From the UHGV virus genome UHGV-0228215: 55,667 nt of DNA. One strand, 5' to 3'. Positions 1 to 55,667 of this stretch are shown in pieces. Below the pieces are notes generated by a model. It saw nothing but the letters and a program-made list of their open reading frames with translations. It did no database searches and was not told where the DNA came from. A program made the position numbers and the translations under genes. Source of the stretch: a virus. Positions within the stretch are counted from its first letter, which is position 1; every line of letters begins with the position of its first letter.

Positions 1-94
1 CGCCTTGCTGTATTTGCACGTTAAGTCCTATACATCATATATTTATACATCATACTTCGCTGACATTCAGAGGCATGTCCCGCCCATTGAAATG

Positions 95-140
95 CTTTGG
101 GAGCAGAGGGTCGCGAGTTCGAATCTCGCCACCCCGACAA
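95..140 (+). tRNA. Partial tRNA 3' end (T-stem GCGAG / loop TTCGAAT / CTCGC, then acceptor 3' strand CACCCCG-A); probable prophage attachment-site core
   Basis: Read directly: canonical T-arm at 113-129 followed by a 7-nt acceptor strand and a discriminator base. No matching 5' acceptor strand (CGGGGTG) or D-arm upstream, so this is only the 3' portion. A tyrosine integrase lies immediately downstream. Confidence 0.5.
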
Positions 141-196
141 GGAGGGAAGACGATGTGTGTCAGCGGATTAAGAGAAATCTCTTTGCCCGCTGAGTT

Positions 197-1537
197 TTGT
201 CGTTTATGGTAAAAGGAAACGGATTTGCACCAGATTTGCAACAAAGCGGAACAAAACGGGTCACAAAGGCTCACTTCGCTTCTCCGCGCGTGCAAATTTT
301 GCAGCAGTCGATACGTAGCAGACTTACTAACCCTATGCTGGCAGTAAGCGTCATACTGGACAAGAGAAGACGGAAGAAGGACGGCACCTTCCCCGTCAAG
401 ATCCGCTACAGCTGGAAGGGGCACACCCTCTACTACAATACCGGGATCAGCGTGCGGGAGGATAACTTCCGGGACGGGCTGATCGTCGGCACCCGCACGG
501 CACGGATCTATAATGCCCTCCTCTCCGAGCGGGTGAAGGCGGTGGAGCTACTCCTGATCGATCACGAGGTGCGGCAGATGGATCACAGGGCGGTGAAAGC
601 GCTCGTGGACGAGACGCTCACTGAGGCGACCGAGCCGCTCACCGTGTCCGACGACCCGGCGAGCCTTGTCGCCGTCTATGAGGCGTACATGGAGCGTCCC
701 GTGTCTGAGAAGACGAAGACCTGTATGCGGGTGATGATGAGCAAGCTCTCAGGCTACACCGACACGAGCCGGCTCCTTGTGAAAGAGATCGACCTCGCCT
801 TCTTGCAGGACTTCCAGGACTACCTCACTCGTGACGGGCTCTCCGTGAACGGCATCGGCAACTACATGCGCAACCTCCGCACGCTTTACAACCTCGCCAT
901 CGACCGCGGCGTGGCGTCGCTGGAGGACTACCCCTTCCGCCGCTTCCGCATCAAGCGGGGGCGCACCCTGCACCGAGATCTGACGCTCCCCGAGCTGATC
1001 CGGATCCGCGACTACGACCCCGAGACCGAGTACACGGGGCGGAAGCCCCTCGCCTTTTGCCGGGACATGTTCATGCTCTCCTTCTACCTCTGCGGGCTCA
1101 ACATCGCCGACCTCGTGACGCTCACCGAGGAGGACGTGCGGGCGGGCTATATCAGGGTCTATAGGAAAAAGACCGCTGAGCCGATCGTCACGCTCCTCCA
1201 GCCCGAGGCTCTCGCCATCATCGAGAGGTGGAGGAAGGAGGGCGACCCGTACCTCACGCCCCTCCACTCCACCTACACCTCGCCCGTGCAGTGTGTCCGC
1301 AATATCAATGACGCCATGGCGGTGATACAAAAAGGTGTGACCAGCTACTACGCTCGTCACACCTGGGCGACACTTGCCGGCACCCTCGGCATCTCCCCCG
1401 CCATCATCAACGCCGCTCAGGGGCGCGTCCCCGAGGGTATGGCGGGCATCTACACCCACCTCCCGCAGGAGGTCATCGATGAGGCGAATAGGCGGGTGCT
1501 GGACTTAGTGAAAGGGGCGGCGGAGGCGACCGAGTAG
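197..1537 (+). CDS. int: Tyrosine site-specific integrase (phage integrase family); true start possibly the internal Met near 335
   Basis: C-terminal catalytic region carries the HTWAT...GxxxEGMAGIYTHL pattern (R..H..R..Y tyrosine recombinase signature). N-terminal region resembles the Bacteroides integrase SAM-like arm domain (KRRRKKDGTFPVKIRY). Adjacent to a tRNA fragment. Confidence 0.85.
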   Translation: MSFMVKGNGFAPDLQQSGTKRVTKAHFASPRVQILQQSIRSRLTNPMLAVSVILDKRRRKKDGTFPVKIRYSWKGHTLYYNTGISVREDNFRDGLIVGTRTARIYNALLSERVKAVELLLIDHEVRQMDHRAVKALVDETLTEATEPLTVSDDPASLVAVYEAYMERPVSEKTKTCMRVMMSKLSGYTDTSRLLVKEIDLAFLQDFQDYLTRDGLSVNGIGNYMRNLRTLYNLAIDRGVASLEDYPFRRFRIKRGRTLHRDLTLPELIRIRDYDPETEYTGRKPLAFCRDMFMLSFYLCGLNIADLVTLTEEDVRAGYIRVYRKKTAEPIVTLLQPEALAIIERWRKEGDPYLTPLHSTYTSPVQCVRNINDAMAVIQKGVTSYYARHTWATLAGTLGISPAIINAAQGRVPEGMAGIYTHLPQEVIDEANRRVLDLVKGAAEATE

Positions 1538-2020
1538 CCCAATCACCAGCAAGACAAGGGCGGCGATGGCGACCCCTATGCCGACCCGCCCCACGTCGTA
1601 CGTCAGCCGCTCAGCGGGCGAGGGGGTAGGCTGTGGCTCCTCCGCCGTCGTCTCCCCCGAGACGGACACCCCCGCTCCCGACCGAAGGAGCGACACCAGG
1701 TCGACCACCCGCACGCCCGAGAGGTATCTGTCCTCCGCCCCCAGCAGCACCACCTCCCGCTCTGTGATCGTGTCTCGGTGGAAGCGGTCCACCACCGAGA
1801 GCCTGTACCGCATCTTCGTCGTGTCCGTGAGGAGCGCCAGCCCCCGCCCGCTCACGCTCTCCCACACCGTGTCCCGTGCCGTGTAGGTCTGTGCCGATGT
1901 CTGCCGCAGCGGGCGAGGGGCACAGCCCACTAAGAGTAGGAGAAGGAGAAGAAGCCCCGCTACCTCACCGAGACGGTGATCTCCTCGCCCCGAAGTCTTG
2001 CACTCTCTAATATGTGCCAT
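1505..2020 (-). CDS. Lipoprotein with C-terminal transmembrane anchor (unimolecular spanin-like)
   Basis: N-terminal poly-Leu signal with lipobox LLLVGC and a C-terminal hydrophobic helix VGIGVAIAALVLLVIGLLG. This topology is typical of u-spanins. Lies at the end of a lysis-like cassette. Start codon uncertain. Confidence 0.4.
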   Translation of the reverse strand: MAHIRECKTSGRGDHRLGEVAGLLLLLLLLVGCAPRPLRQTSAQTYTARDTVWESVSGRGLALLTDTTKMRYRLSVVDRFHRDTITEREVVLLGAEDRYLSGVRVVDLVSLLRSGAGVSVSGETTAEEPQPTPSPAERLTYDVGRVGIGVAIAALVLLVIGLLGRLRRPFH

Positions 2021-2391
2021 AGCTTATCAAATGTAATGAGTGAATTAGTCAGCCGTCCCACCTGCGTATTCTCCCCCACGAGGATACAGCCGGCGGTGTC
2101 CTCGGCGGTATTGCCGGGGTGTATCAGTATGCCCTCAAATCCCGGCACGCCCTCCAGCCGCGGCAATCGCCCGCCATACTTCCGGTACTTCGGTCTACTG
2201 CCGAAGCGGGGCGAGCGGACATCCATCCGCACCCGGTACTCCCCCGCCGGTATCGCCGTACGGGCGTAGACCTTCACCCCACGGGGGCGTACCGTGTCCT
2301 CCAGCGTGTCACAGAGGTACGCCCCATCGACGTAGAGTCGCCCGATGGTGTAGGAGGGGCGTGGGGCGACCCGCTCTATCTTCAGTCGCAT
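1960..2391 (-). CDS. L,D-transpeptidase-fold (YkuD-like) protein, candidate peptidoglycan hydrolase / endolysin
   Basis: ILIHPGNTAEDTAGCILVGEN matches the His...Gly-Cys catalytic motif of L,D-transpeptidase / L,D-peptidase folds. Lies between a TM/coiled-coil protein and the spanin-like lipoprotein. Confidence 0.45.
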   Translation of the reverse strand: MRLKIERVAPRPSYTIGRLYVDGAYLCDTLEDTVRPRGVKVYARTAIPAGEYRVRMDVRSPRFGSRPKYRKYGGRLPRLEGVPGFEGILIHPGNTAEDTAGCILVGENTQVGRLTNSLITFDKLWHILESARLRGEEITVSVR

Positions 2392-2747
2392 GGCTTACTG
2401 CTGCTTCGCATCACGGAGAGCTCCTCGAGGACGCTCTTGAGCTGCTCCCGCAGTCCCTCCACCTCGTTCCTCAGCTTCTGCTGCTCCAGTCTCAGCCGCT
2501 TCAGCTCCCGCTCCTGCGTGAGCGCCTGCTCCTGCAGGTCCGCCTTCTCCGCTATCGAGGTGGCGTACTTCTCCGCCAGCTGCTCGATGATCTCATTCTG
2601 CTTCATCAGAGCCGTCCCCTGCGTGTCCATCGACGCAAGGAGCGCATTGGCGTCCTCCGCCTTCCTCTTCGACTTGCCGAAGAACCAGCCCACCACCGTG
2701 CCTACCGTGGTGATGACCAGCGTGATTAGTGTCGTGTCCATAGTCAT
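2382..2747 (-). CDS. Membrane-anchored coiled-coil protein (holin or i-spanin-like)
   Basis: N-terminal TM segment (LITLVITTVGTVVGWFFG), then a highly charged heptad-rich coiled coil. Directly downstream of the large terminase. Confidence 0.4.
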   Translation of the reverse strand: MTMDTTLITLVITTVGTVVGWFFGKSKRKAEDANALLASMDTQGTALMKQNEIIEQLAEKYATSIAEKADLQEQALTQERELKRLRLEQQKLRNEVEGLREQLKSVLEELSVMRSSSKPCD

Positions 2748-2753
2748 TACATA

Positions 2754-4862
2754 TTAGTTAGGTATAAATATCCTCCGCTCCCCTATCTGCCGCCCCGGGA
2801 CGATCGCCCTCGGCGGCTCCATCTCGTACGCCACGTAGAGGGCGAGCATCGTCGCCATCACCCGGTCATCGTGCCCGCCCGCCACCGCCCCCATGGAGCC
2901 GTCCGGCTTCGTCTCGTACGCCCGCACCTCGTCCAGCGTCCCCGCGTCCCGCTCTACGTAGCCCCCCTCGCGGAGGAGGGCGCGAAAGGTATTGACGAGA
3001 ATGGGCTTCGTGGAGCGGTTCGTCTGCCAGCCGTAGCGACGGGGGAAGCCCTCCCGGATCTTATCCGCCGGGGTGCGGGAGTAGAGGTTGTCGTAGTAGC
3101 GGGCGATGGTGTCGAAGATAAACTCTCCGTCGTCCCCCCGATAGCTGCTGTCGTACGTATTCGACTCGATCACTAAGAGGGCGCACTCGTACCAAGTGGC
3201 TATCTGCACCGCCACCCACGCCGTCACGTCCTTGTCGAGGTGTCCGTAGAAGAGGGCGACCACCTCCGGCACCTCCCCCCGAGCCATCGGCTCTCGGTCC
3301 AGCACCTTGATCACCCCGTAGTCCGCCCCCTCCGACACGCCCCTCTGTGGGTCAAAGGCGACGACATAGCGATCCCGCATCCTCGGCTCAGTCGAAGGCT
3401 CCGCCCACACCTGCAGCCGCCCCAGCCCCGCCCTCAGGCGGTCCCGCTCCGTCCCCTCCTTCAGCAACCTAAGCGCCTCCTTGTCCGGCACGAAGTGAAG
3501 CCCCCTCAGCACCCCGTCACGGGCCCGCGGATCCGAGACTGCCAGCCCCGGCTCCACATCGCCCACGAGATCGCCCACCATCACGGGCGGACGGCACGCC
3601 CCTCTCAGCCGCTCCACGTCCTCCACCCGGAAGACGGGCGAGCCGGACGAGAGGAACGCCTCCACGTCGTCCGAGGGGAACTCCTGCCGCATCTTAGAGC
3701 GGTCGGTGAGGGTGTTGTACTTCGCCCGGTACCAGTTCAGGTTCTCCAGAGTGCAGAGGGGATGGTTCTCAAATAGCCCCCGCTCCCACTCCGTCAGCGT
3801 CTCTGCGAAGTCCTCTGCCGTCCCCCTCACCGGCTCGGGGTGGTCGTAGAGGTAGAAGGTCCCGTCCAGTGGCACCTCGTAGATCGGCAGCTCATACCAG
3901 GCGGCGAAGAAGGGGACGTACGCCGTCTCGCCCCGCTTCGCCCTCTGCCACTGGTCGTGGAAGAAGCCCCCCACGCCATTCGCCGTCGACTCCCTCACGA
4001 TCATCGTCTCGCTGACGGTGGGGATGGAGGCGATGATCGAAGTCTCCAGCAGCCCCGGATTATTCGCCTCCGTGGTCGGGTAGTACGCCTCCTCGGAGAA
4101 GTGAACCATCTTCACATCCTCGCCTCGGACGGAGTCCGGATTGAGTGCCGTGCCGACGGTGATCGTACAGCCCCGCTCCGGTACCTGCTTCGTCGACTGG
4201 GTGCCGGCGTAGGGGGCGTAGGAGAAGGTCTTCCCCATCAAGGGCGGCATCCCCTTCAAGCACCCCTCGTACATCGCCCGCACCTTAGCCGCCTGGGACA
4301 GCTCGTGAGCACAGACGACAGAGTTCCAATTCTCCCGCACGCACATCTGGATCCAATTCATGTACATCTGTACGGCGGTGGAGAAGCCCATCTGTCGCGC
4401 CTTCAGCACCATCACCCGGATCTGTCGTCCCGTCTTCCGCTGCCGCTCCAGCTCGGCGATGAGCCGTTGCTGCGGGGGATTGAGGACAAAGCGGACCCGT
4501 CGCCCCGACTCCTTGTCCCGTATCGTCTGGTGCGACACGGCGTAGTACTCATAGTCGTACTTGCACCGCTTGTCCGAGAGGTAGAGGAGGAAAGCCTTCG
4601 CCCCCTTCGTCCCCTTAGAGCAGCCCGAGGGCAGGCTCCGCGCGATCTTGCCGATGTCACAGCCGTGGCTCCTTATATACTCCACGACAGGCAGCTCCTC
4701 CATCTCCACGGGGAGGAAGAGCGTCTCGGGGTGCCCCTTGGGGACACCCTTGAGCGGAAGCGAAAAGCGATCGCCGACACAGCCCTCTCCCGTGATCGGG
4801 TCGTGCCGGCGACGCTTCTCGTCCGCCCGTCGTGCATTCTCGGTGAGGATCGCTGACGACAT
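2754..4862 (-). CDS. terL: Terminase large subunit (ATPase + RNaseH-like nuclease)
   Basis: ATPase motifs VLKARQMGFST (Walker A-like) and MVHFSEEAY (Walker B). C-terminal nuclease motifs VVAFDPQRGVSEGADYGVIKVLD, VIESNTYDS and AGGHDDRVMA, typical of terminase nuclease domains. ATG at 4860-4862 verified. Confidence 0.85.
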   Translation of the reverse strand: MSSAILTENARRADEKRRRHDPITGEGCVGDRFSLPLKGVPKGHPETLFLPVEMEELPVVEYIRSHGCDIGKIARSLPSGCSKGTKGAKAFLLYLSDKRCKYDYEYYAVSHQTIRDKESGRRVRFVLNPPQQRLIAELERQRKTGRQIRVMVLKARQMGFSTAVQMYMNWIQMCVRENWNSVVCAHELSQAAKVRAMYEGCLKGMPPLMGKTFSYAPYAGTQSTKQVPERGCTITVGTALNPDSVRGEDVKMVHFSEEAYYPTTEANNPGLLETSIIASIPTVSETMIVRESTANGVGGFFHDQWQRAKRGETAYVPFFAAWYELPIYEVPLDGTFYLYDHPEPVRGTAEDFAETLTEWERGLFENHPLCTLENLNWYRAKYNTLTDRSKMRQEFPSDDVEAFLSSGSPVFRVEDVERLRGACRPPVMVGDLVGDVEPGLAVSDPRARDGVLRGLHFVPDKEALRLLKEGTERDRLRAGLGRLQVWAEPSTEPRMRDRYVVAFDPQRGVSEGADYGVIKVLDREPMARGEVPEVVALFYGHLDKDVTAWVAVQIATWYECALLVIESNTYDSSYRGDDGEFIFDTIARYYDNLYSRTPADKIREGFPRRYGWQTNRSTKPILVNTFRALLREGGYVERDAGTLDEVRAYETKPDGSMGAVAGGHDDRVMATMLALYVAYEMEPPRAIVPGRQIGERRIFIPN

Positions 4863-4877
4863 CGGGCGGTGGGTGCC

Positions 4878-5357
4878 TTAGTTTATCTCACTGCCACCCG
4901 TCTCCTTGCCCGGCTCGGGGTTCTTCGGCTCCGTGTGCGCCGAGGGATCGGGGCACTTGGCGTCCTTAGCGGGATCCCACTTCTCGAAGGTGACGGCGCG
5001 GAGCCGCTCCTTCATGTCGAGCGAGGGGGTGTAGCGGACGTTGACCTTGCGGATGTTGTCCGCCGTGTACTTGTCCCCCGTCGGCACCGCCTTGGCGGAG
5101 AGCCTTGGGGTAAGGGTGCCGAGGTCTCCGAGGCTGACGGAGTAGCCCATCGTGGCGTAGCGGATGGCGATCTCGGAGAGGTGCGTCAGCACGCTCTCCA
5201 CGTCTCCCCGCCCGAGGGAGGTGATGTCGGCGATCTCCCTCGCCAGCTGGCTGAGGGTCACCTTGCCGAGATTCACCTGGCGGGCGACCTGGCGGGTCTG
5301 CCTCGATCCGTCCTTGGTGATGACCTTGCGGTCGGTTACTGTGTACTTAAGTGCCAT
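4878..5357 (-). CDS. Bacteroidetes-type HU-family DNA-binding protein; positional candidate for small terminase subunit
   Basis: HU-like core (LSQLAREIADITSLGRGDVESVLTHLSEIAIRYATMGYSVSLGDLGTLTP) with a basic/Pro-rich C-terminal extension. Ends 15 nt upstream of terL. A 22-bp repeat array lies immediately upstream. Confidence 0.55.
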   Translation of the reverse strand: MALKYTVTDRKVITKDGSRQTRQVARQVNLGKVTLSQLAREIADITSLGRGDVESVLTHLSEIAIRYATMGYSVSLGDLGTLTPRLSAKAVPTGDKYTADNIRKVNVRYTPSLDMKERLRAVTFEKWDPAKDAKCPDPSAHTEPKNPEPGKETGGSEIN

Positions 5358-5382
5358 AGTATTTTTATGTAAATGTGATTAG

Positions 5383-5470
5383 TGAAATCCGTTGTGTGAA
5401 ACGGGAAAATCCGTTGTGTGAAACGAGTAAAACCGTTGTGTGAAACGAGTAAACCCGTTGTGTGAAACCA
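5383..5470. repeat. Tandem array 1: 4 x 22-bp direct repeats, unit CCGTTGTGTGAAACGAGTAAAA
   Basis: Read directly. Unit starts at 5389, 5411, 5433 and 5455 (22-bp phase). Intergenic between the fibre-like gene and the HU-like gene. Confidence 0.9.
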
Positions 5471-5475
5471 TTTCG

Positions 5476-6516
5476 TCACTTCTCCGAGGGGGTCAGATCC
5501 TCCTTGAAGAGTGGATACTCAAGGGTGCTGTCCGACCCGTCCTCTAAGTGGAGCGTGACGGTGACGGGCGTCTCGAGCGTGTTGGCGGCGTCTGTCGAGA
5601 GAAGCAGCTCCCGCTTCGCCTCATCCACGCTCTCCACGACCACCCGCTCGTCCGAGCCGGTGACCGTCCACGGCACATCGGGATCGATCACCTCATTCCC
5701 CCACAGATCCCGCATCTCGATGATCAGTCTCAGGCGGACGAGGCGGCGGGACTTGTCGTCCGAGAGCCCGGCGTCCACGGCAGGGTAGGTGCGGCCTCTG
5801 TAAGTACCCTTCCTACCCTCCTGCGTGACCCTGACGCTCCAATTCGTCTTGGAGTCGCCGGAAAGCGACAGAATGACGTCCCCGCTGCGCTCCTTTGCCG
5901 ATCTATTCTTCTCGCAGTTGATGTGCAGCTGCTTTCCCACGACGGAGGCGTGGAGCCATTCGTAGGTCTCCTTGCTGTCGTATCTGACGATGAGATCCTT
6001 GTAGAGGGCGTTCTTCAGGACGATGTCGAGGGTCTGCTCCTCTCCTCCCTCGTAACTCATCCGGACGGGCTTTGGGGAGATCCGCAGGTAGGTGCCTGCC
6101 TTGATGGTGTATGGGAGGGCAAAGGTCTCTCCGCTCTCCTCTTGGACGAAGCGGACGACAACGTCATAGACAGTCGGATGTTCCGGATCGGGCTCCATGG
6201 TGGCGGTGTCGAAGAGGACATTGAAACTCCCCTCGCCGCTTGCCCCGATGGTCACAGGCTCGCCGTTGACGGAGCAGGGGACGGGGATGACGGTCTCGTC
6301 ATTGCCGACGGTCTTGTAGGACTTGATCGAGCCCGAGACGAGGAGCTGGGCATCTCCATCACTATGGTCGCTCCTCGTATAATAGTTGCTCGCATCGAAT
6401 ACATACTCCGGCACGGGGACGGGCTGCTGCTCGACCTTTACGTCGAGGATCCTGCCGGCCTTGTCCTGCACGAGGCGGAGGATCGTTTCTCTCTTCTCGC
6501 TCATGGTCTTACTCAT
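5476..6516 (-). CDS. Tail fibre / receptor-binding-like protein with Ig/BACON-like beta domains (probable start MSEKRETIL at 6504)
   Basis: N-terminus MSEKRETILRLVQ is shared with the two downstream paralogs. Beta-rich Ser/Thr/Gly-rich segments throughout. Lies in the tail/decoration block. Confidence 0.45.
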   Translation of the reverse strand: MSKTMSEKRETILRLVQDKAGRILDVKVEQQPVPVPEYVFDASNYYTRSDHSDGDAQLLVSGSIKSYKTVGNDETVIPVPCSVNGEPVTIGASGEGSFNVLFDTATMEPDPEHPTVYDVVVRFVQEESGETFALPYTIKAGTYLRISPKPVRMSYEGGEEQTLDIVLKNALYKDLIVRYDSKETYEWLHASVVGKQLHINCEKNRSAKERSGDVILSLSGDSKTNWSVRVTQEGRKGTYRGRTYPAVDAGLSDDKSRRLVRLRLIIEMRDLWGNEVIDPDVPWTVTGSDERVVVESVDEAKRELLLSTDAANTLETPVTVTLHLEDGSDSTLEYPLFKEDLTPSEK

Positions 6517-6799
6517 TCTTAGTGGTGGTGATGGTCAGCTCGCCCGTACCCTCGCCGGAGATGGAGAGCCAGTCGGGGAGGTCAGCCTTATTGGATACCG
6601 TCCAGCCGGTGGCTGCGCCGTTGATGGTGGAGGTGACGGTGGAGGACTTGGAGCCTCCGCTGTAGTCGAAGTCGAGGGTGTCCGGGTCAGCCTTGAAGAC
6701 GACCACGTCCGGTGCCTTTCCCTGCGTGGCAAGGATGGTCTCCTCCTCGCCGGTCTCCGTCTGACGGAGGTGGATGGTGAATTGTCTTTTCTCGCTCAT
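6509..6799 (-). CDS. Small BACON-domain protein (virion decoration / adhesin-like)
   Basis: MSEKRQFTIHLRQ N-terminus, then DPDTLDFDYSGGSKSSTVTSTINGAATGWTVSNKADLPDWLSISGEGTGELTITTTKNE, which fits the BACON domain pattern. Confidence 0.55.
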   Translation of the reverse strand: MSEKRQFTIHLRQTETGEEETILATQGKAPDVVVFKADPDTLDFDYSGGSKSSTVTSTINGAATGWTVSNKADLPDWLSISGEGTGELTITTTKNE

Positions 6800-6834
6800 A
6801 GTGATGTTGTGTTATTGGTTATTGGTGAATGGTG

Positions 6835-7314
6835 TTATACTCTGTCGCTGATCTCGACGCTTATCCTTGGGTTCTCCCCCAGCGTGGCGATCATTTCTGC
6901 AGTGTCCGCATAGTGCGTCTCTGACAGCTCTGTCCACTCCGAACCGACCCAAAGCAGGACGCATCGCTTGGGTAGTGTCGTGTTATTCTTCAGTACGATA
7001 TTCGTTGCTTCAGGGGGGATGACCCGACTGTCCTCCAGCGAGCCTGTTTCCGTCGGGATGTCAGCAAGCTTTCCATCGAACGGAACGTACACGTCCTTCC
7101 CGTTAAGTGTGTAGGAGATCCCTATGCTCCAGCCCCAGTCCTGTATGTGTGCGTTTACGCTGTGGTAGAAGGCTCTGAGTCCGAGTGTGACGGGCTTCTT
7201 TGGCTCAGGGGGCGGCGGGGTGACCGCCTTCCCTCTCTGCGTGACGTGGACGCTTGCGGTGCGCCCGCTCAGTGCCTGCAGGAGCTGCAGGGTGTACTCT
7301 CTTTTCTCACTCAT
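6835..7314 (-). CDS. MSEKR-family virion protein paralog (fibre/decoration)
   Basis: MSEKREYTLQLLQ N-terminus shared with neighbours. Pro-rich linker PPPPEPKKP followed by a beta-rich domain. Confidence 0.4.
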   Translation of the reverse strand: MSEKREYTLQLLQALSGRTASVHVTQRGKAVTPPPPEPKKPVTLGLRAFYHSVNAHIQDWGWSIGISYTLNGKDVYVPFDGKLADIPTETGSLEDSRVIPPEATNIVLKNNTTLPKRCVLLWVGSEWTELSETHYADTAEMIATLGENPRISVEISDRV

Positions 7315-7621
7315 AGTCTTCTGTCTCTCTAAGGGTTATCGTGTCGTAGCCGTCGGGGTGGTGCGTGATCTCGGCGGAGAGCCAGCGGGGGAGCGCCCCG
7401 AGGTCGCGGATGGTGAAGTCCACCTTCTCGTCCCGCTCGCCCTGCACGTGGCGGAGGCTGCGGACGAGGAGGCGAACCTCCCGTCCCTCCTCCAGATCGA
7501 CCTCCCTCGGGCTGACGGTGAAGGTGTAGGTCGGCTCCTGCTGTCTCGTCGCGGAGCCAAGATCAACGAGCCGCTTGACGAGCCCGCTGATCCAAGTGAT
7601 GATTCTCTCGATTACTGTCAT
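7307..7621 (-). CDS. Small BACON-like domain protein
   Basis: FTVSPREVDLEEGREVRLLVRS...WLSAEITHHPDGYDTITL resembles the BACON/Ig-like pattern. Confidence 0.35.
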   Translation of the reverse strand: MTVIERIITWISGLVKRLVDLGSATRQQEPTYTFTVSPREVDLEEGREVRLLVRSLRHVQGERDEKVDFTIRDLGALPRWLSAEITHHPDGYDTITLRETEDYE

Positions 7622-7641
7622 AGTGATTGTTGTGTGATTGA

Positions 7642-8721
7642 TTAGTTATCCAAGACGACCTTGACATTGAATCCGCCGTGCATGCCGCAGTTCTCCGACC
7701 GACCTACGCTGACGTAGAACTCCGTCGGGTCGCCCTTGTGCCAAGTGACGATGATCTTGTCGCCCTTCAGCTCGGCGCTCGGTCCGTCCAGATCGAGTAT
7801 TACTACACTCAGGGAGGGGTTAGCGACGTCCGGAATCTCCTCCTCGTTGCCGGTCTCCTTATTGTCCCGTGTCATAAAGGTCGTCACGCCGACCTCACCG
7901 GTCAGCTCCGTTGAGTCGGCAGAGCCGTGCAGAGTCAGGGTGTTGTGCTCCAGTCCAGAGAGCTTGAATCTGTGCATTCCATAGGGACAGAAGTCCGTAT
8001 CTCCACCCGGCTTGTCATCCCCTCCTGGGTGCCATGGGTCGTTGGTCCCCTTGCCTGGCTTGGAGCCGTCGGTGGTGATGTAGACGTGCGACTTGTCCGT
8101 GGAGACGGTAGCCCAGTCGGGGTAGTCGGCGAAGTCGTCCGTGATCGTCCACGGCTGCTCCGGGACATCCTTGACGATGGAGGTGATGACAGAGGTGTAG
8201 ACTTTCTTGTCCTCCGTCACCTCGTGCCGGTCTGGCTCGGCGAGGAAGAGCGTCTTCTTCTCCGGCTTAGGCTCAGGGTCGGGGTCAGGCTTCGGCTTAG
8301 GCTTCGCTCCGCCCTCGACGGCATCGGCGATGCGCTCCAGCTCGTCGCCGATCTTCTTCAGCTTCGCCTGCAGCCCGGCGCAGCAGGTGTTCTCTGCCGT
8401 GAGCATACGCTCCAGCACGGCGACAAGCCCCTTGTCACCCTCGGAGAGCTTCAGGGAGATCTCTAAGAGCCCTTTCTCCACCGCACGGGCGAGGAGATCC
8501 CACGCCATGCCGTCGTAGATGATGTGGACGTTGTGATTCTTGTCCACCACATAGATCGCCGTGTGCGCCCGGCAGTCGTCGTCGAGGAGGTAGACCCCCT
8601 CGGGGTAGCAGTGGTAGGTGGGATCAAAGGTGGTCACCTTGTGGATACGCCCCATGCGCTCCTTCGGTGTCCACATCTTGAGGTACTCCTCCAGCCACTG
8701 AGTGTTGTTTATCTCTGCCAT
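7642..8721 (-). CDS. Tail fibre / structural protein with KP/DP-rich linker
   Basis: Central low-complexity linker AKPKPKPDPDPEPKPEKK between two globular halves. Lies in the structural block. Confidence 0.35.
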   Translation of the reverse strand: MAEINNTQWLEEYLKMWTPKERMGRIHKVTTFDPTYHCYPEGVYLLDDDCRAHTAIYVVDKNHNVHIIYDGMAWDLLARAVEKGLLEISLKLSEGDKGLVAVLERMLTAENTCCAGLQAKLKKIGDELERIADAVEGGAKPKPKPDPDPEPKPEKKTLFLAEPDRHEVTEDKKVYTSVITSIVKDVPEQPWTITDDFADYPDWATVSTDKSHVYITTDGSKPGKGTNDPWHPGGDDKPGGDTDFCPYGMHRFKLSGLEHNTLTLHGSADSTELTGEVGVTTFMTRDNKETGNEEEIPDVANPSLSVVILDLDGPSAELKGDKIIVTWHKGDPTEFYVSVGRSENCGMHGGFNVKVVLDN

Positions 8722-8728
8722 AGTTTCG

Positions 8729-9598
8729 TTAGTACATTTCTATTCCGTAGATGGCGGGCTGTCGGACGACAAACTTCCCCGCCTTGGTGTCCCATACAAA
8801 GGTGTCCCCGTCGTGGAAGCGGGCGCTCTTAAGTGCCAGCAGCTGCTCGGGAGCAAAGTTGGAGATCAGCCGCCAGCCCCGCTCCCGGTCGTCCCAGTAG
8901 GCGAAGGTCTCCTTGTCCGTGACGAAGGCAAACCAGCCCCACTCGCCCCCCTCGGGGTAGCGGTCGTAGAGCTCAGCCACCGCACGGACGGGGGGCTTGA
9001 GGTAGGAGAGGACGGCGAAGCCCCGGAGATACTCCTCCTCCACGAAGAGAGGGGTGTGCTCCATATACTCCGCACGGCTCCGTGCTGAGGCTGCCTCCGC
9101 CGTCGTGTCGCCACAGGAGGACTTGCGGCACGGCAGGCAGGTGGATGGCTCACGCCTCTGCGCCGTGCAGCGTCCGCACGACCCGCTGTCCCTCCGGTGC
9201 CGCTCGTGGTAGCTCTTGTAGTGGCTCTCCTCCGGATCCTCGCACCGCTGCGGGGTGATGTAGGGGCGGTGATCCTTCCCCTCCTGCAGCTTGCAGTACA
9301 TGTAGGGGGAGATCTCGCCCGTGAGGATCGTCCGGGTGTCGTCGGGGCAGAAGTCGCTCGGGTCGGCGTGCCGCTCCTTGCAGCTGCATTTGCAGCTGCA
9401 CTTAGGCTCCTTCGGCTCCTCCTTTGGCTCCTCGGGAGGGGTGGCGGGGCAGGTGCCTGAGGGTATGGAGCTCTTACCCGTGCCACAGGTGGAGCAGCTG
9501 TTGTCCCACACCTTCGCCTTCTGCTCCTTGGGCTTATAGGGGTCGCCGTACTTCGGCTCCTCCTTCTTCCCCCCTCGTAGTATGTCTATTAGTCCCAT
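8729..9598 (-). CDS. Cys-rich structural protein (possible metal-binding / disulfide-rich tail protein)
   Basis: More than 20 Cys in the N-terminal 170 aa, including CSTCGTGK, CSCKCSCK and CGRCTAQ clusters. EEPKEEPKEPK repeat. Confidence 0.3.
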   Translation of the reverse strand: MGLIDILRGGKKEEPKYGDPYKPKEQKAKVWDNSCSTCGTGKSSIPSGTCPATPPEEPKEEPKEPKCSCKCSCKERHADPSDFCPDDTRTILTGEISPYMYCKLQEGKDHRPYITPQRCEDPEESHYKSYHERHRRDSGSCGRCTAQRREPSTCLPCRKSSCGDTTAEAASARSRAEYMEHTPLFVEEEYLRGFAVLSYLKPPVRAVAELYDRYPEGGEWGWFAFVTDKETFAYWDDRERGWRLISNFAPEQLLALKSARFHDGDTFVWDTKAGKFVVRQPAIYGIEMY

Positions 9599-9604
9599 AG
9601 GGTG

Positions 9605-10432
9605 TTACTGTTGTATCAGGGTGAGTACTTTCTCCTCCAGCCGCTTCGCCTGGTCTGCCTGCTCCATGGAGAGGCAGACGCGCGAGGCGGTGAGGTAGGT
9701 GAGCGGGAGGACGCACTCGTGCGTCACGGGGATCTCCTCCGGCATCGTGAGGAGGTCGGGGATGTAGCTCGCCTCCGTCACGTTGTGCCTGTCGGGGTGC
9801 TGTCCTGGTGTGACGCTGTAGTAGCGTAGGACGTACCCCTTGCGTGTCGTCCAGGCGTTGAGCTCCGGCAGCTGCCCCTCCTCGGCGGGCGGGTAGGTAT
9901 AGAGATCGTCCGTTTCCAGCACCACGACAGGACGCCACGGCGTGCCTCTCGTGTAGGGGTTGCTCTGCAGTGCCGCCACGTGGTCGTCCGCCTCGAGGCA
10001 GACGTGCGCCGGCACCCGCCACTCACGTAGGCGGAAGCGGTAGAGCCTGAGGAAGTTCTCCGGGAGGATCACATATCCCGTCCCGTCGTCCATAGACCGG
10101 AGCTGTCCCGTCTCCACCCTTACCCTCGCCTCGGCGATGCCGCTCTCCTCGTCGTAGGAGGTATCGGTGACGTGCCACTGGCTGTCGGGGAGTGTCGGGA
10201 GGTCGAAGCCTCCGTACTCGTCCGTCCGGACGACCACGTCCCAGCCCTTGGTGAGAGGGATCGGGACAGGATTAAACCACCGTGCCGTCCACGACGTCGC
10301 CGCCGTGCGCCACGCCCCGGGGAAGAGCTCCTCGACGTAGCGGGGCGTGAGGGACGGGTCGTAGGAGTAGTCGCGCTCAATGTCATTGAGCACCGCCATG
10401 ACCCTCCGGATGAAGTCGTCTCGCCCGATCAT
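9605..10432 (-). CDS. Hypothetical virion protein
   Basis: ORF with verified frame continuity, in the structural operon between capsid and fibre genes. No recognisable motifs. Confidence 0.3.
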   Translation of the reverse strand: MIGRDDFIRRVMAVLNDIERDYSYDPSLTPRYVEELFPGAWRTAATSWTARWFNPVPIPLTKGWDVVVRTDEYGGFDLPTLPDSQWHVTDTSYDEESGIAEARVRVETGQLRSMDDGTGYVILPENFLRLYRFRLREWRVPAHVCLEADDHVAALQSNPYTRGTPWRPVVVLETDDLYTYPPAEEGQLPELNAWTTRKGYVLRYYSVTPGQHPDRHNVTEASYIPDLLTMPEEIPVTHECVLPLTYLTASRVCLSMEQADQAKRLEEKVLTLIQQ

Positions 10433-10441
10433 CGCCTTTCC

Positions 10442-10840
10442 TTATGCCAGTCCGGGGAAGCGCACGCCGTACTCGCTCGCTACCCGCTTCGTCTCCTCGG
10501 CGTTGGGCATGCGGGAGTAGGGGACACCGAAGTCCGCCGAGAGGATCTTCTTCGCCTCCGCCACCGTGGTGACGTCGGGGTACTCTCTCGCCTGTCCCTC
10601 CTCCTCATACTGCTGGTCGCTGAGGGGGACGGTGTCGCCGTAGCAGCTGATCAGCCCCCGGCGGAAGAGGTCGCTCGTCTCGATAGCCATAGCCACCGCC
10701 TCGTCCTGCGTGTCGTATGTGGCATCGGCATTGTCCCAGCCGCTCTTGCGGAAGGTGATGAACTTTCGTGTCCCATTGATCGACACGGGGACGGTATTCT
10801 CATTGCCACCGCCCTTGATGCTGTATTGTCTGTAAGCCAT
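10442..10840 (-). CDS. Hypothetical small virion protein (head-proximal)
   Basis: Immediately downstream of the putative major capsid gene. Confidence 0.3.
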   Translation of the reverse strand: MAYRQYSIKGGGNENTVPVSINGTRKFITFRKSGWDNADATYDTQDEAVAMAIETSDLFRRGLISCYGDTVPLSDQQYEEEGQAREYPDVTTVAEAKKILSADFGVPYSRMPNAEETKRVASEYGVRFPGLA

Positions 10841-10931
10841 TTCTCTAAGTAAAATAAGGGCGGGAGACTGAGAGGCACGCGCCTCCGAGCCTCCCGCCGT
10901 GTGTTCAGTTATCCGTAGTTACGCTCTCGCG

Positions 10932-12338
10932 TCAGGGTGCGGGCGTCTCCTTAGTGGAGGGGTCATTGATCTGACCGAGGTGGGTCTTGTCGTAGAGACC
11001 GCTGTCCTTGGGGAACTCCTCGTACATGTAGCCGCAGCGGCCATTGAGCTTGGGAGCACTGGTCTCGTAGACGTCCTGCTCGCTCTCGAGCTTGATGCGG
11101 CAGTGAGCGTTCGCATTCTTAAGCACGTAGCAGAAGGTGTCGATGAAGACCTGCGAGCGGCTGTCGCTCTCTCCGTTGCGGAGGTTATCGAGGGCGATAC
11201 TGCGCCAGGGATGGCAGTACTTGTAGAGATACTCCTCGTCGATCACGAGACCGTAGCCCGCCATATCGAGGTCGTCAAACGCCGGCTCATTCAGGAGAAG
11301 GAGGGTATATTGTCCATAGATGATGGAGGAGAAGTCCAGCCCGAGAGCCTGCTTCTGCTTGCCAGGGAAGATCACCTGATTGTACTCGATCTTGTGGATC
11401 GCCTCCATAAGGTCGCTTCCGAGGAGAGCGATCTTGGTGTTGGAGGAGTTGTTCCCGGTGAAGATGTTCTTCATCATCGTAATGAGGTCGCCCGCCTTCA
11501 TCTGATCGGGACAGGTGAAGTCACGCCCAGCCTGCCAGAAGATACCCTCCTGGAAGTAGGTCTCCTCGGGCTTCTCCTGATTGTACTTATTGGGCACCTT
11601 GATCTTGCGACGTGTACCGAGGAGGATGTCCGTCTCGGTGGTGCGCTTGTGCTCAGCGATGGCAAACTCAGTCTGGTCTGAGCGGTTCCACTTGACATCG
11701 GCGTTTGCCTGCGCCCAGCGGAAGAAGGTGGTCTCCTCGGTCTCGATGAGCATCTTCTGCATGTAGTTGCTCCTCTGCACGGGGAGAGCCATCAGCGGGG
11801 CGGTGCGGGACTGCTTCTCACTACCGGTGCGGGCACCGCGGATCACCTTGGTACCTGCCGGTACCTGCTCGAAGGTGTTGTGCTGTCCCTTGCCGTTGAC
11901 GGGCGAGATGATCAGCGTGCCGTCGCTCTTGCGGTCGCGGACGTACGCCTGCAGCCAGTTGCACTTCGTCACGCCATCCTCGAGGTAGCCGGGGACGCCC
12001 TTGAAGATCAGGGTCTCATTGGTCGCAATGAGGTCGGGGTTCTCCACCTGCAGCTCAGCGACACGGTCGCTGGTGGTGCAGGTCATGGTCTTCACCTTGG
12101 TGACAAGGGGGAGCATCTGGATCTCGTCGTAGTAGATCTCAGGGGATGTCTGTCCCTCCTTGACGCGCTTAGCGTGGCGTGAGCCGAGGGTGTAGAGCGG
12201 GGTCAGGTGGGGGCGGATCCTGATCACCTCACGGTCGATCACCGCCTTTACCACCTCAGGGGCGTGCTCGTTGGCAGCCTCCAGTGAGACTGCCTCGCCC
12301 TCCGCAAAGATCACATTGTTGTTTAAGTTCTCTGCCAT
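10932..12338 (-). CDS. Putative major capsid protein
   Basis: 468-aa protein directly downstream of an acidic helical scaffold-like gene (canonical scaffold-then-capsid order). ATG at 12336-12338 verified. No motif-level confirmation possible by eye. Confidence 0.5.
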   Translation of the reverse strand: MAENLNNNVIFAEGEAVSLEAANEHAPEVVKAVIDREVIRIRPHLTPLYTLGSRHAKRVKEGQTSPEIYYDEIQMLPLVTKVKTMTCTTSDRVAELQVENPDLIATNETLIFKGVPGYLEDGVTKCNWLQAYVRDRKSDGTLIISPVNGKGQHNTFEQVPAGTKVIRGARTGSEKQSRTAPLMALPVQRSNYMQKMLIETEETTFFRWAQANADVKWNRSDQTEFAIAEHKRTTETDILLGTRRKIKVPNKYNQEKPEETYFQEGIFWQAGRDFTCPDQMKAGDLITMMKNIFTGNNSSNTKIALLGSDLMEAIHKIEYNQVIFPGKQKQALGLDFSSIIYGQYTLLLLNEPAFDDLDMAGYGLVIDEEYLYKYCHPWRSIALDNLRNGESDSRSQVFIDTFCYVLKNANAHCRIKLESEQDVYETSAPKLNGRCGYMYEEFPKDSGLYDKTHLGQINDPSTKETPAP

Positions 12339-12367
12339 AGTGTGTTTTTCTTATGTATTGAGTTTTA

Positions 12368-13249
12368 TTAGTCCTTGTCCTGAAGCATATCAGAGATATT
12401 ACTCTGCTTAGGCTCGTAGTAGTAGCGGGGACTCTTCTCGCCTCCCTTAGGGAGACTGCGGTCTGCCGTTACGTCAGGCATCGTTGCCTCCTTCTCTGCC
12501 TGCCTGTTCTTGATGTCGTCGATGGCGGCATTGCGTCCCGCCAGCTTGGCGGCATCGAGGTCTGTCTCCTTGTCCGCGTCGTAGGTGAGAGCCTTGTGGA
12601 AGAAGTCTATCGTCGCCTCGTCGATACGCCCCTCCGAGAGGTCGGTCGCAAAGCCGATGATCGCATTGTGGATCTCGTCCTTCTCCTCCTCAGAGAGACC
12701 GCCCTTAGTGGCGTAGTCGTCCAGCGTCTTAGAGTAGGTCTCGAAGTTTCCCCTCACCTCGTCGTAGCGACCCTGACGCTCCTTCGCCCCCTCCTCGATC
12801 TTCCGGATGCTCTCCTCGTCGATCATATCTCTGAGGTCTCCGAAGGACTGACCGATGGCGACCATGGGATCCTCGCCACGGCTGATACGGGCGATGAACT
12901 CTGCGACGGGAGGGTTCTCCCGGATGGCGTCAATGAGCTTCTGGTTGCTCTCGTTGAAGGCATCGTAGCGACCCTTGTAGTCGTCACGCTCCTTGATCGC
13001 ACTCACCGCATAGTCGGCGAGGGTGTCATCGTCAGGCTCCCCCTCGACGTCGGCGTTTGCTTTCTTGTAGCTGTCCAGCAGCCCGGCTCGCCCTCTGAGC
13101 GGCTCGGCTGCCTCTTTCACCTCCTCCGTCTTCTCCGCGTCAGTGGTCTGACCCTCGTCGGGGAGAGGTGCGGTGGGAGCAGAGAGCGTCACCTCACGTG
13201 GCGTCTCATTCATCTCCTCCGTGGGCATCTCTTTCTTACTTTCATCCAT
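12368..13249 (-). CDS. Putative scaffolding protein
   Basis: Highly acidic, predicted all-helical 293-aa protein (E/D/K-rich) immediately upstream of the capsid candidate. Confidence 0.5.
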   Translation of the reverse strand: MDESKKEMPTEEMNETPREVTLSAPTAPLPDEGQTTDAEKTEEVKEAAEPLRGRAGLLDSYKKANADVEGEPDDDTLADYAVSAIKERDDYKGRYDAFNESNQKLIDAIRENPPVAEFIARISRGEDPMVAIGQSFGDLRDMIDEESIRKIEEGAKERQGRYDEVRGNFETYSKTLDDYATKGGLSEEEKDEIHNAIIGFATDLSEGRIDEATIDFFHKALTYDADKETDLDAAKLAGRNAAIDDIKNRQAEKEATMPDVTADRSLPKGGEKSPRYYYEPKQSNISDMLQDKD

Positions 13250-13411
13250 CTGTGTTTCTCGTTATGGAGCCTTGCGGGCTCGGTGTTTCTATATCGTTGC
13301 CACAAAATAAACCATACACACCCGCTGTTTTTGCCCGCCACTGCACCACTGCTGCGCCGCTCGCCCTTTTTCTGTATCTTTGAGTATCAAACTCATAAAG
13401 GACCACTCCGT

Positions 13412-13690
13412 ATGCGCGCAAGACTACTCACTGCATCACTCGCTTTGCTCTTTCCTCTGCTTGGAAACTCTACCGCCTCTTCCGGATCTAAGGTCTGGAT
13501 CTGTACCGGCTCTTCGTCCAAGACGTACCACCTCTATAAGGACTGCTCCGGTCTGGGCAACTGCAAGGCAAGGAAGGTCTCCGTCACCGTGGAGAAGGCT
13601 CGGGAGATGAAGAGACGCCCCTGCAAGAAGTGTCTGAAGAAGAAACAGCGGCAGAGCCTTACGACTACCGATGAGAGACAAAGAGCATAA
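13412..13690 (+). CDS. Secreted small Cys protein with Ada-like zinc-ribbon motif
   Basis: Signal-peptide-like N-terminus MRARLLTASLALLFPLLGNSTA. KTYHLYKDCSGLGNCKARKVSVTVEKAREMKRRPCKKC resembles the Ada metal-binding domain pattern (YH..C...C...EA...G.RPCK.C). This is the C-terminal part of a longer spurious ORF that runs antisense to the scaffold gene. Confidence 0.45.
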   Translation: MRARLLTASLALLFPLLGNSTASSGSKVWICTGSSSKTYHLYKDCSGLGNCKARKVSVTVEKAREMKRRPCKKCLKKKQRQSLTTTDERQRA

Positions 13691-14054
13691 GTACCGCCAC
13701 ATCTACCGCCTCTACAAGCAGGGACTCACCTACAGACAGATCGCACGGCGGGAGATCCCGGACGACCTCTCCGTGAAGACCGTCCGTAACATCATCTACC
13801 ACCTCAGGGCGCACCCCGAGGAGCTTGGCACGGCACTCCCGAGACACAAGGCTCTCTTCGCTCTCTACGAAGAAGCTCTCTTGCAGGGGATGAAACCCTC
13901 CAAGGCGATCCTCTACGCTCACGACAACCAGCCCGACGTGCACGTCTGCCTACGGACGATCAGTGCCGCCGTCTCTCGCGAGGAGGGGAGACGCAAGCGC
14001 AAGGACGCCGCACTCTACAGTCGCGCTCACTGCGATCCCGTCATCGGGGAGTAA
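13671..14054 (+). CDS. Small HTH protein (sigma-70 region-4 / LuxR-like helix-turn-helix)
   Basis: YRLYKQGLTYRQIARREIPDDLSVKTVRNIIYHL is a classic recognition-helix pattern. Plus-strand insert inside the late minus-strand operon. Confidence 0.5.
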   Translation: MRDKEHKYRHIYRLYKQGLTYRQIARREIPDDLSVKTVRNIIYHLRAHPEELGTALPRHKALFALYEEALLQGMKPSKAILYAHDNQPDVHVCLRTISAAVSREEGRRKRKDAALYSRAHCDPVIGE

Positions 14055-14056
14055 AG

Positions 14057-14110
14057 ACGGCAGTCGCTGCAAGACCTTACGATCTTACAGCGACTGCCTC
14101 TCCTTACTCT
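14057..14110. terminator. Bidirectional hairpin terminator between convergent genes
   Basis: 11-bp perfect stem GGCAGTCGCTG (14059-14069) pairing with CAGCGACTGCC (14088-14098). Lies between the plus-strand HTH gene and the 3' end of the giant minus-strand gene. Confidence 0.6.
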
Positions 14111-14117
14111 CGGAGCC

Positions 14118-17100
14118 TTACCTCAGCTCCCGGAATTGCTCTGTCAGGCGATCTATCGTCGGGGCGACCTCCTCTTTCGTCACCGTCCCCTTGTCGATCT
14201 GTTTCAGTAGCGCCTTCGTCTCCAGCCACGTGACGTAGAGCTTCTCGTCCTTGGTTCCATCCTCCCAGATCTTCTCCGTGAGTTGCTCTCCGGTCATCCG
14301 AGGTGCCAGCTCACTGGCACGCCTCGTCATCTCCTTGTACCGCTTGAGATCCTTTCCCTCCTTAGCCTTCCGCAGGTTGCTCATCGTCTGCTGTCGGCTC
14401 CGGTAGAAGTCCATAAGCTTCCAGTAGCTCCGATCGCTATCAGAGTAGTCTTTCTCCTGCTTAGTTAGGACGTTGACGATCTGTAGCTTTCTAAGCTCCG
14501 ACAGGTCTCCACTGGAAACGGCAGAGACACTCGTGGCAACATCCGCCAGTGTCTTCCCTACACCTGTAGTATAGCCCTCAAAGACGTGCTCGATCACGCT
14601 CGGGTTAAGCCACTTATCATCGGGGAGAATTTTGGTCCCGTCTCGGCTCATCCGATCGTTTCTCTCAAGCGATCCGCCCATAGCGTACCAAGCAGCATCT
14701 GAAATATCTCTGTAGATCTGCTTCGTCCGTTTCTTCCCGAGCGTCCTCTGAGCGATCTGTCCCTCCTGGCTCTTGACGAATGGTTCGTGGTAGACAGGAT
14801 TGCCCATAAAATTCATATTGAGGCGCACGTCTGCGACTGGCTGTATAGCAGTAGGCATTATGTCACGGACTACCTTAGTGGTATTGAGCTCTACGTTCCC
14901 CGTCACATCGTCCCACTCAACGATATTAGAGAGAGAAGCGGCTTCGTTAGGCAGTAGCTCACCTATGAGGTATTGCATTCCGTCAATGACACTTCCTTGC
15001 CAGTCTTTCTTCCCGGCTAATGCAAGAGCCATCTGTACACCTGTCCCCCAGAAGCCACGGAAGCCCTGCGGGAGTGGTATCTTGACGTCTCCGATACAGA
15101 GGTTGGTCATCATCTCCCACTCTGTGAAGGCACGCTCGTCATCCTTGTCCGGAGCTCCAAGAGCGTAGAGCAGTCCTTGCGCAAGACCACCGGCAAAGAG
15201 CGTCCCGCACCATACAGCAGCAGGCTTTCCGAGGCGGACGATCTTATTCGTTCCTTGAATGCTGGCGTTCCAGAATCCGAAGAGGGATCCGAAGACACCG
15301 GCAAGTGTTCCCTTACGATTAAAGTTTACCGTCAGCTCCTTGGCGTGCTTGGCTGCCTCTTTGCTCGAGTAACCACGCTCTCGGCTGGTGACATACTCAG
15401 CGAAGCGGGTGTTAAGCTCGCTCGCCTCTGTGAGCATACCTATGCCCTGCTTGAGTCCAAAAGCATTCGCTACGCCGTACTTGCCATTGACAAACTTCTG
15501 TTTTAGGCTCGGGTCGCTCATCTCCTTCATCGTCTGACGTATCTTGACGACATCGGGGAGGAAGCTCCATCCGGTGGCGGCACCCTCATCGAAGAATTCC
15601 TTTAGGTAGGTGCCATACTTCCCCGACGGATAGGTGCCATCGCTATAAGCGTCACTCATCGCATACTTCAGCACAGTCTTCTGCACCTTGGCGTAGTTCG
15701 CCATGAAGTCTCTCTGATAAGCCCACCCAAAGTCTGAGACGTTACTGATCAATGCCGTACCATAGTCACGCAAGGCATTAGTAACTGCGAAGTTAGGGTT
15801 GTATTGCGTCATCAGCGCAGACATGAAGCGGGTGGCTTTAGAGACGAAGTTAATCGCTCCCGCTTTTTCAATATAGCGTCCGACGCTTCGGTAAAACCTC
15901 GTGTCTTGATCCATAGAGGGGCGCCCATTTAGAACATCAGCCACCAGCTCACCGCGATACTGAGGGGAGAAGTGGATCTGTTGCTCCACACCATCTTTAT
16001 AGACCTTGACCGTGCGCCGTGACGTCTCTTCCTGCTCCCTTGAGTCTCCTCTTAGTGGGGTTGGATCTCTATAGAGGATCTCAATGGAGTTATTTAGATC
16101 GCTGATCTTGTTGCTGATCTCTTTGCTCTTAATCCCATAGACATAGTCTGCTGTCTCTCCCTTGTCGTGCGACTGATCAAGGCGCTTTTGCTCCATACGT
16201 AGTTTTGCAACCTGCCGTCTGACGTCTGCATCGTGGCGAAGCTCCTCTATGGTCGGTGCTTGCTTGGAGGGCATATATATCGGATTACCCTTCTCGTCTA
16301 CTCCGGACTTCCGGTAATAGGTCTCACCGATCTCAAGGACACCCCTCCGAGCAAGTTCCTGCTGGTGCTGTGTCACCCATTCGTAGAGGTGCAGCAGATC
16401 CTGATTACGTACGACACGCATAACGGTGGTATTCATAATCGCCTGCATATAGGCGATAGGATCTCCAGACAGGCTCTGTCGCCCCTCTGCCGTCATCTCC
16501 ACTCGCTCGTATGCATTGCGGTCGCTCTCCTCCGTTATCTTAAAGCCACGCTGAGGAGCGTAGTATCTCCGCGGACTTTGCGTGAGGCTGCGATACTGAT
16601 CGTCTGTCATCAGTCCGGCACCGTGCAGTCGGTCTATAGACCAGCGGGACATCTTTCTCATATTGTCACAGAGTACCTCGGCATTGGCTTTGCCTACCGA
16701 TGCCTCAAAGGACGCTATGTAGGCTTCCGGGGTGATATGGTTACTTGACTTGCCAAATTCCGTAACCACCTTCTCGAAGCCTTCTCGTCCACGACTGACC
16801 AGCCCGAGTTGCTCGCACTCTACGATATCCTTTGCCTGGAAGTAAAGAGATACCTTGTCGTATCCGTCTGCACGCTTAATCGTTTTCGTTTCGTTCGTGT
16901 CCTCATCAGTAAAGGTATAGGAGACATCCATCACCTTGTCTAATAGCTTCTGCTCACGTAGGTCACGTATGCGATCCGTCAGTTTAGTTACAAGCGGCTC
17001 TACCTCCTGTTTACGTATGTTCAGCTCTCGAGACGATTGCGTCATCATATCCTGATAGATATTCTGTTCCGGCGTCATCCCTATACCCATTCGCTCCATC

Positions 17101-20100
17101 TCTTTGCAGAAAAGCTCTACTGGGCGGGCGCTGTCTACCATATACCTGATGAAGCGCCCCTTCGTGGTGACTAAGGCATCCATACGCTTCATAGAGCTAC
17201 TGAGGTAGTCTCTGTAGTTCCTATTGTACTCGTGCTGGAGCTGTGCTACCTCGTACAGGCTCATTCCGTCCGTGATCCTTGGGGGCTGTGGAGCCCTTAG
17301 GTTCTCCTTGTGCGCTCCCGTGCGGAAGCGCACGCGTGGGTCGGCGTAGTGCCGGCTCATCGTCTCGGCATACTCAGCCACAGACTGAGTGGGGCGTTTT
17401 TCAGGAGTTGCGGGAGCAGAGGGGAGTTCCAGCAGGTCTGCCGTACTCTTCCCCGTCAGGTCCTCCGAGCTGTACCACTCCCCGTCCCACTGAGGATTGA
17501 TCGGGTCGGTCATACTCTTCGGGTCGGTCCGCTCAGTCCTCCTGAATCGAATGTGTTCAGTGATCTTAGCGTCTTTCTCGTTGAAGATCACATAGCACTC
17601 CCCGTCACGTCGTCCGTTATAGTGTATGCCGACGAAGCCGGCTTCATTAAGCATTTCACTTGTCCACTGAGCCGCTTGCGAGGGGCTGTCTGTATACTCT
17701 TTAAGGAGGTAGTCGGACAGAACTTTGTAGAGACTGCCACCTGAGAGAGTATTCCACTCCGGGTAGTTATTTGCGAAGTCTGAGTAGAAGCTTTCGTCAT
17801 ATTCGCTGCCGGATTTCTCCTCCATGGTCCGCTTTATGGCTGATGCCTGTTTCTCGGATAGTGGAGCATCCTCTTCAAGATAGTTGCTGTCGGAAGGATT
17901 AGGGATCTCCACAACGTATTTGTTGTGAAATGGTCTCACATCTTCCTCGATCCTATTCTTGTAGAAATCCACAAAGTCATCCCACCTTGTGTTAGCGTCT
18001 TCCTGGCTATCATATAGCTCATCAAATGCACTTCTGTCGCTATAGAGACGTTCAAGCGGTGAGATAAAAGTGTTTCCGACATCTCCTTCGCCGTCGTTAT
18101 AGAGGTCAAGGATCATCTCTGCCCAACGCTTCTGTTCGTCAGTATATCGAGACAGGTCATCCTTGGGGATCGTCATTTCAGGCATTTCCTCATAAGGGAT
18201 GAGCTGCTCTGTCTGACCATATCCCTCCAGATCCTTCACGCTAAAGTAACTTCCCCAGCCGTGCGCCTGAAAGCCCTCTCCACTGCCCATAAAGCGGTGG
18301 TCGAAGCCAAGACGCTCTCCCGTCTCAGGGTCGACGAAGGACCCATCCGCTTTCTTCAAGAGGTGGGGGCTGTTATGGTACACCCGCTTAAAGCGAAGCA
18401 CGTCGTCTATCGTGGTGTTCTTCGGCGTGGCGTTCCGCACAAAGTCGATCGCCGCCTCTGCTGCGCTGGATACGTCTCCGGATTGCTCAGCTCTGCGAAA
18501 GCGGACGTCTGCTCTGGGAACTGCATTCTTCGGATCCGTGAGCATAACGTGATGAGCCAATGTTGCCTCTGGGTTCTCTGTCTGTGTTAGACCAAGAGCC
18601 TTCCATTCACCAAAGTCAAGACGGTAGTACACATTCGAACCATCCGTTTCAACCAAGTCGATGCTTACCTCTTTTGCTCCAAGGGCATACCCCGCTTCGA
18701 GCATACTCTTCAACGAATGCCCACGGATGGTGATGAGGTTCATCCTATGGGTCTTATTGTCAAAGGGAGTGGCTCCGTTGGGAAATGGATCGGGATCCTC
18801 TACCAACAACCTCTCCCCGACCTCTACCCCATAGGGGTAAAAAACCGGCTTCCCATTTTTGCGAGGTCTCGCATATGGGGTCTCCTTAGACAGTTTATCG
18901 TACAGCTCTTCTATCGGCAGGTTACGGATGGACCTAATTTCATTACCGGATGAATATGCTATGTCTGTCAAGCGACTAACGTCATATAGGGGGTCTTCTC
19001 CTACCTCTTTTGTCTGTATTGAGACGTTAGAGTTATGGGCTGCATTTGGAGTTTTCCTGACGAAAAATTCAGACCCGTTAGAATACCACTCCAATCCCTT
19101 ATCGGCATTTCTATGCACGATAGAATACTCTCTGTCCAGATCATCTGTGAATCTATTCCTGTCGGTGTCGTAATAGTCAAGCTTTATCTTTTCATAGAGT
19201 GGCATAAAAGCCTTGACGTACTCATCCCCCTCTTGCTGGAATTGCTCAAACCTTGCCGCTAAGATGTTTTTACGTGGGCGCTTAGCCTTCTTGATATCCT
19301 TGACACCTGGCGTCTCTTCTACAGCTGGTTTAGCGATAGGGACAACTCTCGTGACATCTGTTTTGGAGACCTTGTCGTACCAATCCATGTCGCCGGTGTA
19401 CTTGTACAACGACGGGAGATCCCTTGCTCCATTGTAGAATGATTTGAGGTACGGGCGGACACGATCGCCCATATCAGTTACCATTGCATCTATGAAGGCT
19501 CGGAATGATCTCGATCCAGCCTCGATATGGAACGTAGCGAGCTGGCGACCAATAGACATAAAGTCCACGTCACTTAGAGAGGCATTTTCGTCTGCTATCC
19601 TATCGATGAGATCGATATATTCATCCCTTGTGATTATAGTGTTGTTCGCCCCATAGTCGTCTGTCCCAGAGCGGAATCGATAGCCATCATCTTCATCATC
19701 GGTGCCGTCTTCCTCTGTTTCTGAGAAGTCTATAGTCTCCTCATCACTATCAAGGGTTGCATACTTCTCCTCCTTCGCTCTCAGCTCCTCATCCATCTGC
19801 TTGGTGAGCTCAGCCACTCGGCGCTCTGTCTCCTGCAATTCCTTCTCTTCGGGGAATACCCGATTGCTTGCAAGTCGCTCTTCTGCGTACTTCTTCTCCG
19901 CTTCCTTTTGGGTTACCCTATCCGTGAGAGCATTAAGCTGTCTCTCGCTCTGTTCTCCAGAGATGATATCATTGATGACCTTCTCAAAAGCATTAGGGAT
20001 TGATACTGTCCCGTCGATTGTCTTCCTGGATATGCCAAGGTCGGGACACTCAAATTGTACGCTCTTCAGTAGAGAGACCTTCGCATATCCAGCGTCATCC

Positions 20101-23100
20101 TGACCAACCCCTGAGATCATCACAAGTGATAGTGTAGCCTTGTGCCCATCAAGAGAGATTGGGACGTCCACATTAACCGGATTGTCAGAGGGTCTGCGCA
20201 TAAGCTTGTCGGCGATCTTAGTCGTACCTTTAGACTTAGCTCTCAGTAGCTTCATCGCCTCCTCTACATTTGGTGCGGACACTCCGTCAATCTTGATATT
20301 GTGTACACGTCTATCCGGGAACACCTCATCCAAGCGTGACACAAAAGACTTTATCTTCTTTATGTAGTCTTTTGTCTTCTTGATGTCCTCCGCGTGGATC
20401 TTTACCTGGCTGTTGAAGTAGACTTGGTCTCTCCCCCAAGTGGTCTTCTTGTTCCTCAGCCGCTTCAATTTGCGCTCCTCGGACATCTTAGCCATAGCAC
20501 TCTCTACACCGGACAACTGAGCAACGGGGTTATCAAAAATCCCCTCCTCCTCTTGTTCGATCGTGCGTGAGCTGAGAGGATCATTCAGTATCTCCCCTCC
20601 GTTCATTATGCTGTCAATGAATGCTGCCTTAGTCTTCAGCCGCTGGTAAGAAGTAACGTCAAGGGTATCTTTCACTCCAAAACGAAGGATCCTGACGGTC
20701 TTTCCCCAATCTTTGTGAAGGTTCCCCTGCCGAAGTATTCGCCCATTACGCTGCATATAATCCATAGGACGCTGAGGGGCATCAAGGTGGATAAGCGTAT
20801 GGAGCCGACGTTGGATATTTACCCCTACGCCAAGTGTAGGGGTTGTTCCCATAATGATGCGTATAGCCCCGCTATTTACCTTGTCAAAGATCGCCTGCTT
20901 CTTCTTATCGGTCATCCCGGGACGCATTATCTCTATCTGGTCTTCTGGGATACCCTTTGCGACAAGCTTCGCTTTTATATCCTCAAAGACATTGAAGCCT
21001 GAGACCTTGTTCTGGTACTTGTCACAGAAGAGAGCCGCTGTTCCCTTGTATGATTTGGTCTCACTATAGGTGCGATACAGCTCGTCTACAGCCTTGTTCA
21101 GCTTGCTGTGTGGGTCATCAATGTTTTGATTTATCACAAGCCGCACGTCAATAGCAGCCGCACTTGCTTTACCAAACATCTGGAGCGGTATATAGGATTT
21201 TTCCCTCTTCTCGCTACCGGACATATTCTCAAACTTCTCCAATTCGCTCCTTACGTAGTTCATATATTGGTGAAGGATAGGAGTCTGGTCTAAGAATACA
21301 TCTTGATCCTGCCCCATCTCTATCTCGGGGATTTGGTCATTTACTTGTCCGACTTCTTTCGTGAGTACCGTGTCGCTTACGCTGGACCATATACGGATGA
21401 GCTCGGGGAGACCATCATATCCGGCGAAGCGAGTGTTGGCTTTGAATTTCCCACTTGTCGTGAATTCTAACATCGTCTGGATCTTCCCGAAGTTGTTCAC
21501 GAAGTCATCAAAGTAGTAGATACCCAAACGGCGCATATCCGCTTCGCTCATCAGGTATTTCATAAATACCCAGAGTTCCGATGCGGTATTGCTGATTGGA
21601 GTTCCTGTCGCCATCACGACATTTCTTCCTCCATTCTTCTCTTTGATAGTCTCTATCTTTATCTGGACATTCTCTGCCTTCTTGCTTGATGTCCCTGTCA
21701 CGCCCTTTATCTCTCGTCCGAGTGCGGTGGAGAAATTTAGGTTCTTATAGTTGTGCGCCTCATCGATTAACAGAGCGTCAATGCCGAGGTCCTCAAAGTA
21801 CTGCTCCTCGTCGACCGCCTTGTCAAGCAACTTGTCTATTTGTGCAGAAACATTAGAGATCTTCTTTTGTTTCGACTTCTCTGACATCCTCTTCACCTTC
21901 GCAAGAGCCATATCGCTCTTTTGATCCGATACCTGACGTCTGAGTTGTCTGATCTTTTGCGAGATACTGTTGTTCTCCAAGTTGTCCTCTGATTGCTGGT
22001 CTTCAAGGACGGATATAACGTGTTCTATCTCGTCAATCCGCTTCAACTTGTATGCCTCCTCCCTTGCAGGACTATTTGCGATGAGCTCAAATGTGCTTTG
22101 AGGGACTATAACCATATCCCAGTCCGCATACTTTATCTTCCCATAGAAGCGCATACGTCCTGACTTTCCTCTATCAGTATCATCAAGGGCTAATATCTTT
22201 GCTGCAGGATACAGCTTCTTGGCACTGCTCGCAAACTGCCCAATGGTGGCGTTTTGCACGACAATCATTGGTTTTTTTGCGATCCCCAATCGGCGCATTT
22301 CCATTGCGGACGATATTAGGGTGAAGGTCTTACCCGTCCCCACTTCGTGCGCAAGCATTACGCTCTGATTCATCGTCTTCAAGACGGCTCTCTTCTGATG
22401 AGGATATAGCGATATGCCATTAGCACTTCCCTCGAATAATGAGGGAAGCATATTGTCAGGTATCCTTGGCGTGACGTAAGAGTTAAAGGTATTGTTGTAC
22501 ACCTCCTCTATCTCCTTTGCGACTTCCTGTTTTTCTTGCAGATAGTCAGACACCCACGACACATAGTCTTCACGAAGATCCTCTATCTTCTGACGTGCAA
22601 GGTCGGTTGCTTCTTTGTCTCGGACGGTCTCCCGATCCCCGTATTCGTTCTTATAGGAATAGGAGAAGTCTGGTCGGCCATTGTTTAGGGCGTAAACAAC
22701 AAGTTCAGAGAATGACACCGTCTTGTGTACGACAGAGCTACGGACACCCATATCAGCGTCTTTATTAGCTATGTCCATACGCTCTTGCCAGCTCAATTCG
22801 GACATAGGAGATATGGTCATCGTCCATATGTCTCCTGTGTGATTGAAGGTCGCCTCTCGCCCAGTCTTTTCCTTTAGATAATCGTCAAGAAGCTTTGTTG
22901 GAGCCCACGTACTGCCAAGTTTTAGGGGGACTAAGTGAGCCGGTATAGAAGGTGGCACGACTGCCCTAAGCGCTTTCAGATTGCTCTCAAAGCGCTCACC
23001 ACCGTCTCTACTTAGTGCCTCCTCGGCTATCTTGATCTTCTGTCGTATATCTCCACTTTGATAGAGGTAGGAGACAATGAGCTCTCCCCCATCAGGGTCT

Positions 23101-26100
23101 TCGTAAACTAATCCCTCAGTGAGGAGCTGACGCCTTGTCGTCTCTTTCTCCATACCAAGGCTCTCAGCTATGAAGTCTACGTCTACAGAGCCATTCTTAT
23201 AGAGACTGACCTGGATCCCATCCGTTAGATTGCTGATCTTGTACTTCTTCGGACCGGCGATCTGGCGAGACCTAAATATCTCAGTCTTTTCGTAGCGCTT
23301 GATCGGACGACCATTCTTGTCGTCCTTATCCGTTAGTGTCACATCCTCCAGCGCGGCTACGGAAGCGAATTCGCTATCGTTGTTCTTGATGAAGCTAATT
23401 CCTAAGTTGTCGTTTAGGTAGCCATACTTCCCAACGAAAGTATCATAAGCCGTGTTCAACGCACGGATAAAAGTCTCTATCCCCTCATCGGTGGTATTTT
23501 CCAGCTGGTATCGTATGAGGTTGTCCAGAGCGGACTTTAGTTCCACGTAGTCACGCACTGCCTCCTGCTTGGTATACCCCCGTACCTTATTCTCATTAAT
23601 CCCCTCAAGAGGAACGGCAAGTCCCTTGTCACTACAGCAGATACGACCAGAAGAATCAATTAAGATACTCCCCTGTATCTTATCTGTCGAGTCGTAGTCA
23701 GCCGAGGTTTCCTGCTGGCGTATCGCCGGCTCCTGCTTTATTGAGCCAAGAGAAGAGACCCAAGAAGACAACGCTCTATCTTGATCAACAGACTGAGTCG
23801 GGTAGACACCAATCGCCATTGGTCTATAGGAGGTATCGCCCTGATCAAACCCAATAGATGGCTCTCCACCCATAAACTCAGGGTGATTAACGAAGTAAGT
23901 ATTGATCGTGATGGGAGTGTGTGTATCACTATCATAGGTGCCTGCAGACATTTTATAGATAGAGGTTCCGCTCACGTCTATAGCGTGAGGGTCTATCTTG
24001 CCATTTACACGCTTTCTTATGATGATGATGTCGCTCGTGACCTTTGTGCCTCCAAAGGTTTCGTTATTCAAACGAAAAGCCCCAATCACATCTGCAGAGC
24101 CACTTGTGGAGAGCCAATTCTTTAGCGTTGAGCTCTTGTCTAATGTATTTGACGAGGTGATGAAGACACCGAGACCGCCGGGTCTGAGTGCTCTCACGTT
24201 CTTTGCTATAACAAAGTCGTGGAGGTCGCGGAATAGTCCACTGAGATCCTTATTCTCCCTATCGTAGACATTCAGTCCGGAAACAAAGGGAACATTAGTG
24301 ATTGCGAGATCTATGCTTCCGGGAGCGATTGATACATTCTGAAAGCCTGAGACATCGACTTTAGCATCAGGATAGAGCATATCAAGGATATTTCCTGACA
24401 GATCGTCTATCTCCACGGCGTGAATTGTGGATACCCTGTTTACATCATCCGGGATCGCTGCAAGTATGTTTCCTATGCCGGCACTGCTTTCCAGTATCTT
24501 TCCTCCTCTGAATCCTAACTTGCGTGCCGCTGCCCACAGACTGTTGATTATGGGGAATGGCGTGTAGTAGGCAGAGTTTACCGACATGGCTGCGCTATCA
24601 AAGCCGTCTTTTCCCAGCTTATCAATTAGCGTCTCCCGATATGCCCCTACGTTGAAGTACTGTCCGAGACCACCCCAACCACTATAGGATGCCAATACTT
24701 TCTGCTCCTCTTTCGTCGGCGTGCGTCCTTCTTCGGAGAGCTTCTTGTATAAGTCTATGGCATTGATGTTTGCCTTATATCGTGCAGCAGGGGTCGTCGG
24801 CTGTTCGCCTTCCGTTACACGATAGTTATTTTGATTCTTCGGGTGCAGAGCTTCACCCACCGGCAGAGCACTACCGGTGTCGTCTTCTCTCTTGCGGTCT
24901 TGGATGGGCTTCTGCCTCTCGTTGACCGACGACTCTTCCCTCCCTGAGGAGTGTCGCTCTTTGGGATTGGGGGAAGAGGTCTTTTCTACCTGCTCATTAT
25001 CAAATAATTCAAGTAGTCCTCTGCCTCCTGTCTGGTCATAGCTCCGATTTCCATCATTGCTTCGATCCACTCGTTTCGGCTCAGCTCTTTGAGCTTCTTC
25101 CCGTGCTTCTCCTCCCACTGAGCGGTTCTGCGGGCTCTCTCTTCGGCTATTGACGTTTCCATATGAATTCTTTTCTACCGTGGTTTGAGCGAAGTCTCCT
25201 ATTGACACTTGCCCTGATGACACTAAAGGTACCACTTTATTGATTTCTCCAAAAAGCGAGGGTTTGAGCGTCTTCTTTGGTGCCTGCTTCGCTTCTTGCG
25301 TTTGGGGAGATCCTTCGGTCTCGCTCTTCTTTGTGGTGCTCTCTTGTGTGTCATTCGTGAAGAGACTCGCCTTCTTCACAGTGCTTTGTCCTTCAAGGGT
25401 CCTCGGGGTCCCATCCGCATTAAACAGCCCTTGGCGCACTCCTCGTGGATCGGTCTCCCCAAATAAGCTAGGACCATTAAATGCAGTATTTGCCCTCTTG
25501 AAGCGGATGGTCGGCTCTTCAGAGCCTGTGGTTGCAGACTCATCAAGGAGCAGTTTCCCGGGGTCGTAGGATTTCTCCACCCCTTTCAGTAACTTTGCAA
25601 CAGCAAGCCGTTCAGTTGAAGTGTGCTTGTTAGTGGAGCTGGTTAGTGCATCGCTCGTGGAAGAGCCACTTATAACCAGCTCCATGTTTGTTACCATATA
25701 GTCATACGCCCTGTCGTCTGCGTTGTATCTTTCGTGCAGAGTCGTCTTTACTCTGTATAATTGCCCATCTATCTCGATCGCACCATACAGACGATGTACA
25801 AGCATATTAGGGTTGTTCACCCCATTGTCTGCTGATCTCTGACCATTTACCTTCCCATAGTCGGGATGTGTTTCTGCGAGAATACTCCGATTGATTACAC
25901 GAGGTAGTACTTTTAGTGTTGCCAAGTGAACCCCCAGATTATCACTTCCTGTTGTAGAAGACTCAGATAAGTATTTTTCAATACTCGTGCCGTCTATCAG
26001 GTACTTAAATCCATCCGACATATGCTTATGGTACCAGTGATCCTTCACTATTCGACCCTGAGCCCACACCATCGCTTTTTCAATAGCCTGTAGTCCGGTG

Positions 26101-29100
26101 CCGGTAAAAGAGTGTCTCTCTACGTGTGTTACTTTCACGCTTGACTGATTAAGATCAGGAGCCACCAATCCCTTTTGCTCAATGGCAGCGTCTCTTAGTC
26201 GCGCAAAGTCAGCCGCACTCCTGTTGCTCCTAAAGCGCACCTCTGCTCTCTCTGGAGAAACCTCAGTAGCCACCTCCTGCTGTCGCTCTGCACGCTTCTG
26301 TAGGTTCTCTGCTGAGCGTCTGAGGAGGTCGTCAGCCATCATCTCTGCCGACTGATCGATCTGCTTCCCGGAGAGACCGAAGACCTTACGGAAGAAGTCC
26401 TTGATAGACTCCCATACCGTCTTCTTCGTGATGCCGCTCTCCGCACGGTGAGCGATCCACTCATCCATGGCAATGCGCACCTGCACTCTGTCCGCAAGGT
26501 CCTGAGAGCCGTCGCAGTACTCCTTCATCGCACGAAGCACCTCCTCTTCGCCAAGCTTGCTGGCTATACCATCCAGCACCTGGTTGTATCCTACTTCGCC
26601 GAGCAACTCCCTACAGCCATAGTGACCTACCGCCTCGTGCAGGAAAGTCGCCCTCACGTCATCCGCGTCGACATTAGCCGGCAGGTAGATGTGGACGGCA
26701 TTATCGCCCTTGTAGAACCACCCCTTGACTGAGTGCGTCTCGTCGAAGCCCGCACGTACCTCATCGGGCAGGGTGGACATATTCTCGTGGGGATTCGTCG
26801 GTACGCCAAGCGTCCGAGCCATATCCATGGCGGCGGCGTACTTGCGCCTCTCTTCAGTGATCCGATCCGCCAGAGCGTCCCGCCGTGAACGGAAGTCCTC
26901 CGCCACGTCTCTCCGGAAGCGATAGTGCTTCTCACGACCTGACGGCACCTCATAGACACGTCCATAGACCGCCTCTGCCGCTCCTGCCTTGGTGTCGGTG
27001 GGCTGAGAGGTGGGTATGAGGGACTGTGTCTTGGCACCCGTCTCATTCGCTCCCACAAGGTCATAGTACTTATTGAGTGCGCCGGCTATCTGCTCCTCCG
27101 TCTGCGTCTGCATGGAGGCGGCAAGGAGCTTTGCCAGCGAGGATGCCTCCCCGAGGTTTGTCTCCAGCTCGCTACGACCAAAGAGACTAACCTTGCCGAG
27201 GATGAAGATCTTCGCACTCTCAAAGTTCGTCAGTCCCGCAAAGTCCGGATCCTGTCTTAGGCTGTCCCATACAAGGAGGGCATCCCCGAGATCGGGCGCA
27301 AGGCTCGTCTCAAAGGATGCCTGACTATCCCTGTAGAGGAACGTCGCCAGACCGTTGCGAGCCGAGGCGGGCAGGCGGTAGAAGATATCCATCGCCCGTG
27401 GTCCGATCACGTCCGCCAGCTGATAGAGGGCTACGTCCTTTAGTGCCGTCTTAGCCTCTGCCGTCACGACACGCTTGCCCTCGCTGTTGGTCTCGAAGGC
27501 ATTCTTATACTGGGTGTCGGTGATGTAGCCGTTCTCGAGGAGGAATTTCTGTCCCTCCTCCGCATTGCGGTTGAGCATGTTGTCCATCTTCGCACTCAGC
27601 TCCGCCCCGTTTGCTCCCGTGCGGTTGAATATGCGGTTGAAGAATGAGACCAGCATGGACTGACCGCTCTGAGGGTCGGTGTCGCTATTCAGCTCCTCGC
27701 CTACCGTCTGAGCGTTCATCGTGTCCGCCCCTGCGCTCTCCAAGTCTGTCTGCCCTCGGTGCCCGAGGCGAATGGCTTCGCTGTCCGACACCTCCGCCAC
27801 GTCTACCGCCACGGGGTGCGCCATAGCGTCTACCTGCTCCGCTGTCATCCCGTACTCCGAGGCGTGAGTCTTCAGGTACTCCTTGTAGAGCTCTGCGCTC
27901 TTGGCGTGCCGCTCCTCCCCGTCATACATCGTCTGGAGGGCGTCCGTGCGGTTGTTGCCCTGTATCACCTCTCCGCGACCATTGACGACCGGTGCGCCGG
28001 TATAGGCGGTGATGCCTCCCGTGATCTCGTCCGGGCGAATGTTGCTCGCTATGCGGTCTGCCGCCGTGGAGCTGAGCCCGTTGTCCGCCCTGTCCTTCGG
28101 CTGCGCCTCGGGGATGAAGTGCCTCGGGTTCATCCGTCCCTCCTTATGGCTCGCCTGTAGGCTGTCCGCCTCCACGATCGTCCGTTTCACCGGGATGCGC
28201 GTCTCCCCGGGACGTTGGCTGAAGGCTCGCTCTGCGTCTGCGTAATGCTCTACCGTCATAGGCTCCTGACGGTACACTACTGCTCCATTCACAAGTCGTG
28301 CGCCACGGGCTCGCGCCTGTCGTGGCGGATCCTCCGTATACTCTCGCACGGTAGAGCCCTCGGCGTTGCGCTCCAGCTCCTCACGCTCCCTCCTGCGCCG
28401 CTCATTCTCTAATCGGATCCGCTCCTCCCGCTCCTTTTTCTCCTGAGCCAGCTGCCGTTTCTCCTCTTCGCGCCTCTGTCGCTCTTCCGGGGTAAGTGCT
28501 TCCTCCTCTGAACGTTTCTGTGCTTCCAGTTCCTGACGTGCCTGCTCCTCGGCGGCGCGGACATAGTCATCGTAGAGACGGTATTCCTCGGATGCTTTGC
28601 GGAGAGCCATCCGCTTCTCCAAGTTGCCGAGGTCACTCTTCACCTCTGCCTCCAGCTTCGACCTTTCCGCACCGACCTTAGACCGTCTCTGCCGTGCCGC
28701 CTCGACGGCTCCGCTCTTCCCGAGAGCCGCTTCGTTTACGCTCAGAGTCTGCTCTGGTGTGAGAGCCTTCAGGTCAAGTGCGCCACTCTTGGACAGCGGC
28801 AGGGACGCGACGAAGTCCTCTCCGTACAGCTGACCGAGATAGCGGATGAAGTCATCCGGTCGCTCGCTCATCAGCTTAAGCCCGTCCACCTCGCCCTCTC
28901 TCGTCCGCGGGAGGGACTGCATAAAGTCGTCCGTGGTGTCGCCTGCGTCCTCTGGGGCATTCTGTGGCGCCTGCTCCTGTGATAACTGCTCCTCTGCCGC
29001 CTGCACCTCGGAGCGAAAGGCTGTCTCCGCCTCGTCCAGCGAAGCTTGCACCATGTCGAGGTAGTCCTCTGCCACTAACTGTGGCGAGGAGAGGTCGTCC

Positions 29101-31583
29101 ATCTGCACGATATGCCCCTTCTCGTCCCCGTCGACAGACTCATCGTAGACGTAGATGGGTGCGTCGTCATCGGTAGGCAGAAGCTCCACCGTGCCGTCCT
29201 CGTTCGTCACCACCCTGACGCCACCGGTCACGTACACCTGCTTCGGTTTGCCGTCAGCGTCCGTTATGGTCGCCGAGATCACTGCGCCCCGGGCGGTCTC
29301 ATCTCCGACGACAGACTTTGCGCTCCACTCTTTCGTCAGCTCGCTCTGCATCTGAGCCATCGCCTCTTGGTGCGAACGCTCTATGGTGGAGAGACGGCTC
29401 TGCGCCGTCACCACATCGAGGATCGACTGCCGGTCGTTATCGCTCAGACTCTCGTCGCTGAAGAGCTTCGTCAGTTCCTCGGTGGGGTTTGCCTGTCCGT
29501 CCCTCAGCACAAGAGCCATCTGGTCTACCCTTGCCCTTACCTCTTCGTTCTGCCCCTCCAGCACGTCAGCGAGTGCCTTCTTGGCACCTGCAAGAGCCAC
29601 GGGGTTATTCATCTCCTCCTCGGCGACCTCCGGGTGGGTCGCCCTGTAGATCGGGCTCTGCTGCTGCTCCGTGGCTGAGAGGATCGCTCCCGCTCTCTTC
29701 TGGTTCTCCGTCAGTACCTCCTCCTTGGGGTGAAGTCCATCCGTCGCTTCGTCGTACGCCTTCTGAGACTTCTGACGCTCCTCTGGTGTGTAGTGGATGG
29801 CATCCACGACCTGATCGGCTGGGAGCATCTTCTGCCGTCCCGACCGATCAAGTACTAGGTAGCTCGACTGATCCGAACCGATCACCTCGTAGAGGTTGTT
29901 CTTCTCGTCCTGCACGATCGTCAGCCCCTCCTTGCGGTGCATGCGGGCTACCTGCCCGCCCTGTATCCCGGCACCGAAGCCACCCATAAGCGCTCCAGCC
30001 CAAGCACCATAGATTCCGTCCTTCACCGCCTGCCTTGCCACGTTAGCCCACGCCTCCTGGTCTTCCTTGCTCTTCCACACACGGTCGAGTGCGCCGCTCT
30101 GCGCCAGCGTGGTGAGGCTCTCTCCCGGACCCTCCGTCACGGCACCGCGGACGATCTGCCGTCCGGCACTCTTGACGAGAGGGATGGCAAGCGGCTTCTG
30201 TGCGTACTCGCTCAGGCTGCTGAGGCTCTGACGTACGCCCTCGTTACCGGCTATCCCCTTAGCGAGGGAGCGTACAGCCAGCTTCTGCCCCAGTCGTCCG
30301 CCGGCAAGCTTACCGATGGCACTGATGGACTTAGACGCTACCGCACCGCCGAGAGCGTCACCGCCAAACTCTGCCGCCATATAGCCGAGGGAGATCGTAG
30401 CCTTATCCTCCGGGGAGATGTAGACCCCCTTCTCAGCGGCGTAGTCCTCCATGTCCATGATTGCCTGCCCGCCCGAGGAGATCGTCTGCGCTCCTATGCT
30501 CGCCCATGAGATCGCCTGACCGACGGGAGCCGCTCCTGGGATCATAGAGATCGCCTGACCGGCAAGGGCACCGCCCACGCTTGCCGTTGCGCTTCCCAGC
30601 TCTGCCCACGTGCCTTCGGGAACTTCCGACTTACGCATGTAGTCCTTGGCTTCCTCCTTCCAGCGGACGAAGGAGTTCGCCTTATCCTCACTTGCCCCCT
30701 TCTCTCTGAGGTCGTCCCGCATAGCGTCAAGTGCGATCGCTCTCTTCTCGGGAGTGAGATCCTGCCCCATCCGCTGCATTCGCTCCTCAATTAGCTTCAG
30801 GGCGTCTGCCTGCCGTGCTTTCTTGGAGTAGTCGCCCGAGAAAAGGATGTCGTTATGCGTGTGGCTGTCCAGCTCCTTGAGGAGCTTTCCTCTCACTCCA
30901 CGGACACGCTCAAGGCTGAGGGTGCCGTCCTGCTCCATCTGATCGATAAGGTGGATCGCCTCCTTCTCGTCGTCTGAGTTGCCACCGAAGCCCTTCAGCA
31001 GGTCAGCCACGGCGATCTCTGCGCCACCGCGGATCCCTCTCAGCCCGGACACCACTCCGCCACCGAAGGTGCGGGTGGTCTTAGGACCGGTGGAGGTGGC
31101 GATCTCCGGCAGGGTGTCCTCGCTCTCCACAAGGTCTATCGGGGCGATCTCCGTCCCCCGCATACGTCGGTCGGGGTTGTAGCTCACCTCAGACGTGCCG
31201 TAGGGGTTGTACTCTCCCCTCGACGCATCCATCAAGGCTCTCTGGCGTGCCATCTCCTTCCTTGGGTCACGGGTAAAGGTCTTATTCCTCAGTGCCGCTA
31301 CTTGATTTGTTTCTGACGCATAGGGATTGAAGAAAGCCCTCTCGAAGTCCTCATACGTCCCGCCTATGCCGGCACGCTTGGAGAGCTTGTCGTATAGCCC
31401 CCGCCTGTTCGACTCCTTCTGCATGACGCGGGAGAAGTCTTGGAAGGAAAGGGGATAGGGGTTCTTCGTCTGTCGTCCCACTTCGGTGACAAGGTCGTAG
31501 AGTCCTCTGATGTCGTTGCGTAAGCTGTTGTCCGGGTTGTTATTCATAGCTGTATGGTGTGTCTTGTGAAAAGGAGTTACCAA
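14118..31583 (-). CDS. Giant multidomain polyvalent-type protein (~5,800 aa). ParB-like, HEXXH metallopeptidase, N6-adenine DNA methyltransferase and SNF2 helicase modules; DarB-like candidate injected anti-restriction protein
   Basis: Single uninterrupted 17.4-kb ORF. Tool start at 31583 is TTG; first ATG is at 31545-31547. Motifs read directly (see the giant-ORF finding for coordinates): ParB-like GNNRTDAL, HEXXH FLHEAVGHYG, methyltransferase ESSAGIGN and LAITNVPF, SNF2 motifs AHEVGTGKTFT, LLIDEAHNYKN and QRNGRILRQGN. Gly/hydrophobic C-terminal segment. Confidence 0.8.
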   Translation of the reverse strand: MVTPFHKTHHTAMNNNPDNSLRNDIRGLYDLVTEVGRQTKNPYPLSFQDFSRVMQKESNRRGLYDKLSKRAGIGGTYEDFERAFFNPYASETNQVAALRNKTFTRDPRKEMARQRALMDASRGEYNPYGTSEVSYNPDRRMRGTEIAPIDLVESEDTLPEIATSTGPKTTRTFGGGVVSGLRGIRGGAEIAVADLLKGFGGNSDDEKEAIHLIDQMEQDGTLSLERVRGVRGKLLKELDSHTHNDILFSGDYSKKARQADALKLIEERMQRMGQDLTPEKRAIALDAMRDDLREKGASEDKANSFVRWKEEAKDYMRKSEVPEGTWAELGSATASVGGALAGQAISMIPGAAPVGQAISWASIGAQTISSGGQAIMDMEDYAAEKGVYISPEDKATISLGYMAAEFGGDALGGAVASKSISAIGKLAGGRLGQKLAVRSLAKGIAGNEGVRQSLSSLSEYAQKPLAIPLVKSAGRQIVRGAVTEGPGESLTTLAQSGALDRVWKSKEDQEAWANVARQAVKDGIYGAWAGALMGGFGAGIQGGQVARMHRKEGLTIVQDEKNNLYEVIGSDQSSYLVLDRSGRQKMLPADQVVDAIHYTPEERQKSQKAYDEATDGLHPKEEVLTENQKRAGAILSATEQQQSPIYRATHPEVAEEEMNNPVALAGAKKALADVLEGQNEEVRARVDQMALVLRDGQANPTEELTKLFSDESLSDNDRQSILDVVTAQSRLSTIERSHQEAMAQMQSELTKEWSAKSVVGDETARGAVISATITDADGKPKQVYVTGGVRVVTNEDGTVELLPTDDDAPIYVYDESVDGDEKGHIVQMDDLSSPQLVAEDYLDMVQASLDEAETAFRSEVQAAEEQLSQEQAPQNAPEDAGDTTDDFMQSLPRTREGEVDGLKLMSERPDDFIRYLGQLYGEDFVASLPLSKSGALDLKALTPEQTLSVNEAALGKSGAVEAARQRRSKVGAERSKLEAEVKSDLGNLEKRMALRKASEEYRLYDDYVRAAEEQARQELEAQKRSEEEALTPEERQRREEEKRQLAQEKKEREERIRLENERRRREREELERNAEGSTVREYTEDPPRQARARGARLVNGAVVYRQEPMTVEHYADAERAFSQRPGETRIPVKRTIVEADSLQASHKEGRMNPRHFIPEAQPKDRADNGLSSTAADRIASNIRPDEITGGITAYTGAPVVNGRGEVIQGNNRTDALQTMYDGEERHAKSAELYKEYLKTHASEYGMTAEQVDAMAHPVAVDVAEVSDSEAIRLGHRGQTDLESAGADTMNAQTVGEELNSDTDPQSGQSMLVSFFNRIFNRTGANGAELSAKMDNMLNRNAEEGQKFLLENGYITDTQYKNAFETNSEGKRVVTAEAKTALKDVALYQLADVIGPRAMDIFYRLPASARNGLATFLYRDSQASFETSLAPDLGDALLVWDSLRQDPDFAGLTNFESAKIFILGKVSLFGRSELETNLGEASSLAKLLAASMQTQTEEQIAGALNKYYDLVGANETGAKTQSLIPTSQPTDTKAGAAEAVYGRVYEVPSGREKHYRFRRDVAEDFRSRRDALADRITEERRKYAAAMDMARTLGVPTNPHENMSTLPDEVRAGFDETHSVKGWFYKGDNAVHIYLPANVDADDVRATFLHEAVGHYGCRELLGEVGYNQVLDGIASKLGEEEVLRAMKEYCDGSQDLADRVQVRIAMDEWIAHRAESGITKKTVWESIKDFFRKVFGLSGKQIDQSAEMMADDLLRRSAENLQKRAERQQEVATEVSPERAEVRFRSNRSAADFARLRDAAIEQKGLVAPDLNQSSVKVTHVERHSFTGTGLQAIEKAMVWAQGRIVKDHWYHKHMSDGFKYLIDGTSIEKYLSESSTTGSDNLGVHLATLKVLPRVINRSILAETHPDYGKVNGQRSADNGVNNPNMLVHRLYGAIEIDGQLYRVKTTLHERYNADDRAYDYMVTNMELVISGSSTSDALTSSTNKHTSTERLAVAKLLKGVEKSYDPGKLLLDESATTGSEEPTIRFKRANTAFNGPSLFGETDPRGVRQGLFNADGTPRTLEGQSTVKKASLFTNDTQESTTKKSETEGSPQTQEAKQAPKKTLKPSLFGEINKVVPLVSSGQVSIGDFAQTTVEKNSYGNVNSRRESPQNRSVGGEAREEAQRAEPKRVDRSNDGNRSYDQTGGRGLLELFDNEQVEKTSSPNPKERHSSGREESSVNERQKPIQDRKREDDTGSALPVGEALHPKNQNNYRVTEGEQPTTPAARYKANINAIDLYKKLSEEGRTPTKEEQKVLASYSGWGGLGQYFNVGAYRETLIDKLGKDGFDSAAMSVNSAYYTPFPIINSLWAAARKLGFRGGKILESSAGIGNILAAIPDDVNRVSTIHAVEIDDLSGNILDMLYPDAKVDVSGFQNVSIAPGSIDLAITNVPFVSGLNVYDRENKDLSGLFRDLHDFVIAKNVRALRPGGLGVFITSSNTLDKSSTLKNWLSTSGSADVIGAFRLNNETFGGTKVTSDIIIIRKRVNGKIDPHAIDVSGTSIYKMSAGTYDSDTHTPITINTYFVNHPEFMGGEPSIGFDQGDTSYRPMAIGVYPTQSVDQDRALSSWVSSLGSIKQEPAIRQQETSADYDSTDKIQGSILIDSSGRICCSDKGLAVPLEGINENKVRGYTKQEAVRDYVELKSALDNLIRYQLENTTDEGIETFIRALNTAYDTFVGKYGYLNDNLGISFIKNNDSEFASVAALEDVTLTDKDDKNGRPIKRYEKTEIFRSRQIAGPKKYKISNLTDGIQVSLYKNGSVDVDFIAESLGMEKETTRRQLLTEGLVYEDPDGGELIVSYLYQSGDIRQKIKIAEEALSRDGGERFESNLKALRAVVPPSIPAHLVPLKLGSTWAPTKLLDDYLKEKTGREATFNHTGDIWTMTISPMSELSWQERMDIANKDADMGVRSSVVHKTVSFSELVVYALNNGRPDFSYSYKNEYGDRETVRDKEATDLARQKIEDLREDYVSWVSDYLQEKQEVAKEIEEVYNNTFNSYVTPRIPDNMLPSLFEGSANGISLYPHQKRAVLKTMNQSVMLAHEVGTGKTFTLISSAMEMRRLGIAKKPMIVVQNATIGQFASSAKKLYPAAKILALDDTDRGKSGRMRFYGKIKYADWDMVIVPQSTFELIANSPAREEAYKLKRIDEIEHVISVLEDQQSEDNLENNSISQKIRQLRRQVSDQKSDMALAKVKRMSEKSKQKKISNVSAQIDKLLDKAVDEEQYFEDLGIDALLIDEAHNYKNLNFSTALGREIKGVTGTSSKKAENVQIKIETIKEKNGGRNVVMATGTPISNTASELWVFMKYLMSEADMRRLGIYYFDDFVNNFGKIQTMLEFTTSGKFKANTRFAGYDGLPELIRIWSSVSDTVLTKEVGQVNDQIPEIEMGQDQDVFLDQTPILHQYMNYVRSELEKFENMSGSEKREKSYIPLQMFGKASAAAIDVRLVINQNIDDPHSKLNKAVDELYRTYSETKSYKGTAALFCDKYQNKVSGFNVFEDIKAKLVAKGIPEDQIEIMRPGMTDKKKQAIFDKVNSGAIRIIMGTTPTLGVGVNIQRRLHTLIHLDAPQRPMDYMQRNGRILRQGNLHKDWGKTVRILRFGVKDTLDVTSYQRLKTKAAFIDSIMNGGEILNDPLSSRTIEQEEEGIFDNPVAQLSGVESAMAKMSEERKLKRLRNKKTTWGRDQVYFNSQVKIHAEDIKKTKDYIKKIKSFVSRLDEVFPDRRVHNIKIDGVSAPNVEEAMKLLRAKSKGTTKIADKLMRRPSDNPVNVDVPISLDGHKATLSLVMISGVGQDDAGYAKVSLLKSVQFECPDLGISRKTIDGTVSIPNAFEKVINDIISGEQSERQLNALTDRVTQKEAEKKYAEERLASNRVFPEEKELQETERRVAELTKQMDEELRAKEEKYATLDSDEETIDFSETEEDGTDDEDDGYRFRSGTDDYGANNTIITRDEYIDLIDRIADENASLSDVDFMSIGRQLATFHIEAGSRSFRAFIDAMVTDMGDRVRPYLKSFYNGARDLPSLYKYTGDMDWYDKVSKTDVTRVVPIAKPAVEETPGVKDIKKAKRPRKNILAARFEQFQQEGDEYVKAFMPLYEKIKLDYYDTDRNRFTDDLDREYSIVHRNADKGLEWYSNGSEFFVRKTPNAAHNSNVSIQTKEVGEDPLYDVSRLTDIAYSSGNEIRSIRNLPIEELYDKLSKETPYARPRKNGKPVFYPYGVEVGERLLVEDPDPFPNGATPFDNKTHRMNLITIRGHSLKSMLEAGYALGAKEVSIDLVETDGSNVYYRLDFGEWKALGLTQTENPEATLAHHVMLTDPKNAVPRADVRFRRAEQSGDVSSAAEAAIDFVRNATPKNTTIDDVLRFKRVYHNSPHLLKKADGSFVDPETGERLGFDHRFMGSGEGFQAHGWGSYFSVKDLEGYGQTEQLIPYEEMPEMTIPKDDLSRYTDEQKRWAEMILDLYNDGEGDVGNTFISPLERLYSDRSAFDELYDSQEDANTRWDDFVDFYKNRIEEDVRPFHNKYVVEIPNPSDSNYLEEDAPLSEKQASAIKRTMEEKSGSEYDESFYSDFANNYPEWNTLSGGSLYKVLSDYLLKEYTDSPSQAAQWTSEMLNEAGFVGIHYNGRRDGECYVIFNEKDAKITEHIRFRRTERTDPKSMTDPINPQWDGEWYSSEDLTGKSTADLLELPSAPATPEKRPTQSVAEYAETMSRHYADPRVRFRTGAHKENLRAPQPPRITDGMSLYEVAQLQHEYNRNYRDYLSSSMKRMDALVTTKGRFIRYMVDSARPVELFCKEMERMGIGMTPEQNIYQDMMTQSSRELNIRKQEVEPLVTKLTDRIRDLREQKLLDKVMDVSYTFTDEDTNETKTIKRADGYDKVSLYFQAKDIVECEQLGLVSRGREGFEKVVTEFGKSSNHITPEAYIASFEASVGKANAEVLCDNMRKMSRWSIDRLHGAGLMTDDQYRSLTQSPRRYYAPQRGFKITEESDRNAYERVEMTAEGRQSLSGDPIAYMQAIMNTTVMRVVRNQDLLHLYEWVTQHQQELARRGVLEIGETYYRKSGVDEKGNPIYMPSKQAPTIEELRHDADVRRQVAKLRMEQKRLDQSHDKGETADYVYGIKSKEISNKISDLNNSIEILYRDPTPLRGDSREQEETSRRTVKVYKDGVEQQIHFSPQYRGELVADVLNGRPSMDQDTRFYRSVGRYIEKAGAINFVSKATRFMSALMTQYNPNFAVTNALRDYGTALISNVSDFGWAYQRDFMANYAKVQKTVLKYAMSDAYSDGTYPSGKYGTYLKEFFDEGAATGWSFLPDVVKIRQTMKEMSDPSLKQKFVNGKYGVANAFGLKQGIGMLTEASELNTRFAEYVTSRERGYSSKEAAKHAKELTVNFNRKGTLAGVFGSLFGFWNASIQGTNKIVRLGKPAAVWCGTLFAGGLAQGLLYALGAPDKDDERAFTEWEMMTNLCIGDVKIPLPQGFRGFWGTGVQMALALAGKKDWQGSVIDGMQYLIGELLPNEAASLSNIVEWDDVTGNVELNTTKVVRDIMPTAIQPVADVRLNMNFMGNPVYHEPFVKSQEGQIAQRTLGKKRTKQIYRDISDAAWYAMGGSLERNDRMSRDGTKILPDDKWLNPSVIEHVFEGYTTGVGKTLADVATSVSAVSSGDLSELRKLQIVNVLTKQEKDYSDSDRSYWKLMDFYRSRQQTMSNLRKAKEGKDLKRYKEMTRRASELAPRMTGEQLTEKIWEDGTKDEKLYVTWLETKALLKQIDKGTVTKEEVAPTIDRLTEQFRELR

Positions 31584-32698
31584 GATGCGTTTAGGCTCTC
31601 GGCTTTGTCTCTGTATCCGAGCTGCTGGTTGTCGTAGAGGTGCTGAGCGTACCTGTCGGCGTAATAGTCCCAGTCGACTGCTCCCTTGGCTGGAAGCGAT
31701 CCCTGGTAGGTCTTCCTAAACTTTCTCTGGTACTCGTCAAGTGCGCTCTCATCGGTCTCCAAGAGAGCTTCCATCGCCGCATTGCGTATCGCCTCGTACT
31801 CCTGGGGCTTCAGGTTGAAGTCCCTTGTCTTCACCCTGAGGTTGTCTTGCTCCTTAGCGAGAGAGTCGTCCCAAGCGGTGCTCTCCAGACGCATCGGGTA
31901 CTTGCCATCAACCATCCTGCCTGAGCCTCCTGCCTTGGCGGGGGCGGTGCGCTTCGTCTGGCGTGCCTCTGCCCCCTGAGCATGGATCTGAGCGAGGCGG
32001 CTCTTCGCCCGCTGCTTCTCCAGATCCATACTGTAGCCGTGGGACTTCTCCAGCTTCTCCAGCTCCTGCTGCGCCTTCCGCCGGTCACGCTCCAGAGCGT
32101 CCTGCGCCTTCTGCCGAGTCAGCTCCTGCTGTGCCTGTGACCGTGCGGCATCGGCACGTCTCTGCATCTCGTAGCCGTACTCGCGCCCCATGGAGCCGTA
32201 GATCCGATTGATCTCGTCCATGGCGGCACTGCCCATCACTCGGTTATGCGCATTAAGTAACTGCTGATATCGGGCGGTCGCCTTGTCCACCTCCGCATTT
32301 GCCTGCGCCATCCCCGACGGCTCGCCGTAGCGGTTGCGTATCGTGGCGTTCTGACTATTGCCGTAGATCTCCCCGAGGAGCTTCAGGCTGTCCCCGAGGG
32401 CTCCGGCGGCACGCTTGCGCCGTGCCTGCTCCTCCGTCATCTCCGGTGTCGGGGCGGGGAAGAACTTCGCCAGCTCGGTAAGGACCGGCTTCCCCTGCCG
32501 CCTCCACTCCTCTACCGCGTCGGCGTAGGAGGGTGCGCCGTCATTGACCGACCAGCGGCGTACCGTCTCCGTCACGGCAGGCTGTGGAGCCACAGGGGTA
32601 GTCTCAACCTTTGGTTTTGGCAGCATCCCCTCGTCGTGGAGCGCCCGGCTGTCCCGGATCGCTGACCAGAAGTCCATAGTGCTATTGCTCTGCTTCAT
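31577..32698 (-). CDS. Coiled-coil internal virion / ejection protein candidate
   Basis: Gln/Arg/Glu-rich helical protein. Stop overlaps the giant gene region. ATG at 32696-32698 verified. Confidence 0.35.
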   Translation of the reverse strand: MKQSNSTMDFWSAIRDSRALHDEGMLPKPKVETTPVAPQPAVTETVRRWSVNDGAPSYADAVEEWRRQGKPVLTELAKFFPAPTPEMTEEQARRKRAAGALGDSLKLLGEIYGNSQNATIRNRYGEPSGMAQANAEVDKATARYQQLLNAHNRVMGSAAMDEINRIYGSMGREYGYEMQRRADAARSQAQQELTRQKAQDALERDRRKAQQELEKLEKSHGYSMDLEKQRAKSRLAQIHAQGAEARQTKRTAPAKAGGSGRMVDGKYPMRLESTAWDDSLAKEQDNLRVKTRDFNLKPQEYEAIRNAAMEALLETDESALDEYQRKFRKTYQGSLPAKGAVDWDYYADRYAQHLYDNQQLGYRDKAESLNASW

Positions 32699-32714
32699 CT
32701 CTCTCGTCTATCTC

Positions 32715-33257
32715 TTATGGTAAAATGCTTGGCCAGCGACCCTCGGCACGGTAGCCCTTGGCGAGGATCTTCCGGATCTCCTCCTTCCGTCCCGCCACCC
32801 GTCCGAGGTAGCCGGCGGCATCCTCTGCGCTCTTCGTCTCCAGCCAGCGGTAGCAGATGTAGTCCACCAGCAGCCCCTCGATCTCGCTATCGAGCGCCTT
32901 GCGGTACTGCATCGGGAAGCTCTTTGCCGGCTTCAAAACTAAGAGCCAGTTCTTATTGTCGTCATACTCTCGGTGCTCGATGAGGTAGGGGCGAAGGTCT
33001 GTCGGGGTCTCCTCCACGCACCGTGAGGGGATGGTGGACAGGACCTGCGCCTGCGCCTCGGAGAAGAGGCGGCGGAAGAGGTAGTCATACTCCTCGTCCA
33101 TCACCAGCTGCTCATAGAGCGGGGTGGTCTCGCCCGTCTGCCTATTGACGGAGAAGCGTCGCTCCGCTATCAGCGACGTCTCCTGCTTGACATCCTGCTG
33201 GATCAGCTTGTGCGTGAAGGTGTGGATGAGCGCCTTCTGCCAGAAGAGCCCTATCAT
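32715..33257 (-). CDS. Hypothetical virion protein
   Basis: Translationally coupled member of the operon from 35027 to 31577. Confidence 0.3.
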   Translation of the reverse strand: MIGLFWQKALIHTFTHKLIQQDVKQETSLIAERRFSVNRQTGETTPLYEQLVMDEEYDYLFRRLFSEAQAQVLSTIPSRCVEETPTDLRPYLIEHREYDDNKNWLLVLKPAKSFPMQYRKALDSEIEGLLVDYICYRWLETKSAEDAAGYLGRVAGRKEEIRKILAKGYRAEGRWPSILP

Positions 33258-33796
33258 TTCACCTTGTCCGGAAAGAGGTCCACGGCATTCGACGCCAGCG
33301 TCCCGATTGCCCTGAGACCGTTATACATCAGGTTGTGTCCCTTCATAGCCTGCCGCTGTGCCTCCTGATTGTCCAGCATGGAGATCTGATTAGCCCCGGC
33401 GAGGTAGCGATCCCGCGCACGCTGCTTGAATTGCTCTCCCATCGCACCGAGGTTGCCGACCATCCCCGCCATCACTCGATTGCGGTCGTACTGCCGGGCT
33501 GCGGTTGCTTCGGGGGTCGCCCCCGTGATGACGGCGGCGTTAGCCTCCCGCTGTCCCTGCCGTCTCATCTCGTCCCTCATCTTCCGTAGGGCATTCTGCG
33601 AGTCAGCCCGCTTGAGGTAGTCCGAGTAGTAGTCGGCGAGGTAGGCGGATTTATTTCGCCCCTCCATATCCCGCCTGATGGATGCCTGACGGGCGCGAGC
33701 GGCACGCTCCTGCTTCGCTCCTATGATCGACCCCGCTATGCCGCCTATCGCCTGCGAGGCGAGGGAGCCGAGGGCAAGTGCTGTTGATAGTACCAT
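33254..33796 (-). CDS. Membrane-anchored coiled-coil protein (internal/ejection protein candidate)
   Basis: N-terminal hydrophobic segment MVLSTALALGSLASQAIGGIAGSIIGA followed by helical R/Q-rich sequence. Confidence 0.3.
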   Translation of the reverse strand: MVLSTALALGSLASQAIGGIAGSIIGAKQERAARARQASIRRDMEGRNKSAYLADYYSDYLKRADSQNALRKMRDEMRRQGQREANAAVITGATPEATAARQYDRNRVMAGMVGNLGAMGEQFKQRARDRYLAGANQISMLDNQEAQRQAMKGHNLMYNGLRAIGTLASNAVDLFPDKVK

Positions 33797-33800
33797 GGTC

Positions 33801-35027
33801 TTATCTTAGTTTGTCGTTTTGTACATACGTGTAATTGTGCTCAATCTCCACAGCCTCGATGTGCGTCCGGATGCCGAGCGTCGCCCTGAGGGCAAGAGCG
33901 AAGTAGCGCGCCTTATTCTTCGGCAGGAGCCCGCTGTCTAAGTCTCTGAAGTGGCGGTGCGGCTTGTCTGTCGTGTGGAAAGGGTGCAGGCTCTCCACCG
34001 CCGTCCGTCGGTGATTGACGTCGTGGAAAGCATCCCCGCTCTCAGACCAGCCGATGCCCCAGCGACCCTCCTTTACACCCTCCAGCCAGCCACGTGTCCA
34101 GAGACGGATCACGTTCTTGATGTACGTGGTGCCGAAGGAGAATGGGCGGGACACCATCAGGACGGGGAGCGACTGAAGGGCGTGCCCCTCGTCCCACCGC
34201 TGAACCGCTACCGAGCCATCCGCACGCACGCCGTAGGATCGCACCCGGGGGTACATATTGGACCCCTCCACGATGTTACCGCCCGATAGGGACTGCTCCA
34301 TGAAGTACCACTCCTTGGCACCGAAGGAGAAGACCAGCAGCACCGACGGGAAGTGGTCACTCGCCACTCTCAGCTCCTCCGTGTGCGGGTCGTACGTCAT
34401 CCGCGCCGGCTCCATGAGGAAGCCGCGGAAGTCAAAGTCAGTCAGCCCGTAGCAGTCGGCAAGAGGGACGAAGTCGAAGTGTGGCTCCCTCCGCCTTGCC
34501 CAGATCCGCTCCGAGAGGTTGCCCGCCACGTAGGTTGATGTGAGGAGCATAAGCCCCGAGCGGGAAGCGTAGGCGATGCCGTAGGGGGTCTGGCAGATCA
34601 CTCCGGAGATGGGTGCCTCCATAAAGGTAGGGGACGACATCCGCGCGTGGACAGCGTCCGCCGTTGCCCCTGCCAGCTCGTAGACCCCCGCGTCGGTGAA
34701 GACGTAGGAGGGGTAGGAGCCGAAGTTGCGATCCGAGATATCCAGCTGCCGGGTCGCCTCGGCAAGGATCCGCCCCGTACCTACGGTGTAGGTGGTCTCG
34801 GGAGGGAAGGCGAAGGGGTTATTCACCTCGCTCGCCTTGATGACGTTGTGCGCCTCGTACGAAGCCGTCTCGCTCACCCTCGGATCGGTGACGGTGGTGC
34901 GGTACTTCGCACAGATCATGCTGACCGAGTGCGCCAGCACGGACTCGGTAGCGAGGGTGTTGTACGTGTCCCCGCTGCCGGTGTTCCATCGGTTTGTCGT
35001 CCTATTCCCTGTAGTCTCGTCTGCCAT
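33801..35027 (-). CDS. Hypothetical virion protein (408 aa)
   Basis: ATG at 35025-35027 verified. Immediately downstream of repeat array 2. Confidence 0.3.
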   Translation of the reverse strand: MADETTGNRTTNRWNTGSGDTYNTLATESVLAHSVSMICAKYRTTVTDPRVSETASYEAHNVIKASEVNNPFAFPPETTYTVGTGRILAEATRQLDISDRNFGSYPSYVFTDAGVYELAGATADAVHARMSSPTFMEAPISGVICQTPYGIAYASRSGLMLLTSTYVAGNLSERIWARRREPHFDFVPLADCYGLTDFDFRGFLMEPARMTYDPHTEELRVASDHFPSVLLVFSFGAKEWYFMEQSLSGGNIVEGSNMYPRVRSYGVRADGSVAVQRWDEGHALQSLPVLMVSRPFSFGTTYIKNVIRLWTRGWLEGVKEGRWGIGWSESGDAFHDVNHRRTAVESLHPFHTTDKPHRHFRDLDSGLLPKNKARYFALALRATLGIRTHIEAVEIEHNYTYVQNDKLR

Positions 35028-35031
35028 AGCT

Positions 35032-35232
35032 AAAACCGCAACTGGTTATGAGTAAAACCGCAACTGGTAATGGGTAAAACCGCAACTGGTAATGAGTAAA
35101 TCCGTTGCGGAACATGAGCAAACTCGTTGCGGAACATGAGTAAACTCGTTGCGGAACATGAGTAAATCCGTTGCGGAACATGGGTAAACTCGTTGCGGAA
35201 CATGGGTAAAACCGTTGCGGAACATGGTTTTA
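35032..35232. repeat. Tandem array 2: 9 x 22-bp repeats. 3 units AAAACCGCAACTGGTAATGAGT, then 6 units AAATCCGTTGCGGAACATGAGT
   Basis: Read directly. Unit starts in strict 22-bp phase at 35036, 35058 and 35080, then from 35102 to 35212. The two sub-arrays carry the same core in opposite orientation. Confidence 0.9.
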
Positions 35233-35305
35233 CCATTCGTCCGACCCGTCCGACTCGTCCGACTTGTCCGACAAGACAGCGTCCGAGGATATGACTTTCT
35301 CCTCT

Positions 35306-37072
35306 TCATCGTCTTCCACCTCCTGTGCCGTTATTTCTCGTGGTGGTCGTGCCGGCGCCTATCGTCGCTATCGGCTCCGTCTCGATATAGTACGCCACGG
35401 CGAGGTCTGGGTGGGGACGAAGTGCCTGGCTCAGCACCTCCGTCCAGCCCTTGGACGGCTCGTGGACGTAGAGCGTGAAGTGCCGCGCCCGTGTGTCGGG
35501 GTAGGCAAAGAGCGCCGGCATGTGGAAGCTCTCCCGCACAATGGGGGTCTCTCGCTGTACGTGGACCGTGCGCCCCTCCACCGCCAGCTCCACGTCCACT
35601 AAGAGCGTGGAGCCTGCTTCAAACGTCTCCTTTGCCTTGGAGCCGTTATAGGGTCTGTCGTCCCTGTCCCAGAGGAAGAGCCGAGCGAAGCCGGGGAAGA
35701 GCGTCGTATGCACGTCCGAGAGCCTCAGCCGACCATTCATCGACCGCACGCCCTTCGCCCCGTACCTGTGGTGGCTCAGCGCCCCCGAGGGCATCAGCTC
35801 CTGATACCGGATGTCCGTGTCGCGGTAGACTGTCGTCGCCCTACTTGGTATCACCATAAGCCCGTCCGTGGCACGGTAGTACTTCCCCGCCTTCACGTCA
35901 CGCCTGAGGTCGATCGAGTGGATGAGGTAAAATTGCGAGGCGTTGGTGATCCGCTCCTCCGTCCGCTCCTCCACCTTCGTCTTGTCCGAGATGTCGTTTC
36001 GGACAACGCTCTCCGACCGGTCGTAGTAGGTGACGTGGCGCGCACGCTTTCCTAAGCCCCAGCGGCTCATATTGATCGCCCCACGAAGAGTGACCGCTCC
36101 GCTCCGCATGTCTATCGGCTCGCTGGCAAAGAAGTCTATCGACGTGATGATGTCCCGCCACGGCTCCAGCGCCAAGAGATCAGGCAGTGCCACCTCCACG
36201 CTGTAGGAGCGGAGGGCAGGCGGGGCAAGGTAGACGCTTCCCTCGTCCGCCAGCCACGTCAGCACGGGGTGCATAAGTGGCGAGTAGAAGTCCCGGATGA
36301 AGTCCTGCGGCATGATGAGGAGCGGTGCGGAGGGGCGCATGATCCGCCCGTCAAAGAGACGGAAGGCATAGCGGATACTGACGGGATCGAAGAGACACGC
36401 CACCCCGTCTTTCGCCTGCTTCTCCTGCCGGAGCTTCCCGATCAGCCCCTCCCACGCCTCACGGATACGCGTCCAGACTTCGTCTTCCGTCATCGCATTG
36501 ATCTCGTCCTTCCCGCCGATCAGGACCGCCCCGGCGTCCTCCAGCTCCTTCTTCGTCGCTGTCTCAGGTGTGGCGAGCTTTACCTCCTCCTTTGTCTTCC
36601 CCGCTCTCATCTGTAGCTCCGGCAGGTCGGGGAAGGTGCCGAGAGCGTGATAGGCTCCATCCCTCCAGAGAGCGTAGTAGATATCCCGCTCGAAGACGAA
36701 GGAGAGGACGTTCCCCGTCTGCTCCACGCCGGTAAAAGCTCCGAGGGCTGAGGTGTCGCTGAGGACGAGCAGCTCACGGGGATTGCCCTTGGCGTGGCAC
36801 TCGTCGTCCGTCTCGTACCAGTCCACCGCGAGCCCTTTCGCCCGCTCCTGCACCACCAAGAGATGGCGGTACTCGCTCGTCTGGTGGAGGAAGACCGAGT
36901 GGAGCCGGTAGCCGTCCCGCACCCTCAGCCCGCTCTCCTCCACCTTGGCGATCTCGCACGGGGTGTAACCCCCGCCCGAGAGGGGGCGAAGGTTGTAGAG
37001 GATCATGGCGTCACCCTCGGTGTAATTGTCCGTGGTGGACATTCCCCTAAGCTCTGTGCGTCTCTTCTCCAT
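35306..37072 (-). CDS. Hypothetical head-associated protein downstream of portal (MuF-position candidate)
   Basis: 588-aa ORF directly after the portal gene. ATG at 37070-37072 verified. Confidence 0.3.
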   Translation of the reverse strand: MEKRRTELRGMSTTDNYTEGDAMILYNLRPLSGGGYTPCEIAKVEESGLRVRDGYRLHSVFLHQTSEYRHLLVVQERAKGLAVDWYETDDECHAKGNPRELLVLSDTSALGAFTGVEQTGNVLSFVFERDIYYALWRDGAYHALGTFPDLPELQMRAGKTKEEVKLATPETATKKELEDAGAVLIGGKDEINAMTEDEVWTRIREAWEGLIGKLRQEKQAKDGVACLFDPVSIRYAFRLFDGRIMRPSAPLLIMPQDFIRDFYSPLMHPVLTWLADEGSVYLAPPALRSYSVEVALPDLLALEPWRDIITSIDFFASEPIDMRSGAVTLRGAINMSRWGLGKRARHVTYYDRSESVVRNDISDKTKVEERTEERITNASQFYLIHSIDLRRDVKAGKYYRATDGLMVIPSRATTVYRDTDIRYQELMPSGALSHHRYGAKGVRSMNGRLRLSDVHTTLFPGFARLFLWDRDDRPYNGSKAKETFEAGSTLLVDVELAVEGRTVHVQRETPIVRESFHMPALFAYPDTRARHFTLYVHEPSKGWTEVLSQALRPHPDLAVAYYIETEPIATIGAGTTTTRNNGTGGGRR

Positions 37073-37078
37073 AGTCTC

Positions 37079-39118
37079 TTACTGTACTCTCGCGGGAAGC
37101 TCGCCGGGGGACTTCATCTGCTGCATCATCTCCCGCACCATGGCGGGGTTAAGCATATAGCCGTCTGTCGCCGCCTGCGCCTCGGCAGGGTCAGCGGGAG
37201 CCTGCCCGAGAGCCTGCTGTCCCTGCTGTGCCATCATCATCTGCTCCTGCTCTTTCTTGTTCAGGTAGTCTAAGAGCTTATCCTTGAAGGGGTAGTTGCC
37301 TACTTCGATCATCCCCCGTAGGTCGAGGAGGTTATTCGGGTCGTACTGCTTCAGCTGCATAAGCACTTCGTTTACCAGCATACGATAGGCGGGCGTGTCC
37401 GTCCCCTCGCTGATGGCGATCTCGACGTCCACATGCTTCACCCTGTCGGGGTTGTACTTGATCTTCTTCCCTGTCTCCTTGTCCCAGACGTAGCGGGGCT
37501 GGGTGTAAAACTGCTGCATCAGCTGGACGCACAGCTTGTCCCTTTTCCGCCTAAAGGAATTCATACTCTCGAAAAGCCCGTTCAGCGACACCGCAGAATT
37601 CTGCGACTGCTGAGCGTACATCGCTGCGGGGGTGCCGGCAAGGGGCTGGCGACCCTGAAGGGCTCCGAAGACACCCGACACCTGCTCCGTCATGGACATC
37701 GCCATCGTCACCACGTTTAGTGGCTGGAGGGCGTCCTGCATCGAGTTCATCAGCGTCGGCATCGTGTTACTTCCGTCACGTGCCGTCACGTAAGGGATCA
37801 CGGCGCTGAAGTCTGCGAAGTGCTCCTCGATGTACTTCAGATCGTACCCGTAATCCTCCGCAACACTGCTCATCGGGACGAAGAGGAGCGACTTGGCGGC
37901 ATACTTGGTCAGCAGGTCGCTCGTGGCGAAGAGCTTATTGATCAGCTTATTCGTGCTGATGAGGTCGGTCACGAAAGGGTGAACGTCACCGATGAAGAAC
38001 TCGTGCCACTCCCAGACGAAGGGCGGACGCTCGTGCCAGTAGGGATTGATCCCCATGTCCAGCACAAGGGCGTCAGGGGTCAGGTAGTAGTACCGCCAGA
38101 AGGTGTCGACGCCCCAGCGGTACTCAAGAAGAAGCATCTCGTCTTCCGGCACGCCCATCCCTGTCTGCTCCACGATCCGCCGCTCGTTCTCCGCCTGTAG
38201 ATCCTCCTCCGTGGTGTCGAAGACCGCATTGTAGGTTCCTTTGAGCCTGTCGTGTACCCAGAAGCATTCCGCCGTCTCCTTACGCCAAATCTCGTACAGA
38301 CGACACCGCCCGCTCTGAGCGTCCGACGGCGTGAAGAAGTCCCTATGGAGCCGTGTCCCCTCGCTTGTCATCTCATGGATCAGCTCATCCCGGTGGTCGC
38401 CCCCGCTGTACGCCCCGCGGATCTGACGGGCGCGCGTCTTGCTCCCCTTGGCGAAGAGGCGGACGATATCATCTACCGACAGATCGTAGAAGGCACCCAC
38501 GAGCGAGCAGTCGGTGTAGCGGGGATCACGGGCCGCACTGTCAGCGAAGAAGCTGTAGGGATCCACGTAGTCGATCACCACGTCCACGCTATTCTCCCGC
38601 GCCGCCCAGCCGCACCGAGTGACGGCAAGACCCGTCACCATCAGTTGCTTCAGCTCCGCTAAGTCCAGCTTATTGAGCTCATCCTTGTTGTAGATCGTCT
38701 TGAGCGTTGCAGTGAGTGCCTCGCTCTCCTGCTGGTGATCCTCAGCGTGCGCCACGCACACCGGCGTGGTCTTGACGCTCGACCAGACGCCCTCGATGGT
38801 TCGGAGGATGTTTCGCACAATGTTGTACTGAGAAGGATTAAGTCCCATCTGCCGGTACTGGTTCCGCTCCTTGATCCAGCAGCACCTCCGCTCGTCCCAG
38901 ATCAAGTCGGCGAACTGGTCGCCGAAGACAAACTCCTCGTTGCGGCTTATCTCGGCGCGCCACTTGTCCATGGCTCCCCAGGCGTTGTGAGCCGACATCA
39001 GCAGGTCCGAATCAGACGCAAAGTAGTCCCTCCGCGTCCGGCTCCGCTCCCCGCTGCGGTAGGGTGCCGGCTGCTTACCGTACCGCTTGGCGTATCTCTT
39101 GATTGTGCGTGCGTCCAT
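37079..39118 (-). CDS. Portal protein (start revised to internal ATG at 39116-39118; tool ORF extends to 39508)
   Basis: About 680 aa with a Gln-rich C-terminus and a LNGLFESMNSFRRKRDKL loop-like segment. The revised start removes the overlap with the plus-strand gene at 39236. Position relative to head genes supports the call. Confidence 0.55.
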   Translation of the reverse strand: MDARTIKRYAKRYGKQPAPYRSGERSRTRRDYFASDSDLLMSAHNAWGAMDKWRAEISRNEEFVFGDQFADLIWDERRCCWIKERNQYRQMGLNPSQYNIVRNILRTIEGVWSSVKTTPVCVAHAEDHQQESEALTATLKTIYNKDELNKLDLAELKQLMVTGLAVTRCGWAARENSVDVVIDYVDPYSFFADSAARDPRYTDCSLVGAFYDLSVDDIVRLFAKGSKTRARQIRGAYSGGDHRDELIHEMTSEGTRLHRDFFTPSDAQSGRCRLYEIWRKETAECFWVHDRLKGTYNAVFDTTEEDLQAENERRIVEQTGMGVPEDEMLLLEYRWGVDTFWRYYYLTPDALVLDMGINPYWHERPPFVWEWHEFFIGDVHPFVTDLISTNKLINKLFATSDLLTKYAAKSLLFVPMSSVAEDYGYDLKYIEEHFADFSAVIPYVTARDGSNTMPTLMNSMQDALQPLNVVTMAMSMTEQVSGVFGALQGRQPLAGTPAAMYAQQSQNSAVSLNGLFESMNSFRRKRDKLCVQLMQQFYTQPRYVWDKETGKKIKYNPDRVKHVDVEIAISEGTDTPAYRMLVNEVLMQLKQYDPNNLLDLRGMIEVGNYPFKDKLLDYLNKKEQEQMMMAQQGQQALGQAPADPAEAQAATDGYMLNPAMVREMMQQMKSPGELPARVQ

Positions 39119-39235
39119 AGTGATCGATCTAATTGCGCCAAATATCGGACGGGGAGGGATTAGTTTTTGCCCGCGACTGCCGACACCCTGCACTGGCGGG
39201 CAATTCTCCCAGTCGCAGGGGCTTACTTTTGCCCC

Positions 39236-39556
39236 ATGAGTGAGAAGAAGAAAGCATACCGACCGATAAGAGCGCGAGAGGAAGAGATCCCGAAAGGACC
39301 CATCCACTCGTCCAACATCGCCATTGCCGAGATGCGCCACGACCTGGCGACCATCATCCGAAACAATATCGGCAAGCTCGATGCTGACCTCGCCTCGCTG
39401 GAGCCGAAGGACCGCATTATGTGTGTCACTCGTCTGGCTGAGTATGTGCTCCCGAAACAAAAGGAGGTCGCCGCTCACGTGGACGGCGAGATCAGCCAGA
39501 ATATCCAAGCCTCACTCTCTAATCTCGATGATCTCTTTGGAACCAACAAGGATTGA
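39236..39556 (+). CDS. Hypothetical small protein (MSEKKKAYRPIRA...)
   Basis: ATG at 39236-39238 verified. First gene of a plus-strand island. Confidence 0.3.
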   Translation: MSEKKKAYRPIRAREEEIPKGPIHSSNIAIAEMRHDLATIIRNNIGKLDADLASLEPKDRIMCVTRLAEYVLPKQKEVAAHVDGEISQNIQASLSNLDDLFGTNKD

Positions 39557-39825
39557 TTGTAAGTTGGAATGATATAGACTAACTGTTTTGTGTTTACAAG
39601 ATTTCGGCGACCGGCAGCAGTGATGCTTCCGGTCGCTCCCATTTGTTAAAGTCCGAAACTCATCACACTTTTCCTTTGCCGTGTGGGAATAACTCCCTAC
39701 ATTTGTCTCGCTAAGACGTTAGCACCTCGCCTCCCTCGGGAGGCTGTGAATTTAGGCGAGCGAAAGCTCAGCGCTATATGCGCAATTGGTACCGCTTCGG
39801 CAGTACCTCAAAAAGATCGTTTAGG

Positions 39826-39866
39826 GATCCCCCCGCCATTGTTTTCCTTTGGCGGGGGTCTTTTTA
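39826..39866 (+). terminator. Rho-independent terminator (CCCCCGCC stem, GGCGGGGG, T-run)
   Basis: GC stem 39830-39837 / 39851-39858, followed by TCTTTTT. Confidence 0.6.
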
Positions 39867-39939
39867 TGCTCTAACTATTTGGAGTGTTAGAAAGAAATAG
39901 GTAATTTTGTTGGAGTAATAACAATGACATCACACAACC

Positions 39940-40173
39940 ATGAAGCTTACAAATGACTCTCTAAGGGAGGAAATCAGGAAAGAGATGGAGCGTCAATGTG
40001 TTACGCCCTATCAGCTCTCTAAAGAGCTTGGCATCTCTCAGCAGACCATCCACAATTATCTCAGCGGGATCACGGACGGGATTAACTCAGTGACACTGAC
40101 GGCTATGATGGCTCGGCTTAACTTCTCGGTTTTATCCCCCGAAGAGTTAAACTATATCAAATCCGCGATTTAA
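39940..40173 (+). CDS. XRE-family HTH transcriptional regulator (Cro/CI-like)
   Basis: VTPYQLSKELGISQQTIHNYLSG is a canonical XRE helix-turn-helix. Confidence 0.75.
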   Translation: MKLTNDSLREEIRKEMERQCVTPYQLSKELGISQQTIHNYLSGITDGINSVTLTAMMARLNFSVLSPEELNYIKSAI

Positions 40174-40284
40174 TACTCCATTTATTTGGAGTATTGCGAG
40201 ATTATGGCTACCTTTGGAGTACCAAAGAGATAAGAGGGGGCGCAACCCCTGTCTCAGCGGTGTAACCCTAAACGACTTTTTGCA

Positions 40285-41055
40285 ATGACTACCTACAACT
40301 ACAGCAGCTACACAAGAGAGATCGCCGAGACCGCAAACGCGGAGAAGAAGCGTAACGTGACCGAGAAGTATGTCTACACCGAGGACTACGAGGCGTACGG
40401 CGATGAGCCATTTCTCACCACAGACGACCAGGACTGTAGTCCTGACGTAAACGAGTGTGGCAATGAGGCAGACCAGATGTTTGCAGACGTGCTTTTCGGA
40501 GATTTTGACACCCGCAACGGTGAGGACTACTCCTCTTACCTCGAGCGGGTTTACTTCCCCGTGTGTGAGGGCTTCGGCGTAGAGCAGGACACCGATGTCT
40601 ACGACATCATCACCGTGGATGCGGACGGATACGTGGTGGCACACCACTACACCTTTGACGGGTTCCTCCCCAACTGCGACCTATATGACACACCCGAGGA
40701 GGCGACACACGAGAGCAGAGCGTGGGTTGATCGGATTGCTGACGAAAAGGGACTGACTGTGCAGCCAACCACCGCATGCAGTACCGGCTATCCGAAGGAT
40801 GAGCAGTTAGCCTTCGTAGGCTTTAAGGACTTTGAGCAGGCAGAGAAGTTTGCAGACTACTACGACTTAAAGCTCGTACACCTCGAGCTGAGAGATGGTC
40901 AGACCTTTGCCCATCGCTGCAGCGGGGTGCCAGTGGAGGCTTACGACCTCGAAGAGATAGAGCCTGACAGCTACGATCCTGAGACTGACAGCCGCCTCGC
41001 CATGCAGTACCACGACGATGTCACGACACACATCATCGGGGCATTAATCGACTAA
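40285..41055 (+). CDS. Highly acidic protein, candidate DNA-mimic / anti-restriction (Ocr/ArdA-like by composition only)
   Basis: 256 aa with a very high Asp/Glu fraction in runs (DDQDCSPDVNECGNEADQ, EEIEPDSYDPETD). Stand-alone gene followed by a strong terminator. Confidence 0.35.
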   Translation: MTTYNYSSYTREIAETANAEKKRNVTEKYVYTEDYEAYGDEPFLTTDDQDCSPDVNECGNEADQMFADVLFGDFDTRNGEDYSSYLERVYFPVCEGFGVEQDTDVYDIITVDADGYVVAHHYTFDGFLPNCDLYDTPEEATHESRAWVDRIADEKGLTVQPTTACSTGYPKDEQLAFVGFKDFEQAEKFADYYDLKLVHLELRDGQTFAHRCSGVPVEAYDLEEIEPDSYDPETDSRLAMQYHDDVTTHIIGALID

Positions 41056-41083
41056 CACACTTACACACACTCTATCCAAATAA

Positions 41084-41128
41084 GGCGGCAGGCGTCGGGC
41101 TTCTCAGCTCGGCGCCTGCCTAATTTAT
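41084..41128. terminator. Bidirectional terminator between convergent genes
   Basis: Stem GGCAGGCG (41087-41094) / CGCCTGCC (41113-41120), followed by TAATTTATT. Confidence 0.6.
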
Positions 41129-41156
41129 TCAAGCAAACAAGTAGTACGTGACCGTA

Positions 41157-42542
41157 CTATTCCGATAACTCCCCCTTAAGTGCTTCTACCAATCCCGACT
41201 GCACGTCACCTTTAGCCTTCAAGACCATTGCGACACGCTCATCAAGCGTCCCTCGAGCGATAAGCCTGTGGACGATGACGCTCTCTTTCTGCCCCTGTCG
41301 TGCGAGCCGTGCGTTAAATTGATCGTACTGCTCGAGATTCCACGTCACGCCAAACCACACGATCGTATGCCCTCCCTCCTGAAGGTTCAGTCCGTGACCA
41401 ACGGAAGCTGGATGACCAAGTAGTACCGGCACGTCACCTCTATTCCACGCCTCGATGGCTCCATCATCGGTGGCATCAAGAGGCGCATAGTCTTCCAGTG
41501 CCTCCATGATCCGCTCCTTGTCGTGCCGGTAGTTATAGGCTATCAGGATAGGAGAGACAGCCGTCTCCACGATCTCTTTGAGCCACTCGATCTTAGCGTT
41601 GTGGAGTAGCTCCCAGTCGTGATCGTCCGTGGTGTAGACCGCTCCATTAGCCGCCTGCAGGAGCTTACCCGAGAGTGTGGCAGCATTCGATGCAGTCACG
41701 ATGGCACCGTTAAGCTCAGCGACCGCCTCTTTCTTCAGCCGCCTATACTTACGCATCGCCGGCTCGGGAAGCTCCACATAGATATCATTTGTGACCATTG
41801 GTGGAAGCTCCAAGTAGTCGTCCGCCGTCATCGAGAGTGTGATGTCCGATACCCTTTGCTCAATGGCTCTCTTCGCGCCATCCCTCAGCCCCCATTTGTA
41901 CGTGATATGCCCGTGAGAGACGAGGGGGTAAAAGTACTTGCTCCTGTAGTGCGTGATGAAGTGTGTCAGCCGCTCCCCTCCGTCCACAAGTCGGAATTGC
42001 CCCCAAAGGTCCATATAGCCGTTTGAGGCAGGCGTACCGGTAAGCGCAACCACTCTGGTCGCACCGTCGCATATTGGGCGCATCGCCTTAGATCGCTTCG
42101 CCTTGCCGTTTTTGAAGAGGCTCGACTCGTCGAGGATGATCACGTCAAAGGGACAGCCGTTGGGATAGACCTGCCCAAAGAGCCAGCAGATATTCTCCAC
42201 GTTGATCGTATAGATATCTGCGCCCTGTCCCAGCGCTTTGTAGCGTTGCTTCTTCGTGCCGATCACCGGCACCACTCTAAGTGCTTGCAGGTGCTCCCAT
42301 TTCTTTACCTCCTCCGTCCACGTGTGTAGCGCAATGAGCTTCTTGGTTGCCACTAAGACCGACGCCACCTCTCCCCTTGCTATCAAGTCGGAGACTGCAG
42401 TCAGAGTGCTAACGGTCTTTCCGAGTCCCATGTCTAAGAAAAGTGCGCATCGCTCGTGCGACTTGATGAAGTCCACGGCACGCCTCTGATAGCCGTGGAG
42501 GTTATCTCTACTCAGCATTGCCAAAGAGTGCGTTAAGTCCAT
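41157..42542 (-). CDS. SNF2-family (DEAD-like) phage helicase
   Basis: GKT Walker A (MGLGKTVSTL), DESSLFKN box, TGTPASNGYMDLWGQF, and C-terminal helicase motif ARLARQGQKESVIVHRLIARGTLDE. Confidence 0.8.
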   Translation of the reverse strand: MDLTHSLAMLSRDNLHGYQRRAVDFIKSHERCALFLDMGLGKTVSTLTAVSDLIARGEVASVLVATKKLIALHTWTEEVKKWEHLQALRVVPVIGTKKQRYKALGQGADIYTINVENICWLFGQVYPNGCPFDVIILDESSLFKNGKAKRSKAMRPICDGATRVVALTGTPASNGYMDLWGQFRLVDGGERLTHFITHYRSKYFYPLVSHGHITYKWGLRDGAKRAIEQRVSDITLSMTADDYLELPPMVTNDIYVELPEPAMRKYRRLKKEAVAELNGAIVTASNAATLSGKLLQAANGAVYTTDDHDWELLHNAKIEWLKEIVETAVSPILIAYNYRHDKERIMEALEDYAPLDATDDGAIEAWNRGDVPVLLGHPASVGHGLNLQEGGHTIVWFGVTWNLEQYDQFNARLARQGQKESVIVHRLIARGTLDERVAMVLKAKGDVQSGLVEALKGELSE

Positions 42543-42846
42543 CCTCGCTATCGATCACCCTCACGTCGTGACCGATGGCTCTCAGCTGCATGATCACCAG
42601 TCTCTGCCGTGCGCTTGGTGTCCGTCCCTTGCTCTTCAGCTCCACCAGCACCGTACGCCCCTCAGGGAGCAGGCACAGCCTGTCTGGGAAGCCCGTCATC
42701 TGCTGAGAGTGCAGCTTATACGCCACGCCTCCTGCCTGCTCCGTTCGTCTTACCAGCTCCCTCTCCAGCCACTTTTCGCTCTCTCTATTCTCGTGAAACA
42801 TTTTACTCCTCATATCGTGTCTACAAAATGCACCTCTCAGTAACAT
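42508..42846 (-). CDS. VRR-NUC domain nuclease (likely start at internal ATG 42801 or 42813)
   Basis: EKWLERELVRRTEQAGGVAYKLHSQQMTGFPDRLCLLPEGRTVLVELKSKGRTPSARQRLVIMQLRAIGHDVRVI matches the VRR-NUC pattern (GxPD...E.K). Classic pairing with an SNF2 helicase. Confidence 0.7.
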   Translation of the reverse strand: MLLRGAFCRHDMRSKMFHENRESEKWLERELVRRTEQAGGVAYKLHSQQMTGFPDRLCLLPEGRTVLVELKSKGRTPSARQRLVIMQLRAIGHDVRVIDSEDGLNALFGNAE

Positions 42847-42849
42847 ATA

Positions 42850-43100
42850 TATACGTATTAGGCATATATAGCCTATACTGCCATTTCCCTATATCCCTAT
42901 ATATCATATGTTTGTATCTTTCTTATTATTATCTATAAGTTGTATAGTATAATGTAGACTAATAGTCTTATACTACTGTAGTTCAGTGGCTTTAGTTGTC
43001 TACAAAAGCGGTTACAATGAAAAGCTTCTTGTAGACACTTCTCGGCTGTCTACATTTTTGTAGACTTATTTTGTAGACAAGTTTGTAGACAAATTGTTTC
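42850..43100. promoter_or_regulatory. Putative origin of replication: AT-rich unwinding region plus 7 copies of the iteron TGTAGAC(A)
   Basis: AT-rich stretch 42850-42990. TGTAGAC or its complement GTCTACA found at about 42953, 43007, 43030, 43048, 43059, 43072 and 43084, the last three at 12-13 bp spacing. Directly 3' of the primase-helicase gene. Confidence 0.5.
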
Positions 43101-43104
43101 ACGC

Positions 43105-45612
43105 TTACTTCTTCTTACGCCATCCTCTTATGGAGCGGCGGGTAGCGTCTTTGAGTACTGTCGGCTCCCAGTCGGGACGAGTGGACATGATGCGGTTGAC
43201 ACGCTTGCGAGCGTCGCGCGGGATGCGCCCCTCGATCCTGAAGCCTAGCGCCCAGCGGCAGATGTCGTCGAAGCAGACCACCGTCCGCTCCTCCAGCGCT
43301 TCGCTGTCCAGCTCCGTCACTCCTTGCGTATTGTAATAGTAGCCGTCGAGGGTGTCAATGGGTAGCGAGCGGTAGCCTACGGGGACGGGCGTGTCGAGGA
43401 ACGTCTGTATTGTCTCCTCCCAAACGTCGATCTCTTTATAGGCTTTCTGTACTTCGCGAAGCTGCTCCTCCATCTCGCGTGAGAGGATCAGCGTCGGGTC
43501 GCTCTTGTAGAGCGTCTGGGCTTCCGCCCAGACCTGATCCACCACTTGCGGCGTTAGGTAGGTAAAGGGCATCATCGACGGATCGGTCGTTCCCTGCACA
43601 AGGATCACCCAGTAGCGTCTCTCACCGGTGGAGTCGCGGAGGAAGTCGTGCTCGTTCGTCGTGCCGGCGAAGACGCACTGCCGCTTGCGGTAGACCTTGT
43701 GCCGTCCGTAGGGAGCGATGAAGTCATCTGTCGTCTTGGAGAGGAAGCCCTTGGCATTGGCGACGCCTGAGGACATGATCCCGACCAGCTCCGGGTCCTC
43801 GATGATCCACGCCCCCTGCATCTGAGCCGACGCTTGTCGGATGTTGTCCAGCGAGACCAGCGTCCCCGAGTACCACTCCCGCCCGAGCCGCTCTAAGAGC
43901 GTGGACTTACCGCAACCGGTCTTACCTACCAGGACCAGCATATTATCAAACTTCACCCCGGGGCGAAAGATCCTCGCCACTGCCGCTTTGAGCCAGCGGA
44001 TGGTCATCGCTCTATTGAGCGGCGTGTCGTCCGCCCCGAGCGTCCGTATGATCAGCTCCTCCGCCCTCGGCACGCCGTCCCAGGTGAGCCCCTCTAAGTA
44101 CCGCTTGATGGGGTGAAAAGCGTACCGGCTCTCCACAGTGATTAGGGAGTCGTCGATGATCTGCCGGTTGTCTATCTTGTAGTAGTGCGAGGAAAGCCAG
44201 CTCCTGAGTTGCGACACGTCGTCATCGGTGACGTAGTCCGGCGTGCCGGTCTGCATCGGTCGCCACGGCAGGTCGCGCGTCACGACGGCTCGGTCGTGGA
44301 AGGTGTCCCGCGCGAAGCTCCCCCGGATCCGTTTGTCATTTTCCAAAATCTTAATGACGTTGAAGTGGCTGTTGTCGAAGCGCACCCGTCCCGACCGCTC
44401 CACCTTATAGATTAGATCGCTTGCCCAGTCGGCGAACTCCTCCTCGTCCTTCATCGGGTCGTAGTCCTCGGTACTATCGGACGGTTCGGACGGGTCGGAC
44501 GAGTCGGACGATAGGGAAAAGTCCTCCGGCGCGACCTGCGCCATCAGCTCCCTATTCTGCTCCTTCTTCACCCTCTCCAGTGAGCCGGCGAAGTCGCACA
44601 TCATCCCGTAGGATGGTCGCTCCGTCATCGGCACGTCCGCCCCGCACGTCACGTCATACGACCCGTAGCGGTGTATGCGGACAAGGTCAAAGGAGTTTAG
44701 CAGTCGCCCCTCGGCGGGGTCGGTGGCGTGGTAGGAGTAGAAAAACTTCCCTTCGTCGTAGACGATCGCCCCGCCTGTCGTGTGCCCGTCGGCGTACGTC
44801 CAGCGGTTGGGCGATCCCGTGGGAGCATAGACCCCAGCCAGCAGGTCCCCCAGCACGTCATATATAGAGTACGCCCTACAGAAGCAGCCGACGATGCCCC
44901 GCTTCGTCGTCGGATCCTCCGCTCGGTCCGCCACTCTGCGCCGTTGGGTAAAGGGGTCCGCCCCCGTGAGCCACTTATCTACTGCCATCGGGTTGCCGTC
45001 AAAGGACTTGGAGAGAAACTCCCCGTCCGAAGGGCACGACGGCCAGAACATCAGCCGCTCCGCCTGATCGGTCGTGGGGTCAAACTGCTCCTCTCCAACC
45101 AGATCCGCCACACGGGTAGCGAGGGCGGTGTACTCCTCCCTCGTCACGTCCCGGGAGAGGGGCATCACAAGCCTCAGCCGCTGCCTCTCCTGCGTGTGTG
45201 AGTGGGTCGTGTGGAGGAGGAAGGAGTAGACCGGGAAGACCTCTCTCAGGCGATCGTAGGTCGACCTGAAGTCCGTTGCGCTGTCGAGGTCGAGCGAGAG
45301 AAGGGAGCGGTAGAGGAGGTTTGCTTTCTTCCTCCGCCCGTCCCTCAGCTCTCCCGCCACGTAGCCCCCAACGTCCTTGGCGTCCACCTGGTCATCCTTC
45401 GTCATCGCCTGATACTCGGCGACCGTCTCCCCCGTGCGGGTCGGTGTGGAGAGCCGCTCCACCAGATCCCGCCACGTCATCCGGACGGCATCCCAGGCGA
45501 CTGCCCTGCGGGACCGCCCTATGGAGAGCGTGTAGAGCCGCTCCGCCGAGGGATCGATCTGTCGGGAGACGTTATCCGGCGTGAGGGGAAGTGGGTTACT
45601 TACTCTCGCCAT
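43105..45612 (-). CDS. Primase-helicase: N-terminal archaeo-eukaryotic-type primase (AEP) fused to C-terminal P-loop NTPase (D5/VirE-like)
   Basis: AEP motifs LLSLDLD (DxD) and LLHTTHSHT. P-loop VGKTGCGKST and Walker B WIIEDPELVG. Confidence 0.7.
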   Translation of the reverse strand: MARVSNPLPLTPDNVSRQIDPSAERLYTLSIGRSRRAVAWDAVRMTWRDLVERLSTPTRTGETVAEYQAMTKDDQVDAKDVGGYVAGELRDGRRKKANLLYRSLLSLDLDSATDFRSTYDRLREVFPVYSFLLHTTHSHTQERQRLRLVMPLSRDVTREEYTALATRVADLVGEEQFDPTTDQAERLMFWPSCPSDGEFLSKSFDGNPMAVDKWLTGADPFTQRRRVADRAEDPTTKRGIVGCFCRAYSIYDVLGDLLAGVYAPTGSPNRWTYADGHTTGGAIVYDEGKFFYSYHATDPAEGRLLNSFDLVRIHRYGSYDVTCGADVPMTERPSYGMMCDFAGSLERVKKEQNRELMAQVAPEDFSLSSDSSDPSEPSDSTEDYDPMKDEEEFADWASDLIYKVERSGRVRFDNSHFNVIKILENDKRIRGSFARDTFHDRAVVTRDLPWRPMQTGTPDYVTDDDVSQLRSWLSSHYYKIDNRQIIDDSLITVESRYAFHPIKRYLEGLTWDGVPRAEELIIRTLGADDTPLNRAMTIRWLKAAVARIFRPGVKFDNMLVLVGKTGCGKSTLLERLGREWYSGTLVSLDNIRQASAQMQGAWIIEDPELVGIMSSGVANAKGFLSKTTDDFIAPYGRHKVYRKRQCVFAGTTNEHDFLRDSTGERRYWVILVQGTTDPSMMPFTYLTPQVVDQVWAEAQTLYKSDPTLILSREMEEQLREVQKAYKEIDVWEETIQTFLDTPVPVGYRSLPIDTLDGYYYNTQGVTELDSEALEERTVVCFDDICRWALGFRIEGRIPRDARKRVNRIMSTRPDWEPTVLKDATRRSIRGWRKKK

Positions 45613-45907
45613 TGCATTCCTTAATGTCTTCCTTAATCTCCATGATGGTCATCAGGGCGTAGTTGGCGAGGTCGATGAGGGTGTCCGTCAACTTCTCCTC
45701 CTGCACCTGCGCCTTGCTCGTGCGCATCAGCTGTATTGCACGCCGAAGCTTCTCCTGCATCCTGCTGACCGGGTACATCGCTCCCCACTCCTTGTAAATC
45801 TCCGTAAAGGAGTCACCGTAGTCCTTATTCTTCCGCGCATAAAGCGCCGCCATCTCCCCCGTGAGCTGCTTGAAGCGCTCTACCTTGCTATTGTATTCTA
45901 TTGCCAT
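45596..45907 (-). CDS. Hypothetical small protein (KNKDYGDSF motif)
   Basis: ORF overlaps the primase start by 17 nt. Function not assignable by eye. Confidence 0.3.
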   Translation of the reverse strand: MAIEYNSKVERFKQLTGEMAALYARKNKDYGDSFTEIYKEWGAMYPVSRMQEKLRRAIQLMRTSKAQVQEEKLTDTLIDLANYALMTIMEIKEDIKECNGESK

Positions 45908-45911
45908 ATGA

Positions 45912-47045
45912 TTACTCTGTCACTATCTCGTACTTGTACTTATACTCGTCCAGTATCGCCTTGGTGACGACGGCGCAGTCTTTCATCACGGACAGCTCCA
46001 CGCTTGCCCTTGTCCTCTTGATGATCTTGGTCACGCCGGTGCCTATCCCCGGTATGGACAAGAGCTCCCTGTGCTTGGCGTACTGAAGCTCGGTCACCAG
46101 GTCGGCGATGGCGTCTGTCAGTGTGATGTCTGTATTGAACATCGGCTCTCCCGGGGTCTCTCCACGCATCGCTGTGAATCCCTCTGCGGACGGCTTGGCG
46201 AGGTGGTAGATGATCGGGAAGCAGCCCTCGGGGTAGACCTCTATTCGGCTCTTGCGGCGAGAGTAGCAGACAGGGAGCTTGCCTCCGACATTGACCCCCT
46301 GATCCTGGTAGCCGGTTGCGCCGCACGCCACCCTATAGAGGGCTCTGTAGTACCTCTCCTGCCACGCCTCCGGTGGCACGGGGACGTAAGGGACGGAGAT
46401 TCGGATCCGCACGTCGTCCGTCAGCGGCGGCTCCTGTGAGCGGATGAGGAAAAGGTTCTCCTGCATCATCTGAGCCTTTTGCCAGATGAAGCCCCGCTCG
46501 CTTGTGGAGCCGAGCCGACCTTTCTCGAAGACCCTGTAGAACTCCTCCTCCTCGTCGACGATCTTCCGATCTATCTCCCGCATCGCCCGTAGCACCTCCT
46601 TGTCGTGGTCGATGACCTTGCGAAAGAGCTCCTCGTCCTCCTCCGGCAGGTGCCGCCCGAGGCTCCCCGGCTCACGGAAGAAGCTCGCATCCAGCCATAT
46701 GCTCCCCGGGTATTTGATCCCCATCAGCAGAGCGGTGTCACGCATTGGACCCGTGTAGCCAAAGTTCCGTCCCCGCTCGAAGACCCCCTCGATGGAGTAG
46801 CCGAAGTCCTCCTCGAGGTCGAGGTCAAGGTTGAGTGAGAGGATCACCTCAAGGAAGCTCTCCGCACTCGGCACCACAGTCTGGCAAGCGTTCATCTCGT
46901 CCGTGAGAGCCTTCAGGTCCTCTTCGGACGTGGTCAGCACCCGCACCTGGTCGCTGTCGTCTAAGGTGCAGACGAAGGCATTAGGGATCACGCCCTCATC
47001 GTCCCGGTAGTACTCGGGGATGATGTATAATCGTCGATGTCTCAT
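45912..47045 (-). CDS. Hypothetical replication/recombination-module protein with C-terminal helix-hairpin-helix (LSIPGIGTGVTKII)
   Basis: GIG helix-hairpin-helix motif near the C-terminus. Located between SSB and primase. Confidence 0.3.
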   Translation of the reverse strand: MRHRRLYIIPEYYRDDEGVIPNAFVCTLDDSDQVRVLTTSEEDLKALTDEMNACQTVVPSAESFLEVILSLNLDLDLEEDFGYSIEGVFERGRNFGYTGPMRDTALLMGIKYPGSIWLDASFFREPGSLGRHLPEEDEELFRKVIDHDKEVLRAMREIDRKIVDEEEEFYRVFEKGRLGSTSERGFIWQKAQMMQENLFLIRSQEPPLTDDVRIRISVPYVPVPPEAWQERYYRALYRVACGATGYQDQGVNVGGKLPVCYSRRKSRIEVYPEGCFPIIYHLAKPSAEGFTAMRGETPGEPMFNTDITLTDAIADLVTELQYAKHRELLSIPGIGTGVTKIIKRTRASVELSVMKDCAVVTKAILDEYKYKYEIVTE

Positions 47046-47130
47046 AAGCTATTGTTGCTTGGTTATGGTTTTACTTGTCTTTTCTCAGTGCCTGCCGACA
47101 CGGTCAGGCGTCGGCAGGCTGTGGGGCTTT

Positions 47131-47772
47131 TTAGAAGGGCAGGTCGCCTGCTACCTCAGCCCCCTCGGGGATCTCCTCGTCGGCACTCGTCATGCCGGCG
47201 AGGGCGAAGTCGTCCTCGTCGTATGACTTCCCGCCGAGGCGCTTGCCGTCGGCGAGCTTCTGCACGACAGTGAGCTGGGCGGAGATACCGCCCTTGCCGC
47301 CACGGAACCACGGGAAAAACTCCACCTGGCAGCGGACGATCGCGCCCGAGTAGAAGACCTCATCCACCTCCTCTGCGGGCACAAGTTTATTGCCTGCGTC
47401 CAGCAGGGCAGGCGGGTACTTCGTCGTAGCCTTCAGGACCAAGCCATTCGGATCCGCCCGGTCGTCCTCGCCCTTGGCGTACTTGTCGGGGCGGACGCAG
47501 GAGAAGAACTTCTCCCCCTCGGGGCGACCCTTCTTCCCCCAGCAGTTCTGGTCTTCATTTCCCTGCTCGATCGCCGCCTTCATGCAGTCGGTGATCATCT
47601 CGTAGAGGGGTTTGTTTAACTTCGAGAAGGCGAAGTTTGCCTCGTACTTGTCTGACGGGAATTCGCCCGAGGTGTTTTTCTTTCCTAAGTAAGGAAAGGA
47701 TAGCGTCACCGCACTGGTGATCATCTTTGTGTCGCCCTTCTTGACGGGCGCGATGGTAGTGATGTCGATCAT
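47131..47772 (-). CDS. ssb: Phage SSB-like protein (DUF2815-type) with acidic C-terminal tail ending DLPF
   Basis: C-terminal DEDDFALAGMTSADEEIPEGAEVAGDLPF mimics the SSB DDDIPF tail. Sits next to a DUF2800-like exonuclease, the typical pairing. Confidence 0.55.
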   Translation of the reverse strand: MIDITTIAPVKKGDTKMITSAVTLSFPYLGKKNTSGEFPSDKYEANFAFSKLNKPLYEMITDCMKAAIEQGNEDQNCWGKKGRPEGEKFFSCVRPDKYAKGEDDRADPNGLVLKATTKYPPALLDAGNKLVPAEEVDEVFYSGAIVRCQVEFFPWFRGGKGGISAQLTVVQKLADGKRLGGKSYDEDDFALAGMTSADEEIPEGAEVAGDLPF

Positions 47773-47825
47773 GATAAAGTGTACTTGAAGTTATATAGTG
47801 AATGATTGAAATCGTCTGTACAAAT

Positions 47826-48010
47826 GGTTTTGGCGGTAACCAGTTGCGGTTTTAGCGGTAACCAGTTGCGGTTTTCACGGTAACCAGTTGCGGTTTTATC
47901 GGTAACCAGTAATGAGTGAAGTCGTTTCCCACAATGGTTTTACTCATGTTCCGCAACGGTTTTACTCATGTTCCGTAACGGATTTACTCATGTTCCGCAA
48001 CGGTTTTACT
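47826..48010. repeat. Tandem array 3: about 8 x 22-bp repeats. 4 units GGTAACCAGTTGCGGTTTTA-like, then 4 units GGTTTTACTCATGTTCCGCAAC
   Basis: Read directly. Same two unit types as array 2, but as reverse complements and in the opposite relative order. The last unit overlaps the stop codon of the exonuclease gene. Confidence 0.9.
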
Positions 48011-49232
48011 CTTTCTTGGAGAGGGCGAAGTCGGCTTCGTCATAGGTGCCCTTCGCCTCCCTCGGGTCGCTGTCGGGGACAAGGGTAGGCTTGCCCTCCG
48101 GCTTGTCTACTAGGTCTGAGTAGTCGGCGGTGAAGGCTTTCTTCCCCACCAGCTTCTCTAATTTCCCGATGCCGAGGAGCTTTGTCTCTAAGAAGTCCGC
48201 TTCCTTGAAGCCATTCCCCTTCAGCCTCTCGCACATCGCCTCCTCGTCGGTCACCTTGCGGACGCTGCGCCCCGGGACCACCTTCCAGCGGGGGAGCGTG
48301 GCTCCGTCGGCGATGCGGGCGTACGCCTCATCCTCGGCAGCCTTGAGGTAGTCCCGCACCAGCTCCGCCTGGTCGAGGACGCCTGCCAGCTCCTCATCCG
48401 TGAGCTGCTTATGCTCCGTGTGGGAGAGGGCGAAGTCCCTCAAGTCGTAGATCTGCTTCCTCCGTGCGGGGCAGTCCACCTTGGCGCGGCAGAAGCGACA
48501 ATGCTCTCCGGGGAAGGGGTCCCCCTCGCCGGCAAAAGCACGCTTGGCGGTCGGTCTGAGTAGCACGTCGCCCCAGCCCTCCAGCTGCTCGGTGGAGATG
48601 ACCCAGGTGTCCTCGCTCTCCAGCCTAGGCTGGTAGATCGTCATGGCGACATACCTGGGAGCTGTCCCCATGATCGCCTTGACGTAAGCGAGCGCACCGA
48701 GGGCGTAGATCATCATCTGAGAATTCTCCTCTGCCGAGACCCGCACGCCCCGACCATACTTGTAGTCCATGATCGCCAGCGTGTGGGCTGAGTAGCAGAG
48801 GAAGTCGACCGAACCGAAGCCCTCAGGGATGTAGCCCTCGAGGTCGACCCGAACCTCCGTCAGGGCGTACGCCCCCGTGTCACAGTGCGCCTCGAGGTCG
48901 TCCCTCGTGCGTAGAGCCGCGGCGGCGTACTCCCTCGCGTGGCGGATCATCTCCGCCGCGTCGTAGTCGGTGAGGTCGTGCTCCTTGGCGAAGCGGTCGA
49001 TGTACGCCGTCATCAGCGCCTCGCCAGGCTCGTCCTCGCCCTCCAGCAGGGCAGAGGCGTACGCCTCGGCGACCTCATGGGCGATCGTCCCCTCGATGGC
49101 GGCAGGGCTGGTGGTGTCGGGGTACTGCTCCTCCATCCGTGCGGAGGGGGTGCAGAGGAGCCAGCGGTGAGCTGAGGAGGGAGAGAGAATGGCGTGGTCG
49201 CGGCTCTCGTGATCCTTGAGTGTAGTGTCCAT
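48006..49232 (-). CDS. PD-(D/E)XK exonuclease with C-terminal 4-Cys cluster (DUF2800 / Cas4-like)
   Basis: N-terminal AILSPSSAHRWLLCTPS (DUF2800 hallmark), a D...E.K nuclease core, and CRFCRAKVDCP cysteines. Confidence 0.6.
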   Translation of the reverse strand: MDTTLKDHESRDHAILSPSSAHRWLLCTPSARMEEQYPDTTSPAAIEGTIAHEVAEAYASALLEGEDEPGEALMTAYIDRFAKEHDLTDYDAAEMIRHAREYAAAALRTRDDLEAHCDTGAYALTEVRVDLEGYIPEGFGSVDFLCYSAHTLAIMDYKYGRGVRVSAEENSQMMIYALGALAYVKAIMGTAPRYVAMTIYQPRLESEDTWVISTEQLEGWGDVLLRPTAKRAFAGEGDPFPGEHCRFCRAKVDCPARRKQIYDLRDFALSHTEHKQLTDEELAGVLDQAELVRDYLKAAEDEAYARIADGATLPRWKVVPGRSVRKVTDEEAMCERLKGNGFKEADFLETKLLGIGKLEKLVGKKAFTADYSDLVDKPEGKPTLVPDSDPREAKGTYDEADFALSKKE

Positions 49233-49240
49233 GGTGTTTA

Positions 49241-49699
49241 TTAAGCGTAGTTCTGTAGTTTAGAGTGTGCCTCCTCGAGGCGGTCAGTGGGGATTTCGGT
49301 GATGGACTTCACGCCCAGTTCGCCGAGCCAGCTGTAGAGCCAGTTGAGTCCCTTCTTGCGGGAGATGGCGTTGACGCTCTTGCGGAGGTCAGCCATGGAG
49401 AGGGCGGTCTTGTCGGACGGGTCGGACTTATCGGACGTGTCGGACGGGTGTGCTGTCTTATCGGACGGGTCGGACGAGTCGGACGGCGTCTCCTCCTGTC
49501 CTGCCGGGGGGTAGGGCTTAGGGGTCGGCTGTGTGGTCGGCTTCTGAGCAGGCTTTGTGGTCGGCTTCTCGGTGGGCTTTGGGGTCTCGTCCGACTCGTC
49601 CGACTTGTCCGACTTGTCCGATTTTGGGGTCAGCAGTACCTTCAGGATCTCCGCCTGTAGGGACTGATCCTCTTCGCTTAGGGTGATTGTAATTTCCAT
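49241..49699 (-). CDS. Hypothetical protein with SD[KP] tripeptide repeats and KPTxKP repeats
   Basis: SDKSDKSDESDE, KPTEKPTTKPAQKPTTQPTPKP and PSDSSDPSDKTAHPSDTSDKSDPSDKT are encoded by 9-bp GTCGGAC-type DNA repeats. Confidence 0.35.
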   Translation of the reverse strand: MEITITLSEEDQSLQAEILKVLLTPKSDKSDKSDESDETPKPTEKPTTKPAQKPTTQPTPKPYPPAGQEETPSDSSDPSDKTAHPSDTSDKSDPSDKTALSMADLRKSVNAISRKKGLNWLYSWLGELGVKSITEIPTDRLEEAHSKLQNYA

Positions 49700-49721
49700 T
49701 GTGACTATTGCTTGTGGTTAG

Positions 49722-49925
49722 TTAGTATCTCTCGATGAGCATCCGTCGTACGTCGGTCCCCTTGAGGAGGAGCCGGCTGTCGCTCTTCCTGAGGATCGGG
49801 CGGATGCCCAGGCGGTCGATGTACCGCCTTACGGTAGGCTTGGAGACCTCGAGGATCTCCGCTGTCTCTCGGACGGTGTACCAGCCCCCGGGGCTGATCT
49901 CCGGCATCTCAGTCAGCGTCTTCAT
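49722..49925 (-). CDS. Excisionase/AlpA-type HTH DNA-binding protein (start approximate; tool ORF extends to 50048)
   Basis: WYTVRETAEILEVSKPTVRRYIDRLGIRPIL matches the excisionase-family HTH. My base indexing near the internal ATG was off by one, so the start is approximate. Confidence 0.5.
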   Translation of the reverse strand: MKTLTEMPEISPGGWYTVRETAEILEVSKPTVRRYIDRLGIRPILRKSDSRLLLKGTDVRRMLIERY

Positions 49926-50142
49926 GGTGCGGTCTCCTTTCCTTGAACTCTGTCCACCCGAAGCGGATCGCATGCCAGCCGAAGAGGACGCTGGCCGCAA
50001 AGGGGAGCAGCCCGCCGAGGAAGTCTCGCCCCAGCACGAAGCCGCCACAGAAGATCGTCAGCACGCCGACGACGCAGAAGCCGAGGGTGGAGAAGTAGAG
50101 CTCCACCGTGTCTAATACCCTGTCGATGTCTTTTTCTTCCAT
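49909..50142 (-). CDS. Small two-TM membrane protein (overlapping, translationally coupled)
   Basis: Two hydrophobic helices (LGFCVVGVLTIFCGGFVLG and LLPFAASVLFGW). Start overlaps the stop of the upstream gene. Confidence 0.3.
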   Translation of the reverse strand: MEEKDIDRVLDTVELYFSTLGFCVVGVLTIFCGGFVLGRDFLGGLLPFAASVLFGWHAIRFGWTEFKERRPHHEDAD

Positions 50143-50474
50143 TACTTCCGTCTGTTAAGGTTATCGTCTATCCATTTAATTGCTTGCTCTTCTCTTTCAA
50201 AGTATAGCTCATCGCAGGTGCGTAGGTCTCGGCAGTGACCGCTGATGAGCCAGAGCCCATCGCACGCCGTCACGTCCCGGAGATCCTCCCCCGTCACGCG
50301 GACGATCGGGAAGCTCTCATAGTGGTGTACGGTCGCCATCGTCAGCTTGCCGACGTTGCGTGCCGTGTAGATGTATCGGTAGGTGCCGAGCGGACCTACC
50401 ACGATCACCTTCCGTAAGGTGCCGTCTTCCCATTTTTCCTCCAGATCGAGGAGTCTCTCATCGCTTATTCTCAT
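50142..50474 (-). CDS. Hypothetical early protein
   Basis: ORF in the early minus-strand operon. Confidence 0.3.
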   Translation of the reverse strand: MRISDERLLDLEEKWEDGTLRKVIVVGPLGTYRYIYTARNVGKLTMATVHHYESFPIVRVTGEDLRDVTACDGLWLISGHCRDLRTCDELYFEREEQAIKWIDDNLNRRK

Positions 50475-50677
50475 AGTTCAATAATCGTTATGGATGTAAC
50501 CTTGCCCTCGGAGATCTCATCCAGAAGGCGAGAGATCTCCCTCAAGACCTCCTCGGAGTCCTTGCAACTGATCACGGTGGAGGCGACGGCTGGCATAGTC
50601 ATTACCGGCTTACCTTCGTACTCTATGACCCCACTTATCGAGCACGCCTCCGATCGTTCTGCCTTTATTTTGTACAT
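50471..50677 (-). CDS. MYKI-family small protein paralog 1 (start at MYKIKAE; tool ORF extends to 50716)
   Basis: Shares the MYK/MYR N-terminus and overall pattern with the ORFs at 50700-50912 and 51618-51848. The TGTACATCAT start context is conserved in all three. Confidence 0.35.
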   Translation of the reverse strand: MYKIKAERSEACSISGVIEYEGKPVMTMPAVASTVISCKDSEEVLREISRLLDEISEGKVTSITIIEL

Positions 50678-50699
50678 CATCGCTTTCTTAGCTTTGTTC

Positions 50700-50912
50700 T
50701 CACTGATAGCTCTCAATATTTATGTGTGTTAGCCCCCCACAAGAAAGCCCCCTCATCAGGGGGAACATTAAGTCCATTAGCTCTATAATCTCGCAATCTG
50801 TCCTGGACATATGGAGTCTTCCATGCCGGAGGACCTCAGTCTTGACCTTGTGATTCCTGACTAATGCGTCGGTGTACTTTTTCGAGAACACTACTTCTAT
50901 CCTGTACATCAT
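50700..50912 (-). CDS. MYKI-family small protein paralog 2 (MMYRIEVV...)
   Basis: Paralog pattern as above. Confidence 0.3.
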   Translation of the reverse strand: MMYRIEVVFSKKYTDALVRNHKVKTEVLRHGRLHMSRTDCEIIELMDLMFPLMRGLSCGGLTHINIESYQ

Positions 50913-51109
50913 CGCTTGCTTATCTTCCTTATGGTTATCGTGAGTGCCTTTTGGTCGGTGTTGACGATCACCCGCTCATTTCGTCTCATCGCCAGCTTGT
51001 AGGCGTGGCTCTGAGCGTTAAGCATCGTCTTAGTGTCTGGCACCTTGAAGGTGCCGCTCCCCGGACAGGGGATCTTGTCATAATCCTCAGCAGTAAGTTT
51101 CTGTGTCAT
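50909..51109 (-). CDS. Hypothetical small early protein
   Basis: Translationally coupled ORF. Confidence 0.25.
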   Translation of the reverse strand: MTQKLTAEDYDKIPCPGSGTFKVPDTKTMLNAQSHAYKLAMRRNERVIVNTDQKALTITIRKISKR

Positions 51110-51114
51110 ACTCT

Positions 51115-51621
51115 CTATCTATCGTATTGTTGTATGTCTATCGTCATCATATCTTTTGCGTCGTCCGTCAGTCGGCGCGCCGCATACTCGTGTAGTATCA
51201 AGCAGTACAGGTTATCTTCGTCCTTGCACACGTACCAGGCTGAGTAGCGCATGGTGTCAGGATCCAGCGTGTAGATCCCGAATTGCTCAAGACTCTCTCC
51301 GGAGAGCCCCTTGGAGCAGTCGAGCGTATCCCAGTAGGAGAGGAACTCCCGACCGACTTTTGTGCGTCGGTCGACGGTCAGCCCTCCGATGTATTCCTTG
51401 ACGCCTTTCTTCAGCGTCCTTGGTACGGACACAGGCTTCATCTCTATTCCGCTGAACATCCCCGTGCGCCCAAGACACCAGCCTGTTGTCATCTCTAACG
51501 GCTTGACGCCGTAGTAGTCTGTCAGGACCTTTATCGCCTCCTTCTTATTCCTGATGTGCTGGTCATATAGCTCTCTGAGCGCCTGCTCAAAGGCTGTCCC
51601 TTTCTTAGCTGTCAGTATCAT
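51115..51621 (-). CDS. Hypothetical early protein (168 aa)
   Basis: ORF in the early operon. Confidence 0.3.
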   Translation of the reverse strand: MILTAKKGTAFEQALRELYDQHIRNKKEAIKVLTDYYGVKPLEMTTGWCLGRTGMFSGIEMKPVSVPRTLKKGVKEYIGGLTVDRRTKVGREFLSYWDTLDCSKGLSGESLEQFGIYTLDPDTMRYSAWYVCKDEDNLYCLILHEYAARRLTDDAKDMMTIDIQQYDR

Positions 51622-51848
51622 ACTTCGGGTTGCTTGTGGTTATCGTCGTCCTTAGTTATTGTTAAGCTCTTTACCTTGTTGGCAGCGATCATTTTGCAGA
51701 AACCGACGATAAGCCTGAGAGCGTCATCATCCTCTCGGGCGGTTGTGATCACCGTCGTTGTCCCCTCTATCTCTAGCGGGCTTAGGTCTCCCCACTCGTT
51801 AGGTGTCTGCAGCTCGTTGTTGGGGACTACTGTTGTTATCTTGTACAT
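51618..51848 (-). CDS. MYKI-family small protein paralog 3 (start MYKITTVV at 51846-51848; tool ORF extends to 51935)
   Basis: Paralog pattern as above. ATG verified. Confidence 0.3.
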   Translation of the reverse strand: MYKITTVVPNNELQTPNEWGDLSPLEIEGTTTVITTAREDDDALRLIVGFCKMIAANKVKSLTITKDDDNHKQPEV

Positions 51849-52033
51849 GGCTCTATTTTGTTTAGGTATTGCTTGATGGCAAAGCCCGGGATCTCGTCTA
51901 ATATATCTTCGTACGCTGGCTGCTGGAGAATCCATTTTCTTAGGATATGGACGATTATGTCCTTCGCCTCGCCTCGGCTCTCGATATATTCAGCGATCTC
52001 GTATGTCGATAGTGTTACATATATGTTCTTCAT
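51836..52033 (-). CDS. Small early protein, paralog of the ORF at 53195-53470
   Basis: Shared pattern I.S.EEAK.I...IL..W.......ILDEI......QYL. Confidence 0.3.
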   Translation of the reverse strand: MKNIYVTLSTYEIAEYIESRGEAKDIIVHILRKWILQQPAYEDILDEIPGFAIKQYLNKIEPCTR

Positions 52034-52044
52034 GATTTTTATCG

Positions 52045-52245
52045 TTAGTAGTTGTCGTTTTCTCCTTTGTCGAGGAGCTCCAGCACGAGCAAAAGCCCTG
52101 CTATTATCCCTTCCGTGGAGAGGTAGTCCACAACCTCTGGGTAATTGTCTTCGACAAGCTCAATGGCTGCAGGAGCTTTCTGCATCAGCGGCTCCGCCTT
52201 CAGCTCCTTCACCTCCTCGATTATCCTTTCTCTCAGAGTCTTCAC
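52045..52245 (-). CDS. Small acidic early protein, paralog of the ORF at 53010-53198
   Basis: Both begin M(K/R)(T/L)LRE(R/K)I(I/L)EE(V/I)(K/R)... and end acidic. Confidence 0.3.
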   Translation of the reverse strand: MKTLRERIIEEVKELKAEPLMQKAPAAIELVEDNYPEVVDYLSTEGIIAGLLLVLELLDKGENDNY

Positions 52246-53000
52246 CTCTCGTTTCTTATTTCATTTACATACCTCACGATTTGCTCAAACCTCCACCCAG
52301 AGGTGGGAGTGTCCTCATACCCCTTGGCGATCATCTCCTCGGCGGTGATTGGTCCGTCCCAGCCGTTCCACTTGTTGTTTGATCGAGTCCAGGTGTAGCG
52401 CTCGTTTTTGTCGCTCCACCAGATGTGGAAGACAATGAAGTCTTCACTCGCCTCGACGACTGCATCTCCGCAAATTCTCGCATCACCACTGACAGTGGCA
52501 TTTCCTCTCACTACGGCACCTTTGCTTATGTAGGAGTCCCCTGTGATATAGGCGGAGTCGCTCGCAATGGAGTCGACTACTGTTGACGTACCTGAAACAC
52601 CCACTTCCCCGGAAACGTCCGAGTGACCAATGACGTATGCCATATAAAATACTTTAGCGTCCCCATGCACCTTTGCGAGTCCGCTAACGACTGCGTAGTC
52701 GCCCACTACTGCCTGGTCATATACTTCTGCGTATGCACTTACTTCTGCTGAGTTCGATACACACGCATCTCCGTAGACCTTTGCACTGTCATAGACCTTG
52801 GCATCATCGAAGACCCAGCAGGATCCCTCGTGAGATAAGTTGTCCTCACCCTCAATGTAGCCACCGAGGTCTCCGGTATGAATTTGAGCGCCGTTACACT
52901 CAAAGTCTCTGAGCGCTTTTATGCGATATAGGAATGCCGGAAATCCATCCCCGCCGACCTCTCTGATGACGTCGTCAGTTAGTTCGTATTTCTTCTCCAT
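52242..53000 (-). CDS. Repeat protein with about 8-9-residue A.V.GDA.V repeats (beta-helix / bactofilin-like)
   Basis: AKVYDSAKVYGDACVSNSAEVSAYAEVYDQAVVGDYAVVSGLAKVHGDAKV... is a periodic hydrophobic/Gly-Asp pattern. Confidence 0.35.
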   Translation of the reverse strand: MEKKYELTDDVIREVGGDGFPAFLYRIKALRDFECNGAQIHTGDLGGYIEGEDNLSHEGSCWVFDDAKVYDSAKVYGDACVSNSAEVSAYAEVYDQAVVGDYAVVSGLAKVHGDAKVFYMAYVIGHSDVSGEVGVSGTSTVVDSIASDSAYITGDSYISKGAVVRGNATVSGDARICGDAVVEASEDFIVFHIWWSDKNERYTWTRSNNKWNGWDGPITAEEMIAKGYEDTPTSGWRFEQIVRYVNEIRNER

Positions 53001-53009
53001 AGCTCATCA

Positions 53010-53198
53010 TTACTCATTAGTGGTTTCGTCCTCCTCGAGGAGCTTTAGGGCGAGCTTAAGCCCCTGTATTTGCCCCGTCCTGGTGCATTGTATCAGTGCC
53101 ATGGGTGCGTTCACATCGACGAGGGCGGGAGGCTGTTGCATGATGTCGTCCTCCTCGATCTTCCGTATCTCCTCAAGTATCTTCTCTCTCAGTCTCAT
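53010..53198 (-). CDS. Small acidic early protein (paralog of the ORF at 52045-52245)
   Basis: See paralog note. Confidence 0.3.
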   Translation of the reverse strand: MRLREKILEEIRKIEEDDIMQQPPALVDVNAPMALIQCTRTGQIQGLKLALKLLEEDETTNE

Positions 53199-53470
53199 AT
53201 CTCGGTGTCGTTATTCTTCAGTATTTCCGATAGTCTCTCTCGGTGAGAGACTAGTTTCTTGCTCTTCATCCACAGGTACTGCCAGATGAGATCGTCATCG
53301 ATCTCATCTAAGATCGGTACGTACTCAGTTGCCCCTAAGTGCCAACTGCTCAGTATCTGGCAGCATATCTCCTTTGCCTCCTCGTCGGATTCAATGCTTT
53401 TTACGAGCTCGCTGGGCTCGATTGTTGTAGTGATCTCCATGGCTTTACTCGTTAGTGATTCCAAATTCAC
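53195..53470 (-). CDS. Small early protein (paralog of the ORF at 51836-52033)
   Basis: See paralog note. Confidence 0.3.
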   Translation of the reverse strand: MNLESLTSKAMEITTTIEPSELVKSIESDEEAKEICCQILSSWHLGATEYVPILDEIDDDLIWQYLWMKSKKLVSHRERLSEILKNNDTEI

Positions 53471-53768
53471 TCAGGTCTACGCTCTCTAAGTAGAGCAGGG
53501 CGCTAATCAAGTCATCAAAGGATTGCTGTCTGAGATCCTCGTAGCGGGTGCCGCTACCGGTGCTGGTCTCTCTGGTGATGGTCGCGACGTACAGGTGGGG
53601 GTCCTTTGGATCGGCGCCGTTTTCTAATGTGGCGTATATAAAGGTCCCGTCTGTCAGCGGCACGGAATAGGCTTCCAGCGCAAGGATGCCCCATGACGGG
53701 AAGCGTCGTGTCGACCTTGGCTTCAGTGGGGCTTCCGCCCCTGCGTTTGTGTGATTTGTCTCGCTCAT
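53445..53768 (-). CDS. First early-operon protein, divergent from the CI repressor
   Basis: First ORF leftward of the immunity region. No HTH recognisable. Confidence 0.3.
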   Translation of the reverse strand: MSETNHTNAGAEAPLKPRSTRRFPSWGILALEAYSVPLTDGTFIYATLENGADPKDPHLYVATITRETSTGSGTRYEDLRQQSFDDLISALLYLESVDLSEFGITNE

Positions 53769-53914
53769 AACGTTGTGTTACTTGTTTTTGCAGATCGAGC
53801 GAGTTTCTTTACCTTTACCCGTGAGAAAAGTAATGAATGGGGTGGCGTGAGAACTCTCGCCGCTCTGCTTTTGGTATCTATCTGGTCAGTCCGGTTGTCG
53901 AACTGACAGTGCAA

Positions 53915-53970
53915 ATATACGTAAGAAATCTTACGCTGCAAGCTAAAAGCGTAAGATTTCACACGCTTAT
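53915..53970. promoter_or_regulatory. Immunity-region operators: perfect palindrome CGTAAGAAATCTTACG plus related AGCGTAAGA...ACGCT site
   Basis: Read directly at 53920-53935 (7-2-7 palindrome) and 53949-53966. Lies between the divergent repressor and the early operon. Confidence 0.55.
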
Positions 53971-53992
53971 TTATGTTAACGTTTGTACGTAA

Positions 53993-54682
53993 TTGATTAT
54001 GAGTGCAGTAAAAGATCGGATTTACCAGCTTATAGACGCGAAAAAGATCGGGGTGCGTGAGTTTACTGACGCTATAGGGGTAAGCGAGTCCTATATCCGT
54101 AACATCTCTAAGTCTATATCTGCAGAGAAGCTTATGAGAATAAGCCAGCTATTCCCGGACCTCAATCCTGATTGGCTGCTCACAGGTGAGGGCTCCATGC
54201 TTCTTTCCGACAACCCGAAAACCACAGCCATCCCGATAGATGCACCAGAGGTGGTCTACCTACCGGTGGTGCCTCACTCTGCAAGAGCAGGCACGCTCGG
54301 GGAGTATGAGCAACTCTTTGCCGACGACTACAGTCGTCGACAGCCGATCATCGTGACCCGCCAAATGCATGGCAGGTATATATGCTTTCAGATAGAGGGT
54401 GACTCCATGGAGCCGACCCTCAGGCACGGGGACGTAGTGATGGCTCGGCACATCGACCGAGACTTATATAAGGACTCCAAGCTTCACCTCCGCTCGTGGA
54501 GCGTCTGGATCATCGTCACCCGCACAGATGGCATTCTCATTAAAGAGATAGCTGACCACGACGTCGAGGGCGGTGTACTCACGCTACACTCCCTCAACCC
54601 CCTCTACGAAGACCTCACTGTCCACCTCAGCGACGTCATCGACATCTACAACGTCATCGAGATCGTCTCTCGCCACCTGTAA
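53993..54682 (+). CDS. cI: CI-type repressor: N-terminal XRE HTH + C-terminal S24 (LexA-like) peptidase
   Basis: N-terminal HTH (IGVREFTDAIGVSESYIRNI). C-terminal FQIEGDSMEPTLRHGDVV (Ser nucleophile) and ILIKEI (Lys). Tool start at 53993 is TTG; ATG is at 53999. Confidence 0.85.
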   Translation: MIMSAVKDRIYQLIDAKKIGVREFTDAIGVSESYIRNISKSISAEKLMRISQLFPDLNPDWLLTGEGSMLLSDNPKTTAIPIDAPEVVYLPVVPHSARAGTLGEYEQLFADDYSRRQPIIVTRQMHGRYICFQIEGDSMEPTLRHGDVVMARHIDRDLYKDSKLHLRSWSVWIIVTRTDGILIKEIADHDVEGGVLTLHSLNPLYEDLTVHLSDVIDIYNVIEIVSRHL

Positions 54683-54693
54683 TATTTTGTACG

Positions 54694-55194
54694 ATGGCTA
54701 CAAAAACAAAACAAGTCCCTCTTTGGGCACTCGATAATATGGTGCTCGGAAAGAATGGGCTATTCTTAGAGAAAAAACAGAAGAGCCTTGCTGAGATTGC
54801 CTCTGGATCTCCTCTCTTTTACGACATAGAAACGCTTAGGTACTCGCGCGAGATTTGCGGAATAAGCGTTAGCACCTTTGTGCTTCTCTCGGATATGATG
54901 GAGTATAAGCACGGTCAGATAGGTCGGCTTATACTTGGCATTAAGAAACCTCAGAGAATGCAGGAGTTTATCTCACCTTTTTATCTTAAGTCGTATGAGG
55001 AGGCGAATGCCACCTTGGAAAAACTTCTCTCTGATACAGACTACTTCAATCAGGTATTAGAGGAATACGGAAGACATATCAAGGCGGGGAAAAAAGATAG
55101 GTCAGGGAACAGCTTTTGGGAGCCATTGTCGTTTTTCATAGCTGCCTTAGTGATAGTATTTGCAATCGCAATCATCATTGTCGCCACTACTTAG
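54694..55194 (+). CDS. C-terminally membrane-anchored protein co-transcribed with repressor (superinfection-exclusion candidate)
   Basis: Soluble 140-aa domain, then the TM helix LSFFIAALVIVFAIAIIIVATT at the C-terminus. Lysogeny-side position. Confidence 0.35.
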   Translation: MATKTKQVPLWALDNMVLGKNGLFLEKKQKSLAEIASGSPLFYDIETLRYSREICGISVSTFVLLSDMMEYKHGQIGRLILGIKKPQRMQEFISPFYLKSYEEANATLEKLLSDTDYFNQVLEEYGRHIKAGKKDRSGNSFWEPLSFFIAALVIVFAIAIIIVATT

Positions 55195-55234
55195 TCTGCA
55201 CTACTAAACTACATTTGCTAATACTGATAAGTCT

Positions 55235-55591
55235 ATGAGCTATCTACTTTACATCGCCCTTATGGCTCTATCCGGATGGGGTATCATTGAATTCCTTCCC
55301 GTACTCGCTTCATGGTCTATTGTGTGGATTATAATTGGGGGGCTTGCTCTCGGCTTTCTGCTCAATATGGTTCTATCGAGCTTGTGTGGAATATGTAATG
55401 GCATAGCGCTAAGGAGTGGAAGTGTGGCTTTTGTTGCACTTCACAAGGTGTTCGCCTTCGTTGCTATGGTGGCTGTCATCATAGCCATATGGACGACCAC
55501 TCAGGACCCATCTCTGCCACACTTGACTGCTGCGAGGATTATAGCAAGTATAGAGTCCTTCTATATCTTCGGGACGGAAATCGCCCAATAG
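55235..55591 (+). CDS. Polytopic small membrane protein (3-4 TM) downstream of repressor
   Basis: Hydrophobic helices throughout (LLYIALMALSGWGIIEFLPVLASWSIVWIIIGGLALGFLL...). Confidence 0.35.
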   Translation: MSYLLYIALMALSGWGIIEFLPVLASWSIVWIIIGGLALGFLLNMVLSSLCGICNGIALRSGSVAFVALHKVFAFVAMVAVIIAIWTTTQDPSLPHLTAARIIASIESFYIFGTEIAQ

Positions 55592-55667
55592 CCTTGCGGT
55601 GACGCTCTCAAATTTGCACAGACCGTACACTTCGGGCGGTCATAGACCGGATCAAGCCGGCACGTGT

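Follow-up and report, generated by a model that had tools for sequence, protein, structure and literature searches.

The gene at 14118..31547 on the minus strand of the viral genome UHGV-0228215 very probably encodes a polyvalent effector protein: one that would be packaged and ejected, built of a frame with swappable cassettes, and punctuated by short motifs that may act as cutting sites. Three observations are new: the frame is shared among relatives that differ in cargo, a motif stands at every module junction, and the same motif is enriched across distant giant proteins that bear the same peptidase, where it flanks the peptidase domain on both sides, but not across seven giants without this peptidase clade. 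The giant protein alone is an expected find in a Bacteroidota-type podophage, since the class was described in 2017 and the protein is not record-sized.

The giant gene and its modules

We analyzed a window of 55,667 nt, the whole stretch of DNA available. In it, the giant gene lies between a P22-like portal gene upstream (37079..39508, minus strand) and an SU10-type major capsid protein gene downstream (10932..12338, minus strand); TerL is also in the window, and the portal/giant gene/capsid synteny is kept in one relative. These flanks bear out the preliminary description, which had placed the gene in the head-gene block between portal and capsid. Pfam gave no match to MuF or MuF_C in the giant protein, and megablast of the whole ORF against GenBank phages gave none either. 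Matches in genome collections were confined to a pair of short contigs from the bin of an uncultured Porphyromonas MAG, which makes for a weak host assignment.

A single ORF spans 14118..31583 (minus strand; 5821 aa), and its sole stop is terminal. The other two frames of the same strand contain 305 and 353 stops, and the probability of 5821 codons without a stop, calculated from base composition, is about 1e-118. Thus, the claim of a single 17.4-kb minus-strand frame without a stop stands, and the motifs quoted along with it all proved correctly placed when the translation was checked. Residue numbers used here count from the TTG at 31583 (the mechanical 5821-aa ORF), so that the ATG at 31547, 30 nt past the stop of the upstream ORF, is residue 13. 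Because all examined relatives with the 5' end present start at or near residue 13, bar one with a divergent N-terminus, this ATG is the most likely start, giving a CDS at 14118-31547 and a product of 5,809 aa and 651 kDa.

Polyvalent proteins combine 2-15 disparate domains per polypeptide and often exceed 2,000 aa (Iyer et al., 2017). Within its 5,809 aa, the giant protein combines no fewer than 7 recognisable modules; it includes a zincin-like MPTase hub domain and is encoded at a late/virion-gene location in a portal-terminase phage. It matches the signature Pfam models PF18763 (E 3e-20), PF18798 (E 8e-8) and PF18857 (E 2e-14), each match exceeding the gathering score, and its ddrB-ParB and LPD38 domains are phage-type only (Iyer et al., 2017). 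The earlier assignment to the polyvalent proteins of the DarB class is supported by Pfam (ddrB-ParB, LPD3, SNF2, LPD38), by PHROG 10089 and by alignments to P1 DarB and DdrB. Other parts were silent in such searches: scanned on their own, the peptidase, the methylase, M4, M6 and the N-terminal frame had no meaningful Pfam/NCBIfam match at E<=10, phmmer with both protein halves against PDB sequences returned nothing, and profile searches against the PDB with the peptidase and M6 alignments returned nothing useful.

The N-terminal frame (aa 13-1127; 28203..31547, minus strand) matches no family; it is Gly/Ala/Ser-rich at aa 320-460, highly charged at aa 990-1080, and 86-94% identical in most relatives. 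It is followed by a ddrB-like ParB domain (aa 1128-1260; 27804..28202, minus strand; Pfam PF18763) containing QGNNRTDAL (VIQGNNRTDAL at aa 1206-1216). The Pfam match and the alignment to the ParB domain of P1 DdrB (35% identity) agree with the ParB module named earlier. Module M1 (26241..26909, minus strand) is, by alignment and structure, a zincin-like metallopeptidase of the HExxxH type: FLHEAVGHYG at aa 1647-1656 contains H-E-A-V-G-H, and H1649, E1650, H1654, G1656 and E1708 are invariant in 148 homologs. The preliminary description was therefore right to see a zinc peptidase here but had misread the motif as HEXXH; an HE..H pattern occurs nowhere in the whole protein. The HEXXXH peptidase clade itself had already been described (Iyer et al., 2017). 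M2 (25509..26225, minus strand) is an LPD3 module, with the Pfam LPD3 match at aa 1835-1959.

M3 (aa 2031-3967; 19683..25493, minus strand) is a DarB-like cassette that matches PHROG 10089 ('DarB-like antirestriction') at 1501 bits and consists, in order, of a low-complexity linker, an LPD36-like GWGGLG region, an N6-adenine methylase, a connector, an SNF2 ATPase and a coiled tail. It is 44% identical to BKO1-TP3 gp55 and 28-33% identical to P1 DarB (BLASTP, E 1e-17 to 1e-19). The LPD36-like region and methylase core (aa 2251-2600; 23784..24833, minus strand) were delimited by alignment with BKO1-TP3 and LASTA, where GWGG[L/I] occupies the expected LPD36 position, although Pfam LPD36 itself does not match at E<=10. 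PHROG 11801 ('DNA methyltransferase') matches the methylase at E 1e-153, and the conserved YYTP (TP cap) and ILESSAGIGN (motif I; ESSAGIGN at aa 2364-2371) mark it as a gamma-class N6-adenine methylase. Motif IV is a variant, DLAITNVPF (LAITNVPF at aa 2426-2433): the residues are NVPF here and in BKO1-TP3 and NPPF in LASTA, compared to the catalytic NPP[Y/F]. Hence the methylase call made previously is upheld by alignment, structure and PHROG 11801, but the domain is invisible to Pfam and NCBIfam and its motif IV is not canonical. The SNF2-family ATPase core (aa ~3057-3660; 20604..22415, minus strand) has intact motifs, GTGKT (aa 3083-3087), DEAH (aa 3272-3275) and QRNGRILRQGN (aa 3611-3621); together with Pfam matches to SNF2-rel_dom, ResIII and Helicase_C, these motifs, read in the translation, substantiate the 'full SNF2 helicase' reported before.

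M4 (18507..19667, minus strand) has no assigned function; it is an independent cassette in the contig L020, and in BKO1-TP3 and LASTA a counterpart of its first ~100 aa precedes the methylase. M5 (18399..18491, minus strand) is a high-GC3 (0.69) spacer of 31 aa with a motif on either side, and M7 (17334..17537, minus strand), read from the translation, is a 68-aa Pro/acid-rich spacer. Between them, M6 (17553..18383, minus strand) has an ADP-ribosyltransferase (ART) fold by structure, its best structural match being an ejection protein of cyanophage A4. H4403, Y4446 and D4671 are invariant and E4559 is present in 33/34 sequences, making these the candidate H-Y-E/D catalytic residues. M6 does not match Pfam ART-PolyVal (PF18760) at E<=10, and true ART-PolyVal is present in relatives as a separate module; M6 is another unmodelled domain family that is common in such proteins. 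This fifth enzyme-like module, the cassette polymorphism and the junction motif had all been missed in the preliminary description. The C-terminal frame (aa 4756-5821; 14121..17318, minus strand) contains LPD38 (aa 5490-5702; 14478-15116, minus strand; Pfam) and one strongly hydrophobic segment (aa 5457-5475). NF032893 is not matched in the C-terminal 1,070 aa at E<=10. Among relatives this frame occurs as two alleles, 79-92% or 53-56% identical.

A conserved motif at module junctions

A short motif, Φ-R-F-[R/K]-x, is present at every module junction, following an acidic/Gly/Pro-rich stretch. The eight copies, all on the minus strand, are YRFRR (aa 1554-1558; 26910..26924), VRFRS (aa 1782-1786; 26226..26240), where a drop in GC3 starts, IRFKR (aa 2026-2030; 25494..25508), YRFRS (aa 3968-3972; 19668..19682), VRFRR (aa 4360-4364; 18492..18506), where most relatives regain high similarity, LRFKR (aa 4396-4400; 18384..18398), IRFRR (aa 4678-4682; 17538..17552) and VRFRT (aa 4751-4755; 17319..17333). 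Only 0.45 copies are expected, and the maximum in 5000 shuffles was 5. In relatives, the motif is invariant at homologous junctions while its flanks are variable, and its codons vary synonymously. The motif is under peptide-level selection; a DNA-level recombination site was rejected because of the synonymous variation of these codons. Furthermore, 5/11 clusters of similarity breakpoints lie <=15 aa from a motif (p=2e-5). In the related L006 and L007, each between-motif Pfam domain falls inside one motif-delimited segment, with the exception of LPD13, which shares its segment with an M5/M6-like copy.

The motif also extends to distant proteins. In 133 distant giants with the same peptidase clade, RFR was seen 253 times compared to 56 expected (~4.5-fold), ranking 6th of 8000 tripeptides, and was present in 114 of the 133. 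Motif sites were absent inside the peptidase domain and peaked at about -100 and at +120 to +160 from HExxxH; in the giant protein itself they flank HExxxH at -95/+133, and in gp68 of the cultured phage BF1-TP2 they lie at -86 and +135 from the peptidase motif. No motif site was found in 38/133 peptidase-bearing giants, and BKO1-TP3 and BS-TP4 have the same peptidase clade with at most one canonical site. Seven giants without the clade had 1 site against 2.5 expected (Fisher p=0.004, a comparison confounded by phylogeny).

Judged from this sequence pattern, it is quite possible, if short of probable, that the embedded peptidase cleaves the chain at the motif. Phe as P1' is typical of zincins. 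More doubtful is the general proposal that Φ-R-F-[R/K] would be the cleavage code of the HExxxH clade, the giants being self-processing and the motifs marking the legal points of cassette exchange. To our knowledge, P1 DdrB is the sole family member known to be processed. It proved uninformative as a cleavage anchor: its HELGH clade differs, and there is no RFR near its ~76-kDa processing point. The GenBank name 'PLxRFG' does not refer to the same R-F motif; it denotes a C-terminal 680-aa domain, NF032893, that is absent here. Peptidase processing of polyvalent proteins was predicted with no site named (Iyer et al., 2017), and the literature searched reports no processing site for them. If the proposed code is true, it would be the first defined processing signal for polyvalent proteins and would provide shared points at which methylase-SNF2, ART, PBECR nuclease and LPD cassettes are exchanged between phages.

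The motif could instead be a structural or docking element, either a terminal beta-strand that closes the modules or a linear motif that binds DNA, portal or scaffold, in which case it would tether the modules of an uncleaved chain in the capsid or order their ejection. In its favour, the AF2 model of M6 places the two flanking motifs at the outer tips of the first and the last beta-strand (E8-15 and E283-292). It is also in keeping with the uncleaved delivery of the N4 virion RNA polymerase and some conjugative polyvalent proteins (Iyer et al., 2017), with the Arg-rich surfaces by which cyanophage A4 ejection proteins grip DNA, and with the presence of the peptidase without the motif in BKO1-TP3. 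However, the motif has no constant structure around the peptidase module, in whose model a helix begins at one copy and the second copy falls in a stretch of pLDDT <50. Moreover, it flanks unrelated folds as well as spacers of 31-68 aa, and it tracks one peptidase clade, being unenriched in giants that lack it. We regard a structural or docking role as possible, and little less likely than cleavage.

In the reading that we prefer, the product is a very large late protein whose single chain bears several early-acting effectors and which, by analogy, is most likely packed in the capsid and ejected into the host with the DNA. Its frame comprises aa 13-1554 (including ddrB-ParB) and the LPD38 region at aa 4756-5821, and its exchangeable cargo the HExxxH peptidase, LPD3, the LPD36-methylase-SNF2 block, M4 and the ART-fold M6. 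If it works as P1 DarB does, the methylase-SNF2 block would move along the incoming phage genome and shield it in cis against restriction, while the ParB-like and ART-like modules may act on nucleic acid or host targets. The embedded peptidase may cut at the motifs to yield separate effectors, and intact motif punctuation would permit cassettes to be swapped without loss of function. Confirmation of the sites would allow effector boundaries to be read off the sequences of thousands of giant phage proteins that lack annotation, explain the cassette-wise swapping of anti-defence cargo, and suggest a route to engineer phage-delivered protein payloads.

Conserved frames and exchangeable cargo

About 17 close relatives have the same frames with different cargo, and these near-identical phages amount to a natural experiment. 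The N-terminal frame is common to all clade relatives and the C-terminal frame to all with the 3' end present. The cargo of the relatives includes ART-PolyVal, MuF_C/PBECR5 (MuF_C being cargo in L006), LPD13 and LPD3, and many in-frame swaps occur at the same points. The peptidase module was found in 149 metagenomic proteins; 29 are >=5,000 aa, 8 are >=5,800 aa, and the longest reaches 7,524 aa. The suggestion that size and module order are exceptional thus has to be withdrawn, given relatives of up to 7,524 aa and most of the same modules, reordered, in the 5,553 aa of BKO1-TP3 gp55.

The frames, ~45% of the whole chain, stay 79-94% conserved between relatives that differ in cargo, which would also suit a mainly structural ejection protein (ejectosome/conduit) of a podophage, with the enzymes as accessory passengers. 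In line with this, LPD38 marks phi24B gp47, a proposed trans-periplasmic conduit, Gly/Ala-rich and hydrophobic segments are present, and M6 resembles a domain of the A4 ejection protein. Such a role is compatible with the main explanation rather than exclusive of it, and as the principal function we consider it rather unlikely: sequence searches matched the frames to no solved ejection protein, only one segment is strongly hydrophobic, and the peptidase, the SNF2 ATPase and most methylase motifs retain their catalytic residues.

Base composition changes along the gene, with GC3 stepping from 0.72-0.76 to 0.47-0.56 exactly at module borders. GC is much lower from LPD3 through M4, the methylase-SNF2 block included, and we propose that this stretch of foreign composition was probably gained recently from a lower-GC Bacteroidota phage or element. 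The alternative of an assembly chimera, with a low-GC methylase-helicase segment joined in silico into a ~3,500-aa gene, would account for the sharp GC/GC3 shift across nt ~17,550-26,240, for the lack of a methylase-SNF2 block in any examined relative except the truncated P0001, and for the fact that the exact junction DNA was found in neither metagenome nor viral contig collections. A scan of viral contigs with the methylase-SNF2 block likewise found no relative. Nevertheless, we judge a chimera very improbable: the frame remains open through 8.7 kb of foreign-composition DNA, both ends of that segment fall exactly on the clade's motif, and relatives have other in-frame cargo swaps at the same points. 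Furthermore, P0001, an independent assembly, joins the N-frame gene family to the methylase module with 92% identity over aa 2015-2484, and the independent contig L020 contains the M4->M5->M6 run (71% over aa 3954-4456). Independent assemblies thus support the continuity of the ORF at two junctions but do not reproduce its full length or the exact junction DNA, and the SNF2->M4 junction (aa 3968) is covered by no independent contig.

That the phage turns the methylase-SNF2 block on competitors, as a defence or exclusion device akin to restriction-modification, DISARM or BREX and not for anti-restriction, is scarcely credible despite weak helicase C-domain matches to DISARM DrmD/DrmA, a weak methylase match to an 'orphan MTase' model and a ParB-like putative nuclease on the same chain: membership in DISARM/BREX was rejected on scores far below family cut-offs (33.9 bits vs 610 for the DrmD model; PADLOC matches <=32 bits), the best matches are DarB-like virion proteins, and the gene sits among head genes, where partner genes of such systems are absent.

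Comparison with known systems

BKO1-TP3 gp55 (5,553 aa, PQ571269, 'DarB-like antirestriction') and its relatives BS-TP4 gp3 (5,391 aa) and BF1-TP2 gp68 (3,633 aa) form a Bacteroides trio that resembles this phage in having giant single ORFs near the portal gene and a related SU10/DUF5309-type capsid. BKO1-TP3 gp55 shares the ParB domain (33%), the HExxxH peptidase (31%), the methylase-SNF2 block (44% over 1,748 aa), the M4 head (40%) and the C-terminal frame (22%). However, its peptidase follows SNF2, its M4 head precedes the methylase, and its gene lies upstream of the portal gene rather than downstream as here. Overall identity is low, BKO1-TP3 and BS-TP4 have almost no junction motifs, and the N-terminal 1,100 aa of the giant protein have no counterpart in the group. 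BF1-TP2 does share the RFR bracket around the peptidase; the motif supplies concrete candidate cut sites, and this cultured Bacteroides phage a system in which to test them. The paper on the BKO1-TP3 and BF1-TP2 phages contains no proteomics and does not discuss the giant gene.

In P1, the corresponding units are DarB (2,255 aa), an LPD36-N6A-methylase-SNF2 dyad adjoining the portal gene to which M3 aligns at 28-33%, and DdrB (995 aa), in which ddrB-ParB is paired with a C-terminal metallopeptidase, as in aa 1128-1781 of the giant protein. DarB and DdrB are both anti-restriction components located inside the head (Iyer et al., 2017). In contrast to the giant protein, which holds both units and at least 4 further modules in one chain, they are separate genes of a myophage; neither has the RFR junction motif, and the DdrB peptidase (HELGH, HExxH) belongs to another clade.

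Among podophages, JC1 gp69 (4,515 aa; Bcep22-like/Lessievirus) and the LASTA protein (4,433 aa; Lastavirus, 'PLxRFG') are virion-module giants that share the methylase-SNF2 core at ~30% identity but have neither a peptidase of the HExxxH clade nor M6 nor the junction motif. At its C-terminus LASTA carries the NF032893 'PLxRFG/tail-700' domain (676 bits), which the giant protein lacks; JC1 gp69, a DarB-like protein, was found in virions by MS (PMC9144972). The Stx phage protein phi24B gp47 (2,811 aa; LPD5-LPD1-LPD38-MuF-C), likened here by description, is also an LPD38 polyvalent protein, although half the size and without a methylase-SNF2 block; it is abundant in virions, and a role as an ejection protein housed within the capsid has been proposed for it. 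Finally, viral polyproteins are unrelated in sequence and evolution, are replicases rather than virion proteins of a dsDNA phage, and are cleaved where cleavage here is only proposed, yet they offer a functional analogy: a single chain that contains its own protease and has a short conserved peptide at each module boundary.

An uninterrupted giant gene and its genomic setting

The minus-strand ORF at 14118..31583 runs for 5,821 codons from a TTG, and the ORF listing and translation gave only one stop, at its end. Over the same stretch the two other frames of this strand contained 305 and 353 stops, and the chance of an open frame this long, calculated from base composition, is ~1e-118. The single uninterrupted frame of the preliminary description was thus recovered, as were all the motifs it had quoted, each at the position given for it. 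Its HEXXH peptidase signature had to be reworded: 'FLHEAVGHYG' holds H-E-A-V-G-H, i.e. HExxxH, and the regular expression HE..H returned 0 matches in the protein. Because relatives with a 5' end present begin at or near giant residue 13 (ATG 31547), with one exception whose N-terminus is divergent, the coding sequence is most likely 14118-31547 (5,809 aa, 651 kDa, 31% of the window). This ATG lies 30 nt past the stop of the upstream ORF.

The giant gene is situated in the virion-gene block: the gene for a P22-like portal (37079-39508) is five ORFs upstream of it, and on its 3' side come an acidic ORF of 293 aa and the gene for an SU10-type capsid protein (10932-12338). Also encoded in the window are the large terminase subunit and a replication module, and gene order around the giant was kept in the relative examined. 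Pfam scans found no MuF domain in the giant. No close GenBank phage was found at the DNA level, and the only annotated relatives of the capsid were in three cultured Bacteroides phages (24-28% identity). In a MAG of an uncultured Porphyromonas, two contigs had a capsid gene 94-95% identical to this one, a match that gives a weak hint of the host.

Several features surrounding the gene were also observed. The gap just 3' of the giant (13250-14117) holds a lone 127-aa HTH-like ORF on the opposite strand (13671-14054, +), and in close relatives (L012 21010-22597; L002 7175-8221) this position is occupied by an Abi_2 (abortive infection) gene on the opposite strand together with two small ORFs, or by an ORF of 348 aa; it looks like a variable moron island beside a variable cargo gene. 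The replication module includes a stand-alone 461-aa SNF2-type helicase (41157-42542, -; phrog_62, E 8e-154), whose homolog in L012 lies upstream of the portal. Counting the giant's own SNF2, the phage therefore has two such motors, a free one and an embedded one. GC content was 0.54 at 40001-44000 and 0.50-0.52 at 50001-54000, compared to a background of ~0.60, suggestive of mosaic acquisition in other parts of the genome as well.

A conserved frame with exchangeable cassettes

Pfam recognized a ddrB-ParB domain (aa 1128-1260, E 3e-20), LPD3 (aa 1835-1959), SNF2-rel_dom/ResIII/Helicase_C (aa ~3057-3620) and LPD38 (aa 5490-5702), while PHROG matches identified a DarB-like antirestriction region (aa ~2054-3969; PHROG 10089, 1501 bits) and a DNA methyltransferase (PHROG 11801, E 1e-153). 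Of the modules proposed from motifs in the preliminary description, the ParB-like domain and SNF2 were matched by Pfam and the methyltransferase by PHROG, but neither the methylase nor the peptidase region was recognized by Pfam or NCBIfam, even when each was scanned alone. We aligned the methylase region with two annotated homologs, from BKO1-TP3 and LASTA. The alignment contained GWGG[L/I] (LPD36-like), the cap sequence 'YYTP' and 'ILESSAGIGN' as motif I; motif IV read NVPF in the giant and BKO1-TP3 and NPPF in LASTA. GWGG/LPD36, the TP cap and motifs I and IV are the hallmarks given for the DarB clade by Iyer et al. Read from the sequence, the catalytic signatures of the peptidase and the SNF2 ATPase are intact, as are most methylase motifs.

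About 17 close relatives were collected from the protein database, viral and metagenome contig scans and a representative search. Their counterparts of the giant measure 3,189 to 4,843 aa and have in common with it aa 13-1788 (86-94% identity), aa 4361-4455 and the last ~1,100 residues, with central cargo that differs and includes ART-PolyVal, MuF_C, PBECR5, LPD13, LPD3 and additional M6-like copies (M6 being the giant's ADP-ribosyltransferase (ART)-fold module). The C-terminal LPD38 frame (14121-17318, -) exists as two alleles among otherwise near-identical phages, ~79-92% or 53-56% identical to the giant; the alleles switch at the motif at aa 4678. Outside the window, the methylase-SNF2 block occurred only in P0001, itself truncated, among the relatives examined; the block's nearest annotated relative is gp55 of the Bacteroides phage BKO1-TP3 (44% identity). 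GC3 shifts coincide with module borders: it was 0.72-0.76 in the N-terminal frame and peptidase, 0.47-0.56 across LPD3, the methylase-SNF2 block and M4 (the module that follows this block), 0.69 in M5 (31 aa), 0.58 in M6 and 0.73 in the spacer M7. The simplest reading of the lower-GC cassette run is recent in-frame acquisition. Altogether, comparison of these sequences reveals a frame-plus-cassette organization of the giant gene.

A motif at module junctions and its association with one peptidase clade

The motif [VILYFM]-R-F-[RK] occurs in the giant at aa 1554, 1782, 2026, 3968, 4360, 4396, 4678 and 4751, i.e. 8 copies vs 0.45 expected, with a maximum of 5 in 5,000 shuffles. The M6 family consensus itself terminates '...H-x-R-F-R'. 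Among long ORFs in the rest of the window there was one copy ('LYRFRL' around nt 10042, in the 275-aa structural-module ORF 9605-10432, -); it is without the acidic upstream context and probably there by chance. The motif was kept in every relative, exactly at similarity switch points, for example '...DAKITEH-IRFRR-TERTDPK' in the giant vs '...DARITDH-YRFRR-TTAEEREK' in the relative P0002. With relatives pooled, 5 of 11 independent similarity-breakpoint clusters lay <=15 aa from a motif (p=2e-5). In the relatives L006 and L007, each Pfam domain between motifs fell within one motif-delimited segment, except for LPD13, whose segment is shared with an M5/M6-like copy. In four relatives (P0001, P0004, P0023, L024) the N-terminal frame has ~160-180 extra residues at aa 874-885 (nt ~28,930-28,960); this insertion is without a flanking RF motif and is the sole recurrent indel breakpoint off the junction rule.

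Across 26 unique instances R and F were invariant, the following residue was R in 23 and K in three, and the residues upstream were acidic or Pro. The motif codons varied synonymously (CGC/CGA/CGT; TTC/TTT; CGG/AGG/AGA/CGC/AAG), so that it is the peptide, rather than a DNA site, that is under selection.

We further analyzed 133 distant proteins with the HExxxH module (<=50% identity clusters, at least 1,000 aa). The RFR tripeptide was seen 253 times vs 56 expected, ranked sixth of 8,000 by enrichment and was present in 114 of the proteins; tripeptides ranked above it contain Trp, and several other top ones are peptidase core motifs. No site fell at -80 to +120 of HExxxH, and sites peaked at ~-100 and +120 to +160, which the giant's own bracketing motifs (-95/+133) match. 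Seven cultured-phage DarB-like giants without this peptidase clade (JC1, POI1126, Atu_ph08, Mwe-JY07, Gerry, LASTA and P1 DarB; ~30,000 aa in total) served as controls and contained 1 site vs 2.5 expected (Fisher p=0.004 for at least one site per protein, in a small and phylogeny-confounded sample). BKO1-TP3 and BS-TP4, cultured Bacteroides phages, have the peptidase yet at most one canonical site. Gp68 of BF1-TP2 (L025 7224-18125, PQ571263) has four sites (aa 1548, 1754, 2259 and 2480), two of which bracket the peptidase at -86 / +135. BF1-TP2 is a cultured temperate B. fragilis phage, and its 3,633-aa gp68, annotated only as 'hypothetical protein', carries HEVVGH at aa 2345 between GV-RFR-S (aa 2259) and SV-RFR-E (aa 2480). 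At the level of these comparisons, the junction motif is conserved as a peptide and tied to one peptidase clade, and gp68 offers a tractable system in which to test it.

Proposed mechanism and comparison with known systems

The homolog JC1 gp69 is packed in virions, as determined by MS (PMC9144972), as is phi24B gp47, and P1 DarB protects incoming DNA in cis against Type I restriction (Iyer 2017). Because of these precedents, we propose that the giant protein would be packaged in the virion and then ejected, and that its DarB-like module would methylate or shield the entering genome during SNF2 motor translocation. More tentatively, the HExxxH peptidase may cleave at Φ-R|F-R, making the junction motifs candidate sites; cleavage would free ParB, LPD3, methylase-SNF2, M4 and ART units. 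In thermolysin-like zincins the P1' residue is typically hydrophobic. The main rival reading is that the motif is an uncleaved structural or docking element, as the M6 model, with both flanking motifs at strand ends, would allow; around the peptidase, however, a helix starts at one copy, and the linker that contains the other is disordered. This inconsistent structural setting argues for a linear motif rather than a fixed structural element. Iyer et al. predicted processing of these proteins by their peptidases but named no site, and the literature searched contained no later report of one.

Judged on sequence, the giant is a phage-type polyvalent protein, as had been proposed: every defining feature that can be assessed at this level was found. 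A PLxRFG/NF032893 protein was rejected by an NF032893 search of the giant's C-terminal 1,070 aa, and a DISARM or BREX component on the profile scores of its helicase and methylase. Neither size nor content is exceptional, although the preliminary description had taken size and module order to be so: BKO1-TP3 gp55 has 5,553 aa and 8 of 149 metagenomic relatives reach at least 5,800 aa (maximum 7,524 aa). The added interest lies in the cassette polymorphism and the candidate processing code, the latter making a standing prediction testable. Whereas P1 has DarB and DdrB as separate proteins, the giant combines both on one chain, and BKO1-TP3 gp55 carries most of the giant's modules in permuted order.

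Follow-up and report, generated by a model that had tools for sequence, protein, structure and literature searches.

Phased 22-bp repeat arrays in a Bacteroidales prophage as candidate binding platforms for phage HU-HIG proteins

Gene content and repeat arrays of the prophage

The DNA analysed, referred to below as the window, is a stretch of 55,667 nucleotides from a temperate gut Bacteroidales prophage, in which a tyrosine integrase gene lies beside a tRNA fragment and whose relatives sit integrated beside host genes. It carries three arrays of 22-bp tandem repeats, here labelled A, B and C. As an earlier note on this DNA had stated, all three occupy intergenic gaps of one minus-strand gene train, and the neighbouring genes that it named were borne out by domain and family assignment (Table 1). 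Array A precedes the gene for an HU-HIG protein, array B lies between a 588-aa and a 408-aa gene downstream of the portal gene, and array C separates the exonuclease gene from the SSB gene.

Table 1. Positions of the repeat arrays and of the genes and short elements around them
Feature	Position	Strand	Description
Tyrosine integrase gene	197-1537		Beside tRNA 3′ fragment (95-137)
TerL gene	2754-4862		15 bp downstream of HU-HIG gene
HU-HIG gene	4878-5357	-	159 aa; PF18291, 5.7e-25; 88.2 bits against a cutoff of 26.2
Array A	5385-5472	+	4 Z units, (r)AAAwCCGTTGTGTGAAACgrg; 27 nt upstream of HU-HIG start codon
408-aa gene	33801-35027	-	Directly downstream of array B; phrog_32516, function unknown
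Array B, X block	35031-35096	+	3 units, TAAAACCGCAACTGGTwATGrG; register reading gives X = TAAAACCGCAACTGGTAATGAG
Array B, Y block	35097-35228	+	6 units, TAAAyyCGTTGCGGAACATGrG
Inverted copy of constant element GTAAAACC	35226-35233	-	Upstream edge of array B
Four copies of 9-bp repeat TCGTCCGAC	35237-35272	.	Adjoins array B
588-aa gene	35306-37072	-	Directly upstream of array B; phrog_32516, N-terminal part
Portal gene	37079-39508		P22-like; followed by 588-aa gene, array B, 408-aa gene
VapE primase-helicase gene	43105-45612		Adjoins GTCTACA cluster rather than a 22-bp array
Solitary constant element GTAAAACC	47067-47074	-	About 20 nt upstream of 377-aa gene
SSB gene	47131-47772		Enc34/gp2.5-like
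AT-rich leader TTTCAATCATTCACTATATAACTTCAAGTACACTTTATC	47773-47805	-	Between array C and SSB start codon
Array C, proximal part	47806-47935	-	Z′ unit, hybrid, 3-4 X′ (AAAACCGCAACTGGTTACCGy), one V-like (AAAACCATTTGTACAGACGAT)
Array C, distal part	47936-48009	-	3 Y units
Exonuclease gene	48006-49232		DUF2800/PD-(D/E)XK
HTH_17/excisionase-like gene	49722-49925		67 aa; invariant between genomes

The stop codon of the 588-aa gene was confirmed by an orthologue in L041, which ends at the same place; a suspected frameshift extension of this gene was dropped in view of that end and of a stop codon in the acidic frame of the relative L005. An 87-aa open reading frame that runs through array B on the minus strand (35046-35309) was considered as a coding repeat and rejected as an artefact, staying open only since none of the three minus-strand frames of the unit contains a stop triplet.

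Unit types and their orientation

The count of nine phased 22-bp units in array B given by the earlier note was reproduced: three X units followed by six Y units fill 35031-35228 with zero indels. TRF reported period 22 at 35031-35104 (3.4 copies, 92% matches, score 127) and a second period-22 run at 35092-35226 (6.1 copies, score 207). The description of these units as two sub-arrays in opposite orientation was wrong, as the TAAAACC start and the ATGAG end are oriented alike in all nine. The flip between X and Y is limited to the core heptamer, CCGCAAC or GTTGCGG, within a near-palindrome; since the flanks keep one orientation and only this short core is flipped, X and Y are taken to be two unit types. 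Three sequence elements are more frequent than chance would give. When up to 2 mismatches are allowed, CCGTTGCGGAAC is found 12 times where 4.6 are expected, a count attained in 0 of 100 shuffles; AACCGCAACTGGT is found 9 times against 0.94 and GTAAAACC 10 times against 0.45.

The X block stops 4 nt short of the ATG (35027) of the 408-aa gene. At the other edge, the constant element occurs once in inverted orientation, in relatives too, and pairs with the first array B unit as a 9-bp inverted repeat. The GC-rich 9-bp repeat beyond it, here non-coding, corresponds in inverted orientation to a repeat within the gene at 49241-49699. Array B is bordered by an ATG on one side and by this repeat on the other, with no AT-rich flank, and array and repeats together constitute a lineage-specific insertion between the two phrog_32516 genes.

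In array A, the four related units that had been claimed near 5383-5470 were confirmed, TRF placing 3.8 copies of AAATCCGTTGTGTGAAACGAGT at 5385-5468. The core CnGTTGCGG proposed to be common to all three arrays is not so shared; array A has CCGTTG only. Array C is real (47826-47910 plus 47932-48011 by TRF) but more complex than the reverse-complemented pair of X and Y types that had been described: on the gene strand, 47806-48009 reads as three Y units, one Z′, one hybrid unit, three to four X′ and one V. The TAA stop codon of the exonuclease gene falls inside the first Y unit of the distal part. Relative to the direction of transcription, array C has the opposite orientation to A and B, and B and C, 12.7 kb apart, are mutually reverse-complementary over 60-124 nt. 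Dyads are found in the cores of several types (GTT-N6-AAC in Z, Z′ and W; CTGTACAG in V; CCGCAAC-TG-GTTaCcG in X′). The leader between array C and the SSB gene resembles that between array A and the HU-HIG gene, each an AT-rich stretch of only 29-40 bp.

Because the units run head to tail without spacers, and as neither cas-like domains in the proteins scanned nor an Rfam match were found, the earlier exclusion of CRISPR holds. By-eye comparison with DnaA boxes, ECF-sigma and sigma-54 promoters, the LexA box and the IHF consensus gave matches that were partial or wrongly spaced. The arrays were also rejected as CI operators or stoperators: the operators of CI are unrelated palindromes at 53930-53990 (TCTTACGC...GCGTAAGA), and in relative 178430, whose CI is only 26% identical, the unit types are unchanged. 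A partition centromere was likewise rejected: no Par domain turned up among the proteins scanned, the integrase lies beside a tRNA fragment, and relatives are integrated.

Conservation and turnover among related phages

Arrays are kept at the same three loci in all of the approximately 15 close relatives read, and the block order of array C (Y, Z′, X′/W, V) is conserved throughout them. Copy number and block composition, by contrast with this order, shift between genomes that are 85-93% identical: array A in relatives is always of Z type, with one to five copies, whereas units of the Y/Z family number at least four in every array B examined and at least two in every array C. At 4-fold-degenerate sites the window diverges from its relatives by 14-40%; the Z cores of array A show 0 differences in 56 sites, and the cores of every type are near-invariant across 10-14 arrays, variation being found at positions 1, 5 and 19-22. 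On this comparative evidence, the arrays are maintained by selection.

The shifts in copy number and blocks between such similar genomes, the insertion of array B between genes that are adjacent in a relative, and the presence of a phage exonuclease and a gp2.5-like annealing protein would all suit functionless or selfish minisatellites that arise by slippage and are spread by exonuclease/annealase recombination. We regard this origin as very unlikely, since the cores are invariant while neutral sites differ by 14-40%, array C keeps its block order, and every lineage member read has retained arrays at the three loci. A pair of inverted repeats at a distance of 12.7 kb would moreover be a recombination liability where the genome carries its own recombinase, and analogous arrays recur ahead of HU-HIG genes in distant phages (see below).

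An action at the RNA level was also weighed, in which the arrays would govern the processing or stability of the mRNA, serve as translational leaders, or let the B and C transcripts pair as antisense RNAs. Running from stop codon to start codon, the arrays are necessarily part of the polycistronic message; B and C are reverse complements over the 60-124 nt given above, and the RNA of array B has a better fold than its shuffled versions (z = -3.3). We nevertheless consider such a role extremely unlikely. Array C RNA is not significantly structured (z = -1.4); the array B structure needs complementarity between Y and X, which is missing in those relatives whose array B consists of Y and Z or of Z only; and in L056 Y units are present in array B and absent from array C. 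Opposite orientations yield different RNAs, Rfam gave no match, and strict 22-bp phasing is a feature of duplex DNA.

Loci B and C carry arrays only within one narrow lineage. The genes that flank array B are just 6 bp apart, with no array between them, in a relative at about 60% identity, and in the distant isolate Bacteroides phage BS-TP4 (portal 32% identical) no such arrays were found in the first 50 kb. The earlier reference to a triplicated array in Bacteroidales phages was therefore overgeneralised for B and C, and only the array upstream of HU-HIG proved general. The repeats are not host-wide elements, as a scan of 185,579 species genomes gave only unrelated 22-bp repeats; AACGGNTTTA at a 22-bp period, three times over, had eight matches, all of unrelated units (Prevotella, Acidovorax, Ardenticatenaceae and others). 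Unrelated 22-bp arrays also turned up with the pattern GGTTTTA in three copies. In IMG/VR, a Y-Y pattern matched relatives of this phage only. The view that these are non-coding, phased, phage-specific repeats of a type that would bind protein, as put forward in the earlier note, is supported by these data.

HU-HIG genes and the repeats upstream of them

All eight distinct HU-HIG loci of the clade (the window, L060-L063 and L066-L068; HU-HIG identity 47-100%, homologues 47-84%) have 3.3-5 units of a 21-22-bp tandem repeat directly upstream, within 110-150 bp. Other tandem repeats with units of at least 18 bp are few in these loci of approximately 12-20 kb. The loci span at least four phage architectures, with the array and its HU-HIG gene placed before TerL, in the gap between tail fibre and holin genes, before RecT, or after capsid genes. 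The array was absent at three very distant HU-HIG genes (28-33% identity), and an IMG/VR profile search for further HU-HIG loci returned two close relatives only. One relative has an in-frame deletion of the HU domain; its array A is down to a single unit, and its arrays B and C are kept in full.

This spread of architectures bears on two further explanations. The HU-HIG gene occupies the usual place of terS, directly upstream of TerL, which suggests a reading of the arrays as pac sites recognised by HU-HIG as a small-terminase equivalent. Pac sites often lie in or beside terS, only 15 bp separate HU-HIG from TerL, and no TerS was recognised. In other phages, however, the cassette of array and HU-HIG gene is far from the terminase (tail/lysis gap, before RecT), L062 has its own TerS-like gene adjoining a Terminase_3 gene, and three pac sites of different unit types would be unusual; we place this reading among the exceedingly improbable ones.

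Replication iterons, acting as secondary origins or enhancers bound by a phage initiator, were likewise considered. A 22-bp period at such copy numbers is characteristic of classic iterons, and dispersed iteron clusters are known in P4 (ori/crr), SPP1 (oriL/oriR) and R6K. The arrays have this period in helical phase, with 4-11 units and no indels, array C is inside the replication module, and short AT-rich stretches flank arrays A and C. Against this, a far better origin candidate is located directly downstream of the VapE gene (42819-43105), where an AT-rich stretch of 260 bp is accompanied by GTCTACA, repeated eight times and present in both orientations. No initiator of Rep_3, lambda-O or DnaD type was found among about 48 distinct proteins scanned, the VapE primase-helicase having a C-terminus without an assignment; the AT-rich flank is missing at array B, which is itself absent from the relative at about 60% identity, and the same array type precedes HU-HIG beside lysis or tail genes in other phages. 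We rate iterons as very improbable. The earlier argument that three arrays could not be an origin is invalid on its own, as P4, SPP1 and R6K illustrate; its conclusion is probably right because of the better origin-like region at 42819-43090.

For the HU-HIG protein of the window, an AF2 model (pLDDT 79) places an N-terminal beta-hairpin (residues ~10-27) on an HU/IHF fold. Foldseek with this model gave 4FMR as the best match, with a probability of 1.00 to 4FMR, HU and IHF, including IHF-DNA complexes; the Ig domain that occludes the DNA cleft in 4FMR is absent from the window protein (PMC5499826). Residues 11-22 are the most variable block of HU-HIG among 83 clade members (mean 1.25 bits), and in the hairpin invariant and variable positions alternate, giving at least 18 alleles. 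Alleles of the hairpin region (residues 9-27) include ERKTMTKDGKREPRQIATQ, ERKSLTKNGTRQVMQVASQ and ERKSLTKTGDRKMMQVATQ.

In sequence comparisons, unit type covaries with this hairpin, physical linkage being a partial confounder. The window, L036 and L037 have HU-HIG N-termini that are 92-98% identical, and all three have Z units. The protein of L066, which has X units, is 89% identical to that of the window after residue 40 and 68% before it; that of L067, also with X units, is 90% identical to L066 at the N-terminus and 74% elsewhere. Between L060 and L061 the proteins are identical at residues 28-75 and different at 10-27, and the cores are unrelated. The divergent islands of this pair are the array and gene nucleotides 41-80, and because about 100 nt of similar sequence (75-90% identical) separates them, the difference is not one swapped block. 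Part of the covariation could nonetheless be physical linkage, as array and hairpin are only 30-150 bp apart; when the window is compared with L066, no more than about 20 nt of conserved sequence separates the two. The unit types of arrays B and C recur beside other HU-HIG genes as well: the X block of array B is identical at 57 of 60 positions to the HU-proximal array of the sister phage L067, and V units resemble the arrays of L060 and L062.

The same linkage could account for the covariation if the arrays were cis-regulatory sites for another phage or host binder, be it an activator, a repressor or an antiterminator, and the HU-HIG gene just one of the genes regulated. The HTH_17/excisionase-like protein and a host transcription factor are among the candidates. 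HTH_17 proteins of Bacteroides elements (Xis2c, Xis2d) are transcriptional activators, and the protein is present in all eight relatives with a readable region. The arrays lie in intergenic gaps ahead of three functional modules, and AT-rich leaders with a common TTCAC...TATAA motif follow arrays A and C and those of L066 and L067. However, the HTH_17 protein is unvarying between genomes of different unit types; it cannot therefore explain the type-specific conservation of cores and was rejected as a type-specific binder. Another binder would also leave unexplained both the hypervariability of the HU-HIG hairpin and the recurrence of the same architecture before HU-HIG in unrelated phages, some of them without HTH_17 within 10 kb on either side. 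No Bacteroidetes host sigma-A promoter (TTTG-N17-23-TAnnTTTG) was found at any array, the three matches in the window all lying at 39675-40216 ahead of a plus-strand moron, and array B, 4 nt from the ATG, has no room for a promoter. Intrinsic terminators were not found at the arrays either. On balance we regard a different binder as rather unlikely.

A 377-aa hypervariable protein (45912-47045), without a Pfam, PHROG or PDB sequence match, was rejected as the binder, its three allele groups not tracking unit types. Of the binders suggested in the earlier note, the HU-like protein is favoured by the comparative evidence, and ParB-like and antiterminator proteins were absent from the approximately 48 distinct proteins scanned.

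Discussion

We propose that phage HU-HIG proteins bind cooperatively to the 22-bp arrays, which would serve as their platforms, an interpretation to which we give about an even chance of being right and in which binding itself is predicted. Each unit, two helical turns long, would combine a shared element, (G)AGTAAAwCC(G), with a type-specific core of ~10-12 bp, often with a dyad. The conserved HU body would read the shared element and the hypervariable N-terminal beta-hairpin (residues ~10-27) the core, and on some four phased units dimers would line up along one face of the helix as a short filament, bending or wrapping the DNA. Through array A the protein would autoregulate its own gene, here together with the terminase and lysis genes behind it. 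Arrays B and C would be lineage-specific composites, in which two to six units of the phage's own Y/Z family are joined to X, V and W blocks that may be the cognate types of other HU-HIG alleles. Array C is placed where transcription passes from the exonuclease gene to the SSB and replication genes, and array B where it passes from the portal module to the virion-protein genes; protein bound at either would control read-through or give the DNA a higher-order structure. The sequence data establish the arrays, their conservation by selection, their linkage to HU-HIG genes and the covariation of their type with the hairpin; that the protein binds them, that hairpin and body share recognition in this way, and that regulation results are predictions.

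Several observations constrain the binding-platform proposal. Array B of the window consists of three X and six Y units without any Z unit, so that the model needs a window allele that accepts Y too, or proteins acting in trans. The inversion of array C has no obvious reason under it. The retention of full arrays B and C in the relative that lost the HU domain, and the three very distant HU-HIG genes that lack an array, also count against it. The consensus of every unit type was read for the IHF consensus WATCAANNNNTTR, and no match was found. In the analysis of Burroughs et al. (2017), evolutionary patterns make HU-HIG proteins unlikely as sequence-specific transcription factors (PMC5499826).

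A wider extension, which we think unlikely, is that HU-HIG proteins and arrays let competing or co-resident Bacteroidales phages recognise one another in an allele-specific way. In every phage the HU-HIG gene would be autoregulated through the cognate array, and B and C would be concatenated landing pads for several alleles, self (Y/Z) and foreign (X, V and W). The HU-HIG protein of a resident prophage would act in trans on an incoming relative, for exclusion or kin cross-talk, and the incoming phage would escape through block swaps. Such a system, if real, would account at once for the hypervariability of the hairpin, for the rapid turnover of blocks and for the way HU-HIG has expanded in particular lineages of Bacteroidota, and might reveal a phage-phage recognition code.

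HU-HIG proteins are a large, fast-evolving, Bacteroidota-specific branch of the HU/IHF family of DNA-bending proteins, with a solved structure and no known ligand or function, and Bacteroidota are among the dominant phyla of the human gut. The binding-platform hypothesis puts forward the 22-bp units as a putative DNA target, residues 10-27 as a candidate specificity element, and at least two candidate pairs of protein and site (Z and X), with the prospect of mining six more unit types and a set of at least 18 hairpin alleles. If correct, an HU-fold protein would have been turned into a programmable sequence-specific binder, and a handle would be gained on gene regulation in temperate Bacteroidales phages, whose promoters and regulators are largely unknown. 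Should binding by HU-HIG be refuted, the arrays would still be selected, modular non-coding repeats with another binder to find.

Comparison with known systems

Iteron-Rep systems (the 22-bp iterons of R6K, those of P1 and RK2, P4 alpha with ori/crr, and SPP1 G38P with oriL/oriR) resemble the present arrays in their helix-phased direct repeats (17-22 bp), in having several clusters, in the position of repeats beside the gene of the putative binder, and in the co-evolution of protein and repeat. Unlike in those systems, no Rep-type initiator was found here, the origin-like region is separate, array B is without an unwinding element, the associated protein is of the HU family, and several unit types are mixed in blocks.

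Among repeat-array regulators, the omega protein on the heptads of pSM19035, ParR on parC of R1, Cox of P2 and Apl of 186 are small dimers that polymerise on runs of short repeats, direct or inverted, at few loci, including in front of their own gene. Runs of repeats at few loci, one of them before the gene of the putative binder, are also seen here. Their repeats are of 7-11 bp and their folds RHH or HTH, whereas here the unit is of 22 bp and the fold that of HU, partition genes are lacking, and the prophage integrates.

TF1 of SPO1 is a phage-encoded HU-family protein with preferred sites, and IHF has sites such as H′ in lambda attP and I1 in cosB. With these the system shares a phage protein of HU/IHF fold and, as predicted here, site preference and bending for transcription or DNA transactions. 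It differs from their single sites of ~35 bp in its phased 22-bp tandem arrays and in the absence of the IHF consensus, and from classical HU and IHF in that the proposed specificity element is an extra N-terminal hairpin with many alleles.

The stoperators of Cluster A mycobacteriophages have been proposed as roadblocks to elongating RNA polymerase; they are single 13-bp sites, 20-30 per genome in one orientation, which equal the immunity operator and co-vary with the repressor (PMC9283540, PMC6550527). Shared features are the repressor-type sites in short intergenic gaps of long operons and the temperate lifestyle. The present sites are instead gathered in three tandem arrays, one of them inverted, which are unlike the CI operators and unchanged where CI is 26% identical.

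In line with the earlier note, which knew of no described function for them, the searchable literature yielded no description of arrays like these, and a link of HU-HIG to cognate tandem arrays appears neither in PMC5499826 nor in other searchable literature. The HU-HIG family (PF18291; structure 4FMR) is described as showing lineage-specific expansion and rapid divergence (Burroughs et al. 2017, PMC5499826), and this rapid divergence fits the hypervariable hairpin of the window protein.

Architecture of the three arrays

Array B was examined by reading the sequence between 34850 and 35450 and with TRF. As the earlier note had claimed, nine units of exactly 22 bp could be observed, and the two further related arrays that it listed, here A and C, are both present. 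Its description of sub-arrays in opposite orientation was mistaken: the frame TAAAwCC...ATGrG is common to all nine units in a single orientation, and only the heptamer CCGCAAC/GTTGCGG, within a near-palindrome, is flipped between the two unit types, X and Y. Motif counts in the window greatly exceeded those in dinucleotide-preserving shuffles.

In all arrays a unit has two parts, a shared element, (G)AGTAAAwCC(G/A), and after it a core that differs with the type: GTTGCGGAAC in Y, GTTGTGTGAAAC in Z, GTTGTGGGAAAC in Z', GTTTCCAGTAAC in W, GCAACTGGTwA in X and X', and ATyyGTACAGAC in V. Dyads are found in many cores (GTT-N6-AAC, the palindrome CTGTACAG, CCGCAAC-TG-GTTACCG). Read on the plus strand, arrays A and B share one orientation and C has the opposite one; the genes flanking all three are on the minus strand. 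A separate repeat of 9 bp, GTCGGACGR, is present in either orientation. Within the genes for a 152-aa protein and VapE it yields SD(K/E/G) linkers, that of the 152-aa protein differing greatly in length among relatives, and the copy adjoining array B is non-coding and inverted relative to those at 49404-49486.

Coordinates of arrays, genes and other features in the window
Feature	Position	Strand	Description
tRNA 3' end fragment	95-137		adjoins integrase gene
Tyrosine integrase	197-1537	+	
HU-HIG gene	4878-5357	-	159 aa
Array A	5385-5472		four Z units, AAATCCGTTGTGTGAAACGAGT; 27 nt upstream of HU-HIG gene
Giant ORF	14118-31583	-	5821 aa
Genes flanking array B	33801-35027; 35306-37072	-	
Array B	35031-35228		three X units, TAAAACCGCAACTGGTAATGAG; six Y units, TAAAyyCGTTGCGGAACATGAG; gap between 588-aa and 408-aa genes, ending 4 nt from ATG
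GTCGGACGR repeats	35237-35272; 44477-44510; 49404-49486; 49586-49621	both	
Moron cassette	39675-41120	+	promoters 39675-40216; 256-aa ORF 40285-41055; strong terminator 41087-41120
GTCTACA repeats	42819-43105	both	eight repeats; likely replication origin
377-aa protein	45912-47045	-	
Array C	47806-48009		related to array B; gap between exonuclease and SSB genes
HTH_17 gene	49722-50048	-	excisionase/MerR-like
Paralogous early ORFs	51935-52242; 53000-53195	-	...LRERIIEEVKELK... and ...LREKILEEIRKIE...
Operator region	53930-53990		between CI-like repressor and first lytic gene; likely immunity switch
CI-like HTH/S24 repressor	53993-54682	+	
Window ends	1-200; 55590-55667		ATTTGCA repeats near both

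Genomic context

Essentially the whole window is a single temperate prophage of a Bacteroidota host, with a minus-strand gene train of ~52 kb between integrase and CI. Its order is early genes, DUF2800 exonuclease, Enc34/gp2.5-like SSB, 377-aa protein, DUF1599, VapE primase-helicase, VRR-NUC, SNF2, P22-like portal, 588-aa gene, 408-aa gene, giant ORF, BACON-domain protein, HU-HIG, TerL and lysis genes. The central part of the single giant ORF (~16-26 kb) has 47-52% GC, against ~60% elsewhere, and the distant Bacteroides phage BS-TP4 also carries a giant gene, at 1511-17686 of its record (~5391 aa). The two neighbours of array B match one profile, phrog_32516, in different parts (20-309 and 622-738 of 968 positions), so they probably correspond to a single protein in some phages.

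The 377-aa protein, without Pfam, PHROG or PDB match, is restricted to the window lineage, where its 37 clusters all share at least 60% identity. Among close relatives no other gene diverges nearly as much (60-89% identity, versus mostly 80-96% for neighbours). There are three allele groups, with a conserved middle between variable N- and C-terminal parts, and the protein may serve in host-phage conflict as target or as weapon. The HTH_17 gene is called from an internal Met in relatives (MKTLTEMP..., 67 aa), which is probably its start; the 67-aa protein is almost invariant throughout the lineage. The two small paralogous early ORFs sit where a listing of ORFs of at least 80 aa shows apparent gaps. 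The tRNA fragment and ATTTGCA repeats are probably att core and arm-type sites, and in integrated relatives (L052, L054, L057) the CI-side end adjoins a host HMGL-like/PYC_OADA gene.

Arrays upstream of HU-HIG genes

The window protein belongs to the HU-HIG family; its best Foldseek match was 4FMR, an HU-HIG structure, ahead of HU and IHF-DNA complexes. Its homologues make up a clade of 88 clusters at 44-96% identity. Seven loci from the main branches, in quite different temperate phages, were inspected, and in every one the gene was immediately preceded by a tandem repeat with a unit of 21-22 bp, present in 3.3-4 copies. No such array was seen at three HU-HIG genes much further removed (28-33% identity). 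The X block of array B and the HU-proximal array of L067 are identical at 57/60 positions.

Tandem repeats directly upstream of HU-HIG genes in the seven loci
Locus	Setting of HU-HIG gene	Repeat unit	Resembles
L060	between tail-fibre and holin genes	GTTCGTACAAAyGG...	V
L061	between tail-fibre and holin genes	GGTTACCCAATGCGGTTTTCAC	X'
L062	before RecT	CCAAATGTACATATGAGCAGAT	V
L063	between tail-fibre and holin genes	GTATGCGCCAACGGTTTTACTC	Y
L066, L067	sister phages, of the same type as the window	wACCAGTTGCGGTTTTACTCAT	X
L068	after capsid genes	GAGTTCTAGTTTCGTCACAAGA	none

Unit type tracks the N-terminal 40 residues of HU-HIG, not overall similarity. The Z carriers (the window, L036 and L037) have their N-terminal segment in common; L066, with X, shares 68% identity with the window before residue 40 and 89% after it, and L067, also with X, matches L066 at 90% in the N-terminus and 74% in the remainder. 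L060 and L061, with unrelated cores, are identical over residues 28-75 and differ over 10-27. In this pair two divergent islands lie ~100 nt apart, the leader and first codons between them being conserved, which argues against a single swapped block; between the window and L066 the conserved spacer is only ~20 nt, so linkage is still a partial confounder. Residues 11-22, placed in an N-terminal beta-hairpin of an HU/IHF fold by the AlphaFold2 model (pLDDT 79), are the most variable block in the clade, with alternating invariant and variable positions and at least 18 alleles. In relative L038 (IMGVR_UViG_3300012661_000001, 9956-10130), an in-frame deletion has removed the whole HU domain, leaving 43 aa, and array A is down from four units to one.

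Variation within the lineage

About 15 genomes sharing at least 93% identity in the flanking proteins were sampled among IMG/VR contigs, metagenome contigs and integrated prophages. In all of them the arrays are kept at the same loci, with turnover of their composition. In the window array B reads Y6+X3, and in the other genomes Y5+X3, Y4+Z3, Z4+X4, Z5+X3, Y4+Z1 or V4+Z4+X4. The blocks of array C always come in the sequence (Y)-(Z')-(X' or W)-(V or Z''), each in 0-5 copies, and after them come a conserved leader, rich in AT, and the start codon of the SSB gene. Array A is of the Z type without exception (1-5 copies), and Y/Z-family units number at least four in every array B and at least two in every array C. 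Fourfold-degenerate sites of flanking genes differ from the window by 14-40% whereas the cores are near-invariant (array A, 0 differences in 56 core sites), so the cores are under purifying selection; the units vary mainly at positions 1, 5 and 19-22. That the arrays are a functionless minisatellite is improbable.

The insertion at locus B is young: L041, a relative with 59% identity in the 408-aa protein, has only 6 bp between the two flanking genes. The first 50 kb of BS-TP4 held no such arrays.

Alternative functions

The units lack spacers and are therefore not CRISPR, as the earlier note had held. The genome search it proposed, run with three AACGGNTTTA elements at 22-bp period over one genome for each of 185,579 species, returned unrelated repeats only, so the arrays do not belong to a host repeat family. 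Bacterial genomes (L028-L035) and IMG/VR (L008-L027) yielded many unrelated arrays with 22-bp tandem units; several, from Prevotella, a Bacteroidales MAG and Ardenticatenaceae, have AA(C/A)GGCTTTA in common, and several lie at the ends of large IMG/VR phage contigs, e.g. GGGGGGTTTTACACCTCTATTT.

Neither terminators nor Bacteroidetes-type promoters (TTTG...TAnnTTTG) were found at the three arrays. Such promoters occur in the window solely as three tandem plus-strand copies preceding the moron, a cassette missing in relatives 3300012661 and 3300011844, where 39643 is joined directly to 41075. The likely immunity switch holds a TATATTTG -7 box along with palindromic operators, TCTTACGC-N12-GCGTAAGA and CGTAAGA-TT-TCTTACG. 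CI is excluded from acting in the manner of a stoperator repressor: its operators bear no relation to the units, and relative 178430, heteroimmune given a CI only 26% identical, keeps the same unit types. The arrays also failed the defining tests for partition sites, and a pac site is highly improbable.

Replication iterons have little probability: no Rep-type initiator was recognized among the proteins scanned, array B has no unwinding element, and a much better candidate origin lies directly downstream of the VapE gene, where GTCTACA repeats within an AT-rich 260 bp are succeeded by a very AT-rich stretch with TATATA runs, an arrangement like that of P4 or SaPI. An RNA-level role is very improbable. 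Predicted folding was significant for array B (z = -3.3) and not for array C (z = -1.4), the structure of B relies on Y/X complementarity that relatives lack, and Rfam gave no match anywhere in the window.

Discussion

The best-supported reading of these comparisons, to which we give an even chance, is that the arrays serve as platforms to which HU-HIG proteins would bind cooperatively. A phased module of about four units before the HU-HIG gene would serve autoregulation, and similar modules would have been copied, in the window lineage, to junctions B and C, joining the phage's own Y/Z-family blocks to X, V and W blocks, the putative cognates of other alleles. Binding there could gate read-through into SSB/replication genes and virion genes, organize DNA, or mediate cross-talk with HU-HIG of other phages.

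Several points count against HU-HIG binding. Array and hairpin are physically linked, array B of the window is without a Z unit, and the inversion of array C has no explanation. Relative L038, with its HU domain deleted, keeps arrays B and C intact. HU-HIG proteins were also judged unlikely to be sequence-specific regulators (Burroughs et al., PMC5499826). That another protein is the binder is unlikely; by weight this rival precedes iterons and minisatellite, with the RNA-level role and pac site last.

The arrays make a directly testable system of an enigmatic, abundant gut-bacterial protein family, for which no DNA target is described in the searchable literature. Phased protein-binding repeat arrays, putative here, are a known sort and not a new principle; new are the tie to an HU-fold family with many specificity alleles and the composite multi-allele arrays. 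In how they would work, the arrays are akin to iteron/Rep pairs and to the repeat arrays bound by the regulators omega, ParR and Cox/Apl, and by protein fold the nearest case is that of SPO1 TF1 and IHF.
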